Source of the DNA: Neolecta irregularis DAH-3
Lineage: Eukaryota
Length of the DNA: 51,559 bases
Direction of reading: 5' to 3'
Assembly: GCA_001929475.1 (NCBI GenBank)
Contig: LXFE01002711.1
Location: forward strand, 1 to 51,559
Within the stretch, counting starts at the first letter, position 1; every line of letters begins with the position of its first letter. Shown one piece after another: positions 1 to 51,559 of this stretch. Made by a program: the position numbers and the translations under genes. The notes beneath the pieces are model-generated. The model made no database searches, had not been told where the DNA came from, and saw only the letters and a list, made by a program, of their open reading frames with translations.

Positions 1-481
1 GTTGACCTGATATGTACCAATTGCCATCCCCATTGAAATACAATTGGTTACCATGTTCTGAAAACCTGTCAATGGGGGTTTGCGAAAATTGATATTTCCA
101 TTTATGTCGACTTTTGCACATTGATCTGTTTTGTCAAGACATAATTTTCTTTCAACGATAGAAAAGTGTGGCCCAGCTGACAGGGTATCCATAGAGTATC
201 TGAGAAAACCGTGTTCATCAATCTCAAGATTGTAGGCGTTATACTGAAGGGTAATGAAGAGGAAATGATCAGAATCGACAGCAGTACGAATAGAATTGGC
301 GGTCTTAGAATGAGCGACACTGACGAGGAGAGCGAGGATGAATTTTATTGCAAGCATAAAACTCAAATGGGCGAAATGGGGGATATTTATATTGGGTCAA
401 ACCCCTAGAATTCAAATTAGGCAATTGTACTCAAATTACAATTGAGATGATGAATGCTTGCTCAACAAAACATGTTTGATC

Positions 482-1326
482 CAGTGTTAGCAATGGGCTG
501 AAGCTCAGGGGCTTATCAGAGGGTCAGGCCCGGCCCATGGGCCCTAGCTATAGAGGAAGCAACCGGGCGAGGCAGGTGAGGGCGTGCAGGCGTTGGGCAA
601 AGAAGCCTTGCAGGCCGCGCAGTGTTGGGGCCGGGCCGTGGGCTTAGCCCGGCCCATGAAAAGCCCGCGGGCTTAGCCCATGGGCCCAGCAAAAAACCAA
701 ACGGGCTTTTCACGTGATATTCTATTTAGGACAGTCCTTCCCCTCCACTGCATCAACCCATCCGCTTTCCTACCCGCCTTGCCTGCCTGCCTCGTCTCGC
801 TCGCCTCGCCAGCCATTGTCTCCAGCCTCTATACCCAACACCAGCATCTGCAGACTTGGACACAACCATGGACAGAATAGATATCTCTTCATCTATGGTC
901 AGTCATGAAATACGTCCCAGTAGATCATAACTAGACCCCCTATCGTATATTCTACTGCAAGAGTACTCGGTGCGCGACAACACGCTCGCCCGCCGCCTGA
1001 ACCTATGCGCTGCCCCACTACCACCTGCCCTCCTCCAACCCATCCTCAGTCTCATCCTGTGTTATGTCGTTGCCCCTGGTGTAGCGGGCGTCGAGGGCGT
1101 CGGAACAAGTTAAGGTTAGTAGTCTTGGGGGGATAATAGTAGTCGTGAGCGTGGGAGTGGGTGAGCAGTTGGGAGTAGTACTGGAGCAACTGTGACTGAC
1201 AAAATGGAAGGGAGAAGACGGCGTAAGGCAGCAGGGCGAGGTAGATGGAAGGGCACGGAAGAATACATATTAATACAATTGTTCATATTATCCAAGGTCA
1301 GGTTATATGGCCCATTGCCAACATTG
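482..1326. mobile_element. Degenerate non-autonomous DNA transposon (hAT/MITE-like)
   Basis: 17-bp imperfect terminal inverted repeats: CAGTGTTAGCAATGGGC (482-498) vs GCCCATTGCCAACATTG (1310-1326), 15/17 match. GC-rich subterminal repeats GCCCGGCCCATG (528-539, 647-658) and GGGCTTAGCCC (640-650, 669-679). No transposase ORF and no target-site duplication found. Confidence 0.5.
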
Positions 1327-1572
1327 CTCACATTGTCTTGATGGAAGTCGGATCTGGGGTTTGCATGAAATTGAGTAACGCCTCAATTCGTTCAGTTTAA
1401 TCCCAATCAACATATCTTTCGTGGGAACTTCGAGGACCGCATCTATATGACTAAAGGACTAGACCTCCAAAATCAAATAGCAGATCAACAGGGAGCTTCG
1501 TCATCACAAAGCTAGACATCTCCTTCGTATGAATATAACTATTACATGCACCATTGGCGAAATATCAATCAT

Positions 1573-3201
<1,629 letters not shown>

Positions 3202-3312
3202 TTCGTCTTTAAGCGGCGAGAAGCAGTGCACGAATCAAAAAAGCGAGAAATTCCTGTGATGCGTGATTGTTGTTGAAATGGAGGTCAAATAAATAGATCC
3301 ATCATCTACACT

Positions 3313-3802
3313 ATGACTGCAACGGCAGTCAACGAAAAACTAGCAACATGCGCACAGGAATATCAGAAACTGCAGCAGGATCTTTCTGGAGCCATCGATA
3401 GTCTACGGACATTGCAGTCACAACTAACAGAGAATCAAAACGTTCAAACCGTAAATTGACCTCTATGGATTTTCTTTGAATGTCCCAGGAATTTGATCGT
3501 CTTGAGGAAGGAGCAAATATTTACAAACTGGAGAGCTCAGTGCTTCGTAAGAAAGACGCTGCGGATGCCAAAATGGAAGTGATCAGCCGGATCAGTTTTC
3601 TCAAACAACAAATGTTTGCTTCGCCGTTGTACGTTTGGTACTGATCTCTGAGTGAGGGTCTGGAGAAGGACATTCAGGCGAAACAAGGAAAAGTGAAAGA
3701 GAAACAGAATCAGGTTTGCATTTGCTATAGCGACATCGCCAACATTCTCAGTTGGCCCAGTTGCAGATCCAAGTCCAATCTCATCAACATCCTCAAAAGT
3801 GA
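3313..3802 (+). CDS. YKE2: Prefoldin subunit 6 (4 exons; absent from the ORF track)
   Basis: Spliced translation MTATAVNEKLATCAQEYQKLQQDLSGAIDSLRTLQSQLTENQNVQT|EFDRLEEGANIYKLESSVLRKKDAADAKMEVISRISFLKQQI|EGLEKDIQAKQGKVKEKQNQ|LAQLQIQVQSHQHPQK*, matching the PFDN6 pattern QLxENxxVxxEF...IYKL. Confidence 0.88.
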
Positions 3803-3877
3803 AGCAAGATACTACCTTATACAAACGCTTGTACGTGCATGCATGGCTTGAAATGGAGACTCTATTCCAGCAAAGAC

Positions 3878-4651
3878 TCATTTCCCAGACCTTTTCTTTT
3901 TCCGAGATCTCGATTTCGATTTTGACATTTCCCCATTCTTCTTAGGAGATACAACGGTTAACACTTCATCAGCTTCCAAAACATTTTCTGAAAGGTGGTT
4001 TGATTTGATTTTTTTGCAAAGTGGTTCTTCGCCCATTGAACCTGTATCCCCTTCTCCAAAACCGATTGGCGTATACCGAATGCGCATGTTATCTGGTTGA
4101 ATCATTGGGATTCGAGCTGCTGTCAGATCATCCGGTACACATCTAGGCGGCAATGTGAAACTTTCAGATATGTAAATCCTTCTCGAAAACATGGCTTCTT
4201 TAGCTACTTGGTAAACAGAAATTTCACAATGCCTGAAACCGTACAAAGTTTGAATTTTCCCGGTTTCGTCTCTGAGGGAACGACCAATCTTGAGCAAACT
4301 CCTTCCTGATTTCCAATATCGTCACGTAGAGAGTATGTTTTGTTATTCGGAAGAGTGATTTCAGTATGACCTTTACGCATCAAAGAAATTGGAATGGACT
4401 GAATCAAATGTGTAGGGGTTTTCGCTGGCGCTCGAATCAACCAAAGGTCTTTCCCGTCTAGCTCCCTCTTGCTGAATATATTTTCTGCTACGTTGATAGC
4501 TTTGTAACCCGATGGGACACGTTTAGATAGATGAGCCTCTACACTGTTCAACATTAGAAGCAAAATCAGGATATATTTACTTATTGTCACAAATCTGCTC
4601 ACCTGATTGGGAAGCTTGTTTCTGAGCTGTACTATATGAGTTTTCGCCCAT
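3878..4651 (-). CDS. RPA34: RNA polymerase I subunit Rpa34.5-like
   Basis: VPSGYK...DLWLIRAPA motif; QPDNMRIRYTPIGF motif; Lys-rich C-terminal tail. Start inferred at ATG 4651 with a short first exon. Confidence 0.75.
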
Positions 4652-4701
4652 TTATTCGTTCGAGTAGTGGCTAAAGAAATATTTACTCTGCGATTAATTG
4701 T

Positions 4702-4712
4702 TAACCCTAACC
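4702..4712. promoter_or_regulatory. Telomere-like (telobox/AACCCT) motif in the RPA34-GRC3 divergent promoter
   Basis: TAACCCTAACC lies centrally in the 96-bp gap between two divergent ATGs. Confidence 0.35.
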
Positions 4713-4747
4713 ACCTTTGATAACCATCTTTTGAGATTTCACTAATA

Positions 4748-6881
4748 ATGAGTGAAAGTCCTCGAAAAAGACTCAAGACTGAACAACAGGAGAAAAAGTC
4801 TGGTGAAATTTTGACCTTGTTCTAAAAATTCTAATCGGCAGTTCCCATGAGTGCCTTTGCTGCGTTTCTCTCCGTAGAAGATCACCAAAATTCTTTTCAC
4901 GCTTTGGAAGATTTGCAAGAATCAACTTCAGATAAAGAAATCCAAGTCATTTGCGAACCAACGATTCAGGATGAAGAATCCACAAGTGATAGAACACAAA
5001 CTTCTCAAAATCAACCCTTGCCATTGCAATCCTCGGGCAATAATATATCTCCGATTAAAGAAGATCCGGAAGTTCTTGTCAACCGCTTTTATGCTGATGT
5101 ACTCGGAAGATCTGTTCACATAGAAAACATGCAGGTCAGCGTGACTGGATTGAAGACTGGTGACGTGAGTTGTTCATGCTGATCAGTCTTGTTTGAACAA
5201 ATAGTGTCTATGTTTACACGGTATATATCAGCTCACTTGCATTAAAGGATCCCTCGAGATTCTTGGCTATCATATCGATGCTCAACCAGGAAATCAGTGG
5301 CATACTGTTTACGCACCATCAACGCATTCTCTTCCTGTAATCATCACGCATGAGACTTCCTCCAATCATATTTATACAGAGATATATAACGAACTCCAAA
5401 ACTCGGGCAAAATTAGTGATTTAGAAATGTACGACACCCTCGTTGGCATTCGCTCGCTGAAGAGTAACTTATTGAACCTGCAAAATGTATATCCACCAGC
5501 ACGACACATATGGGGTCCACAAGATCGATTACCACCATCGATGAATAAATTCCCTTGTGTTCCGGTATCAGATTTTTCATTCTCCACATTCTAAAATTCT
5601 TAGATCAATACTAAAACACCTCCAATTTCGATCATGTTGTATCCGGACTCGTGGAAGACCATTGTAGATCATGTTCTGTCTCATGTGCGAAAACCAAGCA
5701 TCCAAAAAGTTCTGATATGCGGCCCTAAATCAGTCGGGAAATCATCCTTTGCTAAATACCTCATCAATCGCTTCGTCAGTTCTTTTCAAAAATCAAAAGC
5801 TCATTTTCTTGATCTTGATCCTGGACAACCTGAATTTGGACCAGCTGGGATGATTTCTCTCCACGCAATCTCCGATGCAATACTTGGTCCACCGTTTTCC
5901 TATCCTCAGTCACCGAATTTAATACAGGCTCACGATATCGGGGACACATCTCCGCAAGATAATCCAGAGCATTATGTAGCTTGTGTTCAGGGTCTTTACG
6001 GGATAACATGCACTCAAAATCCGCTGGAGATACCGCTGATAATCAATACGCTCGGCTGGATTAAAGGACAAGGGGTTGAAATTTTAGCAGATCTCATAAA
6101 TTCAATCGAACCAACACACATAGTTTACCTTGGTCCTCAGCTGGAGGCAATGTCGTCTGAGATTGCTCGCCTTCTTCTAGGAGATCCGCGTTTAGTCATC
6201 TTAACGTCAGCTTCAGAACTCAACAATTTGACATACTCATCACCTACAGTCTCGCCTTCGGAACTGCGAACACTTTCGACTATGTCTTACTTTCATTCAG
6301 CACCAACACCGGGCGTAGAAAACTGTAATTTCTCGCCACTAGTGGGACATAGTCCTTGGATTGCGTCATATGAAGGAGAGTTTGCCGGTGTCGATGCCAT
6401 CGCGATTTTTGGGAGTATTGTAGATAGCGACAATGTTGCGATGGTAATTAACGCATCCATCGTGGCTATCGTCATTTACACACCTTCCGATAGGACTATT
6501 TGGGAGAATGGAATCGTACCCACCCCTGAAGGATTACCGTATCTCAACCTGCATGGACAATATCTCGATCCAAAGAATTCTCAATGTATAGGCTATGCGA
6601 TCGTCCGGGGTATCAACGTAAAAACCAAGGAGTTGGAGTTGTTATCTCCAATCGATCCCGCTCTTTTAGAGACTGAAGATGATTCTAAACTCATCCTTCT
6701 CCGTGGTAAGCTTGAGTTGCCAGTATGGGCCTTTCTAGAAGGGTCATCGAACATTATCGCTGGACGATCTTGGAACGATGCTCCTTATCTGACAACCGAG
6801 CCTGAGAAAGGTGCTGGCAGTCAATTTAGCAAGTCACGGAGAAACATTTCACGGAGGAGCGCTGGTGTAGATATATATTAA
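4748..6881 (+). CDS. GRC3: Polynucleotide 5'-hydroxyl kinase Grc3/Nol9
   Basis: Clp1-family P-loop ICGPKSVGKSSF; LDLDPGQPEFGP; PLIINTLGWIKGQG; N-terminal MSAFAAF motif. Confidence 0.93.
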
Positions 6882-6937
6882 TACTATCATTTCATTCTAT
6901 AGTTCTTATCTCAAAAACCGGACATTTTGAACAAATA

Positions 6938-8827
6938 TTATCCCATAATTTCCAACTTATGTGCAATGGTGAAGGGAGCACTAGTCTTTTCCTTAATTTC
7001 TTCGACAGTGATGCCTTTGGCAATCTCGATCAAGTGAAGACCTTTGTTGGAATGAACATCAAATACGCACTACTCGTATCAGCATGTGATAGATATGCCA
7101 AGCATCTTACAAGATCAGTAATGATTCTCGAGACACAGCGCGGTCCGGTCAATGGGAAGCTACATTCTTCAAGTAAGACTTACTCATTGTGGAAATTTTA
7201 TACCTTCGAGGATCTTGGGCCCTCCCATCCTATCGACATGTTCCATTGTAATAACAACTTTTGTTTGCTGAGGGTTTGCAACAAGATCCATAGCTCCACC
7301 CATGCCCTTAATCTTGCCAGGAAGCATGAAATTAGCCTGAGTTAGCAATGGGACACCCGATGACGAACCAAATCACCATACTGACTAACCTGCATCGCTC
7401 CGAGTATGGTCAAGTCAATTTTACCAGCTCGGATCATTCCAAAACTTTCCTCAGATCCGAAGGTAGAAGAGCCTGGCTTCAAGGTAACGGTCTCTTTCCC
7501 AGCGTTAATAAGATCCGCATCTTCCTGGCCTTTCTGCGGGTACGGACCAAGTCCAAGGATACCGTTCTCAGATTGTAATGTCACTTTAACTGATGGTGGT
7601 AGGAAAGACGGCGCCATCATTGGCATACCGATCTACTGTCAACATACTGCTGAAGCAGAATAACTTTCTCCAAGATTTGCATACATCTTAACATTAGCGA
7701 CAGTGAAGAATCACAGAAGTGTACTCCGTCCTTGAACTCCTTTGCAGCTCGCTTCACGATCCTTTCTCGTTTCGCCGTTGCTTCTCCACTTCCAGCATCA
7801 AGCATTTCTGCTGGGTCTTTTGCGAAAGTATATTTTTCAAAAGTCTTTGCTGCAGTAGATTGAACAAGTCGAGAGACATATATTCCTGGTAGATGAATAG
7901 CTGTTGGTTCAATTTCGCCCGGTTCAACAATATGTTCTGCTTCGACAATGGTTACTTTTGCATTTCGTCCCATAGCACCTTACCCTGTCAGATTATGGAA
8001 ATCAAATATCACTACCATTGAAATTGTTTGCTGCGTATCTGAACACACAATTTCCAAATTTGTCGGCTTTATAGGCTTTGATAAACGCAAAGTCTCCCTT
8101 AATTGCCTCTTCCATAATATATCGTCGACCATTGAATATTCGTTCTTCTTTGGGTTGAGATTTTACTGCTACAGATCCGTCTTTGTTAAATCGAACAGGA
8201 AGATCACCGGTTTGGACTCGGTATCAATCGAATTGAAACTGATATAGAAAGGTACCGACAGTTCCAACCCCCGCAGGAGTGTAGAAAGCAGGAATACCTA
8301 CGCCTCCAGCACGACACCTTTCCGCTAGGGTTCCCTGCGGCGTCAATTCAAGCTCCAGTTCCCCAGAGAGATAAAGCTTTTCGAATGTTTTATTTTCCCC
8401 CACGTATGATGCAATCATTTTATTGACTTGACCGGTCTTCAAAAGAATACCTATTTATCATTTATCGCTGTCGAAATATGGAGATTACCCAGCCCAACAT
8501 CATCTATACCAGCATTGTTCGACACTGCAGTCAAGCCCGTTACTTCAGGCCGTTCTTTTAGCGCATTGATCAATGTACCTGTAAAGAATCAATTGAAGAC
8601 CGGGAAAGATCTTTCAAACCAGGGACTCCGCACAATCCGAACCCTCCGCAAAGAAGAATGGAGTTACTGGGTATATCTTTGATAGCTTCGTGGGCTGACG
8701 AGCATAGTTGGACATTTTCTCTATTCCAATGACTCCCAGAGAAGTTCCGCGTGAACAAAGGCGATAGTCTTAGGACGGTCTTATTTCCTCTAAATGACAG
8801 GATTCGTAAGGTATGAATAATGGGCAT
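6938..8827 (-). CDS. OXCT1: Mitochondrial succinyl-CoA:3-ketoacid CoA transferase (SCOT)
   Basis: [38 protein letters not shown]; catalytic [18 protein letters not shown]-terminal presequence-like [14 protein letters not shown]. Confidence 0.95.
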
Positions 8828-8937
8828 GGCCAACCCCAATACTAGGAAATATTTTGGGAGTAAATGCGGGGAATTTATTCAACAATTAAATATCGAAGTG
8901 GAAGTATTCGATACACTAGTATATTTACATGCAATTT

Positions 8938-10983
8938 TCAACTCAAGTGAATAACAATCTGGGCAGCAAGATATGCAGGCAAAAAAACACAAAAGTATAC
9001 TATGCCGCTTAGCCCATAAGTAGCCTGCTCGACGATATGTGTAGGTACTTCAACAAACTTATTGGCACCAGCCAGTAGAACGACCATCGATAAAGGGCTT
9101 AGTAGACGAATTACAGTAGATGTTAGAGTGCGCTCCCAGCCAGGTCGGGTGGGTTTCACGAGTAGAAATGAGGCAGCAAGGACGCCATTCGTCAGAGCTA
9201 GTGGAAAATTAAGTGTCGAAAGCGTGGAAAGACACATTCCAGTTGCAAAGTGAGAAAATGTTTTGATAAATAGAGCCGTCTCATGAATAACAGGTGCGTA
9301 TTGTCGGATGTGCCGTATGCTTGAAGGAATTATAAGGTTTTCGATAACAGCGAATACGATGCCAAAACAATAAAGAGACTATTCTTGTTAGGAAAATTAA
9401 TCCAACAATCCTGTTACTTTGAAATTTGCTCGCACGGCCCAAGGAATCATTGCTCTACACGATGCTAGGGCTGAGAAGCCTACAAAGTGCAGAATTACCA
9501 CCGTTCCTAGTGCAAATTGAACATCGGTGAAAAGACATGCTGGTTCCTCCTTACTGGCATCAGGTGCCCTCTCTATCACAGTTGTGCTGATTTTGGGAGG
9601 CTTCTTAGGACTTCGTCGGAAACTCTCCATCCACATCCCAATTGCAGTGACTGTGAAGCTGGCAGCAATAAGCATAGCGGATGGCAAACAAGTGGCAATC
9701 GATGCGAATCTATTTGTGGATATCATCAAGTAGAAAAAGAATGCATGATGTAACCGTTCCATAAGATTGTTAAGACTCCGGGTAAGAGATTCGATGGTTC
9801 TAGAGGCATTAATATGTGCACTTAGTCAAATGAAACACCTTCCGAGCTGGATATCATCTAGTCTTCCGTTTTCGTTGGGGACCACTTCGATTGTAATGGC
9901 ATCAATCTTAAACTCGACAAACATTCCGTGATAACTCGGCAATCCTAGTCCTTGAGTGGCCATTCCACGTACAACCGTTCGAAGACGCTCTTGGTAGGTC
10001 TCGCCTCTACTACTACCATTGGCAAAGTCTACATCAGCACCTATATCAACATTTGCGCAAACTACAGCAGCGTTGACAAGATCAAGATTAGGCAGCTGTC
10101 CATTATTTCCATCATAATGAATGACGATTGAATCGAATCGATGAGATGTAGATGCATATTCCAGAATAACTGCTTCTTGTATAGCACCAGCTTTGGATTG
10201 AAGGGATGTAACAGATGTAGTGTCGTGAATTTCATGATATGCATCTAGCCAAGCTCGAGGACCAGCCAAATTGTCTTCTGTAATCAGAAACACAATATCC
10301 TTGGACCAAATCGACCACCCTAGAGTTTAATTGGGAAAAATAAACAATATATCGCTTTTACTTTCGAAATAACGAGCTAATGTCATTAATAACGCAATTC
10401 CACCCTCGTTCACTAAAGGTCAGTCCACTTCAATCAGATCGACCTTGCAGTCCCCTCGCGAATTCCTGTACGGTGCTGCCAGGATAATTGCCTCTGTTGC
10501 ATCACCACGAGGAGCTCTTAGTATTCCGTGGAGGTTGGTTCCATTGTAATGTCTCCCTGCAAGCTGGAGATCGTAGCTCTGTCTCGAAGGTTTGAGTCCA
10601 GCAATCTTCATCATATCTTCGACTTGATATGCAGTTCTGGGTTATTAGCATAATCATGCAAGATAACATGCTCCGCCAGAGTCCAGTCTCCCCACGAGGA
10701 AATTTCTTCACGATAGGCATTCAAGACTAACTCCTCGCTTCCTCCGAAATAGGTATGCACTTGTCCCGGAAGTAGGGCGTTTTCGTCAATGTAAGTTCTC
10801 TGATTGACTTTTTCGAGGGGCAGCAAAAGTAACCAACCAACACCAAGGAGTACAAGCAAGATCCTAGAGCCTATCAGCTTAACATGAAGATAGCACGAAC
10901 CTAAGGGACGAATAATATCGAAGGTACTGTTGTACAAATAACTCTCCGTGTTTATGGAGAGCTATGGAATTACCCAAAGCCAT
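8938..10983 (-). CDS. GAA1: GPI transamidase component Gaa1
   Basis: RTYIDENALLPGQVHTYF; GTNLHGILRAPRGDATEAI; GQLPNLDLVN; ERLHHAFFFY; C-terminal transmembrane segments. Confidence 0.95.
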
Positions 10984-11117
10984 TTTGTTGTGAGTATTGT
11001 TGTAGCGTGATTGGCTTTCCGGTTCCACCCGACGTGACGGGTCGACGTTTTAATTGCGGAATCTGCCAATTAACCACTAAGTAGCAACAAACAAGACGAG
11101 TTCTTGTTTTGCACTCC

Positions 11118-12311
11118 ATGAAATTGCGGGCAAGGCATTCAAAAGGCATAGATACGCTTACTTTGCCCGACGATGCAACCGTTGCCGATTTGCTGGGTGC
11201 TATAATGTCTGTAGCGGGATCAACAGACTTTTTTGTTAAAGCAGGATACCCGCCAAAAACCATCGATGTCAGCAATGAATCGAGACAACTCGCTTCTCTG
11301 GGAATTAGACATGGAGAACAGATGATACTGGCTGAAATTCCATCTTCTACGCCCAGTGCACCTGAATTGTCAAACTCCACTAGTCAAGTAAAGCCTTTGG
11401 GCAAGCCGACCCTGAAAAAGTCCTACAGAGACCAGGACAATATGCCTCCTGAAATGGCTTTGCCAGGTATAGATTGCAATATCTGCGACATTCATTGACG
11501 ATATTCAAGATGGCCAATACCTCACTGTTCGAATTATGCCTGATGACAATTCTTGCCTGTTTAGATCCGTTTCTTACACACTTATGCCTGCTCTCGATAC
11601 CATGCATGAACTTCGTTCGCGTATTCAAATTCCATGCTTCAATCCAGCTAATGATCTGTCGTTGCCAATGTCATTCAACAGAATCCGGCAGAATTCAGCG
11701 ACGCTATACTGGGGATACCACGAGCCCGGTATTGTGAACATATCAAAAGTGATAATTCATGGGGTGGTGCTATTGAACTAGCAATCTTTGCAAGACACTT
11801 CGGCATTGAAATATGCTCTGTGGACGTTGCAACAGGAAGAATCGACCGATTTGAGTGTAATGATGTTCAGAATATTTTCTACTCACACTTCAGCTGATGG
11901 AGCAACCCAGCAATGCTATATCCTATACTCGGGCATCCATTACGGTAAAGAATGTTTCTCTTATCTGCTAATCTCAGATGCTATTGCGCTGTCGCCAATG
12001 CAAGGTGGACCTTCTGAATTCGACCAGACAGTGTTCCCTAAATCTCAAGAAGAGCTTATTCAATCTTATGCGTTGAAATTAGCCGAGGAGTTACGTAAGC
12101 GACATTATTACACGGATACAGCGAATTTTTCAGTGTGTCCATCAGTATTTCCATGTGATTTGCTGATATCTAGTTGCGTTGCAATGACTGTGGAATTGGC
12201 TTAAAAGGGCAGGTAAATGAAGCAACCTTACCTTTTCAACCTAATCTTTAGACTGAAGCTCAGGAACACGCAAAACAGACAGACCATATCCGATTTGGTG
12301 AATATAATTAG
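11118..12311 (+). CDS. OTU1: Ubiquitin thioesterase Otu1
   Basis: N-terminal UBX-like domain (KAGYPPK); catalytic MPDDNSCLF; WGGAIEL; ILYSGIHY; C-terminal zinc finger ...EAQEHAKQTDHIRFGEYN*. Confidence 0.95.
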
Positions 12312-12368
12312 AGTCTATACTACACAATGATGCCAAACTCAGTACCAAGACGTATAATGCTGTGATAT

Positions 12369-12821
12369 TCATGAAATAATAGCCTCCATCTTAATTTCAG
12401 CTGTGTGACCGAGATTCCCGTTGTCGGTTGACAATCCGATTCCTGCATCTGCCTCTCTTTGGGAATATGGTTCTTCCTGTAGAAGCTTTAATCTGTTGGG
12501 GTAAATTTTTATATCTGAGACTCTATGAACCTTCTTTTGTGAGGGTTCCCTTTCCTGTGTGTCTTTATAGCAGCGTCGGTTTCAAAATATTTTGCGCACG
12601 CAATGCAATAGTACTTTCCTAGTCCCGGAAGATCCTCGTTTAGGGGCTGATTCTCGAGCTTTTCAATCGACCCCGGCACTGTTAAATCCGCGTGGATCTG
12701 ATCCAAGTCTTGACAGGTCAGCGCTCCCTACCATAAACCGACCTTTTGCATAGTTGCGTACTCTGTACCTTGGATCGTTCCTTGCACTGTGATGCCTTCT
12801 TTTATGCCGGATTCTGCCCAT
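12369..12821 (-). CDS. BUD20: C2H2 zinc-finger ribosome biogenesis factor Bud20/ZNF593
   Basis: DLDQIHADL...EDLPGLGKYYCIACAKYF...HRKGNPHKRR|LKLLQEEPYSQREA. Confidence 0.95.
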
Positions 12822-13007
12822 GGAAATTTTCGATGAGACCCGATTCGTGACAAGGATTTTCGACACCTCGGGAAATCATCACGTGGGTTCTATAATTCCC
12901 AGCCGCCAGGCTTATGTAGACAGGTTCGTTGCGCATCAATACGCTTATTGATGATATCGTGATAGTTCAGTAGCAAATTGGAGATATAAAGTTTACGGCA
13001 CAACCGC

Positions 13008-14625
13008 ATGGCGGCAAGGCCAGGGCATTCTGTGCTTTCTTCTCAAGAAATCGCGAAGGAAGCGGCCAACTTTGCATTTCCTGATGGCAAGTCGCTGGAT
13101 TTGTGGTTGAATACAGCGAATTTATTGTATAGACAAGTTTGCATTTTTCTTGAATGAGTTTGACCGTAGGCGATTGTAAGTATTGGGAAAGGCGACAATA
13201 GGACTGCCTACGAGTATGGGATGAGATATGCCGAGTACGCATTCATTGATAGAGCTGTCTAACCCTCAAGTATAGTTATAAATAGAATCGGAAAACATCC
13301 AGATTATAGCGACACGTCTATAAGGCCAAAATTAAAAAGGATGCTCAAGGTAAGTACGACATTAAACTCTTCTTCAATCCTTTAGGCTGTCGAGAAATTG
13401 CTTGATCTCCTGGAACCAGTAAGAACAGCAATCGATAATGAATATAATTCTTTCCTCGAGAATGAGCGACTCCTTGAGGCACACAAAGCTGAATTGGATC
13501 GTCAGTCAGCGTTCCGTCATAGATCAAAGTCAAGTTTGGATAGTATCAACGAACCCTCTACAAGGCAAGCATGGGATATTGTCAAGGAAATGCAAGGTCT
13601 TATAATTCAACAGGTAAAAATGAAACGAGAAGCTGAAGTGCAGGAGCAGAAGTTCTCTTACCCGCAAATATCGCAGTCTTCCTCAAGGTAGAGTATATTC
13701 TCGACTACCCTACTGAGATACAGTGATGTCAAGAGCCAAGACATTGGCTCTCCGTCACGTTCCGTTCATTCTGTAGGACCAAGGCCAGTCCCAACGACGC
13801 AAACCCTCCCTGAAAGACCCACGAAAGAAATATTAGCCGACTCAATAGCAGAGATATCGTCGCCTCGTCCAGTCTTGAAGGATGCTTCAATCGAAGATGG
13901 AGTTCCACCGGTTGAGGATATACAAATTTTGGATCGACAATTTGCATGTAGAGGTATGCAAGAGTTCCTATAATATTTGCCAACCTGAAAGCATTTCTCG
14001 AATCTGGGGAACCTCTTCGATCTATGTTTGTCCCTAGTGAACTTCGAACCCGTTTCCTTGAGATTGCCTCCTATAATACAGCGCGTAATCTTGAGACTTG
14101 TGGAGTCTTGTGCGGACTTCTTGTATGAATTCCACGACATCAACGCTTCTAAATCCAAAAAAAAGAAAAACAACGCTTTCCATGCCAATATGTTAGTGAT
14201 TCCAGCTCAGGAGTCTACTAGTGATACTTGCGCAACAACTGATGAAGAAACTTTATTCGAATTTCAAGAGAGGCGAGACCTTCTGACACTTGGCTGGATT
14301 CATGTTTGATGATTTTCTCGAATCTACTGACGGATAGACACATCCAAGTCAAACTTGCTTCCTGTCGTCTGTTGACTTACATACCCACTGTTCTTATCAG
14401 CTGATGCTCCCAGAAGCAATTGCAATTGTCTGTGCCCCTAAACATAAGCCAGACTGGGGTGCTTTTCGATTGACCGGTCCACCAGGCATGCATATTATCA
14501 AGAATTGCAGAGCTCGAAGTCTCTTTCATCAACATGATGGTGGCCCAATATACTGTGATGCGATGTATCCTGGCCATGTGCGGGAGGTGCCTGGGATGAA
14601 GTTTGAATGGATTGATTTACGGTAA
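13008..14625 (+). CDS. sst2: AMSH-like JAMM deubiquitinase (S. pombe sst2-like)
   Basis: N-terminal MIT/USP8-dimerisation-like region; LVIPAQESTSDTC; JAMM motif LGWIH|THPSQTCFLSSVDLHTH; LPEAIAIVCAP. Confidence 0.92.
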
Positions 14626-14688
14626 TGCTTTGATGTCTGAGAGGAGTTTGGGACGGATAATCAAAGAGATAGAAAGAAATGCTGTGGT

Positions 14689-15999
14689 TCATTGATGACC
14701 TTTCTTTGAGACCACCGAATCTGAGAATCCTGTCATCCCGCCTTCTTGGCTTATAATAGACAATATTTTCTCGCGAGAAACCAACTGCCGTCGTTGTCGT
14801 CCAATGATTGCTATGTTTCGTGTGCTTGGGATCCGCAGGTATTCCTTTTCAATCTCCCAACCAGCCCTCTCAGCCAATGAGCATATCCAGTTGGTAAACC
14901 CAGCATATTTACTCTGTCCGGTCCACGGTCCTGAATATTTGGAACCGTCTAGCGAATATGCGCAACAAGGAATGGATATGAACTGGCCGTCCGGACAGAG
15001 TGCCGCTATTAGCGGAACCCAAGGTGCCAATTGGTCGGCGTGATTACCGATGAAGAAGGTTCCTGGCGGGAAAGAATCTTCGAGGGGTAAAATTAATTTC
15101 TGACGATGATCCCCGGGATAGACATCCCATGACTTTCTTCGACGAAAGTCAACACCGTATCCCTCGTAGCCTTCGCGTTGGAGTATGTGTACCAAAAGAC
15201 CGTTCCCACATCCTAAATCAACCCATGTGGCTTTAGTATCACCCCATAATGTAATCAAGAATGCCGCAATTCCAAGATCTTCGAATACGTGCTTGGTAGG
15301 ATCTGTTTTTTCAACCCATCTGGAACAAATTTCTTTCCCATACTTGATTTTAAGTCCCTGGTATTTGTCTTGGTAAACCTCCCTAGGAACGACAAGGTCA
15401 TGGTGGAATTTCTTGATGTATCCTGCTTCTGTACTGACACAAAACTTGTGTAAAACCCGAAGTAGTTGATAACACGTCCGTTCTGTTTTCGCTGGTATTT
15501 CTTCCACTGGTAGAATGTGCAGAGAAACAGTCTCGCCATCATAGAGATAAGCAATCCCTTTGACATTCGGATGGTAAAATGGGATAGCATCTCCATGAGG
15601 CTCTAGAATAACCAGTCTTTCTGCATTGCCGGCTTTTGTAAAGACAGTGCATGTCTGGTCAAGAGAACGGTCCACTATGGGATTTCGAGGGATAAATCGT
15701 CTCACAGTAAGGTTTTTGATACTCCACCCATTAATTTGTATTTTGGTTAGATAGGTGATGTCGTCCAGGATATCTGCACGAAGAATATTTGTCGAGTTTC
15801 GTTCCGGGTGCCTTGATAATAGGTCTATTACTCGATCAAACACTTCAATCGGATAGTTTGCTATGTGCTGCAGCATAGGAACCCATTCTGAATCTCCAAA
15901 TGGGCTTGTCGCGTTTGGACCATAAGAACGTGGTTCAAACCCGATGGTTGTCTCTAACATGAGCTTGAAGAATAGAGCACACGTTTTGAGGTTTGCCAT
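14689..15999 (-). CDS. TRM44: tRNA(Ser) Um44 2'-O-methyltransferase (intronless)
   Basis: ILRADI; RRFIPRNP..DRSLDQTC; IPFYHP; WVEKTDPTKHVFEDLGIAAFL; VDLGCGNGLL; IGNHADQL; LRIPSTRN. Start could be 15999 or 15960. Confidence 0.95.
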   Translation of the reverse strand: MANLKTCALFFKLMLETTIGFEPRSYGPNATSPFGDSEWVPMLQHIANYPIEVFDRVIDLLSRHPERNSTNILRADILDDITYLTKIQINGWSIKNLTVRRFIPRNPIVDRSLDQTCTVFTKAGNAERLVILEPHGDAIPFYHPNVKGIAYLYDGETVSLHILPVEEIPAKTERTCYQLLRVLHKFCVSTEAGYIKKFHHDLVVPREVYQDKYQGLKIKYGKEICSRWVEKTDPTKHVFEDLGIAAFLITLWGDTKATWVDLGCGNGLLVHILQREGYEGYGVDFRRRKSWDVYPGDHRQKLILPLEDSFPPGTFFIGNHADQLAPWVPLIAALCPDGQFISIPCCAYSLDGSKYSGPWTGQSKYAGFTNWICSLAERAGWEIEKEYLRIPSTRNIAIIGRQRRQLVSREKILSIISQEGGMTGFSDSVVSKKGHQ

Positions 16000-16045
16000 T
16001 CTACAAACCAATATTTGTTTAATCAGTACACCAATAATACATGAA

Positions 16046-16540
16046 CTACCATTTAGCGCCATCACCCGCTATCTTCCATGTTGAAATCATACAGTCTGGC
16101 ACCCCATCCACAGCTGTATCGCTTCCATCGGGTGCAGAAGACTTTCTTTTTCCGCTCGACCTTTGTTTCTTTTTAAATCCTGGAGCTGAAGCAATTATTG
16201 GCTCTTTCCGCTCTTTTGGTTCAATTTTGACTGGCTCCATCACCAGTCGATGTTTTGTTGTTCCCACAATTGTTCCTTCTTCCCCAATGCGCTCAATAAA
16301 TATATCAGTTCCCACTGATTCTGCCCATTTGCCTTGATAAAAGAAGCCGCCAACTCGCAGAATAGGATTGGGCGACTCATTGAGACCGATCAAAGAAAAG
16401 TCGCGTACGTCCGAGAGCTTTGGTGCATTTGGGCCGAGATCTACTGTAATATAGAATGTTTCTTCCTCGTAATCCAGGTCTAGTCCTTGCTGCCCAAGTT
16501 TCCCTGGAGAAGGACCCGAACTACTTGGGGATATATCCAT
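16046..16540 (-). CDS. TFIIIC subunit 6 (tau55/Sfc7-type) domain protein
   Basis: EEETFYITVDLG...LIGLNESPNPILRVGGFFYQGKWAESVGTDIF resembles the TFIIIC_sub6 domain. Confidence 0.75.
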   Translation of the reverse strand: MDISPSSSGPSPGKLGQQGLDLDYEEETFYITVDLGPNAPKLSDVRDFSLIGLNESPNPILRVGGFFYQGKWAESVGTDIFIERIGEEGTIVGTTKHRLVMEPVKIEPKERKEPIIASAPGFKKKQRSSGKRKSSAPDGSDTAVDGVPDCMISTWKIAGDGAKW

Positions 16541-16657
16541 CAAATACTTGGTGGTGATTCAATGTCTGCTCTAAACATCTCGAAACTCCGTCCTTCTTTC
16601 TTTCTTCTATTGGTCAACCGAGTCATTTTTGTAACCCTCAGACCAGTCGATCCAACA

Positions 16658-18818
16658 ATGCCCAGCACTCAATTTGCCTGTATCAAAATGCTCCTCTCCT
16701 CAGTTTATTAATAGTATAAAGTCCGGACCTCAAAACGCATCGGTCTGACAAATGCCCATCCAGACTATAAACCGGTTGCCGGGCTTCAACAGTTTGTTCT
16801 CCACATTATAGAGAAACTCTGACTAACGCCTCTTAGACCAGAAGGCCATTTTCGGGCATTTACATATAGCCCGGATGGGCGATACAGCGCCTTTGCTTCT
16901 GTAGAGAAGTGATTGTCCAGCCTCGCCATTTTCTTATTAGTCGCAGTGTTTCTATCATTCTGACGGAAGACGGAAGTGTTGCTAATACTCTGCCCGTCAA
17001 GAATGTATACGAAATCGGATTTTCCCCACAAGGAAGCTATGTGATCACCTGGCAGCGGGCATGTATTATTGCTCTATTTAACACCTTATGCTTACCCGAT
17101 AGCAAAAGATGAGTCTGGAAACGCGACCAAAAATCTGAAGATATTTAGGGTGCTTTCAGGCGAACAGACAGCTTCGTTTGTACAAAAGAGCCAGAACGGA
17201 TGGTGTGCCGGGTTCAAATCAAGTTCTGATCGTCGCAGGAATTTACAATTCACCTACGACGAGGAATTTTGTGCGCGTGTTGTCACAAACGAAGTTCAAT
17301 TTTACAAATCGTCAGAAATGGAAAAAGGTGTTTGGAATAAACTCCGAGTTGAAGGAGTCTCTGAGTTCGCATTGTCTCCCGGTAAAAATCATGCGGTAGC
17401 AGTATTTGTACCCGAGAAGAAAGGTCAACCAGCGATTGTGAGGGTCTACAATGTTCCTCAGTTTGCCTCTTCGATATCCCAAAAAACCTTCTTCAAAGCG
17501 GACAAAGTTAAGTTCATGTGGAACCATCTTGGGACGAGTCTGTTGGTTCTGACACAAACAGATGTTGACACGACCAACAAAAGTTATTACGGAGAAAGTA
17601 ACCTGTATTTATTGGGCATTGCCGGCCAATACGATTGTAGAGTTGTTTTGGGTACGTTTTCAAGAATTTCGTAATTCTGATGGTATTAAGATAAAGAAGG
17701 GCCTATCCACGACGTCAGCTGGTCAACGAATTCGAAAGAGTTTGGTGTAGTATACGGTTGTAATAGCTTTCTTTTCAGAATTGCAAATAACCCTTTAGAC
17801 ATGCCTGCCAAGACAACGTTCTTTGATCATCGCGCAAATGCAATCAAATCTTTACCCTTGGCGCCTCGGAACACTATTCTATATTCGCCTCATGCACGTT
17901 TTATAATCGTTGCTGGATTTGGAAATCTTCAAGGAACCATGGATATTTACGACCGAGAACGAAATTTAACCAAGGTTTCTACAATTGAAGCAAGTAACAC
18001 GAGCATCTGTGAATGGAGCCCTGACGGTCGTCATATTATGACCGCAACTACGAGTCCGAGATTGCGAGTAGATAATGGCGTAAAGATTTTCCATTACACT
18101 GGTAGTCTCATCTTCACCGAAGAGATGGAAGAATTGTATGAGGTAAATTTCCTGTACCATTTAGTCTAATGCCGAGGTGACTTGGAAGCCTCAAACTCCT
18201 GACATCCATCCATTGCGTGGACTTTCACCCGCACCGACGCCCCATTCATCTGTCTCTTCGATATCTTCAAAAACACCTCGTAGGTATTCTAGCGGGACCT
18301 TTGACTAATTCAAATAGCGAAGCCGCAGGGAGCATATCGCCCACCTCATGCACGGGGTAGTGCTGTGCCTCTTCATTATAAACGTGAAGACGAAGGGGGC
18401 TTAGCGCTCGCCAATGGCGTTGTTTCAAGTACAAACGACATGTCCATACCTGGTGCCCCAGAATTAGATAAGCAGCTCAGTAAAAATGCGCAAAAGAACA
18501 AAAAGAAACGCGAGGCCGCAAAGAAGACCAAAGAAACTGAACAGCATGTATCTGAAGTTGTTGAACCGTCTCAAGCAATGCCTGCGGATGGTCTTGACCT
18601 CTCTACTATTTCAGCAGAAGATGGGAAGAAGATTAGGGCTTTGACAAAGAAATTGAAGGCTGTGGAAGATTTGAAGTTAAGGTTGGCAAATGGTGACAAA
18701 TTAGAAGCTACGCAGGTCAAAAAGATAGAGACTGGTAAGTGCATTTCCGTCCCCAAAGCTAATGCGTCTAGAGGATCAACTGCGAAAGGATCTCGCTGCT
18801 TTGGGGATAGATGCGTGA
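16658..18818 (+). CDS. EIF2A: Translation initiation factor eIF2A
   Basis: Spliced N-terminus MPSTQFAFRTSKRIGL; KTFFKADK; DVDTTNKSYYGESNLY; AGFGNLQG; ATTSPRLRVDNG; AYRPPHARG; C-terminal KKLKAVEDLK. Confidence 0.95.
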
Positions 18819-19245
18819 AAATAACTCGTGGACTCAAAAAAGGAAGCTTATGTTAGTGTAATTCAAGAATACAAAGACCTCGCATACCACTGCTGATCTT
18901 CGCTTCTTTACCCTGACAGTCAAGACTTTTCTAGGACAGATGCCGGTATTTTCTTATCAGCCTCGATCTTTACAGCAGTTCAAGCAAAAGAATTCAACCT
19001 GTTCTCGTTTGTCTGCTCGGTTAACACACCTTAGTTGGTGCAACAGCTCCACGGAAGGCACAACCGAGGTCAGCACGCTCTACAGCGGAATAAACGGCGA
19101 CACCGGCGAATATTTGCAACAGGACTGTTGTGCGTGCGAATGTTCCGCGATGCCGAGAGAGACGGCATTCCCGCATAGTCTTTGCAAGCAGTGTCGGTCT
19201 ATATCAATCGCCAGTTCCACCATATTCACTCCACTTACAATATTC

Positions 19246-20345
19246 ATGTTGTCCATTGGTCTTGTAGTCTCATTTCTTGTCTTCTTGGCTGTCATTGGTC
19301 AGGCTCAGCCTACAAGTATGTGTTCTTCCGAGACATCAATTGACAACTTTAGACCAGCTCAGAAACCACCAGCAAGCAAAACGAGATTATGCTCATAGTG
19401 TTGTAAGTATGATTTCATTGTTCCGTCGTAATATTGTCAAAGCCTTCTTACAATCCGGCTGAGCCCATGGGGATCGCCTATTCGCCATATCAGGACGACG
19501 GAAGCTGCAAGAACCTCGACCAGGTAGTGTCTGATCTTCGACGGATCAATTCAGATGGATACCAAATTCTTAGAATGCAGGTCTTTCTGCTACTAATAGT
19601 GCTGATAATGCAGTTACGGCATTGATTGCAACCAAGTATGGATTGTTCACACAGCAATATTGAGCATCCCTAACAATAATCTCCGATTATTTCTCGGCAT
19701 CTTTGATATCTCCGATGTTTACGGCTCAGTACAAACAATCATTCGCGCTGTTAACTATGATTTTTCCAAAATTGTCACCGTTTCCGTCGGAAATGAGCTT
19801 GTCAACAACGGTATTAAAACCCCGACTGACGTCATCAATGCCATTGGAGAAGCTCGTAATCTATTGAGAGCAGCAGGATATGCTGGACCAGTCGTGACTG
19901 TGGATACATTTGTGGCACTAAAAGCACATGTCGAGCTTTGCTATGCTTCTGGTTTGTTCGATACAGCCAAAACTACTGTATTGATTGACTAGATTACGTT
20001 GCTGCTAATATCCATCCTTTCTTTGACGGACAAGTCTATCCAGAAAATTCCGGGGAGTGGGTCAGGAACCAGGTGAATGACCTAGCTGCTGCTTGCAACA
20101 ACTGGAACGTCCTCGTCACTGGTATGTTTGTTTTATGGACTAGAATTGATTCGGCAGAAACCGGGTGGCCTACCGCTGGCAACACTGTTGGCGTCTCTGT
20201 CCCTTCTATTCAGAACCAAGAGACTGCCCTTCGCTCGATTTCCAGAACATTAAATAACGGCTTTGTCAGCTTCAGCGCTTTCAATGATCTTTGGAAGGCT
20301 CCTGGACCGTTTAATTGTGAGAAGAGCTGGGGTCTCCTACGATAA
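19246..20345 (+). CDS. Secreted GH17 beta-1,3-glucanase/glucanosyltransferase (Scw4/Scw10/Scw11 family)
   Basis: Signal peptide MLSIGLVVSFLVFLAVIGQA; possible Kex2 site AKR; GIAYSPY..DGSCK; VSVGNELV; VVTVDTF; ANIHPFFD; ETGWPT; FSAFNDLWK. Confidence 0.92.
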
Positions 20346-21208
20346 TGTCTGCTGTCTACTTTATTTTAACTCATCAACTTCTTGTCCATATTGTTTAGTA
20401 CATGTGCGTTTTTCTTTTAGATCTGATTGAATTTTTCTTTCATGTGTATAGAGTAACGCAATATACTGAGAATCTGTCATACTGTGAAATCCTTTTCGCT
20501 CACTAGCCTCTGCAAACAGGGCTGTGTTCCTACATGCACAGACGTACTTAGTGCAGATTAGAAATCATACCCGAAGTGGACAACGCCGGCATACTACAGG
20601 CATACTACACGTGCTCGCCAACGTATTTCCAGTACCGAGCTGTAAAACAGACCTTGTTCATTTTCAGCCTTAGCCAGACAGCTGCTACTTGTTTCTTGAT
20701 GTGTGGTTACAAATTTCGAGATTCCTTTCTTCCAAGTCTCTCACGATCCTAGTCAACGAACTAGGATCCTTTCATTGTTCTAAAGCGAGTGTATAGGAAG
20801 CAATACTTCATCGTGTCCAATCGCGCGACAATGGCAAAATTGATCGTGTCTTGCTGCTACATGGTGTGCACGTTCGTCTTACTTTGTTCGCCTCGCACTA
20901 AAAGCTATACAAAGGTAATAGACGCAGTTTAAGACAGCTTCATCTATACTTCTCACTATACTTTACAATCCAAGTTTTACTGGATATTAAGCCTTGGGAA
21001 AATCGATGAAAATCGAGTTAATGATGATTTTTTCAACCTGCGTTTCATTGGGCGAAAATTTCTGACTCCTTACTGGATAAAAAAGGAGCCGGACGAAGAT
21101 TAGAGACCAATTCCAATCAAGTTAGCCTGTACCTGATGACAATCAATAAAATGGTAGAACGCCGCTCTTCTCCTATCACATCCACCCCTCATCTTCGTCT
21201 CTCCTTCA

Positions 21209-21215
21209 TATAAAA
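21209..21215 (+). promoter_or_regulatory. TATA box of first GH72 gene
   Basis: TATAAAA about 55 bp upstream of ATG 21267. Confidence 0.4.
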
Positions 21216-21266
21216 TCCGTCTTATTTCCTTCAAAGGATTCCATTTGCATCACCAAATTTGCCAAA

Positions 21267-23009
21267 ATGGGGCTTCTATCAGGGTTTTCTGCTGCTCTTG
21301 CCTTTTCATCAGTCGCTTCCACTAGTATATCTTCTATTTCTATCATTGTATGACGCCCCCATCATTATTAGCAGCTATTAAGGACCAAGGGGACGAAACT
21401 GTTCGATGCCAGTGGGCAAGAGTTCTTCGTCCAGGGGGTTGCCTACCAACAGGAAAATACCAATTCAGCTACCATAATAACGGATCCGTTGGCCAATGCC
21501 GCTGCCTGCCACCGTGACGCCCCGCTTATGCAGAAGCTCGGTATAAATACGATTCGAACTTATGCTATTGATCCCACGCTCGACCATAAGGAATGCATGG
21601 CTGAGTTTGAATCTGTGGGTAAACTTTCATTCCCGATTGCACTTGTTGACTTGCAGGTATCTATGTAGTGTCAGATTTGTCCCAGCCTAGAGCGTCGATC
21701 AATCGTGATGACCCGCTCTGGGATACCACTCTCTTCGATCGTTATACTGCTGTCGTCGATGCGCTCGCTATCTATCCCAATGTAATTGGCTTCTTTGCTG
21801 GGAATGAAGTTTCAAGTAATATAACAAACTCAGTTGCATCAGCTTTCGTCAAGGCTGCTATTAGAGATACTAAAGCCTATATCGCTCAGAAGAATTACAA
21901 AAATTTGTTTGTTGGTTACGTATGGTCTTGTTTCAGCTATGTTATGCTGATAGATAACAGGCTGCTAATGACGATCCGCTTATCCGTGACTCATTGGGCC
22001 AATATTTCGCCTGTGGCAATGAGACGGATCGGGCTGACCTTTTCGGTTACAACATTTACAGTTGGTGTGGGAAATCTGATATGCAAAAATCTGGATACGA
22101 CAAGCGAATAGAGGCATCTTCACCACCTGACCCTCACTAATCTCAAGGAATTCCAGAAGTATCCGATCCCGTCAATCTTCTCCGAGGTTGGATGTAACTT
22201 GGTAGAGTCAGCCCGTCCCTTCACAGAAATTGAAGCTATCTACGGCGATCAAATGGCACCAGTCCTCTCTGGCTGTATCGTATACATGTGGTTCCAAGAA
22301 GAGAACGACTACGGCTTAGTTAACGTCAGTGGCGACCAGGTTACACTTCGTCAGGATTACACCAATCTTCAAACCGAATTGGCCAAAGTCAATCCTACTC
22401 GAGCACAAAAGAGCTCATACAAGCCTTCGTCCAGTCTACTGGAATGTCCCTCTGATGCGACTGCTTGGCCTGTCTCTAATGTCCTTCCTCCCTCGCCGAA
22501 TAAGGATCTGTGCTCTTGCATGATTGCCTCCTTGTCTTGTGTTGTTGCTGATAATGTCGAAAGTAAGGATTACGGAACGATCTTTGGGCAGGTATGCGGA
22601 GCGTCATCATGTGACGGTATTCATGCGAATGGAACGACAGGAGAGTATGGAGCATATAGTATGTGTCAGGCCAAAGAGAAGCTCTCTTTTGCTCTTAATC
22701 AGTACTACAAGAAGCAAAATTACGCTTCCACCGCCTGCGACTTTAATGGTCAGGCCAAAATTCAATCTCCCAAAACTAGTGGATCATGCAAAAGTATCCT
22801 GTCTGAAGCCGGCACAGATGGTACTGGGAAAGTGTCATCAAGCATCTCGGCATCGTCAAAGGGTGTGTTGTTTTTTTTAAAGCTACTCACGGAAAGGCTC
22901 TGGCTCATCGTCCGGCAAGAGCGCTGGTGTTGTGCTTTCTTTCAACACAATCAAAACAGCTTTAGTCGTTGCAGGTGCTCTTGGGTTCGGGATGGTGTTG
23001 GTCTACTGA
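21267..23009 (+). CDS. GAS1: GH72 beta-1,3-glucanosyltransferase (Gas/Gel) with X8/CBM43 domain and GPI signal, copy 1
   Basis: Signal peptide; [31 protein letters not shown]; Cys-rich X8 (GEYGAYSMC...ACDFNG); C-terminal SAG plus hydrophobic tail after the last intron. Confidence 0.95.
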
Positions 23010-23258
23010 GCGTTTGTACGTTCGCCTTTCTATTATATTGATTTATTCCTCCGGAGTGATTGGCCCTTTTTGTTTTTGTAATTTCTCGGTTCAAGTGGTA
23101 TGGAATGAATTCTGATTCTTCTATTTCTGAATACCTGTTTTCCTCGGGGCTTGTGGTATCCAGGAAGAGTGGTCTTTCGGCCCTTTGTTCTTTTCAATGG
23201 ACTGACAAAAGTCAGACAACAAAACATTGCAAAGATGTGTGCCAAGCAAGACACGTCC

Positions 23259-23272
23259 GAGGCTAAAAATAG
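23259..23272 (+). promoter_or_regulatory. Composite GAGGCT (Crz1/Prz1 CDRE-like) plus perfect MEF2/Rlm1 box CTAAAAATAG
   Basis: GAGGCTAAAAATAG about 100 bp upstream of the ATG of GH72 copy 2. Confidence 0.5.
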
Positions 23273-23370
23273 ATATGCGCTCCCCCTTTGGTACGCCACC
23301 GAAATACCGCGCTTCTTAAAATCTCCTTCCGCCATTGCTCGGTCCACTCCAATTTGTGTTCCCACTCATA

Positions 23371-25107
23371 ATGAAGAGTTCTTCTTTCTCTATAGCTGCT
23401 GTGCTGCTGTTGTCAACTTCTGTTTTTGCAACCCTCGATCCTATTGTCTCAAAGGGCACAAAGTTCTTCTACAAGACTTCTGGCACCCAGTTCTATATCA
23501 AAGGCGTGGCCTATCAGCAGGACCTGACAAACGCGACAACGAACGTGTCCTATGTAGATCCTCTGGCAGACTCAGCTGCCTGTACGAGAGACGTTCCCTA
23601 CCTCAAAGCGCTGGGCGTGAATGCAGTCAGGACCTATGCGATCAATCCTACCCAGGACCACTCGACCTGTATGCAACTTCTCGACGCAGCAGGTGCATTG
23701 CTTCATCCTTCGTATTTTTGTGCTGATTGCTCAGGCATATACGTGGTTTCTGACTTATCGGAACCTCGCAACTCAATCAACAGAGATGACCCTATTTGGA
23801 ATGTTGCATTGTTTACTCGCTACACTCAAGTTATCGACAGTCTTGCCCCCTACTCCAATGTTCTTGCATTCATTGGCGGAAACGAGGTTTCTAACAACAG
23901 TACTAATACGGATGCCTCCGCCTTTGTCAAAGCAGCTGTTCGGGATTCAAAAGCATATCTCGCTGCAAAGGGCTATCGAGATATTCCGGTTGGATATGCA
24001 GCCAATGACGATGCAGACATCCGTTTAGACATGGCCCAGTATTTTGCATGTGGCAACACCACCGAGCGCGTCGACTTCTAGTATCATATTTCTTTCAATC
24101 AGGACTGACATGAAAGCGCTGCCAATATATACAGTTGGTGTGGCACCTCTACATTTACAGACTCTGGCTATCAGCAACGTACACAGGTACCGTTGAACTA
24201 GTTGTATAACCAATTGATTCATAGGACTTCTCGACCTACCCCGTTCCTGTATTCTTTGGCGAATTTGGATGCAATCTTGTTCAACCACGTCCATTTACCG
24301 AAGTCGAAGTAATATTTGGTCCTCAGATGACCCCGGTATGGTCTGGTGGCCTCGCTTATATGTGGGTTCAAGAAGCCAATAATTACGGTCTTGTCGAAAT
24401 CAACGGGAACACTGTTACTCTCCTTCAAGACTACCAGAACTACAAAGCAGAACTAGCCAAAATTAACCCAATTACGGTCAACATCAACGCGTACACGCCT
24501 ACTCGCTTGACAATTGATTGCCCGGCCAGTGGTCATTCATGGGCTGCTTCAACACTCCTACCACCTACGCCAAACCAAAGTCTTTGCACCTGCATGGTTT
24601 CCAGTCTGAGTTGCGTTGCTAGCTCGAGCCTTTCTGCTACTCAAGTTGCAAGTAGCTTTGCTACTGTGTGCGGCCTGGTCAGCTGTGCTGGAATCAACGC
24701 TAACGGAACTACCGGTGTTTACGGAGCCTACAGTATGTGTGGAGCCAACGATCAACTCTCGTTCGTTTTCAACCAGTATTACATTGCACAAAAGAAAAAT
24801 CCCTCTGCCTGCGATTTTGGGGGTGCTGCCAAGTTAACAACGCCTTCATCGGTATCCTCTAACTGCCAATCCCTGATGGGGCAAGCCAAGAGTGACGGTA
24901 CAGGTGCTGTCCAAGCTACATCAACCGACCTTGTCGCCGCTAGTTCTGGTGTGTTCACATAAGTGACTACTACTAATTTCCATTTTAGGAGGCTCGGACG
25001 GTACATCAAGCAGTAAATCCAAAGATTCCAGTGCCGCTACTATTGGAAGTTCCAAACTTGCCTTCGTTATTGCTGGTGTGTTCGCGATGTGCTTATCGCG
25101 GTTCTAG
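23371..25107 (+). CDS. GAS1: GH72 beta-1,3-glucanosyltransferase (Gas/Gel) with X8/CBM43 domain and GPI signal, copy 2
   Basis: Signal peptide MKSSSFSIAAVLLL; FYIKGVAYQ; FIGGNEV; GYAANDD; ANIYSWCG; FGEFGCN; X8 domain; hydrophobic C-terminus. Confidence 0.95.
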
Positions 25108-25250
25108 GGTTTGGTACTCACGGAATATCATTACCAGGACGGCCGGTTTTGGTTTCAGTCTTAGATACCGACTCATTAAACATCATTCTTGAAACTTAGT
25201 GTATATTTTAGTGCAAGGCAGTAATGGAATTTGCCAAAACTCTTTATTGT

Positions 25251-28200
25251 TTATAAAGTCTCAATTGCGTCTTTTATGAATGCAAGATTCATTACGTCTT
25301 TTCCTCGATCGCTCTCCAGAACGTCCCGAAATTTGGCAAGCATCTCTTCTTCAGTCATATTCTGCAAATCGATTGAATTTTTCCATTCAATGAGCAACTC
25401 CTTCATTAACCTCGAGCCTTCTTCAATTTCTTCTTTCGAACATTTCATCCGTGTGTTCATTCCTTTCCCCGAAAAATCTTCCAGTTCATTCGCCTTTCTC
25501 TTTGCCATTTTAACGACTTTCTCCGGGAACCTCGCTATCTCCGCAACATGAATGCCGAACGATTGATCACAAATTCCTTCCTCGATTTTATATAATAAGG
25601 TAATTTCTCTGGATTCGCCATTTTCCCCTACATGTGCCACTACATGCAAGTTTTTAACCACTGGGCTCCCATTAGCGAGAACGGTTAGTTCGTGAAAGTG
25701 AGTGGCGAATAGCGTAAATGCTTTGATATTGTTTATTATGTGCTCTGAAATTGCCCACGCGAGACCAAACCCGTCTGTTGTAGAGGTGCCTCGACCTAAT
25801 TCGTCAATGATAATGAGAGAATCTGATGTTGCTGTCTTGAGAATAGTGGCAGTTTCAAGCATCTCTTGCTGGAACAGTCAGTAGAGGAAGGTTAGATATG
25901 TATTCACCATAAATGTAGAGACGCCCTTTAGTTGTGAATCACTTGCACCTACTCGAGCCAAGATACAGTCAAAAATGCATAGCTCAGCTTCGAGACAAGG
26001 AACGAAACAACCTACTTGGGCCATCAAAGCGATGACTCCGATAAGTCGGATATAGGTTGATTTTCCGCCCTTTTTGTCAATATTACTCGGTTTTTTTTGG
26101 CGACGAGTACCATATTCGGACCAGTGATGATAAGAAACTCGGATTTTCCACGCTCCAGAAGAACATCATTTGGTATGAAACTAACATCATCCTGTACTTC
26201 GAGACATGGGTGTCGAGCTTCAACAAGAACACACTTTTCCTGGCCTCGTTGGTTCATTTTGGGCCGAACGTAAGGTGCCGGTGCATACACAGAAACATGA
26301 GCAAAGCTTTCATGGTCAGCATCTAGTCACTGAACATATACCATACCTAATAATAACGTCCAAATGAGCAATTACACCGGCTAATTTCTCAAGCACAGGA
26401 CAATAACTTGCTGCAATTTCAACAACTTCTTTTACGAGTCCTGCTTGATGAGACTTGTAGCTCCGCTGGCACTCTTCATATTCCTTTGACAAGGACATCA
26501 ACTTTTTCGTCGTAAAGATAACTCCATTTTTCTGAGTAGCGAGATCTATATATTCTTTTTTCCCTCGCAAGCATGCAGAATCTGTTCGTGTAACCCTGAG
26601 GCTGTAGTTATGGACCATATGTTGTTCCAGTTTTAGCTTCTTAGTCGTATCCATTCCTAGGACGTCTCCGACTTCAATGTGAATTTCTTCGATTCCCGAT
26701 TTCAGGTCATTTAATCTATTCCGAATCTCTTGAAGACTTTCATCGAAATCTACTTTGATAAGAAATTCGTGATTGTCTAAAGCCTCGAGATCGATCGTGG
26801 TTTCTACCATCTCTTGAAACTTGTCCAGATTCACAATGTGTCCACGGAATGGATCAGTATATGTCTTTTTGATTAAATCAGAGTGCTTCTCATCAATTAT
26901 TGCCTCGAGATTCTCGACAAAGGATGGAAGTCGGATTGCGAGTTGATAGACTCTTACTACATCTTCGATCCCGGAAATTTGCTTCTGCAGTCGTTTAGCG
27001 AGCCGGTTGAGGTCCGGAACCGCTTTCAAAAGATCTTCTTGAAAAATCTGTCTAACCTCCGAATGTTCAACAAAGGCCTCGACTAGAGTATGACGGTCTT
27101 GAATTTCAGAGAATGACATCAAGGGTTGTTTGAGCCATTGAGACAATAATCGTGTACCCAGTGAGGATTTGCATTTATTGAGTAAACCGAAAAGGGACAT
27201 GCTTTTGTTGGCACCTTCGCGAGGACTTGGCATCAGGTTAAGAGCCTTCACTGCTGATGCATCCAGTTTCATAAAGTGAGCGAGGTCGTGTTGATATAGC
27301 TGATATTGGCCGAAATTTGTAGAGTCTGAGAGAAGCTTTCATTAATTTAGAATGCTACTGATGAAGTTACGTTCAGATATCGAATTAAAGCTGCAAGAGC
27401 AGAAGATGCAACTTTGAGGTCTAATTGGGCTCCCGATTAGTTGGCGCTGTTATCATGAAGACTTACGTAAAACAGAAGTGTTTACATCGCCATTCATAAG
27501 GCGTCTGAGATCTTGGGCAATATCTCGGGAATTGAAATCTACGGCTCGTTTCTCGGTGATAACAATGCCACATCGATCAATTGTTTCCCGAATCTTGGTC
27601 AAGTCGTAATCCTTCTTTTGGTCCTGCTGCAGTACACATTCCTTTGCTCCCAATTGAATCACAAGAGACTGTGGGGTCAGTGCGAATCCTCCGAAGACAG
27701 TACTTCTAAATTAGAGAAGACTTCGTTGTCTATGAACTCGCAAACTCCCAGCTCTCTAAGATTTGCATTTGCAAATCCAACGCCAACTAGTCTTCCTTCG
27801 ACATTGACTTGTAATTTGACAGCGATGATGACGGGATTCGAATTGAGGTCCCTATAGCCAAGCATAAGCTCTTCGACATCTTGAAGATTCCCGGGGGATG
27901 CCTTGTTGTAAGTGCCCTTTCTTTAAGAAGAAATGGACCTGTTTAGCAAGATGAAAGGATTTATTTCGTGAATTGTCACTTGCCCATATCTCAATACGCA
28001 AATTTCGGTTGACGAGCGCGTCATGAAGAAAGGTCCTGAAGGCCGTCTTTGAAAGAGTACAAGATGCAAGGCCACCGTTGCCGTTTGATGTTTTCCCCAG
28101 ATATTTCAGAATGGTCGTAGTTCGATAAACTGCCTCTGAGACAAATGCCGCGTCTGGACCATGAACACTATAGAAATCCTTTATCATTCAATTGATGGAG

Positions 28201-28378
28201 CAGGGTAATGACCACATACACCTCTCTCAAACAGCCTGATGGTTGAGGAATCTTTCTGGGGCAGGTTCCTGTAAAAGGAGATAAAGCCCGCAGCATCGTC
28301 TGCTCATGTCAGTAAACCCCCATAGTGTTGCTATGCACCCAATACCAGATCTGGACGATCGTCCTTCTTTACAGCCAT
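25251..28378 (-). CDS. MSH2: DNA mismatch repair protein Msh2
   Basis: [78 protein letters not shown]. Confidence 0.97.
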
Positions 28379-28716
28379 GGAATTTGGAGGTTGCAGTATC
28401 GCTATGGCCTTTCAGGACGGACCTCACGTTGATGAACGATCCGTGATCGCGGTGTTGAACCCCACCACATCCCTGTTTCCCTGTATAGCACGGGAGCATG
28501 GACCAGGACGACCGCGATTTTGCTCAGGCACCATATGGTGGTGGGTTTTTGCAGCTTGTGAACACTGGTATCCGCTGCATCTCTCGTCGGCTAACCATTA
28601 CAGCTGCCAAACTGGAAAACAGCCAGGAAGATGTAAATAAGAAAGACCCGGATTATCGTAGGTCTTGAATCCGGAACCCTGCTCAGTTTTCAGCCGTTGC
28701 ATTCGTTGTTCGGCAC

Positions 28717-31700
28717 ATGGCTTCATCGATCCGCCATTTGCCGGAGAACAGAACCTACGAAAGCCCAGTTGCGTCGGAAGACGAGGAAGCTCAGTACGAT
28801 CAAACGATGAGGGCAGGTCAATTTTCAAGCCGTCAAGCTTCCACCACAGATTCAAATTATGCTGAACATCTCGCTCAGTCAGAATTACGGCAACGGTCGG
28901 ACTCAAATACATCTACTTTGGATCTGGCAGCAAAGTTACAACAGATCTTCAAGCTCGCAGAGACAGAGGAAATTATTGGTGGTAATGCCGCAACCACTAT
29001 CTGCAGTTGACATTTGACAGAATATCCATGCTGGTTATTAAATACAGTCCTGGTGCAAGGATACATGTATATCACTAAATATCGAATATGTTTCTATGCA
29101 TATTTGCCTCAAAAAGTGCTTTAATATACACATCGGTTAAACTCTTACTCCAAGGATACAATTGTGAAATCGGGTTATTTATCGAAGAAATCTCGGGCGA
29201 CACGGCGTTTATTACGATTTTATGCCCAAATTAAGAATGAAGTCCTAACTTATTATTCCGATCCCAATGTAGTTCTCTCTTTAACAACTATCTGCTGATG
29301 CTCTAGGATTTGTATTTCCCAAGTGGTCAGATAGATCTACGATATGCAGATGACGCCGAATTATCAGATGTCAATGAACGTGGCAAAAGTAGCCATTTCA
29401 AACTTTACACCCAATTAAAGACCAATCTGTTTAAGGCTGATTCGGAAGCCAGTGCGTCAGAATGGGTCAAAGCTATCAAGAAAGTCATTTTCTGTTGTAA
29501 AAATGACGGCGACGCTGTCAAGGTGAACCTAAATTTGACCAATCTCACATCTAGGTCGACATTCCAATTGCTAATATTATCGATGTCGAACAATGTGATG
29601 CCCTAGAGTTTGCTAGCACGACAAGAATCAAAGCCATTCACGATGAGACCTTCGCAGTCCTTGATGTAAGTATCCCTAGACTACTGGATACTGAGAGATA
29701 GCACTACTTCTCGTTCTTCAGCGACAATCTTGATGCAGCCGAGGTGATACAAAGATTAGTTGAGCAACACGTCCCTGTTTCGACAAAGGCAATTGCTTCA
29801 TCAGATTCTCCGAAACCCATGATCGAGCAGGTCCGGAATACCGCATTTTCTCTCCATCCTGATCAGCCTTCAAAAATACGCAAATCTTGCGACTCTAGAC
29901 GGACGTCCTCGGATCTATTGCGTTCGTCCATAGATTTGTCGAGATCATCTATGGATTCCCAACGATCACAGACGGGTTATCCCACTGACAAGGGACATTC
30001 ACTGAAGAAACATAAAAAGAAACCTTCAATATCCTCTTTATCGTCTCCGCTCAGAAAGCTTGGTTTCATGAGTTCAAGGAAAAGTAAACTGAAAAAGGAA
30101 GATCCTGGCTCATTTGGGCTCGGAGCCTTGACGTTATCTCTCGAAGAGATTAACAAAACCGGAAACGATAGCTCTCTTTTCCAAGACTCTCCTGAACATT
30201 CGACTACCGATAGCGAAGGGAACCCACCAACTGGCGAAAAGCCTGTTCCGGCTTGGAACATCGCCGAATGGATGCGCAAACGATCTGTCGCTATTGGAAG
30301 CAATTTTCCTGGGAAAACATACGTCGATCGAGTATCTGGGATGTTGACTGGCGACTCCCCTCTTCGCGACAAGGGACTTCCAGAGAGCCCTACAATGCTT
30401 ATTTATTCTGATGAAGATGAAGAAGATGACGATCCGGAAAAAGAGGCATCCGAAGAACGTTTCAGAGCTCATTTCGCAGCGCCTCCAGAAGAAAAGCTAT
30501 TACAAACATTTAATGGGTTTGTTTTTCGAACGTTTCCTTTACAAGGAAAGCTATATCTCAGTGATGCACGGTTCTGTTTTCGAAGTACTCTTGTCGGCAC
30601 ACGAACAAAGGTATATTCTGAAGTGTTAACTAGTTAACATCCAGATGATTATCCCTCTAAAAGATATCGAGAATGTTCATAAACAAAAGGGATATGCTCC
30701 AGGTTTCCATGGGCTTGTTGCCGTTATCAAAAGCCGTGAAGAGTTGTTCTTCGAATTTATCCAAAGTAAAGATAGAGATGAGTGTGCCTCAATGCTTCTG
30801 GAAATGATTGAAAGATGTGAAAATAACGATCTATCGGAACAAATTGCAGCTTTGAAGGAACGAGTAGAAAAAGATCGACTAGACCATCTAGCACTCGAAC
30901 GAGCCCATAAAAAGCATCACAGTGACATTAACCGCCCGCCCCCGGAGAATGTTAGTCAAGGTTGGGTCGTTATTGATTCGACGCCATACTCATTCCTAGA
31001 TCACCCACCCATTTTGTTTGACTCTCCACAAACTTCTATGGTCAACTTTAAACCTACAGCATCTCTTCGAATAACCTGCTTAACCATCGGTTCGCGAGGC
31101 GATGTGCAGCCTTTCGTTGCTTTATGTAAAGGTCTAAAAAAAGAAGGACATCAAGTTAAGATTGCAACTCACGAAGAGTTTCGAGGGTGGGTGAGTGATC
31201 ACGGAATTGGTTTTGCGCCTGTAGCTGGAGATCCAGCCGAACTGATGAGAATTTGTGTCGAGCACGGGCTTTTTACAGTTTCTTTCATTCGCGAAGCTAC
31301 CGCAAAAGTATACTGAATCTTTCGGGGGAATCTATGATCTTACCTGATAGTTCCGTACCTGGATAGACGATCTCTTGACGTCAGCATGGAGCGCCTGCCA
31401 ATACACAGATGTTCTCATTGAAACTCCCAGTGCAATGGCAGGACTACATATTGCCGAGTCTTTGGGAATACCATATTTTCGAGCATTTACGATGCCCTGG
31501 ACACGAACCCGTACCTATCCACATGCTTTTGCCGTGCCCGATAGCAAGAAAGGTGGAAACTATAACGCCATGACTTACACACTATTTGACAATCTATTTT
31601 GGCGCGCAATTTCAGGTCAGGTCAACAGTTGGCGGAAGAAGACGTTGAATATCGGTGCGACAAATATGACAAAGATGCGTACTCACAAAATCCCGTTCAT

Positions 31701-32694
31701 CTACAACTTCAGCCCAACCGTCGTTCCTCCACCCATTGATTGGCATGAATGGGTCAGAATCTCTGGTTATTGGTTCTTGGACAACTCCGACAGTATTTCA
31801 GGCAAGGACTGGGAACCACCCGATGATCTTTCGCAATTCATCCGAAAGGCAAGAGCTGATGAAAAGAAACTAATCTACATTGGGTTTGGCTCTATCGTTG
31901 TTTCGGATCCAAAGGCAGTTACAAAGAATGTTGTTGAAAGTGTTATGAAGGCAGACGTTCGTTGTATTTTGTCGAAGGGGTGGTCCGACCGGCTTGACAA
32001 GAACGCTGCTAGTGAGCCGGAAGTACCCCTCCCGCCGGAAATCCTTCAAATCAGGTCAGCACCTCATGATTGGCTTTTCCAACAGATCGACGCTGCTGTG
32101 CATCACGGCGGCGCTGGTACTACAGGCGCAAGCCTAAGAGCTGGTATCCCTACGGTGATCAAACCATTCTTTGGAGATCAATATTTTTGGGGAAGCCGGA
32201 TCGAGGACCTTGGAGTCGGAGTACAAGTAAAGAAGCTGAATGTCAACAGTTTGACGAGAGCCTTAAAAGCAGTGGACGACCCAAAAATTATTGCAAAGGC
32301 GAAGGTTATCGGAGAGAAAATTAGATCGGTAAGTAGAGCCATCAGTTATGTGCAGCTAAAGGCTTAGGAAAATGGTATTAAAGCTGCGATCGAAATGATC
32401 TATCGAGATCTTGAATACGCTCGCAATCTTGTCCAAAATCCACACGCTCAGTCAGGTCATGAACCATCCGATGCGGAAGAATCGTTTGTCTATGTTGGTG
32501 ATGATGATGGTGCACAAATTAGTCCCCGCCTAGGGGCTACATCCGAATCAGAGGATTTTGATGATCGAGATATAATGGAAGTTCCTTCTAATGTCGATAC
32601 TGCAGAACAGACATCAATTGGGCAAACCGCCCGTAATATTTTGAAGACTATTTCGTTTCCCACTATTCCTCCTTCTAAAGGTTCGTCTCATTAA
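28717..32694 (+). CDS. ATG26: Sterol 3-beta-glucosyltransferase (GRAM-PH-GRAM-GT1)
   Basis: [85 protein letters not shown]. Confidence 0.96.
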
Positions 32695-33037
32695 ACTCTT
32701 CCTCAGAATCCAGGTCACTGGAGTTAATCCTATCCGTTCGGCGTGATTAGGTGTTGGGTGTTTTGTAATGCGGTTTTTGTGTGAAATACAGCAAATAATT
32801 TTTTTTTTCTTTTACTTCCATTTAGAATAAATTTTGGGAACAGATATAATCCCTTCATTATCAAATGGTAAACCCGTATACTAATGGTCATCGGTAGTTA
32901 TACCTTTATGGCGTTTAACCGAACGAACCGCCATAATTCCGCTTGCGTACCCGCGATCTCGGCATTCGAGATATCAATGCAACCAACCTCAGAGAGCTTA
33001 AGTGTCAGCAAAAACGCTCTGTGTATACTGTAGACTG

Positions 33038-35769
33038 ATGACTTCTTCGCTTAATCAGGCGTCTGCGATACGACTTTCGGTCTCGCTGCGTTACCCAATT
33101 ACTATCACCTCGTTTTTGAAGCAACAAGGCGATATCGTTAATAAGCACGACAGTCTATTCAAATATTCATATACAAGTACAGTTAAAGAAACCGATGAAG
33201 ATGGAAAAATTAAAACTGTCGAGAAGCAATTTGTCGACCATTTTGATAGTCCGCTTGAAGGTCAATTAAAGGCATGGCTTGTCGATTTAGGAGGAACTGT
33301 GACCTCTCAAAAGTATGCTTCTTCGCTCCTCAAAGCACCTAAAGCACATGTTAATTAAGCTTGCAGCCAAGTTGTTTTGACGATTTTCGAACCTTGTGCG
33401 CATGCAGTTCAGTTCGCAGGACTTTGTGCTCAGTGCGGACGAGATATTACAACGTAAGGCTCTACAAGCGTTTTTTCCTGAATACTAACCGCCAAAGTCA
33501 AGACTATACTGGATTCCAAGATGCTCAACGCGCGCCTATCACGATGGGTCATGATTCCGCAGGATTGATGGTTAGCGTAGATGTAAGTGATCGACCGAGG
33601 GATACTATTGAGTATTTCACAGGAGGCTACAAGAGTCGAGAAACAAGTAACCTCGCGGCTATTGACCTCGGAAAAACTCTCACTGGTGGTTGATCTCGAT
33701 CAAACGATTATACAAGCTACAGTTGATCCCACGGTTGGTGAATGGAAATCTGACCCTTCAAATCCCAACTATAATTCCGTAAAAGATGTCGCGCAATTTC
33801 AACTCTCAATAGAGAATGCACCGGAATCCAAGTGCTGGTATTACCTTAAAATGAGACCGGGATTGTTTGAATTCTTGCAACATGTTTCTAAACTTTATGA
33901 AATGCACATCTACACCATGGGCACTCGCTCCTATGCCGAAGCTGTTGCTAAAGTTGTCGATCCCGATGGATCTTTGTTTGGTGAACGAATATTGAGTCGA
34001 GATGAAAGTGGAAGTATGTTGCTCTCTTGTGGCATACAAATACTGATATATCAACAGGTTTGACACAAAAGAATTTGCAAAGACTTTTTCCTTGTGACAC
34101 TAGCATGGTCGTTGTCATCGATGATAGAGCAGATGTTTGGCAATGGAGTCCCAATCTGATAAAAGTTATGCCCTACGACTTCTTTGTTGGAATCGGTGAT
34201 ATCAACAGTAGCTTCCTTCCAAAGAAGGTGTGTAGCTATATTATTGTTTATGTATCGTTGTTGATCTGTCTAGTCCGTTATACCAACGGCGATGCACGCT
34301 TTAACACAACTGCCATCCTCTCCAGCCCCTTCTACTGACAGGAGATCGGCGATAATAGAAGATTTGCAAAATCCGCTGCTTCACTCCGCCATCGACCAAA
34401 TTCTTACTATCAGTGGTGGAAATAACCCTGATCTCGTAGCGGAGCAGGCTAGCCAACAAACTGCAGCATTAGAGGCGCAAAAGGAGGATCGTCCTCTGGC
34501 AAAACTCCAGGAAGCTATTTCAGCCGCTCGTTCGCATGAGGATACTATAAATGTTCCTGACAGTGTATCATTTCCATCAAACCACAGTTCTCAAAATCTT
34601 TTGCGAGATGACGATTTAGAATTATTTCGGTTGAAGGGTATTCTGAACAACATTCATAAAGAATTTTTCGACAGCTATAAACAGATAATAAGTAATCGTG
34701 GAAAGGAGAAGAAACTTGCGAAATTAGAAAGTAATCGGTCATTAAAAATCACCGAAATGCCGAGGACACCACCAGATATCAAAAACTTGATGCCCAGAAT
34801 GAAACGCAAAGTTCTAAACAACTGCGTAATTTTGCTCTCAGGCATCATCCCTATTGGCGCTGATATTAAAACGTATGTCACTCTGAGAAAGTGTCTTTAA
34901 TGAAATAGATATGAATTTGCTTTATGGATCAAGGATTTTGGGGGAGAGGTCTTGAATGATTGGTCCAGCGAACTCAATGTAACACACGTTGTTGCTGCCA
35001 GGGTAATTTCAATTATCTGGTTTTTTCAATTAATTACGACTAGCCGCGAACCGCAAAGGTTAAGCAAGCACATGAGCGGAACCTACCTGTCGTGCGAGTC
35101 GATTGGTTGCTCAACTGTCTTTCTCAATGGCGTCGGGTACCTGAGCATGAATACCGTATATACGAAGACGGAATCATACCCCCCTCGTCCCCAAACAAAG
35201 TGATACGTGAATTGGATCCAGAGGAAGTATTAGCTCTTCTGTCATCGGAAGAAGAATTTGATTTAAACGATGCTGGTAGCAGTGGCTCGGAATTGCCAAA
35301 GAAGAACATCGATACAACAGCAGAAACGGTCGCTGGTGACATCGATTCTGTTGACTGGACAGACGCTCAAAGAGAAGTTGATGAAGCACTTGCTGAATTG
35401 AGCGATAATTCAACAGGTACTGAATCTAGCATTGAGAGGTATTAGTATACATCTACGTGTTTACTAATATTGAAAAGTTTTTCGAACTCGAGTAGCAAAC
35501 GGAAAAGAGCACGTCCTAAATCAACGATTTCATCCAGTGCATCTACTGATACAGAAGGCGATACAGAGGAAAAGAATAAAGATTTATTGCGATCACCTCT
35601 GGCGAAACGTCGTCGGAAGGCTAGGCAAAGAAAATCAAGACTAGCCAACTCAATAGACCAGAGCGGTTCGAAGTCACAATCAGAATCGTCCTCTGGGAAT
35701 CAGAGTGATGGCGAAGAAAGTGATGGTTGGGATGATTTTGCTAAAGATTTGGAAGCGGAGATGGGCTAA
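33038..35769 (+). CDS. FCP1: RNA polymerase II CTD phosphatase Fcp1
   Basis: LVVDLDQTIIQ (DxDxT motif); YLKMRPGL; HIYTMGTRSYA; VVIDDRADVW; BRCT domain (THVVAAR...DWLLNC); acidic C-terminus. Start uncertain (32977 or 33038). Confidence 0.95.
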
Positions 35770-35995
35770 TTATTTTGATCATGTATTGTTTTCTTTGAAT
35801 GTAGGAGCCACGGGTGTACTGTACTATAGGTCGAGGTAATTATGCATGGTTAGAATGAAATGTGTTGTATATTCAATATTTGGTCTGTAGAAAGATAAGA
35901 AAGTTTGATTGTTTTTCACCAAAATATGCAAGGAACCACGTTGCCCCATTGAGAATTTGTTCGCGCCTTCTTATCGCTATATTCTCTCCAAGACT

Positions 35996-36660
35996 ATGAT
36001 GGATGTCTCAGGTATAAAGTCTGTAGACCTATTTGGTGGTGCAATTGTAACCAAAATCCCATCCAGTTTTATCGATGGAAGGTATACTTGATTCATAAGG
36101 CACTTTACATCTCATAGTGTGTTTCGTCAGACTCCTGATAACCAAGAAGTTTATGTCGATCTAAAAGAAGGTTCAGATCTGAGCTTGATCATTGAGATTC
36201 TCGAACGAGAGGCCTGTTCTGATGAAGAGTCAGCTATCGTTCATTTTAATGCCATAGCGTATGATAACGACGTCCCTGAAGGTTCCATGAGAGTACTGTC
36301 GAATGAACTTGTTTCAACAGAGACTGTGCCAAATCTCAAGTATTGGCTTCTTCAAAGGAGTACTCATTTTAAAGCTCCCATGTTGTCTACTTATTATCGG
36401 GTATACAAGAGGCATACAAATGGGGACGAAAGACTGTGCTTCCACCTGGACAAACTTCGATAGTAGTGGTTATTGTAGCCGTGATACGACTTACCGCGCA
36501 GGCTACAGACTTGGTGATCAGTTTGAATGTGCCGGTAATTTTACAAACGAGTTCTTTAACGACTATTATGAAAGATTCCGAGATTGTTTGTATTGCCCTA
36601 AAAAAAGTCGAAGAGGTCCTAAAAGCGCTCACAATTCAAGATTACAGTCTCTTTAGCTGA
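35996..36660 (+). CDS. MOG1: Ran guanine-nucleotide release factor Mog1
   Basis: LFGGAI...IP..FID; RQTPDNQEVY; SLIIEILE; IRL....TDLVISLNVP; IQDYSLF. Confidence 0.92.
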
Positions 36661-36756
36661 AGAAAGAACTCAAATCCTGTATTATCTGTATATATATAGT
36701 TTGAAAATTATCCCAATTAATGTCTTTCAACACCGAAAACACAAGCCCAACATCAG

Positions 36757-38804
36757 TCAATCCAAAGTAATTGCTCCAAATATGTCTTCTAAGCCAGATG
36801 CTTCGTGTTTATTCGGCTTGCCTATTGTTCTTTTCTGACCCTCATCTTTCTGAGCGTTGTATTCCTTGACGAGCGTTGACATGATTTCTTTGTGAGGTGA
36901 CCCATCATTCTGACTTTTCACTTTGGCATAGTTCTCCTACATTGTCAATCAAGAGTGTCAAAGTATGATTCGTACCTTAATAAAAGTCTGATAAGCATTT
37001 GGCAACCTTACATCTTCTGGATAAGTCTGCTTTAGCCTTCCTTGACAAATCGAGCAAATGTGTTTCTCCGGATCAATACTTTTACTTTGGCGACCGTATT
37101 CTCTCGCGCATAGAGGATTGCTACATGTCCAACGGAATTTGTAGTAAATTTCATATTGATGGGTCGTCGTGACAGGAACTTTGGGAAATACCTTCATGAC
37201 TTTATTACCCCAAGATTTGAACTCTTTCCCGTGAGGCCTTTTAGTCACGCCGGATAGAATCCAAGTTGTCAGGTGGCAGAATTCGTGGGCTAGTGTGCTT
37301 TGAAGTTTTTCTAATTAATTAGTAAAGGAAAGATCGATAAAAAAGAAACCTTCTGAATCAATCACTTTGGTAGATAACTCGATTGTCGCCAGGTGATTTT
37401 CCTCAGTTGTTAGATTGCCCATTTTAACTTTCTCTTTCTTCCACTTTGCTCTTCCAGCAGTCGTTTGTAAGCGGTTACTCCAAACAATCTTGATTCCACC
37501 ATTCGCTCTGCACTTTCGACTCAATTCGCAATTCGTAATCTTTTGGTCGAGATCGGCCAAGAATACTGTAGCCATCGATTCTCGAGTTTTGGTAAAATCT
37601 CTGCGAGATTTCAGTTCTTGTGGTTTCTTGATAGGTGATGTTTTTCTCGGCGAGGGAGTATGTTGAGCAATCCAGCCGTGTTGATGTTGCTCATCCCAAA
37701 AGTTTTGTTCATGGGCTTTGTGTGGAGATAATGGTATTCGACGAGGGGTAGTAGGACGATTGAGCACTTTTGTGCGTGTAGGCGAAATTGGCGGTGAACT
37801 ACAGGTGTTAAATGGCTTTGGACAGTATGCAGTCCTACTAATCAAGGTATGCCGGTGCTTCGACCTCGTCCTCGTATATTGGAGAAGATATTAATATCAC
37901 CGATGTTGTTCTTGGCGGGGTTTTCCGACCGACAGAACCATTTCCCAGGGTTTTCTCATCAGACGTGGCATAAGATGACGAATTAGGCTTTTCATCATCC
38001 GAAAGATCTGATATACTCGGAGACCTTGCGCAGTATACTGCCTTCTTTGCTGGCACTTTTCCTCGGGGTTTTGGTTTGGTTTTGGATTCGAGATTCAGCT
38101 TGCAATTGGGTTGGACATTATTTTTCACAGTTTCATTTGGCCCAAAGCTTAGGTTCTCCTTTCCGTCATCTGAAACATAGTCCTTGAAATGAAGAGATAT
38201 GCCAGAACCAACTGAAGCTGACATTGATGGAGCGGAGGAGTTCAATGAACCATATACAGAATCTTTATATTTCGATTGAGGATTTGAAGTTTTAGGAAAC
38301 TTATTTTTGACTTTTTTGATATTGGGATAATTTGATGATGTGTCTGCTTTGTGAGAGTCTTCTGTTGCCGAAATGTTATATCTCTTGGCAAGTATACCAT
38401 CTTTATCATTGACGAACTCATTTGTTCGAGAAGACAACGACGCGGATTTTTCAAGTCTCTCCCTTTGAGACGAAACTGAATCTTCCGATAACCGAATGGG
38501 CAGAAGTGGAACATTAAAATTGTTCAGGGGTTGCTTGAAAGTCACATCCTATTCTTTTGAGTTTTAATATTTCAGACAGTGATACGGTGTGCTTTGCGGA
38601 TGAATGCTGGCTGATTGCGTTTTGACGATTATATATGCAATGTTCGCTGTTGGTAGCATTTGGATCATTGTTGCTTAGTGAGTAATTTTCTTTTGCGGTT
38701 CTTAGCTGCGCAAACAATTCATTCAATGCTGGTAAATCATCGGACTCGGAATCTGAATCATGGAGTCCGGTCTGATACTTTAATGGTGATCTCTGTCGAG
38801 GCAT
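36757..38804 (-). CDS. SprT-like metalloprotease with zinc finger and HMG-like tail (GCNA/ACRC-like)
   Basis: Long low-complexity N-terminus; WSNRLQTTAGRA; IELSTKVIDS; AHEFCHL (HExxH); PHGKEFKSW; HQYEIYYKFRWTC..C...YGRQSKSID...CSIC; NAYQTFIK|ENYAKVK. Confidence 0.9.
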
Positions 38805-39148
38805 GACATTATAATTCTGGCTGTAAACAAACGCGAATATATATTCCCGCCACAGCACATCAAGGATTTCAGTACTTGCCAATTATACAACGGCAGGAAT
38901 AATATCTGGTAGGAAAAATAATCACAATAGTTTTTGCTTAATTAGGGAGATTGAGTGCGTGACTGCAATTTTGAAGCAGGTAAATAGCATGCCTGCAGAA
39001 TCTGCATTGCCGATCGCAAAGAAGCAACTAGACCAAAGATGGGCTTTGGAATCAAATGGAGATAAGGAAGCGGCATCATCCGTGTGGCCCAGTTCGGCAT
39101 GTCGCCAACTGGGATAGTCTCCCGCAACAGACATGGCGGATGACACCC

Positions 39149-39270
39149 AGGCGGAGGCAAGAAGATGCGTACAAAAACATGCCATGAACAAGGACTCGGG
39201 GTCAGATCCTCGGGTAGCTGCAAGCTCCAGCGCTGTCGCTCCGGTTTTTGGCGCAGAAATGTCACACCAC
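39149..39270 (+). repeat. 122-bp direct repeat, copy A
   Basis: 121/122 identical to 51438-51559 (GTCAGATCC vs GTCGGATCC). Confidence 0.95.
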
Positions 39271-39560
39271 GACGGTCTCTGAGGCGAGTTGACAAAGCAG
39301 CGTCTGAAACACCGCAAATTGCCCCGCAACAAAGACTCTAGACTGCAATAGAGCAGACTGCTTTGCCGTTCCAGCAGTTTCAGGTGGCCTGAGTGGTGTT
39401 TCAGGAAGGGAGGCGGAACAAGGCCGCTTCACCTTGCGACTGCGAATAGCTCCCAGGCTCAAAGCAAGGGCCGCTATGAACATCGGTATACAGACGATGT
39501 TTGCTTTTGCTGCAAAGCGGCGCATTCCAACCGCCAAAGGCTGGCGCTCAGGGCGCTTCG

Positions 39561-39574
39561 CCAAAAATAGCCTC
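39561..39574 (-). promoter_or_regulatory. Composite GAGGCT plus MEF2-like box upstream of FKS1
   Basis: CCAAAAATAGCCTC on +, i.e. GAGGCTATTTTTGG on -, about 165 bp upstream of the TATA box. Confidence 0.4.
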
Positions 39575-39734
39575 AGATCAACCCGCCATTCGTTGCGTGT
39601 CCCAAGCGCATCCCAAGCAATGTGCGCGGGAGCGTTGTCTGTAGGATGCGCATATCTACATATACGGGTTTCAGCCAGAATAATGGCAGAATAATGGCCA
39701 GAAACGTCCGTACGGGTGTTTTGCCCGAGATACA

Positions 39735-39744
39735 TATATATAAA
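39735..39744 (+). promoter_or_regulatory. TATA box of FKS1
   Basis: TATATATAAA followed by a pyrimidine-rich tract and a likely 5'-UTR intron. Confidence 0.6.
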
Positions 39745-40072
39745 GCGCATTCTTCTTTGCACCCGCGAACTTACCAACCACCGCCACTCCACCCCCTACC
39801 CTGCCCGTCATCGTCCCATATCATTCCATTTCACTCTTCCCCTATTCAATCACTCGTTATCCCGCCGTCCGTCACAAAAACCTGCCGCACTCCCGCTTCA
39901 TTTCTTCCCCTTCAGGGGTTCATATAGATTGCTCTTCAGTATGTGCAAGTTTCTTTTTCTGTTCGGTTTCCCGTCTCCGGAGTGTTGTTTTGCAAACATT
40001 TTTTTTACCTTCTCTCCATAATTGGACCCTATTGCTAACCCCTGCGAGTCTTGCTGCTTTCCGTGAGCCGAG

Positions 40073-43000
40073 ATGTCTCACCGGCAAAACCAATATCACG
40101 ATGATCCCTATGCGCAGCAGCAACAGGGTGGCCACCCGCAAGAACAATACTATGACGATTATCCGCAGGATGGTAATCAGCCTGGCGGATACGCGGCCCA
40201 TGGCCAATACAATCAACAACATGAATCTTACTATGACGATCAGGGAGGAGAGGCATATTACGACAACCAGCAACGCAGAACCTATGGATCTGATGCTGAC
40301 TACTACCGACAAGAAGGCTACGAAGACTACCCTGTAGATGCTTATCCGGCAAATGATTCCTACGGTATGCTTTTTCCGCCAAATCTTTTCATTTCTCACT
40401 CAAGTAGGACCTGGACCTGCTGGTGGTCACCAACCTATGCAGTACTTCCAGGGGCAAGCTGGCCAGCGAGGAAACGCTCCCCGCGGCGTGAGGCGAGGAT
40501 CTTCCGAAGAAGATTCTGAAACCTTTTCTGATTTTACCATGCGGTCAGATATGGCTCGTGCTGCCGAAATGGATCTCTACGGCCGTGGAGACGAGCGATA
40601 CAACAACTATGGTCAGTCTACCGATGACTTATCTCAGGTGACGGGGAACAATCGTGGCTATCGGCCACCTTCTTCGCAGGTCTCGTATAATAATCGGTCT
40701 TCTGGTGCTTCAACTCCTGTATATGGTTTGGAATATGGGAATGAAGCTGCTGGAGTTCGTTCTCGAGAGCCATTCCCCGCATGGTCGTCCGATAATCAAG
40801 TGCCTGTTTCCAAAGAAGAAATTGAAGACATCTTCATTGACCTAGCGAACAAGTTTGGATTTCAACGGGATAGCATGAGGAACATGTACGATTTTCTTAT
40901 GACCCTTCTCGACTCGCGAGCGTCTCGCATGACTCCCAATCAAGCTCTTCTTTCACTTCATGCGGACTATATTGGAGGCGATAATGCCAATTATCGAAAA
41001 TGGTATTTTGCCGCCCAACTCGATCTCGATGACGCTGTTGGTTTTGCAAATATGAAACTCGGTACAAAGTCAAAACGAAAAGCAAAGAAAAATAAGAATG
41101 CCGCTAATCCCCAAGACGTCGCTCGAAAACTCGAAGAACTTGAAGGGGATAATAGTCTTGAAGCTGCCGAATATCGATGGAAGTCAAAGATGAACCAAAT
41201 GACACAACACGAACGAACTCGCCAACTTGCCCTTTGGTTGCTTTGCTGGGGTGAAGCCAACCAGAGTCGATTCTGCCCAGAATTGATGTGTTTCTTATTT
41301 AAATGCGCCTACGATTATCTCGTATCGCCGGAATGTCAAAATCTCGTCAGTCCTGTTCCGGAGGGTAAGTATCTCAACGAGATCATCACTCCGTTGTACC
41401 AGTTCATGCGCGATCAAGGCTATGAGATTATCGGCGGGAAATATGTTCGTCGCGAAATAGATCATGCCAAGATCATTGGGTATGATGACATCAATCAGCT
41501 CTTCTGGTATCCGGCCGGTATCGCTAGAATAGTGCTCAAAGATAAAACTCCCCTGGTCGATATACCTCCGGCACAACGATGGAATAAGCTTGTTGACGTC
41601 GAGTGGAAAAAAGTCTTTTTCAAAACGTATTATGAAACTCGGTCATGGTTTCATATGTTCACCAACTTCAATCGTATCTGGGTCATTCATATTGTCGTCT
41701 ACTGGTTCTATACCGCCTTCAATTCACCTACTCTCTATACGAAGAATTACAATCAGCGTCAAAACAATCAACCTCCTGGCTCTTATAAATGGTCCTCGGT
41801 TGCTCTTGGTGGTGTTGTTGGATGTCTTCTTATGCTATTGGCAACCTGTGCCGAGTGGGCTTATGTCCCTCGTCGATGGGCTGGTTCTCAGCATCTCTCG
41901 AAACGGTTCTTTCTATTGTTGATAGCACTCGTTGTCAACGCAGCTCCTGGTGTATTCGTTTTTATGGTCGCAAAGGATCCAAAATCCAGCATTGCTCTCA
42001 TTGTCGGTATAGCTCACTTCTTCCTTGCGTTGGGGACCACCTTGTTGTTCGCATTAGTGCCTCTCGGAGGGTTATTTGGCAATTATCTCCAGCAGAACCG
42101 ACGAACATATGTTGCTAGCCAAACGTTCACTGCGAGTTGGGCTAGTCTTGAGGGTAACAATAAATGGATGTCCTATGGCCTCTGGGTGCTCGTTTTCACA
42201 TGTAAAATGGTAGAATCGTACTTCTTCCTTACCCTATCGTTTCGAGATCCTATTCGAGTGCTCAGCACAATGACTGTTCAAAACTGTCAGGATAAGATTC
42301 TTGGAACCATGTTTTGTTCTCGGCAACCTCAAATCGTTCTCCTCCTTATGTATATCACCGATCTCGTCCTCTTCTTCTTGGATACCTATCTTTGGTATAT
42401 TATCTGGAATACAATATTTTCGGTCGCTAGGTCATTTTATCTCGGTATCTCAATCTGGACTCCATGGCGGAACATTTTCTCTCGCCTTCCGAAACGTATA
42501 TATTCGAAAGTCCTTGCAACCAACGACATGGAAATTAAGTACAAGCCAAAAGTCCTTATATCACAGGTTTGGAACGCAATCGTTATTTCCATGTACAGAG
42601 AACATCTTTTGTCTATTGATCATGTCCAAAAATTGCTCTATCATCAGGTATCATTTGGTACCTCGCATATAGCTTATGATACAGGTTCCTTCTGAACAAG
42701 AAGGCAAGCGAACCCTTCGAGCACCTACTTTCTTTGTTTCACAGGAAGACCATTCGTTCGAGACCGAGTTTTTTCCCGCGGGTAGCGAAGCGGAACGTCG
42801 CATTTCTTTCTTTGCTCAGTCGCTTTCAACACCTATTCCAGAACCGCTACCTGTCGACAACATGCCAACTTTCACCGTCTTCATCCCCCATTATGGTGAG
42901 AAGATTCTTTTGTCGTTGCGTGAAATCATTCGAGAAGACGATCAGCTATCGCGTGTTACTCTCTTGGAATACCTCAAACAGCTCCATCCTGTTGAATGGG

Positions 43001-46000
43001 AATGTTTCGTAAAGGACACCAAAGTTCTCGCCGAAGAAACAGCAATGTTTAACGGCGGAAATTCACCTTTCGAGAAGGATGAAAAGGAAACAGTTAAAAC
43101 TAAAATCGACGATCTTCCATTCTATTGTATCGGTTTCAAGTCAGCCGCTCCCGAGTATACTCTTCGAACTCGTATTTGGGCTTCGCTTCGATCACAGACG
43201 CTCTATCGCACAATATCTGGATTCATGAATTATGCACGAGCTATTAAGTTATTATACCGAGTTGAGAACCCGGAGGTCGTTCAGATGTTTGGCGGTAATA
43301 CGGATAAGTTGGATAGAGAACTTGAACGGATGGCTAGACGAAAATTTAAGTTATGTGTTTCTATGCAACGATACACCAAATTCAACAAGGAAGAACAAGA
43401 GAACACTGAATTTATTCTCCGCGCTTACCCGGACCTTCTTATATCCTATCTCGATGAAGAACCTCCAGTCAATGAAGGGGAAGAACCTCGAATTTTCTCG
43501 GCTTTAATTGATGGACACTCGGAAATAATGGAAGATGGTCGAAGACGGCCCAAGTTCCGAATTCAGCTTTCCGGAAACCCCATTCTCGGAGATGGAAAGA
43601 GCGATAATCAGAACCACGCCATCATTTTTTATCGGGGCGAATATATTCAACTTATTGATGCCAATCAAGACAATTATCTGGAAGAATGTCTCAAAATTAG
43701 ATCCGTTCTCGCCGAGTTCGAAGAAATGACAACAGAAAATGTTTCGCCCTATGCACCTGGTCATACAACTCAAAACAAGAACCCTATTGCTATTCTCGGT
43801 GCTCGTGAATACATCTTTTCCGAGAACATGGGAGTGCTCGGTGATGTCGCTGCTGGAAAAGAACAAACATTCGGTACTCTCTTCGCTCGTACATTATCTC
43901 TCATTGGCGGGAAACTTCACTATGGTCATCCAGATTTCCTTAATGGTATCTTTATGACAACTCGTGGTGGTGTCTCGAAAGCCCAAAAAGGTCTCCACCT
44001 CAATGAAGATATTTATGCCGGTATGACCGCGTTCCTTCGGGGTGGCCGAATCAAACATTGTGAATATTACCAGTGTGGTAAGGGTCGCGATTTGGGATTT
44101 GGTTCTATCTTAAATTTCACGACGAAGATTGGAACTGGTATGGGAGAACAAATGTTATCTCGTGAATACTATTACATCGGTACCCAACTTCCTCTCGATC
44201 GCTTCCTTTCGTTCTACTACGCGCATCCCGGTTTCCACGTCAATAATTTGTTCATCATGTTATCGGTACAAATGTTCATGTTTGTCATGATCAATCTTGG
44301 AGCTCTTCGTCACGAACTCCCAGCTTGTGACTACAATCCGAATGTCCCTATTACCGACAAACTCAAACCTGATGGTTGTTACAACCTGGAACCAATTCTT
44401 GGATGGGTTGCTCGATGTATCTTATCTATTTTCATTGTTTTCTTCATCTCTTTCGTACCTTTGGTTGTCCAAGAATTGACCGAACGAGGATTTTGGAGAG
44501 CTGCTACTCGTCTTGGGAAACATTTCGGATCATTATCTCCGTTATTCGAAGTGTTCGTTGCACAGATTTACGCTAATTCATTGCTAAACAACTTGGCCTT
44601 TGGAGGTGCCCGATATATCGGTACCGGTCGAGGTTTTGCAACTACTCGAATTCCCTTCGCTATTTTGTATTCTCGGTTTGCTGGACCATCCATTTATCTC
44701 GGTTCTCGAACGGTGTTTATGCTTCTGTTTGGTACAATGACAATTTGGATGCCTCATTTGATCTATTTCTGGATCACTATCCTCGCACTTTGCATTTCAC
44801 CATTTATCTACAACCCGCATCAATTCGCTTGGACTGACTTTTTTGTGGATTACAGAGAATTTATTCGATGGATGTCTCGAGGTAACAGTCTAGCTCACGC
44901 CAATTCGTGGATCGGATACTGTCGATTGTCTAGAACAAGAATCACGGGTTACAAGCGCAAAGCCCTCGGAAAACCGTCTGAGAAGCTTTCCGGAGATATT
45001 CCTCGAGCTTCCATTACCAATATGTTCTTCAGTGAAATCGTTGGACCATTCATTATTGTATTGATTACTATTGCTCCTTTCGCATTCATCAACGCTCAGA
45101 GTGGATTTATTGGACAAACCGGTGTCACCCCTTCTAGTTCTCTCATCAGGATTGGTCTCATTTCGTTTGCACCGGTCCTTCTCAACACTGCAATACTTCT
45201 CGGATTGTTTTGTATGGCTTGTTGCATGGGCCCGATTCTCTCCATCTGTTGCAAGAAATTCGGCTCAGTCCTCGCAGCCATTGCTCACACATGGGCCGTT
45301 CTAAATCTCCTCATCATATTCGTGGCTCTTTGGCTACTTGAGTCTTGGTCTCTGCTAAAAACTATACTTGGTATCATAGCTATGACGGCTATCCAACGAT
45401 GGTTCTTCAAACTGCTTACTGCTACGATATTGACCCGAGAATTCAAACACGATGAATCCAACAGAGCTTGGTGGTATGTATTTTTTACCTCGCTGTTTCT
45501 AATTTCCCTAGGACTGGTAAATGGTATGGTACTGGACTTGGTGCACACGCAATCTCTCAACCGGCTCGGGAGTTTGTCTGCAAGATCATTGAACTTAGTA
45601 TGTTTGCTACAGACTTTTTACTTGCGCACACTTTATTATTCGTCATGTTGCCTCTGCTATGCATTCCATACTGCGATAGATGGCATTCGGTCAGCTTGTT
45701 CTGGCTTCGACCAAGTCGGCAAATTCGCCCACCGATATTCTCTCTCAAACAAAATCGTCTTCGAAAGAGAATCGTTCGACGCTATTCTACGCTTTACTTT
45801 ATTCTCCTGGTAGTTTTTGTTGGAATCATTGCCGGGCCGCTTGTCATTAAGAAGCAATTGGGTGAGTCATTCCCAGTTTCCTCAATCGCAGGCTGACATT
45901 TTTAGTCGCAATGGACCTCGGAAGCAAGATTCCATCTGGCTTCGGCTTGGCTCAGCCTACTAACGCCTTGATGAATGCCACTGTTGTCACAGATACAGCT

Positions 46001-46027
46001 CTGCCAGCTACGACCAGCACGGCATGA
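40073..46027 (+). CDS. FKS1: 1,3-beta-glucan synthase catalytic subunit (GT48)
   Basis: [115 protein letters not shown]; last short exon ends at TGA 46027. Confidence 0.99.
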
Positions 46028-46464
46028 ATACAACGAATGATAATATTGATTTCCTTCCCCATATTGATTAGTTTATTTGCTTCCTCTTTTTGTCGGGTAT
46101 CATTGTTAGGCTATTTAGTTCGGAGAATCAATTCGTGTTGGATATATCTCGTCTTGTGACCATAATTCCGTGCCCATGACTATTCTCAATCACATTCTCA
46201 ATATCGCCCCCTGCATACGACGCCACACATCGAACATGTCGCGTTATATGGCTGGCTTGTATGTCAACAAGTAGAGGGAATTAGGCAAGCCTCTCTAAAG
46301 AATTTACACGAACCAAAACATTCACAGGGCACTCGGTACCTCTGCTCGGTAAACAACCCAATCTTAGTTTTCATCCTTCTTTGAATCACCCAGAGCCTGT
46401 CGCAGCCTCTTCACATTCGTTTACAACAAACTCTCGTTTACTCATTCAAGGCCTGTGCTTCGTT

Positions 46465-47846
46465 ATGGGACGAAAGAAAATACAGGCATGCATTCTATCG
46501 CCATCGTTCACTTATCGTTATAGATTAGGAAAATCGGCGACCCCAAGACGAAATCAGTATGCATGAGATCATCAGACCGATAAAGTTAACGAACCAAGGT
46601 TACATTCACTCGACGGCGAAATGGTTTACTCAAGAAAGCCTATGAAATCTCGGTTTTGTGCGATACTCGGGTCGTCATATTGATGTTTGATCAGAAGGAC
46701 GCGTGCCATGTGGTACCGTTTGATCGTAAACATTCAAGTACTGACAAAGAATAGTACTCCACGATCAACGAGGAGAACAGTGCTGTTGATATGATGAACA
46801 TGTATATCAATAAAAGCTTCATTACGACAGATCCTCGACGTAATTTTGAGATTCCTTCAAACTTGACACCGGAACTGAAGTATTGCTCTGTCATCTTCAA
46901 ACTGCAGACTGACATTTCAAGCGGTGGTTTGCGAACCTGTCCTAACAAGAACCCCATTGCTATTGTTAACACGTATGAGGTCGTCCCTGCTCCATTAGAT
47001 GGTGAACAACAAATCGATGACTGCGATCTCGATGGATCAGAGCAGCTTCGCGTTCTTTCAAATCGTTTATACCATTCAGTTTCTGTAGGCTTGCCGGGAA
47101 TCAATTTGATTACACCAGCGTTAACTCATGATGGGGACACATTTTCTCCGAGACTTTCCTCTACAGGCTTTCCAACCCCAGAGTTAAATAATATGGCAGC
47201 AGATGATCCTGCTGGCCTCGGAATATTATCAGAGAACTTGATGTCAAACTTCAATGCACCACGACCACGTTCTACCTCGCCGCGAATGCACTCACCACAG
47301 ATGATGGGGCAGTCACAAAGAACCTGGAAGAAGCCAGTGGTAATGCAACCGAATGCAATGCGACAATCTCTTTCAGCCAGGTCAGATCACTTCCATCAAG
47401 CACAACCTCTAGCTCAAGCAGTTGACCGATCAGCTAAATTCGGAACCTCCCTTGGTCAGAATGTCAGGAGCCCCCTGGTTCAAGATCACAGAATATCAGC
47501 AACTGAAGATCCTAATGTAGATAGGAGCATGATGGATGTGAATTTTGATAGCTACTCTATAGGAAATCGACCATATATTACAGCTGCTATGGATGTATCA
47601 AATCCGGCCGTATACTCCACTGATTTCTTCGACGAACCACTTTCATCCGACTTTCACTTACAGCAAGTGGCTGGTCAGAGGAGATTGGCGGGCGACCGAG
47701 TTACTATTGAAGAACCTTGCTACGAATATTCTCATTATGGAAACATATTCACAAATGATACTGCGCAAGGAATGGGAGAGAATTGGTTGGTAGAGTCACC
47801 GGATACTAATCACTCGGTGGTAGACCAAGGGATGGCATGGATGTAG
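46465..47846 (+). CDS. mbx1: MEF2-type MADS-box transcription factor, Mbx1-like (exons 46465-46485, 46524-46556, 46599-46712, 46755-47846)
   Basis: Spliced [59 protein letters not shown]...[11 protein letters not shown]. The ACHVYS and NK.F.T.DP motifs recall S. pombe Mbx1. Confidence 0.88.
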
Positions 47847-48009
47847 TGGGTCTTTATGTAAGATATTCGTGTTCGCTGGCTGGTTCGGGTGTAACAGTTA
47901 CAATGCATTTTATACAATTGTTTGAGCTTGAAACGGTTGGGTTAACAATTCTGCAATTTAAAGTCGAGATGAGACAGTAGATTTTCTCCTTCTATCCCAA
48001 TATGCACAT

Positions 48010-48498
48010 CTAAGCAGTCAAAGCCTTAGCGGCTACATTTGGATTGATCTTCTTTCCATCTTTGTTGTATCGAACACGTGGCGGGGGAATACGACTTCTT
48101 CGAGCCGTTACAGAACGAACTCTGTCAATGATCAATAATCGAAACAAGAGTCCAGCCTACCGGACGACGTGAGAGTGAACTGCACAAGAAATGCACCAAA
48201 CACTAGACCCATCAGCCGCTATGTCAATTTAAAGATTGGGCGTACATTTTAAGGTAAAGCTTGGGCAAAACATATTCCTGATAAACGCTGGCTTCTGAAA
48301 GGTCTCGAACAGCCGCGGCTTCGACAATATTTCGAACCGAAAATCGCTTAACGGCTTTGTCCTAAATTGGGTTCAGGACATATATTTCTTTGGTCAAAAT
48401 ACTTTTGGAACGCATCGCGAGCAGTTGTTGCATCTAACAGGCTTTACGTGACCTCTGCCTGTCTTGTTTCGTCCGTTGTTTCGCCGTTTGACAGACAT
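48010..48498 (-). CDS. RPS26: 40S ribosomal protein S26 (eS26)
   Basis: [55 protein letters not shown]...[15 protein letters not shown]. Confidence 0.98.
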
Positions 48499-49100
48499 GC
48501 TAAATCGGGAGTGTTTAGACTTCGATTTTGGTGGTTGTCCTGCGGAAAACGCAGTCGGGGCATAATTAATGTGTATTGTCGACACATAATTAGCAGTCAT
48601 TCTGCCCGAGACATTCCGCAGGATAACCTCCACAATTTTCATCTCTTAGAAGCTATCTTTAGGATTCTGTGACCAATTTGTCCGTTCCAACCATCATCTC
48701 ACCAGAAGTTTCAAGAATATCTGGATGATCTCGTCTGCTGAATCTGAAATATGCTTGGCTGAGAGTTTATTCATGGATGAGGCTTGTCGGTTCTTTGGAG
48801 ATTCCATGCGCTACGGTAGAGGCTTCCTTCAGACCGCTTTCGCAGACCTCAATTGTCCCAGGAGCCCCGACCGTTCATTTACGTGTTTCCTCTAGTTAGC
48901 CTATGGTCTAAAACCTGCTTTCGTTAAAGCTATCATAGATAAATATAATCAGGTTATCTACTCTATTCAATACTTTCATGAATATATCCGAGCCTGAACC
49001 CAAAAGATGGATGAGAAAGCGTGCAAGTAGAGCCGATGGAAAACGCCTACTCAAGTCTCTGACCTCATCTAAACATCAACATTCTCCACCCAGCAAGAGA

Positions 49101-51221
49101 ATGTCGACAGTCTCTTATCAGAAGAGAAAACCTCAGCAACCTCTCCCAAATTCCTCATCTCAAATTCCAGTGAGGGAAGGGACAGCTTCGTTCCCGACTA
49201 CTCCTGATGTTAGCGACCAACGTAAGCGTCAAAGCAAGAAAGATGAGGTATAGATACATATCCTATGCTCGCTTCCATGGTAATTGTTTATAGGCCATTA
49301 GAAGACGTCTTGAAGGGGAGCTGAACAAGAAGCGAGGAACTCCCAACACTCGAACTCGTTCCCACAAGAAACATGCCGCGGGAACAGTCATGGCTCTTCG
49401 ACCGTCTCCGCCATTGACGATCAAACCTGATCTGACGGTTGCCGAAGCTTCCCAAATAATGGCTGCTCGTCGCGAAGACTGTGTTCTTGTTATTGATGAT
49501 GAATCTCATCTCACCGGTATCTTCACAGCTAAGGATCTTGCATTCCGAGTCGTTGGCGCCGGCATCGATGCTCGGGACGTTACAATTGCTCAGATCATGA
49601 CTCCAAATCCCATGTGCGCTCGTCAAAGTACGTCAGCCACGGAGGCCTTGGATCTTATGGTCAAGCGAGGCTTTCGGCATTTAGTATATGTTACTGAAAT
49701 AATGCATTCTAATAAATAGCCCGTCTGTGATGAGGATGGCGATGTTTTGGGTGTTCTCGATATTACAAAGTGTTTCTATGAAGCCATGGAGAAGGTTGGC
49801 TTCCTATTGGAATATACACTAAGAATAGCTCGAACGGGCCTATGCCTCCTCTCGAAAACTCCACGATGCACTTGAAGGTGTCCAATCCGAATGGGGATCA
49901 TCACAGCAACCCATTCAAATCATGCAATACGTTGATGCTCTCAAACAAAAAATGTCAGGTCCTGATTTGTCGACTGTCCTTGATGGATCCATGCCAACAA
50001 TGGTCTCAGTTCGTACCTCTGTCCGAGAAGCGGCTGCCTTGATGAAAGAAAACCACACTACAGCTGTACTCGTTATGGATCAGAATAGCATTGCGGGTAT
50101 ATTCACTAGCAAAGACGTCGTCTTGCGGGTTATTGCCCCTGGACTGGATCCTGGAAACTGCAGCGTGGTCAGAGTGATGACTCCACATCCCGACATTGCC
50201 CCACTAGATTTAAGCATCTCAGCTGCCCTACGTAAGATGAATGGTACCTTTATAACTTTGATCTCATTAACCATATAGATGGCCACTATCTCAACCTCCC
50301 CGTTATGGATCACAATAAAGAAGTTATCGGCATTGTCGACGTTCTCAAGCTTACCTATGCTACCCTCGAACAGGTGGGGGCTCCCCTTTTAGGTTTTGTC
50401 CTGACAACCAGATTAACTCAATACAAGCCAATGATGGGGAAGGTCCCATGTGGAATAAATTTTGGAATTCGCTGGGAGACGGAGACACTGAATCTGCCCT
50501 CTCTGACGGTCAATCGGCAGCTCATCGGGCGGCCTCAGAACTTGCGGCAGGACGTGCCAGCTCTCCGCTTATATCACCAATACCTCAACTGCAAGACACG
50601 GCAATGGGTCAATCTGTATATCCTAACGATTCTGCATCACATTATCATCCCGATGATGGCTCAAACCTTGAAATCTCTCAGGAGTTACCGTTTGCCTTCA
50701 AATTTAAATCTCCAAAAGGCAAGGTCCATCGACTTCAGTTCAATGTCCGAGATGGTCTGAATGGGTTACGTTCAGTTATCTCAGAAAAACTCGGCCACGA
50801 AATTGAAGAAGTTGGGGGTCATTCAGTATTTGCCGTTAGTTATACCGACGACGAAGGCGATATTGTAGCCATTGAATCAGACCACGATTTTACTTTCGCG
50901 GTAGACCTAGCACGTCGTTTAGGACAGCAGAAAATCGATTTGTTCATCCACCATCCTAGCAAAGAAGTGCAATCTACGTCCGTGGCATCTCAAAGTGCTG
51001 TTGCTGTCGTTTCATCTACACCTACCGCGGAACTAGGCGATCTCCCCCAGACGGAATCAACAGCCACGAAAAAATCCGAAGAAAGATTGCCACCAATCGT
51101 ACAACCTACGCAACAAATTCCTGGAATACCGAATGAGCTGTTGTTGCCTGGTGCTGTAATTACACTCGCCATTGCCGTTGTTGGAGTGGCTATCATAAGC
51201 TTTGCTAGGAGGAGCAAGTAG
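49101..51221 (+). CDS. mug70: CBS-CBS/PB1 domain protein with C-terminal transmembrane helix (Mug70-like)
   Basis: RKRQSKKDE|AIRRRLE; CBS repeats (GIFTAKDLAFRVV, GIFTSKDVVLRVI); FAFKFKSPKG; PB1 OPCA motif YTDDEGDIV; C-terminal hydrophobic helix. An upstream in-frame ATG at 48978 is possible. Confidence 0.88.
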
Positions 51222-51426
51222 AATGAATCTGGAGACAGACGTTATGTCTAGCGAGCGGCCTTAGAGAAACAATAATAAAACCAAAATAAATTCAGTTGCA
51301 GCCACTTTTTAGCCAGAGTTTGATAAAATTCTGATTCTTAAATCAACTTGCCTGATGATAATATTATTGACCGAATTCTGACCGAAAATAAAAAAGAAAA
51401 GAAAAAATGCATTACCCGGGATTCTC

Positions 51427-51436
51427 NNNNNNNNNN
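51427..51436. other. Assembly gap (10 N)
   Basis: Run of 10 n characters. Confidence 1.
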
Positions 51437-51437
51437 A

Positions 51438-51559
51438 AGGCGGAGGCAAGAAGATGCGTACAAAAACATGCCATGAACAAGGACTCGGGGTCGGATCCTC
51501 GGGTAGCTGCAAGCTCCAGCGCTGTCGCTCCGGTTTTTGGCGCAGAAATGTCACACCAC
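51438..51559 (+). repeat. 122-bp direct repeat, copy B (runs to window end)
   Basis: 121/122 identical to 39149-39270. Confidence 0.95.

What the first reader, a model, noticed from the sequence alone, without database searches (positions are those of the whole stretch)
11118..51221. One block appears to join the neighbourhoods of all four fission-yeast glucan synthases: a candidate ancestral bgs/FKS locus
Seen in sequence: a single FKS1 lies in a 40-kb block with OTU1, BUD20, AMSH/sst2, GAS, MSH2, FCP1, MOG1, SprT-HMG, mbx1 and mug70. Recalled S. pombe systematic IDs (from memory, to be verified): bgs1 SPBC19G7.05c is near msh2 (.01c), the SprT/HMG gene (.04) and mbx1 (.06); bgs2 SPAC24C9.07c is near mug70 (.05c) and otu1 (.14); bgs3 SPAC19B12.03 is near gas1 (.02c), fcp1 (.05c), sst2 (.10) and bud20 (.11c); bgs4 SPCC1840.02c is next to mog1 (.01c). 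Inference: this window preserves the pre-duplication Taphrinomycotina locus, and the four bgs genes arose by segmental duplication with reciprocal gene loss, or by tandem expansion followed by breakage at the bgs copies.
Basis: partly seen in the sequence, partly recalled or inferred. Interest (0 to 1): 0.85.

Follow-up and report, generated by a model that had tools for sequence, protein, structure and literature searches.

The report
Ancestral fungal glucan-synthase gene neighbourhood
This Neolecta contig holds one beta-glucan synthase gene among neighbours that stay linked to it across many fungi but lie beside four separate glucan-synthase copies in fission yeast, which suggests that fission yeast copied the whole block and then lost different genes from each copy.

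Summary
The window is a whole 51,559-bp contig of Neolecta irregularis DAH-3. So are six genes it did not mention. Papers' main text confirmed 9 of the 14 recalled S. pombe identifiers. Published coordinates also put SPBC19G7.04 6.6 kb from bgs1. The ids of bgs3, fcp1, otu1 and mug70 could not be checked.

New evidence: 80 unnamed fungal metagenome contigs carrying FKS were examined. GAS, GCNA, MOG1, BUD20, OTU1, eIF2A, GH17 and the mug70-like gene each lie within 10 kb of FKS in at least one other lineage. The block is therefore older than Taphrinomycotina.

In that ancestral order MOG1, GCNA and GAS sit in a row on one side of a single FKS. In S. pombe each abuts a different bgs gene. This fits block duplication with reciprocal loss better than tandem copies followed by breakage.

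Not done: a tree containing bgs1-3, and a count of FKS genes in Neolecta. I found no prior description.

The parts
11085..12201 (+). OTU1-type deubiquitinase gene, several exons
   Evidence: OTU1_UBXL 2.1e-16 and OTU 0.0035 on ORF pieces
12512..12875 (-). BUD20/ZNF593-like zinc-finger gene
   Evidence: Translation read. zf-C2H2_jaz 1.4e-10. tblastn hits to BUD20-like ORFs in L008, L046, L058, L063 and L079.
13386..14622 (+). AMSH/Sst2-like JAB deubiquitinase gene
   Evidence: JAB 1.3e-4. Best PDB match 'AMSH-like protease sst2', 1.7e-16.
14692..16068 (-).
   Evidence: AdoMet_MTase 2e-37
16049..16558 (-).
   Evidence: TFIIIC_sub6 5.2e-14
   Evidence: eIF2A 2.1e-17 and 2e-54 on two exons. An eIF2A gene lies upstream of FKS in L046 and L079.
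19609..20342 (+).
   Evidence: Glyco_hydro_17 3.8e-5, below Pfam's cut-off. tblastn at 48-55% identity to a gene 4-9 kb downstream of FKS in 11 loci.
21372..23038 (+). GAS/GH72 glucanosyltransferase gene a, with X8 domain
   Evidence: Glyco_hydro_72 on three exons plus X8 2.1e-27
23320..24959 (+). GAS/GH72 glucanosyltransferase gene b, with X8 domain, in tandem with gene a
   Evidence: Glyco_hydro_72 2.9e-74 plus X8 6.3e-26. Of the two GAS genes, this one is usually the closer to the FKS-adjacent GAS in other fungi.
25254..28523 (-). MSH2 gene
   Evidence: MutS domains I, III, IV and V. Human MSH2 2.6e-82 against 1.7e-10 for the next MutS.
29307..32691 (+).
   Evidence: PH, GRAM, Glyco_transf_28 and UDPGT domains
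33002..35766 (+). FCP1 CTD phosphatase gene
   Evidence: NIF 1.1e-19 and BRCT 0.002. PDB 3ef1 'RNA polymerase II subunit A C-terminal domain phosphatase', 1.5e-47.
36092..36657 (+). MOG1 gene
   Evidence: Mog1 2.3e-15
36760..38548 (-). GCNA-like gene: SprT domain, SprT zinc ribbon and an HMG-like C-terminus split by an intron
   Evidence: SprT-like 1.6e-14 and Zn_ribbon_SprT 5.4e-8. The HMG-like stretch was read by eye and Pfam did not match it on the exon pieces. tblastn to the SprT gene upstream of GAS-FKS in 18 loci.
40073..46024 (+). FKS/GT48 beta-1,3-glucan synthase gene. Five exons with introns of 37-41 nt at 40367-40406, 42648-42684, 45475-45512 and 45861-45901.
   Evidence: FKS1_dom1, FKS1_dom2 and Glucan_synthase 1384 bits. 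P0001 at 100% identity, 1930 aa. Intron read. S. cerevisiae FKS1/GSC2 structures at E = 0.
46465..47843 (+). MADS-box transcription factor gene, MEF2-like N-terminus, with the box split by introns
   Evidence: Translation read. SRF-TF 8.7e-16 on exon 46590-46751. The 363-aa C-terminal ORF has no Pfam match.
48352..51221 (+). CBS-CBS-PB1 gene (mug70-like)
   Evidence: CBS 2.7e-18 and 3.1e-10, PB1 3.9e-11. A homologue at 62% identity starts 1.06 kb after FKS in L002.

Best explanation
The window is a complete Neolecta irregularis contig. Its canonical FKS/GT48 gene sits in an old, widely conserved fungal neighbourhood. The core of that neighbourhood is ...BUD20/OTU1/eIF2A ... MOG1-GCNA-GAS<->FKS ... 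GH17 / mug70-like. Neolecta additionally keeps AMSH, MSH2, FCP1 and a MADS gene there.

In the Schizosaccharomyces stem lineage this whole block was copied at least twice, not just the synthase gene. That produced four copies. Each single-copy neighbour then survived in only one copy (reciprocal loss), while the synthase survived in all four as bgs1-4.

What is shown: the Neolecta gene content; FKS linkage of 8 of the 15 neighbour families in other fungi; and the S. pombe positions of msh2, GCNA, mbx1, mog1, gas1, sst2 and the BUD20 orthologue.

What is inferred: the duplication itself, its extent (about 17 genes) and its timing.

For the GAS-FKS head-to-head pair, the likely reason for its persistence is a shared intergenic control region that couples glucan synthesis with glucan remodelling. 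This is inference and was not tested.
For: (1) Gene content of the window.

(2) Ancestral state. 80 metagenome FKS loci were fetched. They were classed by their best-scoring named FKS as 66 Pezizomycotina-like, 8 Saccharomycotina-like, 5 Basidiomycota-like and 1 Mortierellomycota-like. Counts among loci with enough flank:
- GAS: 21 of 25 Pez-like loci with >=6 kb upstream, always head-to-head with FKS.
- GCNA: 17 of 24.
- MOG1: 12 of 23 (Pfam Mog1 1.6e-27 on one representative).
- BUD20: 3 of 21 Pez-like and 2 of 6 Sacch-like.
- GH17: 9 of 19 downstream.
- BUD20-OTU1-eIF2A-FKS in L046 and L079, Pfam-confirmed.
- The mug70-like gene next to FKS in L002, whose FKS falls outside the Pezizomycotina crown.
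- The GAS-FKS head-to-head pair also in the Mortierello-like L055.

(3) S. pombe positions.

(4) Pattern. MOG1, GCNA and GAS are consecutive on one side of a single FKS in the outgroups. In S. pombe, mog1/bgs4 have consecutive ids. GCNA and bgs1 are 6.6 kb apart. gas1 is .02c, next to the recalled bgs3 .03. bgs1 has neighbours from both ancestral sides: GCNA and msh2 on one, mbx1 on the other.

(5) Chance: P from 7e-5 to 3e-15.

(6) A second paralogue pair. rps3002 is SPBC19G7.03c, beside bgs1. rps3001 is recalled as SPAC19B12.04, beside bgs3. No RPS30 motif was found in the window or in any of the 80 loci.

(7) Other lineages have fewer copies or group apart. The Taphrina M11 preprint reports a single FKS. 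A published tree legend places Schizosaccharomycetales enzymes in their own group and Neolectales elsewhere.
Against: - The ids of bgs3, fcp1, otu1, mug70 and rps3001 are recalled only. The whole bgs2 link rests on two of them.
- Orthology of GAS (S. pombe has several gas genes), the MADS gene and the CBS-PB1 gene is shown only at family level. No S. pombe sequence other than Bgs4 could be fetched.
- Five of the 15 families in the block have no known bgs-linked S. pombe counterpart, and I did not locate their orthologues.
- AMSH, FCP1, MSH2, the MADS gene, the PF07757 methyltransferase, TFIIIC_sub6 and the sterol glucosyltransferase were found next to FKS in 0 of 80 other loci. Flanks were at most 10 kb. 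Their place in the ancestral block therefore rests on Neolecta plus S. pombe alone.
- Gene orientations differ between Neolecta and S. pombe. For example, GCNA and FKS are divergent here but convergent by the ids and coordinates.
- My trees contain only Bgs4, on a long stem of 0.47-0.56, with the base of Ascomycota unresolved. They do not test whether bgs1-4 form one clade.
- The FKS copy number in Neolecta was not tested.
- Mullis et al. 2019 report no microsynteny between S. pombe ribosomal-protein paralogue regions and cite that no WGD has been detected (passages).
- The metagenome loci are unnamed and several are near-duplicates of one another, so the counts are not independent.
Confidence: 0.65

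Rival explanations
1. Only the synthase gene multiplied, by tandem or local copies inside one ancestral block. The block later broke apart at or between the copies, so each piece carried one bgs gene and a contiguous share of the neighbours.
For: Tandem duplication is common, and the window itself has two tandem GAS genes. Small inversions and moves clearly happened, because Neolecta's order differs from the Pezizomycotina-like order: GAS and GH17 lie 15-20 kb upstream of FKS here. A different order in the Schizosaccharomyces ancestor cannot be excluded.
Against: Breakage of a tandem array leaves ancestral neighbours only at the two outer copies, and each copy keeps one side only.
- By the ids, all four bgs loci carry ancestral neighbours.
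- bgs1 has neighbours from both sides.
- MOG1, GCNA and GAS are consecutive in 12-21 outgroup loci, yet each abuts a different bgs gene.
- Along the Neolecta order, the four locus labels fall in 7 runs rather than 4.
- The rps30 pair beside bgs1 and bgs3 (plus recall) is not explained.
Confidence: 0.15
2. The four synthase copies and their blocks are older than the split between Neolecta and Schizosaccharomyces. Neolecta and the other single-copy lineages lost three whole blocks, so this window matches only one bgs locus.
For: Saccharomycotina carry an old second FKS type that also lies next to GAS. L059 has FKS, two GAS genes and an importin, and it branches deep in the tree. Old FKS-GAS block copies therefore do exist in fungi.
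Against: The neighbours of all four bgs loci are together in Neolecta, and the core ones are together in Pezizomycotina-like and Saccharomycotina-like contigs. Under an old duplication, the reciprocal losses would have had to wait until after all these lineages split. A published tree legend groups the Schizosaccharomycetales enzymes apart. Taphrina M11 is reported to have one FKS.
Confidence: 0.1
3. The match is an artefact of selective recall. The S. pombe genes not verified here lie elsewhere, and what remains is ordinary conserved linkage of a few genes to one or two bgs loci.
For: 5 of the ids used are unverified.
Against: The verified subset alone links the block to bgs1 (msh2, GCNA, mbx1) and to bgs4 (mog1). 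It also places gas1, sst2 and the BUD20 orthologue within one cosmid numbering. P <= 7e-5 even for the four strictest cases.
Confidence: 0.05

Closest known systems
[quoted passage not shown] 2004). Both are cited in a passage of PMC6993855; the comparison itself is from my own knowledge.
   Same: One outgroup block maps to several paralogous regions. The single-copy genes are shared out among the copies in an interleaved way, and only a few anchor genes are kept in more than one copy (here bgs, perhaps rps30).
   Different: Here the ratio is 1:4 rather than 1:2. Only one block of about 17 genes is known. The outgroup is far more distant, orientations are scrambled, and no genome-wide signal has been reported for fission yeast.
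Fourfold paralogons of vertebrates compared with amphioxus (for example PMC7269912, seen only in the search listing)
   Same: Four paralogous regions against one unduplicated region, recognised through an outgroup.
   Different: That signal is chromosome-scale and genome-wide. This is a single 40-kb microsynteny block.
FKS-GAS gene pairs of S. cerevisiae: FKS1 with GAS2, and FKS3 with GAS1 and PSE1. ORF positions are recalled, not checked.
   Same: A glucan synthase next to a GH72 glucanosyltransferase. The Saccharomycotina-like loci L042, L047 and L059 show FKS followed by GAS, and L059 also has an IPO5-type importin.
   Different: In those yeast-like loci GAS lies downstream in the same direction. 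In 28 Pezizomycotina-like loci and in L055 it lies upstream, head-to-head. In Neolecta the two GAS genes are 15-19 kb away.
Duplicated ribosomal-protein genes of fission yeasts, attributed to retroposition (Mullis et al. 2019, PMC6993855; passages read)
   Same: Gene duplicates that arose in the ancestor of fission yeasts. rps3002 lies two genes from bgs1.
   Different: That study found no microsynteny between the paralogue regions and proposed gene-by-gene retroposition. The bgs loci suggest that at least one multi-gene block was copied.

Membership tests
[quoted passage not shown] | FKS1_dom1, FKS1_dom2 and the Glucan_synthase domain in one protein of about 1,900 aa | tested here: met
   Pfam 6.1e-31, 5.4e-75 and 1384 bits. 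The 1930-aa annotated protein is 100% identical. E = 0 to the S. cerevisiae FKS1/GSC2 structures over 930 aa.
Paralogon made by block duplication with reciprocal gene loss | An unduplicated outgroup block whose genes are shared out among the paralogous regions | tested here: met
   Met for bgs1 (msh2, GCNA, mbx1) and bgs4 (mog1), and for the SPAC19B12 group (gas1, sst2, BUD20 orthologue), with ids or coordinates from papers. The bgs2 link (otu1, mug70) and the ids of bgs3 and fcp1 are recalled only.
Paralogon made by block duplication with reciprocal gene loss | The outgroup arrangement is ancestral, that is, shared by independent lineages | tested here: met
   8 of 15 neighbour families are FKS-linked in other fungal contigs. 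7 of 15 were seen next to FKS in 0 of 80 loci, within flanks of at most 10 kb.
Paralogon made by block duplication with reciprocal gene loss | At least two different paralogue pairs shared by the regions | tested here: inconclusive
   The bgs genes are one set. rps3002 lies beside bgs1, but the position of rps3001 beside bgs3 is recalled only. Mullis et al. report no microsynteny under a criterion of three shared homologues.
Paralogon made by block duplication with reciprocal gene loss | The anchor paralogues form one clade, with the outgroup gene outside it | tested here: inconclusive
   Only Bgs4 was retrievable. The trees leave the base of Ascomycota unresolved. A published figure legend groups Schizosaccharomycetales separately from Neolectales.
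Paralogon made by block duplication with reciprocal gene loss | The outgroup genome has a single anchor gene | not testable with these tools
   No genome is held for this window. Only one Neolecta protein appears among the best 120 of 1,711 hits, which does not exclude a divergent second copy.
GCNA (SprT protease with HMG box) | SprT domain, SprT zinc ribbon and a C-terminal HMG box | tested here: inconclusive
   SprT-like and Zn_ribbon_SprT are met. The HMG-like stretch was read by eye across an intron and Pfam did not match the downstream HMG-like exon piece (36,760-36,936) when scanned alone.

The most novel reading that the evidence does not exclude
The four bgs loci are a surviving relic of large-scale duplication in the stem lineage of fission yeasts: two rounds of whole-genome or whole-chromosome duplication. 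Everywhere else the signal would have been erased by gene loss and rearrangement. This would also account for the simultaneous duplication of about 58 ribosomal-protein families, which Mullis et al. found hard to reconcile with gene-by-gene duplication. One such pair, rps30, lies beside bgs1 and, by recall, beside bgs3.
Probability: 0.12. Interest if true: 0.9.

Novelty: new member of a known kind. Interest (0 to 1): 0.68.

Why it matters
Fission yeast is a main model for cell-wall and septum synthesis, and its four glucan synthases have divided that work between them. How they arose has not been described in the papers I could search. Those papers also state that no large duplication is known in this lineage and that there is no long-range collinearity with other Taphrinomycotina.

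If a block of about 17 genes was copied to four places, three things follow. It gives a dated, testable origin for bgs1-4. It shows that outgroup-based interleaving analysis can recover old duplications in fission yeast that self-comparison missed. And it makes the old puzzle of the duplicated ribosomal-protein genes directly testable.

Separately, the head-to-head GAS-FKS pair and its companions MOG1, GCNA and GH17 form one of the more durable gene neighbourhoods in fungi. They are a candidate unit of co-regulated glucan synthesis and remodelling around an antifungal drug target.

Tried and rejected
- Whole genome of the window: not held, so GT48 copies could not be counted.
- Fetching bgs1-4 for a tree:
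  - The best 120 of 1,711 hits to the Neolecta N-terminal exon were the Neolecta protein itself plus Pezizomycotina-named or unnamed proteins (two labelled Quercus suber); none was from Schizosaccharomyces.
  - In the 50%-identity library, none of the 10 representatives I had named was from Schizosaccharomyces: 6 carried other fungal names and 4 were unnamed. That is 10 of the 150 listed.
  - A search restricted by length to >=1,953 aa returned two proteins named Bgs4.
  - bgs1-3 were never obtained, and the third protein search was left unused because I saw no query that would bring them into a 120-row list.
- PDB holds only S. cerevisiae FKS1/GSC2, and nothing for the SprT exon.
- RPS30 motif scans (short motifs recalled by me) found nothing real in the window or the 80 loci.
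Linkage of MSH2, FCP1, AMSH and the MADS gene in other fungi at 10-40 kb therefore stays untested.
- Id searches for bgs1, bgs3, fcp1, rps3001, mug70 and otu1 found no main-text occurrence. Supplementary tables, where such ids usually appear, were closed.
- None of the 80 metagenome loci looked like a Schizosaccharomyces bgs locus. The low-GC loci were yeast loci of other types.
- Chimeric assembly of the block was rejected: there is no N inside it.

Full report
WHAT THE WINDOW IS
The best hit of the FKS N-terminal exon is a 1930-aa NCBI protein, 100% identical, named '1,3-beta-glucan synthase component FKS1 [Neolecta irregularis DAH-3]'. Its longest contig is 51,559 bp, the length of the window. 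The window is therefore a whole contig of that early-diverging ascomycete. G+C is 41-47% throughout. The only gap is 10 N at 51,427-51,436, outside the block.

CHECK OF THE OBSERVATION IN THE SEQUENCE
Genes here are split by many very short introns, so I scanned stop-to-stop ORF pieces with Pfam and PDB sequences. From left to right the block contains:
- OTU1.
- A BUD20/ZNF593-like zinc-finger gene on the minus strand.
- An AMSH gene whose best solved relative is S. pombe-type 'AMSH-like protease sst2'.
- A PF07757 methyltransferase, TFIIIC_sub6 and eIF2A.
- A GH17-like gene.
- Two tandem GH72+X8 GAS genes.
- MSH2: human MSH2 at 2.6e-82, next MutS at 1.7e-10.
- A PH-GRAM-GT28 sterol glucosyltransferase.
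- FCP1 and MOG1.
- A SprT plus zinc-ribbon gene with an HMG-like end that I could read only by eye across an intron.
- One FKS gene of five exons.
- A MADS-box gene whose box is split by introns.
- A CBS-CBS-PB1 gene.

It left out six genes that do not fit its story. Upstream of the block lie RPA34, a GRC3/NOL9-type kinase and GAA1.

CHECK OF THE RECALLED S. POMBE POSITIONS
No S. pombe genome was available, so I searched papers for the systematic ids and read the matching passages. Confirmed:
- msh2 = SPBC19G7.01c (PMC6007933).
- rps3002 = SPBC19G7.03c (PMC2691841).
- SPBC19G7.04 = HMG-box protein, the S. pombe GCNA (PMC7218141; bioRxiv 10.1101/570200).
- mbx1 = SPBC19G7.06.
- bgs2 = SPAC24C9.07c (PMC3016978).
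- gas1 = SPAC19B12.02c (PMC12363947).
- sst2 = SPAC19B12.10 (PMC2885615).
- SPAC19B12.11c = the ZNF593 orthologue (PMC5990653).
- mog1 = SPCC1840.01c and bgs4 = SPCC1840.02c (PMC4706557).

Table 1 of PMC7525812 places a SPBC19G7.04 mutation at chromosome II 2,349,593 and the bgs1 D277N mutation at 2,356,243, which is 6.6 kb apart.

The ids of bgs3, fcp1, mug70 and otu1, and of rps3001 (which I added from memory), occur in no main text of the library. Supplements, where they would normally be, were closed.

IS IT MORE THAN CHANCE?
I assumed about 5,100 genes (recalled) and +-10 genes around each of four bgs genes, so a random gene falls in such a zone with p = 0.016. For the 15 non-FKS families of the block:
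- P(>=4) = 7e-5. This covers msh2, GCNA, mbx1 and mog1, where both the id and the bgs position were verified.
- P(>=7) = 1e-9. This adds gas1, sst2 and the BUD20 orthologue.
- P(>=10) = 3e-15. This adds the three recalled ids.
The test is post hoc. For GAS, the MADS gene and the CBS-PB1 gene, orthology is shown only at family level.

IS THE NEOLECTA ARRANGEMENT ANCESTRAL?
This was the most informative step. A scan of metagenome contigs with an FKS alignment returned 80 fungal loci with up to 10 kb on each side. By their best-scoring named FKS, 66 are Pezizomycotina-like, 8 Saccharomycotina-like, 5 Basidiomycota-like and 1 Mortierellomycota-like. A tree spreads the informative Pezizomycotina-like loci over several classes. 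I searched the flanks with tblastn of the window's ORF pieces, clustered the flank ORFs, and checked representatives with Pfam.

Results among loci with enough flank:
- GAS, head-to-head with FKS 1.9-5.1 kb upstream: 21 of 25 Pezizomycotina-like loci, and also the Mortierello-like L055.
- The SprT/GCNA gene just beyond GAS: 17 of 24.
- MOG1 beside GCNA: 12 of 23.
- BUD20 about 9.5 kb upstream: 3 of 21.
- The GH17-like gene 4-9 kb downstream: 9 of 19.
- In two Saccharomycotina-like loci (L046, L079), BUD20, OTU1 and eIF2A lie in a row just upstream of FKS, each confirmed by Pfam.
- In three other Saccharomycotina-like loci, GAS follows FKS.
- In L002, the mug70-like gene starts 1.06 kb after FKS. 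The FKS of L002 falls outside the Pezizomycotina crown.

Against this, AMSH, FCP1, MSH2, the MADS gene, the methyltransferase, TFIIIC_sub6 and the sterol glucosyltransferase were found in 0 of 80 loci. The basidiomycete-like loci had almost no flank.

The loci are unnamed and several are near-copies of each other (for example L022/L023/L024/L063, L034/L069, L043/L054, L013/L027), so the counts overstate independence.

Even so, 8 of the 15 families are linked to FKS outside Neolecta. The block is therefore not a Neolecta peculiarity, and it is older than Taphrinomycotina. A published whole-genome alignment study found no long-range collinearity between fission yeasts and Neolecta or other Taphrinomycotina (PMC8537764, section 3.5 read in full). 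This block stands out against that background.

WHAT HAPPENED IN FISSION YEAST?
In the outgroup order MOG1, GCNA and GAS are consecutive genes on one side of a single FKS. In S. pombe:
- mog1 and bgs4 have consecutive ids.
- GCNA lies 6.6 kb from bgs1.
- gas1 is .02c in the cosmid where bgs3 is recalled as .03.
- bgs1 has neighbours from both ancestral sides: msh2 and GCNA on one, mbx1 on the other.
- BUD20 and OTU1 are adjacent in the yeast-like loci, but by the ids they lie near bgs3 and bgs2 respectively.

Read along the Neolecta order, the locus labels run 2, 3, 3, (four genes unassigned), 3, 3, 1, (none), 3, 4, 1, FKS, 1, 2. Such interleaving is what duplication of a whole block followed by loss of all but one copy of each dispensable duplicate produces. 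It is the pattern by which yeast sister regions were recognised.

A tandem array of synthase genes that later broke apart would leave ancestral neighbours only at the two outer copies, one side each. To fit the data it would need synthase copies inserted between successive neighbours, plus several fissions.

A second paralogue pair points the same way. rps3002 lies between msh2 and GCNA beside bgs1, and rps3001 is, by recall, the gene after bgs3. RPS30 is absent from the window and from all 80 loci. It would therefore have joined the block in the fission-yeast stem before the copying.

I put block duplication with reciprocal loss at 0.65, local amplification plus breakage at 0.15, an older duplication with wholesale loss elsewhere at 0.10, and artefact of recall at 0.05.

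WHAT I COULD NOT SHOW
The lists of the protein searches are capped at 120-150 rows, and their named rows were mostly slower-evolving Pezizomycotina or other non-Schizosaccharomyces enzymes. Only a length-restricted search brought up two proteins named Bgs4.
- In my trees the Neolecta FKS sits at the base of, or beside, Pezizomycotina. Bgs4 hangs on a long stem of 0.47-0.56 substitutions per site in an unresolved basal Ascomycota polytomy. This says nothing about bgs1-3.
- The literature helps a little. The legend and text of the beta-glucan synthase tree in PMC7389562 put Schizosaccharomycetales in a group of their own, and Neolectales with Taphrinales, Pneumocystidales, Pezizales and Orbiliales (section 4.5 part 1). 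A Taphrina preprint reports a single FKS there against four in S. pombe (passages).
- The number of GT48 genes in Neolecta is untested.

NOVELTY
I ran searches of the open library for:
- Neolecta, glucan synthase and synteny.
- bgs1-4 with duplication or phylogeny.
- Fission yeast with whole-genome duplication and reciprocal gene loss.
- FKS1/GAS1 with conserved synteny or adjacency.
- bgs genes with synteny, paralogue or segmental duplication.
None found a description of this block or of paralogous bgs regions. In one search, every listed paper that names bgs genes has zero occurrences of 'synteny' and of 'segmental duplication'. Subscription papers and supplements were not searched.

Mullis et al. 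2019 (PMC6993855, passages) state that no WGD has been detected in S. pombe. They also state that no microsynteny was found between ribosomal-protein paralogue regions, and that 58 ribosomal-protein families were nevertheless duplicated in the fission-yeast ancestor, which they ascribe to retroposition. The boldest reading my data leave open is that the bgs block is a relic of large-scale duplication in that ancestor. I give it 0.12.

VERDICT
The 'ancestral locus' reading is supported, and the locus is older than proposed. Block duplication is the best but not yet proven origin of bgs1-4. As a kind of thing it is a new example of a known kind, a paralogon recognised through an outgroup. It lies in a lineage where none has been reported, around an antifungal target gene.

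Noticed in passing
window 40367-40406, 42648-42684, 45475-45512, 45861-45901: The four introns of the FKS gene are only 37-41 nt long. Most genes on the contig are cut into many small exons in the same way.
   Followed up: partly
window 8941-10326 (minus strand); protein P0335: GAA1 (GPI transamidase) lies about 30 kb upstream of FKS. A Trametes cinnabarina GT48 gene model of 2357 aa carries a Gaa1 domain (PF04114) as well. This suggests GAA1 is adjacent to FKS in that basidiomycete, so the linkage may be older still.
   Followed up: no
L034:16355-17818 and 17 other loci; proteins P0013, P0290, P0293-P0295, P0325: A class I/II aminotransferase gene sits about 1.5 kb downstream of FKS in 18 loci of the flank-ORF clustering. 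It is fused to FKS in several annotated gene models that carry PF00155. These are probably annotation read-throughs. The gene is absent from the Neolecta block.
   Followed up: partly
L059:9689-25054: A yeast-like locus has a deep-branching FKS, then two GAS genes, then an IPO5/PSE1-type importin. I recall that S. pombe sal3, an importin of this type, is SPCC1840.03, next to bgs4. If so, the importin also belonged to the old block. Not checked.
   Followed up: no
L055:3037-11527: The head-to-head GAS-FKS pair is also present in the one contig whose FKS is Mortierellomycota-like. The pair may predate Dikarya.
   Followed up: partly
L043 and L054, 8121-16677: Two near-identical low-GC yeast loci show alpha/beta hydrolase, FKS and TIM21 with none of the old neighbours. 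This is an FKS copy that has left the ancestral block.
   Followed up: no
window 38900-40070: About 1.2-1.5 kb between the divergent GCNA-like and FKS genes has only unsupported ORFs with no Pfam match. It is probably a shared upstream region. Not analysed for motifs.
   Followed up: no
window 3540-7342: RPA34 (minus strand) and a GRC3/NOL9-type polynucleotide kinase gene (plus strand) lie left of the block. Their S. pombe positions were not examined.
   Followed up: no

What the first reader, a model, noticed from the sequence alone, without database searches (positions are those of the whole stretch)
19246..47846. Beta-1,3-glucan module: GH17, two GH72 genes, glucan synthase and an adjacent MEF2-type MADS regulator
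Seen in sequence: a GH17 glucanase and two GPI-anchored GH72 transglycosylases lie co-oriented within 6 kb, FKS1 lies 15 kb downstream on the same strand, and a MADS-box gene follows it directly. Established: GT48 makes the polymer, GH72 elongates it, GH17 remodels it, and MEF2-type Rlm1 controls cell-wall genes in fungi. Recalled parallels (to verify): S. cerevisiae SCW10-FKS3-GAS1 (YMR305C-307W) and FKS1-GAS2 are adjacent, and Aspergillus fumigatus has scw4/fks1/gel7 close together. Inference: an ancient, loosely clustered cell-wall glucan system spanning all three ascomycete subphyla, here possibly including its regulator.
Basis: partly seen in the sequence, partly recalled or inferred. Interest (0 to 1): 0.75.

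Follow-up and report, generated by a model that had tools for sequence, protein, structure and literature searches.

The report
Loosened ancient glucan synthase–transglycosylase gene neighbourhood
In this Neolecta contig the genes that make and remodel the main fungal wall polymer lie within 29 kb, which looks like the loosened remnant of a synthase-next-to-transglycosylase gene pairing shared by distant ascomycetes, while the neighbouring MADS regulator does not appear to belong to that shared arrangement.

Summary
The window is the whole 51,559-bp contig of Neolecta irregularis DAH-3. All five genes are real and at the stated places: a Scw4/Mp65-type GH17, two tandem GH72+X8 genes, a 1,901-aa FKS (GT48) 15 kb downstream, and a MEF2-type MADS gene directly after it. 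Five unrelated genes separate the GH72 pair from FKS.

The recalled parallels hold. FKS and a Gas1-type GH72 carry consecutive locus numbers in S. cerevisiae (twice), S. pombe, three Pneumocystis species, A. fumigatus, Elaphomyces granulatus and Sarea resinae. A Scw4-type GH17 is linked in A. fumigatus and a Caloplaca-like lichen fungus. A SprT-like gene beside FKS here lies beside the GH72 in two Leotiomycetes. So Neolecta holds a rearranged version of an ancient tight pairing.

The regulator part is not supported. Rlm1 orthologues are unlinked to FKS in the species tabulated and absent from Pneumocystis. One Rlm1-type site in the window is no more than chance. Only S. pombe bgs1–mbx1 remains as an unresolved parallel. 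No systematic synteny survey was possible with these tools.

The parts
19246..20345 (+). GH17 gene, Scw4/Scw10/Mp65 type. Exons: 19246-19315, 19353-19402, 19443-19576, 19614-19951, 19993-20121, 20158-20345.
   Evidence: Pfam PF00332 on the last exon at E 3.8e-5. Deposited protein P0121 carries PF00332 and relatives are named Scw4, MP65 or cell wall glucanase. Model and alignment to homologues. GNE and TETGWP motifs are visible; their catalytic role is recalled.
19577..19613 (+). GC-AG intron in GH17 that the deposited model misses
   Evidence: Only this splice keeps the YxxxRxYGxDCxQ block, which is present in 8 of 8 aligned homologues and absent from deposited P0121.
21267..23015 (+). GH72-1: GH72 + X8 (CBM43) glucanosyltransferase, 517 aa, six exons, with a GPI-signal-like C-terminus
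   Evidence: Pfam PF03198 and PF07983. Model. The first intron (21348-21389) is uncertain.
23263..23272 (+). The only CTA(W)4TAG (Rlm1/MEF2-type) site in the window, 108 bp upstream of the GH72-2 ATG
   Evidence: 1 match against 0.59 expected; 42 of 100 shuffles have at least one. Position.
23371..25107 (+). GH72-2: GH72 + X8 glucanosyltransferase, 526 aa, five exons, with a GPI-signal-like C-terminus; the more conserved copy
   Evidence: Pfam. Model. 58% identical to the FKS-adjacent GH72 of Sarea resinae.
25251..36660 (.). Four of the five unrelated intervening genes: a MutS homologue (-, ~25251-28200), a GRAM/GT28 sterol-glucosyltransferase-like gene (+), an FCP1/NIF phosphatase (+) and Mog1 (+)
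   Evidence: Pfam on exon ORFs. Gene boundaries are approximate.
36841..38882 (-). SprT-like gene, divergent from FKS; a conserved neighbour of the FKS/GH72 locus
   Evidence: Pfam SprT-like and Zn_ribbon_SprT. The C-terminal halves of the fused GH72+SprT models P0297 and P0298 match it at 32-36% identity, E 3e-45 and 4e-52.
40073..45896 (+). FKS (GT48) beta-1,3-glucan synthase, 1,901 aa in my model. Exons: 40073-40364, 40408-42647, 42685-45473, 45512-45896. The deposited model adds one further C-terminal intron.
   Evidence: Pfam Glucan_synthase 1384 bits, FKS1_dom1 and FKS1_dom2. 100% identical to deposited FKS1 over 1,890 aa.
46465..47846 (+). MEF2-type MADS-box gene, 418 aa. Exons: 46465-46485, 46524-46556, 46599-46709, 46755-47846. 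The first intron is GC-AG.
   Evidence: Pfam SRF-TF 57 bits. PDB comparison: MEF2 ~37 bits, against MCM1 28 and SRF 26. Model.
48939..51221 (+). CBS + PB1 domain gene following the MADS gene
   Evidence: Pfam CBS and PB1.

Best explanation
The locus holds ordinary, apparently intact genes for three successive steps of beta-1,3-glucan wall construction.

- FKS polymerises the glucan at the plasma membrane.
- The two GPI-anchored GH72+X8 transglycosylases elongate and incorporate it.
- The Scw4/Mp65-type GH17 remodels it.

These roles follow from established knowledge of the families and were not tested here.

Their proximity is inherited. The ascomycete ancestor already had FKS directly beside a Gas1-type GH72, probably with a Scw4-type GH17 and a SprT-like gene close by. 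In the Neolecta lineage the GH72 duplicated in tandem. Rearrangements then placed the GH72 pair next to GH17 and put four further unrelated genes between it and the SprT-FKS pair. The MADS gene is a genuine MEF2-type factor, but its position beside FKS is most likely a lineage-specific accident. At most it is a Taphrinomycotina-limited feature, not part of the conserved module.

Why the pairing persists is inferred, not shown. The leading idea is shared cell-cycle or wall-stress expression.
For: Gene identities.

FKS and GH72 carry consecutive locus numbers in:
- S. cerevisiae: YLR342W/YLR343W and YMR306W/YMR307W.
- S. pombe: SPAC19B12.02c (gas1) and SPAC19B12.03 (a glucan synthase).
- P. murina PNEG_03180/03181, P. 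carinii T552_02202/02201, P. jirovecii T551_02309/02310.
- A. fumigatus: Afu6g12400/12410.
- Elaphomyces granulatus: Egran_01011/01010.
- Sarea resinae: M1819_005789/005790, whose GH72 is the best non-self hit of GH72-2.

Eight species appear by name in both hit lists. The eighth, Erysiphe pulchra, has them on two ~10-kb contigs.

GH17 linkage: A. fumigatus SCW4 is AFUA_6G12380. In cf. Caloplaca sp. 1 the GH17 is Q9220_002082 and the GH72 is Q9220_002085, on a contig of the same length.

SprT-like neighbour.

Tandem duplication: the two Neolecta GH72s are 52.7% identical, share the positions of three introns (of five in GH72-1 and four in GH72-2), and are sisters in a 119-sequence tree.

Co-regulation elsewhere: YLR342W, YMR305C and YMR307W are all listed as Swi4+Swi6 targets in S. 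cerevisiae.
Against: - In the window itself FKS and GH72 are not adjacent: 15 kb and five genes separate them. Neolecta alone would not establish a linkage.
- Adjacency elsewhere rests on locus-tag numbering and equal contig lengths, not on inspected DNA. No eukaryotic genome collection was available.
- The species sampled are those that happened to be tabulated or named in hit lists, not a survey.
- In N. crassa FKS-1 (NCU06871) and GEL-4 (NCU06850) are 21 numbers apart. In Pneumocystis the only GH17 listed (Bgl2) is elsewhere.
- Sister support for the two Neolecta GH72s is weak (0.57).
- A conserved non-wall neighbour (SprT-like) means selection for function is not required.
- S. pombe bgs1 (SPBC19G7.05c) does sit beside a MADS gene, mbx1 (SPBC19G7.06). 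This argues against dismissing the MADS adjacency outright.
Confidence: 0.7

Rival explanations
1. This is a functional, co-regulated cell-wall cluster that includes its own regulator. The MEF2-type MADS factor next to FKS controls FKS, the GH72 pair and GH17, and selection for co-regulation keeps them together.
For: - Rlm1-type factors control wall genes in S. cerevisiae (passage).
- The only consensus Rlm1 site in the window lies 108 bp upstream of GH72-2.
- S. pombe has a MADS gene (mbx1, SPBC19G7.06) beside a glucan synthase gene (SPBC19G7.05c).
- The FKS-GH72 pairing has survived in lineages that are very distant from each other.
Against: - One site in 51.6 kb is what chance gives: 0.59 expected, and 42 of 100 shuffles have at least one.
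- There is no site upstream of GH17, GH72-1, FKS or the MADS gene itself.
- Five unrelated genes interrupt the 'module'.
- The listed Rlm1 orthologues (YPL089C, SPBC317.01, C4_01260W_A) are not beside FKS, and Pneumocystis keeps FKS-GAS1 with no Rlm1 at all.
- Ma et al. 2016 list mbx1 as an Mcm1 orthologue, and the closest Rlm1 homologue in fission yeast is Mbx2.
- In S. cerevisiae the linked genes are SBF targets.
Confidence: 0.12
2. The arrangement in Neolecta is pure coincidence and has no evolutionary connection with the pairs seen in other fungi.
For: - GH72 and GH17 are multi-copy families: seven and five members in A. fumigatus.
- The genes are not adjacent to FKS here.
Against: - The FKS-adjacent GH72 of Sarea resinae is the best non-self hit of Neolecta GH72-2.
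- The single SprT-like gene beside Neolecta FKS is the orthologue of the gene fused or adjacent to the GH72 in two Leotiomycetes. This ties the Neolecta locus to the Pezizomycotina FKS/GH72 locus.
- Immediate FKS-GH72 adjacency occurs in nine species across three subphyla.
Confidence: 0.08
3. The conservation is neutral relic synteny. The block (GH17, FKS, GH72, SprT-like) simply has not yet been broken in most lineages, and no selection acts on the linkage.
For: - A DNA-repair-type SprT-like gene shares the neighbourhood.
- Neolecta and probably N. crassa show that the block can be loosened without obvious loss of the genes.
- In P. murina and P. carinii, aconitase lies five locus numbers from FKS, and it is adjacent to bgs2 in S. 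pombe. This is another non-wall neighbour retained.
Against: - By general knowledge, not measured here, gene order between Saccharomycotina, Pezizomycotina and Taphrinomycotina is almost entirely scrambled. Immediate adjacency retained in all three, and twice in S. cerevisiae, is hard to reconcile with no constraint.
- The linked S. cerevisiae genes share SBF control.
Confidence: 0.3

Closest known systems
S. cerevisiae YMR305C-YMR306W (FKS3)-YMR307W (GAS1) and YLR342W (FKS1)-YLR343W (GAS2)
   Same: The same three families (GT48, GH72 with X8, Scw-type GH17) are linked. The FKS and GAS identifiers are printed. YLR342W, YMR305C and YMR307W are all Swi4+Swi6 targets.
   Different: The genes are immediately adjacent there. 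In Neolecta, 15 kb and five genes lie between GH72 and FKS, and GH72 sits next to GH17 instead. No MADS gene is involved (RLM1 is YPL089C). The name SCW10 for YMR305C is recalled.
A. fumigatus SCW4 (AFUA_6G12380) - one gene - FKS1 (AFUA_6G12400) - GEL7 (AFUA_6G12410)
   Same: GH17 of Scw4 type, the single FKS and a GH72 lie within four consecutive locus numbers. The numbering in cf. Caloplaca sp. 1 (GH17 002082, GH72 002085) is compatible with the same pattern.
   Different: The order is GH17-x-FKS-GH72 with a single GH72. In Neolecta it is GH17-GH72-GH72-(5 genes)-FKS. No regulator is adjacent.
Pneumocystis FKS1-GAS1 (three species) and S. pombe gas1-bgs3
   Same: These are Taphrinomycotina like Neolecta, with synthase and Gas1-type GH72 on consecutive locus numbers.
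   Different: They are tight pairs. No Scw4-type GH17 is listed nearby. Pneumocystis lacks an Rlm1 orthologue.
Alpha-1,3-glucan synthase with an adjacent amylase-like gene (A. fumigatus AGS1 Afu3g00910 and Afu3g00900)
   Same: It is the same kind of arrangement: a wall polysaccharide synthase gene beside a gene for an enzyme acting on related glucan. That this pairing is a recognised cluster is recalled.
   Different: The polymer and enzyme families differ, and the comparison is by analogy only.

Membership tests
GT48 / FKS beta-1,3-glucan synthase | Glucan_synthase catalytic domain together with the FKS1 dom1 and dom2 domains, in a protein of about 1,900 aa | tested here: met
   PF02364 1384 bits over profile positions 1-818 of 819. 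PF14288 E 6e-31 and PF23605 E 5e-75. The 1,901-aa model is identical to deposited FKS1 over 1,890 aa. 78-81% identity (over the 929-aa exon 3 used as query) to FKS1 of many fungi.
GT48 / FKS beta-1,3-glucan synthase | UDP-glucose-dependent glucan synthesis and echinocandin sensitivity | not testable with these tools
   Needs enzyme assays or genetics.
GH72 (Gas/Gel/Phr) glucanosyltransferase, GH72+ subfamily | Full GH72 catalytic domain followed by a Cys-rich X8/CBM43 module | tested here: met
   Both genes: PF03198 covers profile positions 13-313 (GH72-1) and 4-313 (GH72-2) across exons, with a gap at about positions 183-231 (GH72-1) and 209-234 (GH72-2) that fell in exons not scanned. PF07983 matches at E ~1e-26 to 1e-27. 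NEV and SEVGCN/GEFGCN motifs are visible; their catalytic role is recalled.
GH72 (Gas/Gel/Phr) glucanosyltransferase, GH72+ subfamily | N-terminal signal peptide and C-terminal GPI-attachment signal | tested here: inconclusive
   A hydrophobic N-terminus and a Ser-rich stretch followed by a hydrophobic C-terminus are seen by eye in both models. No signal-peptide or GPI predictor was available.
GH17, fungal Scw4/Scw10/Mp65 group | GH17 domain and closest relatives of Scw4/Mp65 type | tested here: met
   Exon-level PF00332 at E 3.8e-5 is below the cut-off. The deposited protein P0121 and most listed relatives carry precomputed PF00332 and are named Scw4, MP65 or cell wall glucanase, at 48-60% identity. 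The PDB exon match to the Rhizomucor GH17 transferase is only E 0.54.
MEF2-type (type II) MADS-box factor / Rlm1 orthologue | MADS box at the extreme N-terminus that scores better against MEF2 than against SRF/MCM1 | tested here: met
   PF00319 57 bits. On the same 33 residues: MEF2A-D 37-38 bits (one MEF2A C4-form chain, 1c7u, 33.7 bits) and SEP3 43 bits, against MCM1 28 and SRF 26. The protein starts MGRKKIQ.
MEF2-type (type II) MADS-box factor / Rlm1 orthologue | Control of cell-wall genes downstream of the cell-integrity MAP kinase | not testable with these tools
   The only indirect test was the Rlm1-site scan: 1 site in the window, not above chance.
Conserved FKS-GH72 adjacency (ancient ascomycete gene pair) | Synthase and Gas1-type GH72 as immediate neighbours | tested here: not met
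   In the window, 14,966 bp and five genes lie between them. The window is a derived, loosened form and not a member of the tight-pair pattern.
Conserved FKS-GH72 adjacency (ancient ascomycete gene pair) | The window's locus is homologous to the paired loci of other fungi | tested here: met
   The best non-self hit of GH72-2 is the FKS-adjacent GH72 of Sarea resinae. The SprT-like neighbour is shared with the GH72 of two Leotiomycetes.
Co-regulated gene cluster with an in-cluster transcription factor | Contiguous genes whose promoters carry the factor's binding sites | tested here: not met
   The genes are interrupted by five unrelated genes. One of five promoters has a site, against 0.59 expected.

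The most novel reading that the evidence does not exclude
The ancestor of Taphrinomycotina, or of all ascomycetes, had one compound wall locus resembling GH17 - GH72 - FKS - MADS, with SprT-like, aconitase and a CBS/PB1 gene nearby. Neolecta still shows most of it on one 29-kb stretch.

When fission yeast multiplied its synthase genes, each copy kept a different ancestral neighbour:
- bgs3 kept gas1.
- bgs2 kept aconitase, as near FKS in two Pneumocystis species.
- bgs1 kept the MADS gene mbx1.

On this reading the synthase-MADS adjacency is ancient and possibly regulatory, linking septum or wall glucan synthesis to a MADS factor.
Probability: 0.2. Interest if true: 0.65.

Novelty: new member of a known kind. 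Interest (0 to 1): 0.5.

Why it matters
Very few gene adjacencies survive between budding yeasts, fission yeasts and filamentous ascomycetes. A retained pairing of the echinocandin target FKS with the Gas1-type transglycosylase that processes its product would be a candidate for a selectively maintained unit of wall synthesis.

It gives a simple, testable question in model yeasts: does separating the pair change expression timing, wall composition or stress tolerance?

The adjacent identifiers are printed side by side in at least one published table (Ma et al. 2016, Supplementary Data 18, read). None of my searches retrieved a paper whose listing or searched passages comment on the adjacency, and those searches cover only the open-access library.

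For Neolecta the practical value is annotation. The deposited models merge the two GH72 genes and mis-splice GH17.

Tried and rejected
- My first GH17 model used a GC donor for intron 1. I rejected it when the deposited protein showed a solution with two ordinary GT-AG introns. The GC-AG call for the intron at 19577-19613 was kept because homology requires it.
- Rlm1/MEF2 site scans, strict and relaxed, showed no enrichment.
- The PDB search with the 112-aa GH17 exon was only E 0.54.
- The Atlas search with the MADS exon showed only that it is an SRF-TF domain.
- There are no tRNA genes and no Rfam matches in the window.
- Takada et al. 2010 (PMC2820430) is not held. One search shows that its 'Mbx1' is today's Mbx2, so my initial recall that mbx1 (SPBC19G7.06) is the Rlm1 homologue was wrong or at least unsupported.
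- Supplement searches for further S. pombe identifiers found nothing. My recollection that the CBS/PB1 gene mug70 lies two genes from bgs2 could not be verified.
- The genome-contig collection holds only bacteria and archaea and was not used. No fungal DNA outside the window could be inspected.


Full report
**Origin.** The 929-aa third exon of the glucan synthase gene is 100% identical to the deposited 'FKS1 [Neolecta irregularis DAH-3]'. That protein's longest contig is 51,559 bp, the length of the window. The window is therefore a whole contig of this early-diverging Taphrinomycotina species. Stop-to-stop ORFs plus Pfam give about 23 genes. All introns modelled are very short.

- *FKS.* Pfam places Glucan_synthase (1384 bits), FKS1_dom1 and FKS1_dom2 on 40338-45813. 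My four-exon FKS model (40073-45896, 1,901 aa) is identical to the deposited protein over 1,890 residues.
- *GH72.* Glyco_hydro_72 plus X8 lie on two adjacent genes, modelled as 21267-23015 and 23371-25107. Each has its own start, a hydrophobic N-terminus, a Ser-rich stretch followed by a hydrophobic C-terminus, and its own stop. I read these ends as a secretion signal and a GPI signal by eye; no predictor was available.
- *GH17.* This was the weakest call: one exon at E 3.8e-5, nothing for the 112-aa exon, and a PDB match at E 0.54. A database search settled it. The deposited protein P0121 ('Cell surface mannoprotein MP65', PF00332) and 48-60% identical relatives named Scw4, MP65 or cell wall glucanase were found.
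- *MADS.* The gene (46465-47846) has an SRF-TF domain (57 bits on a 37-aa exon). It scores 37-38 bits against MEF2A-D and 43 against plant SEP3, but 28 against MCM1 and 26 against SRF. With the MADS box starting at residue 1, it is MEF2-type.
The GH17/GH72 trio spans 5.86 kb, FKS starts 14,966 bp later on the same strand, and the MADS gene starts 569 bp after the FKS stop.

**What lies between.** Five unrelated genes separate GH72-2 from FKS: a MutS homologue on the minus strand, a GRAM/GT28 sterol-glucosyltransferase-like gene, an FCP1/NIF phosphatase, Mog1, and a SprT-like gene on the minus strand that is divergent from FKS. This is not a contiguous cluster.

**Annotation points.**
- The deposited record merges the two GH72 genes into one 1,038-aa protein (P0241). 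Of the other 119 hits, 117 are 430-615 aa. The two longer ones owe their length to a fused SprT-like gene, not to a second GH72 domain. Two genes is the better reading.
- The deposited GH17 model lacks a block (YxxxRxYGxDCxQ) that 8 of 8 aligned homologues have. The block is restored only by a GC-AG intron at 19577-19613.
- Of the 20 introns I modelled in the five genes, 3 are GC-AG. Each of the three is required by homology or by the paralogue. The median intron length is 38 nt.

**The two GH72 genes.** They are 52.7% identical over 471 aa and share the positions of three introns (of five in GH72-1 and four in GH72-2). They are sisters in a FastTree of 119 sequences: the two models plus 117 hits, with the two fused models left out. 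Support is only 0.57. GH72-2 is the more conserved copy, at 58% identity to the Sarea resinae protein against 52.5% for GH72-1. An old tandem duplication in the Neolecta lineage is the simplest reading.

**Is the linkage ancient?** I could not inspect fungal DNA from elsewhere, so I used locus identifiers, which number genes in chromosomal order. That assumption is mine. Supplementary Data 18 of Ma et al. 2016 (PMC4764891; I read this table) lists:
- S. cerevisiae: Fks1 YLR342W and Gas2 YLR343W; Fks3 YMR306W and Gas1 YMR307W.
- S. pombe: glucan synthases SPAC24C9.07c, SPBC19G7.05c, SPCC1840.02c and SPAC19B12.03, with Gas1 at SPAC19B12.02c.
- Pneumocystis: Fks1/Gas1 at PNEG_03180/03181, T552_02202/02201 and T551_02309/02310.
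- A. fumigatus: Afu6g12400 and Afu6g12410.

Tables in Mouyna et al. 2013 and Millet et al. 2018 (passages read) give GEL7 as AFUA_6G12410 and SCW4 as AFUA_6G12380. One search gives FksP as AFUA_6G12400.

My own searches add more:
- Elaphomyces granulatus: FKS Egran_01011 and GH72 Egran_01010.
- Sarea resinae: FKS M1819_005789 and GH72 M1819_005790.
This numbering matches the A. fumigatus pattern GH17-x-FKS-GH72, although I did not see the Caloplaca FKS itself.

Eight species are named in both the FKS and GH72 hit lists. The eighth, Erysiphe pulchra, has them on contigs of 10.5 and 9.0 kb, which is uninformative.

One looser case is N. crassa, with FKS-1 at NCU06871 and GEL-4 at NCU06850.

A rough estimate of mine: the chance that a single FKS has one of ~5-7 GH72 genes as an immediate neighbour is about 0.002 per genome. 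Finding it in three subphyla cannot be chance. Common descent of one ancestral pair explains it, and the two S. cerevisiae pairs imply that the pair was once duplicated as a unit.

**Tie to the Neolecta locus.** Two fused gene models, Pseudogymnoascus V499_04307 and Chlorociboria B7494_g5834, consist of a GH72 followed by a SprT-like protein. The SprT-like part matches the SprT-like gene that sits 1.2 kb upstream of Neolecta FKS, at 32-36% identity with E 3e-45 and 4e-52. FKS, GH72 and SprT-like therefore belong to one old neighbourhood. In Neolecta this neighbourhood has been rearranged, so that the GH72 pair now sits beside GH17 and five genes away from FKS.

The same result cuts the other way. 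A non-wall gene is conserved in the block, so conservation alone does not prove a functional module.

**The regulator.** Ma et al.'s Supplementary Data 25 (rows seen) lists Rlm1 as YPL089C, SPBC317.01 and C4_01260W_A, with no Pneumocystis orthologue. None of these is beside an FKS identifier. In P. murina, FKS is flanked by a metacaspase (PNEG_03179) and Gas1.

The window has one CTA(W)4TAG site, 108 bp upstream of GH72-2. The expectation is 0.59, and 42 of 100 shuffles have at least one. Relaxed patterns add none in the promoters of GH17, GH72-1, FKS or the MADS gene. In S. cerevisiae the linked genes YLR342W, YMR305C and YMR307W are listed as Swi4+Swi6 targets, which points to cell-cycle control rather than Rlm1.

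One parallel remains. S. pombe mbx1 is SPBC19G7.06, next to the glucan synthase SPBC19G7.05c. That gene is bgs1 by recall, which is consistent with the coordinates. But Ma et al. list mbx1 as an Mcm1 orthologue, and the table gives MCM1/ARG80 for yeast yet MEF2A-D for human. The 'Mbx1' described as an Rlm1 homologue is in fact Mbx2. I could not obtain the Mbx1 sequence, so its type stays unresolved.

**A lead for the bold reading.** Aconitase is SPAC24C9.06c, adjacent to the synthase SPAC24C9.07c. In P. murina and P. carinii it lies five locus numbers from FKS (PNEG_03175, T552_02207), though not in P. jirovecii. Together with gas1-bgs3, this suggests that the fission-yeast synthase paralogues each kept a different part of an ancestral neighbourhood. 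That makes bgs1-mbx1 worth checking.

**Prior reports.** Three searches found no paper that comments on the adjacency: glucan synthase/glucanosyltransferase/synteny/adjacent/GH72/GH17, FKS3/GAS1/SCW10/GAS2, and phrases such as 'adjacent to FKS1' or 'adjacent to GAS1'. The two hits, for 'adjacent to bgs3', were seen only as a listing. These searches cover only the open-access library, and most older yeast literature is outside it.

**Verdict.** The genes are ordinary members of known families. The interesting part is the deep conservation of the synthase-transglycosylase pairing, of which this window is a loosened example. The proposed inclusion of the MADS regulator is not supported, but it is not fully excluded within Taphrinomycotina.

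Noticed in passing
window 19577-19613, 22114-22147, 46486-46523: Three of the 20 introns modelled in the five genes begin with GC instead of GT. Each is required to keep a conserved protein block or the paralogue's intron position. All 20 introns are 34-45 nt, median 38. A GC-AG share of 15% would be unusually high if it were general for this genome.
   Followed up: partly
window 21267-25107: The deposited annotation fuses the two tandem GH72 genes into one 1,038-aa protein (P0241). The sequence supports two separate genes, each with its own start, stop and terminal signals.
   Followed up: yes
   Followed up: yes
window 8938-10326 (-): A Gaa1 GPI-transamidase subunit gene lies about 9 kb upstream of GH17 and 11-13 kb upstream of the two GH72 genes, which appear to be GPI-anchored. 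This is probably coincidence and was not examined further.
   Followed up: no
window 36841-38882 (-); proteins P0297, P0298: The SprT-like gene beside FKS is orthologous to the SprT-like half of two fused GH72+SprT gene models from Leotiomycetes. It is therefore a conserved neighbour of the FKS/GH72 locus.
   Followed up: yes
window ~28700-32694 (+): A GRAM + GT28/UDPGT sterol-glucosyltransferase-like gene sits between the GH72 pair and FKS. It would use UDP-glucose, as FKS does. There is no evidence that this is more than coincidence.
   Followed up: no
proteins P0033, P0054: Two deposited FKS models, from Chaetothyriales sp. and Phaeosphaeriaceae sp., are about 2,420-2,480 aa and also carry an aminotransferase domain (PF00155). 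This is probably a fusion with a neighbouring gene. The window has no counterpart.
   Followed up: no
window 51427-51436: A run of 10 N lies near the end of the contig.
   Followed up: no
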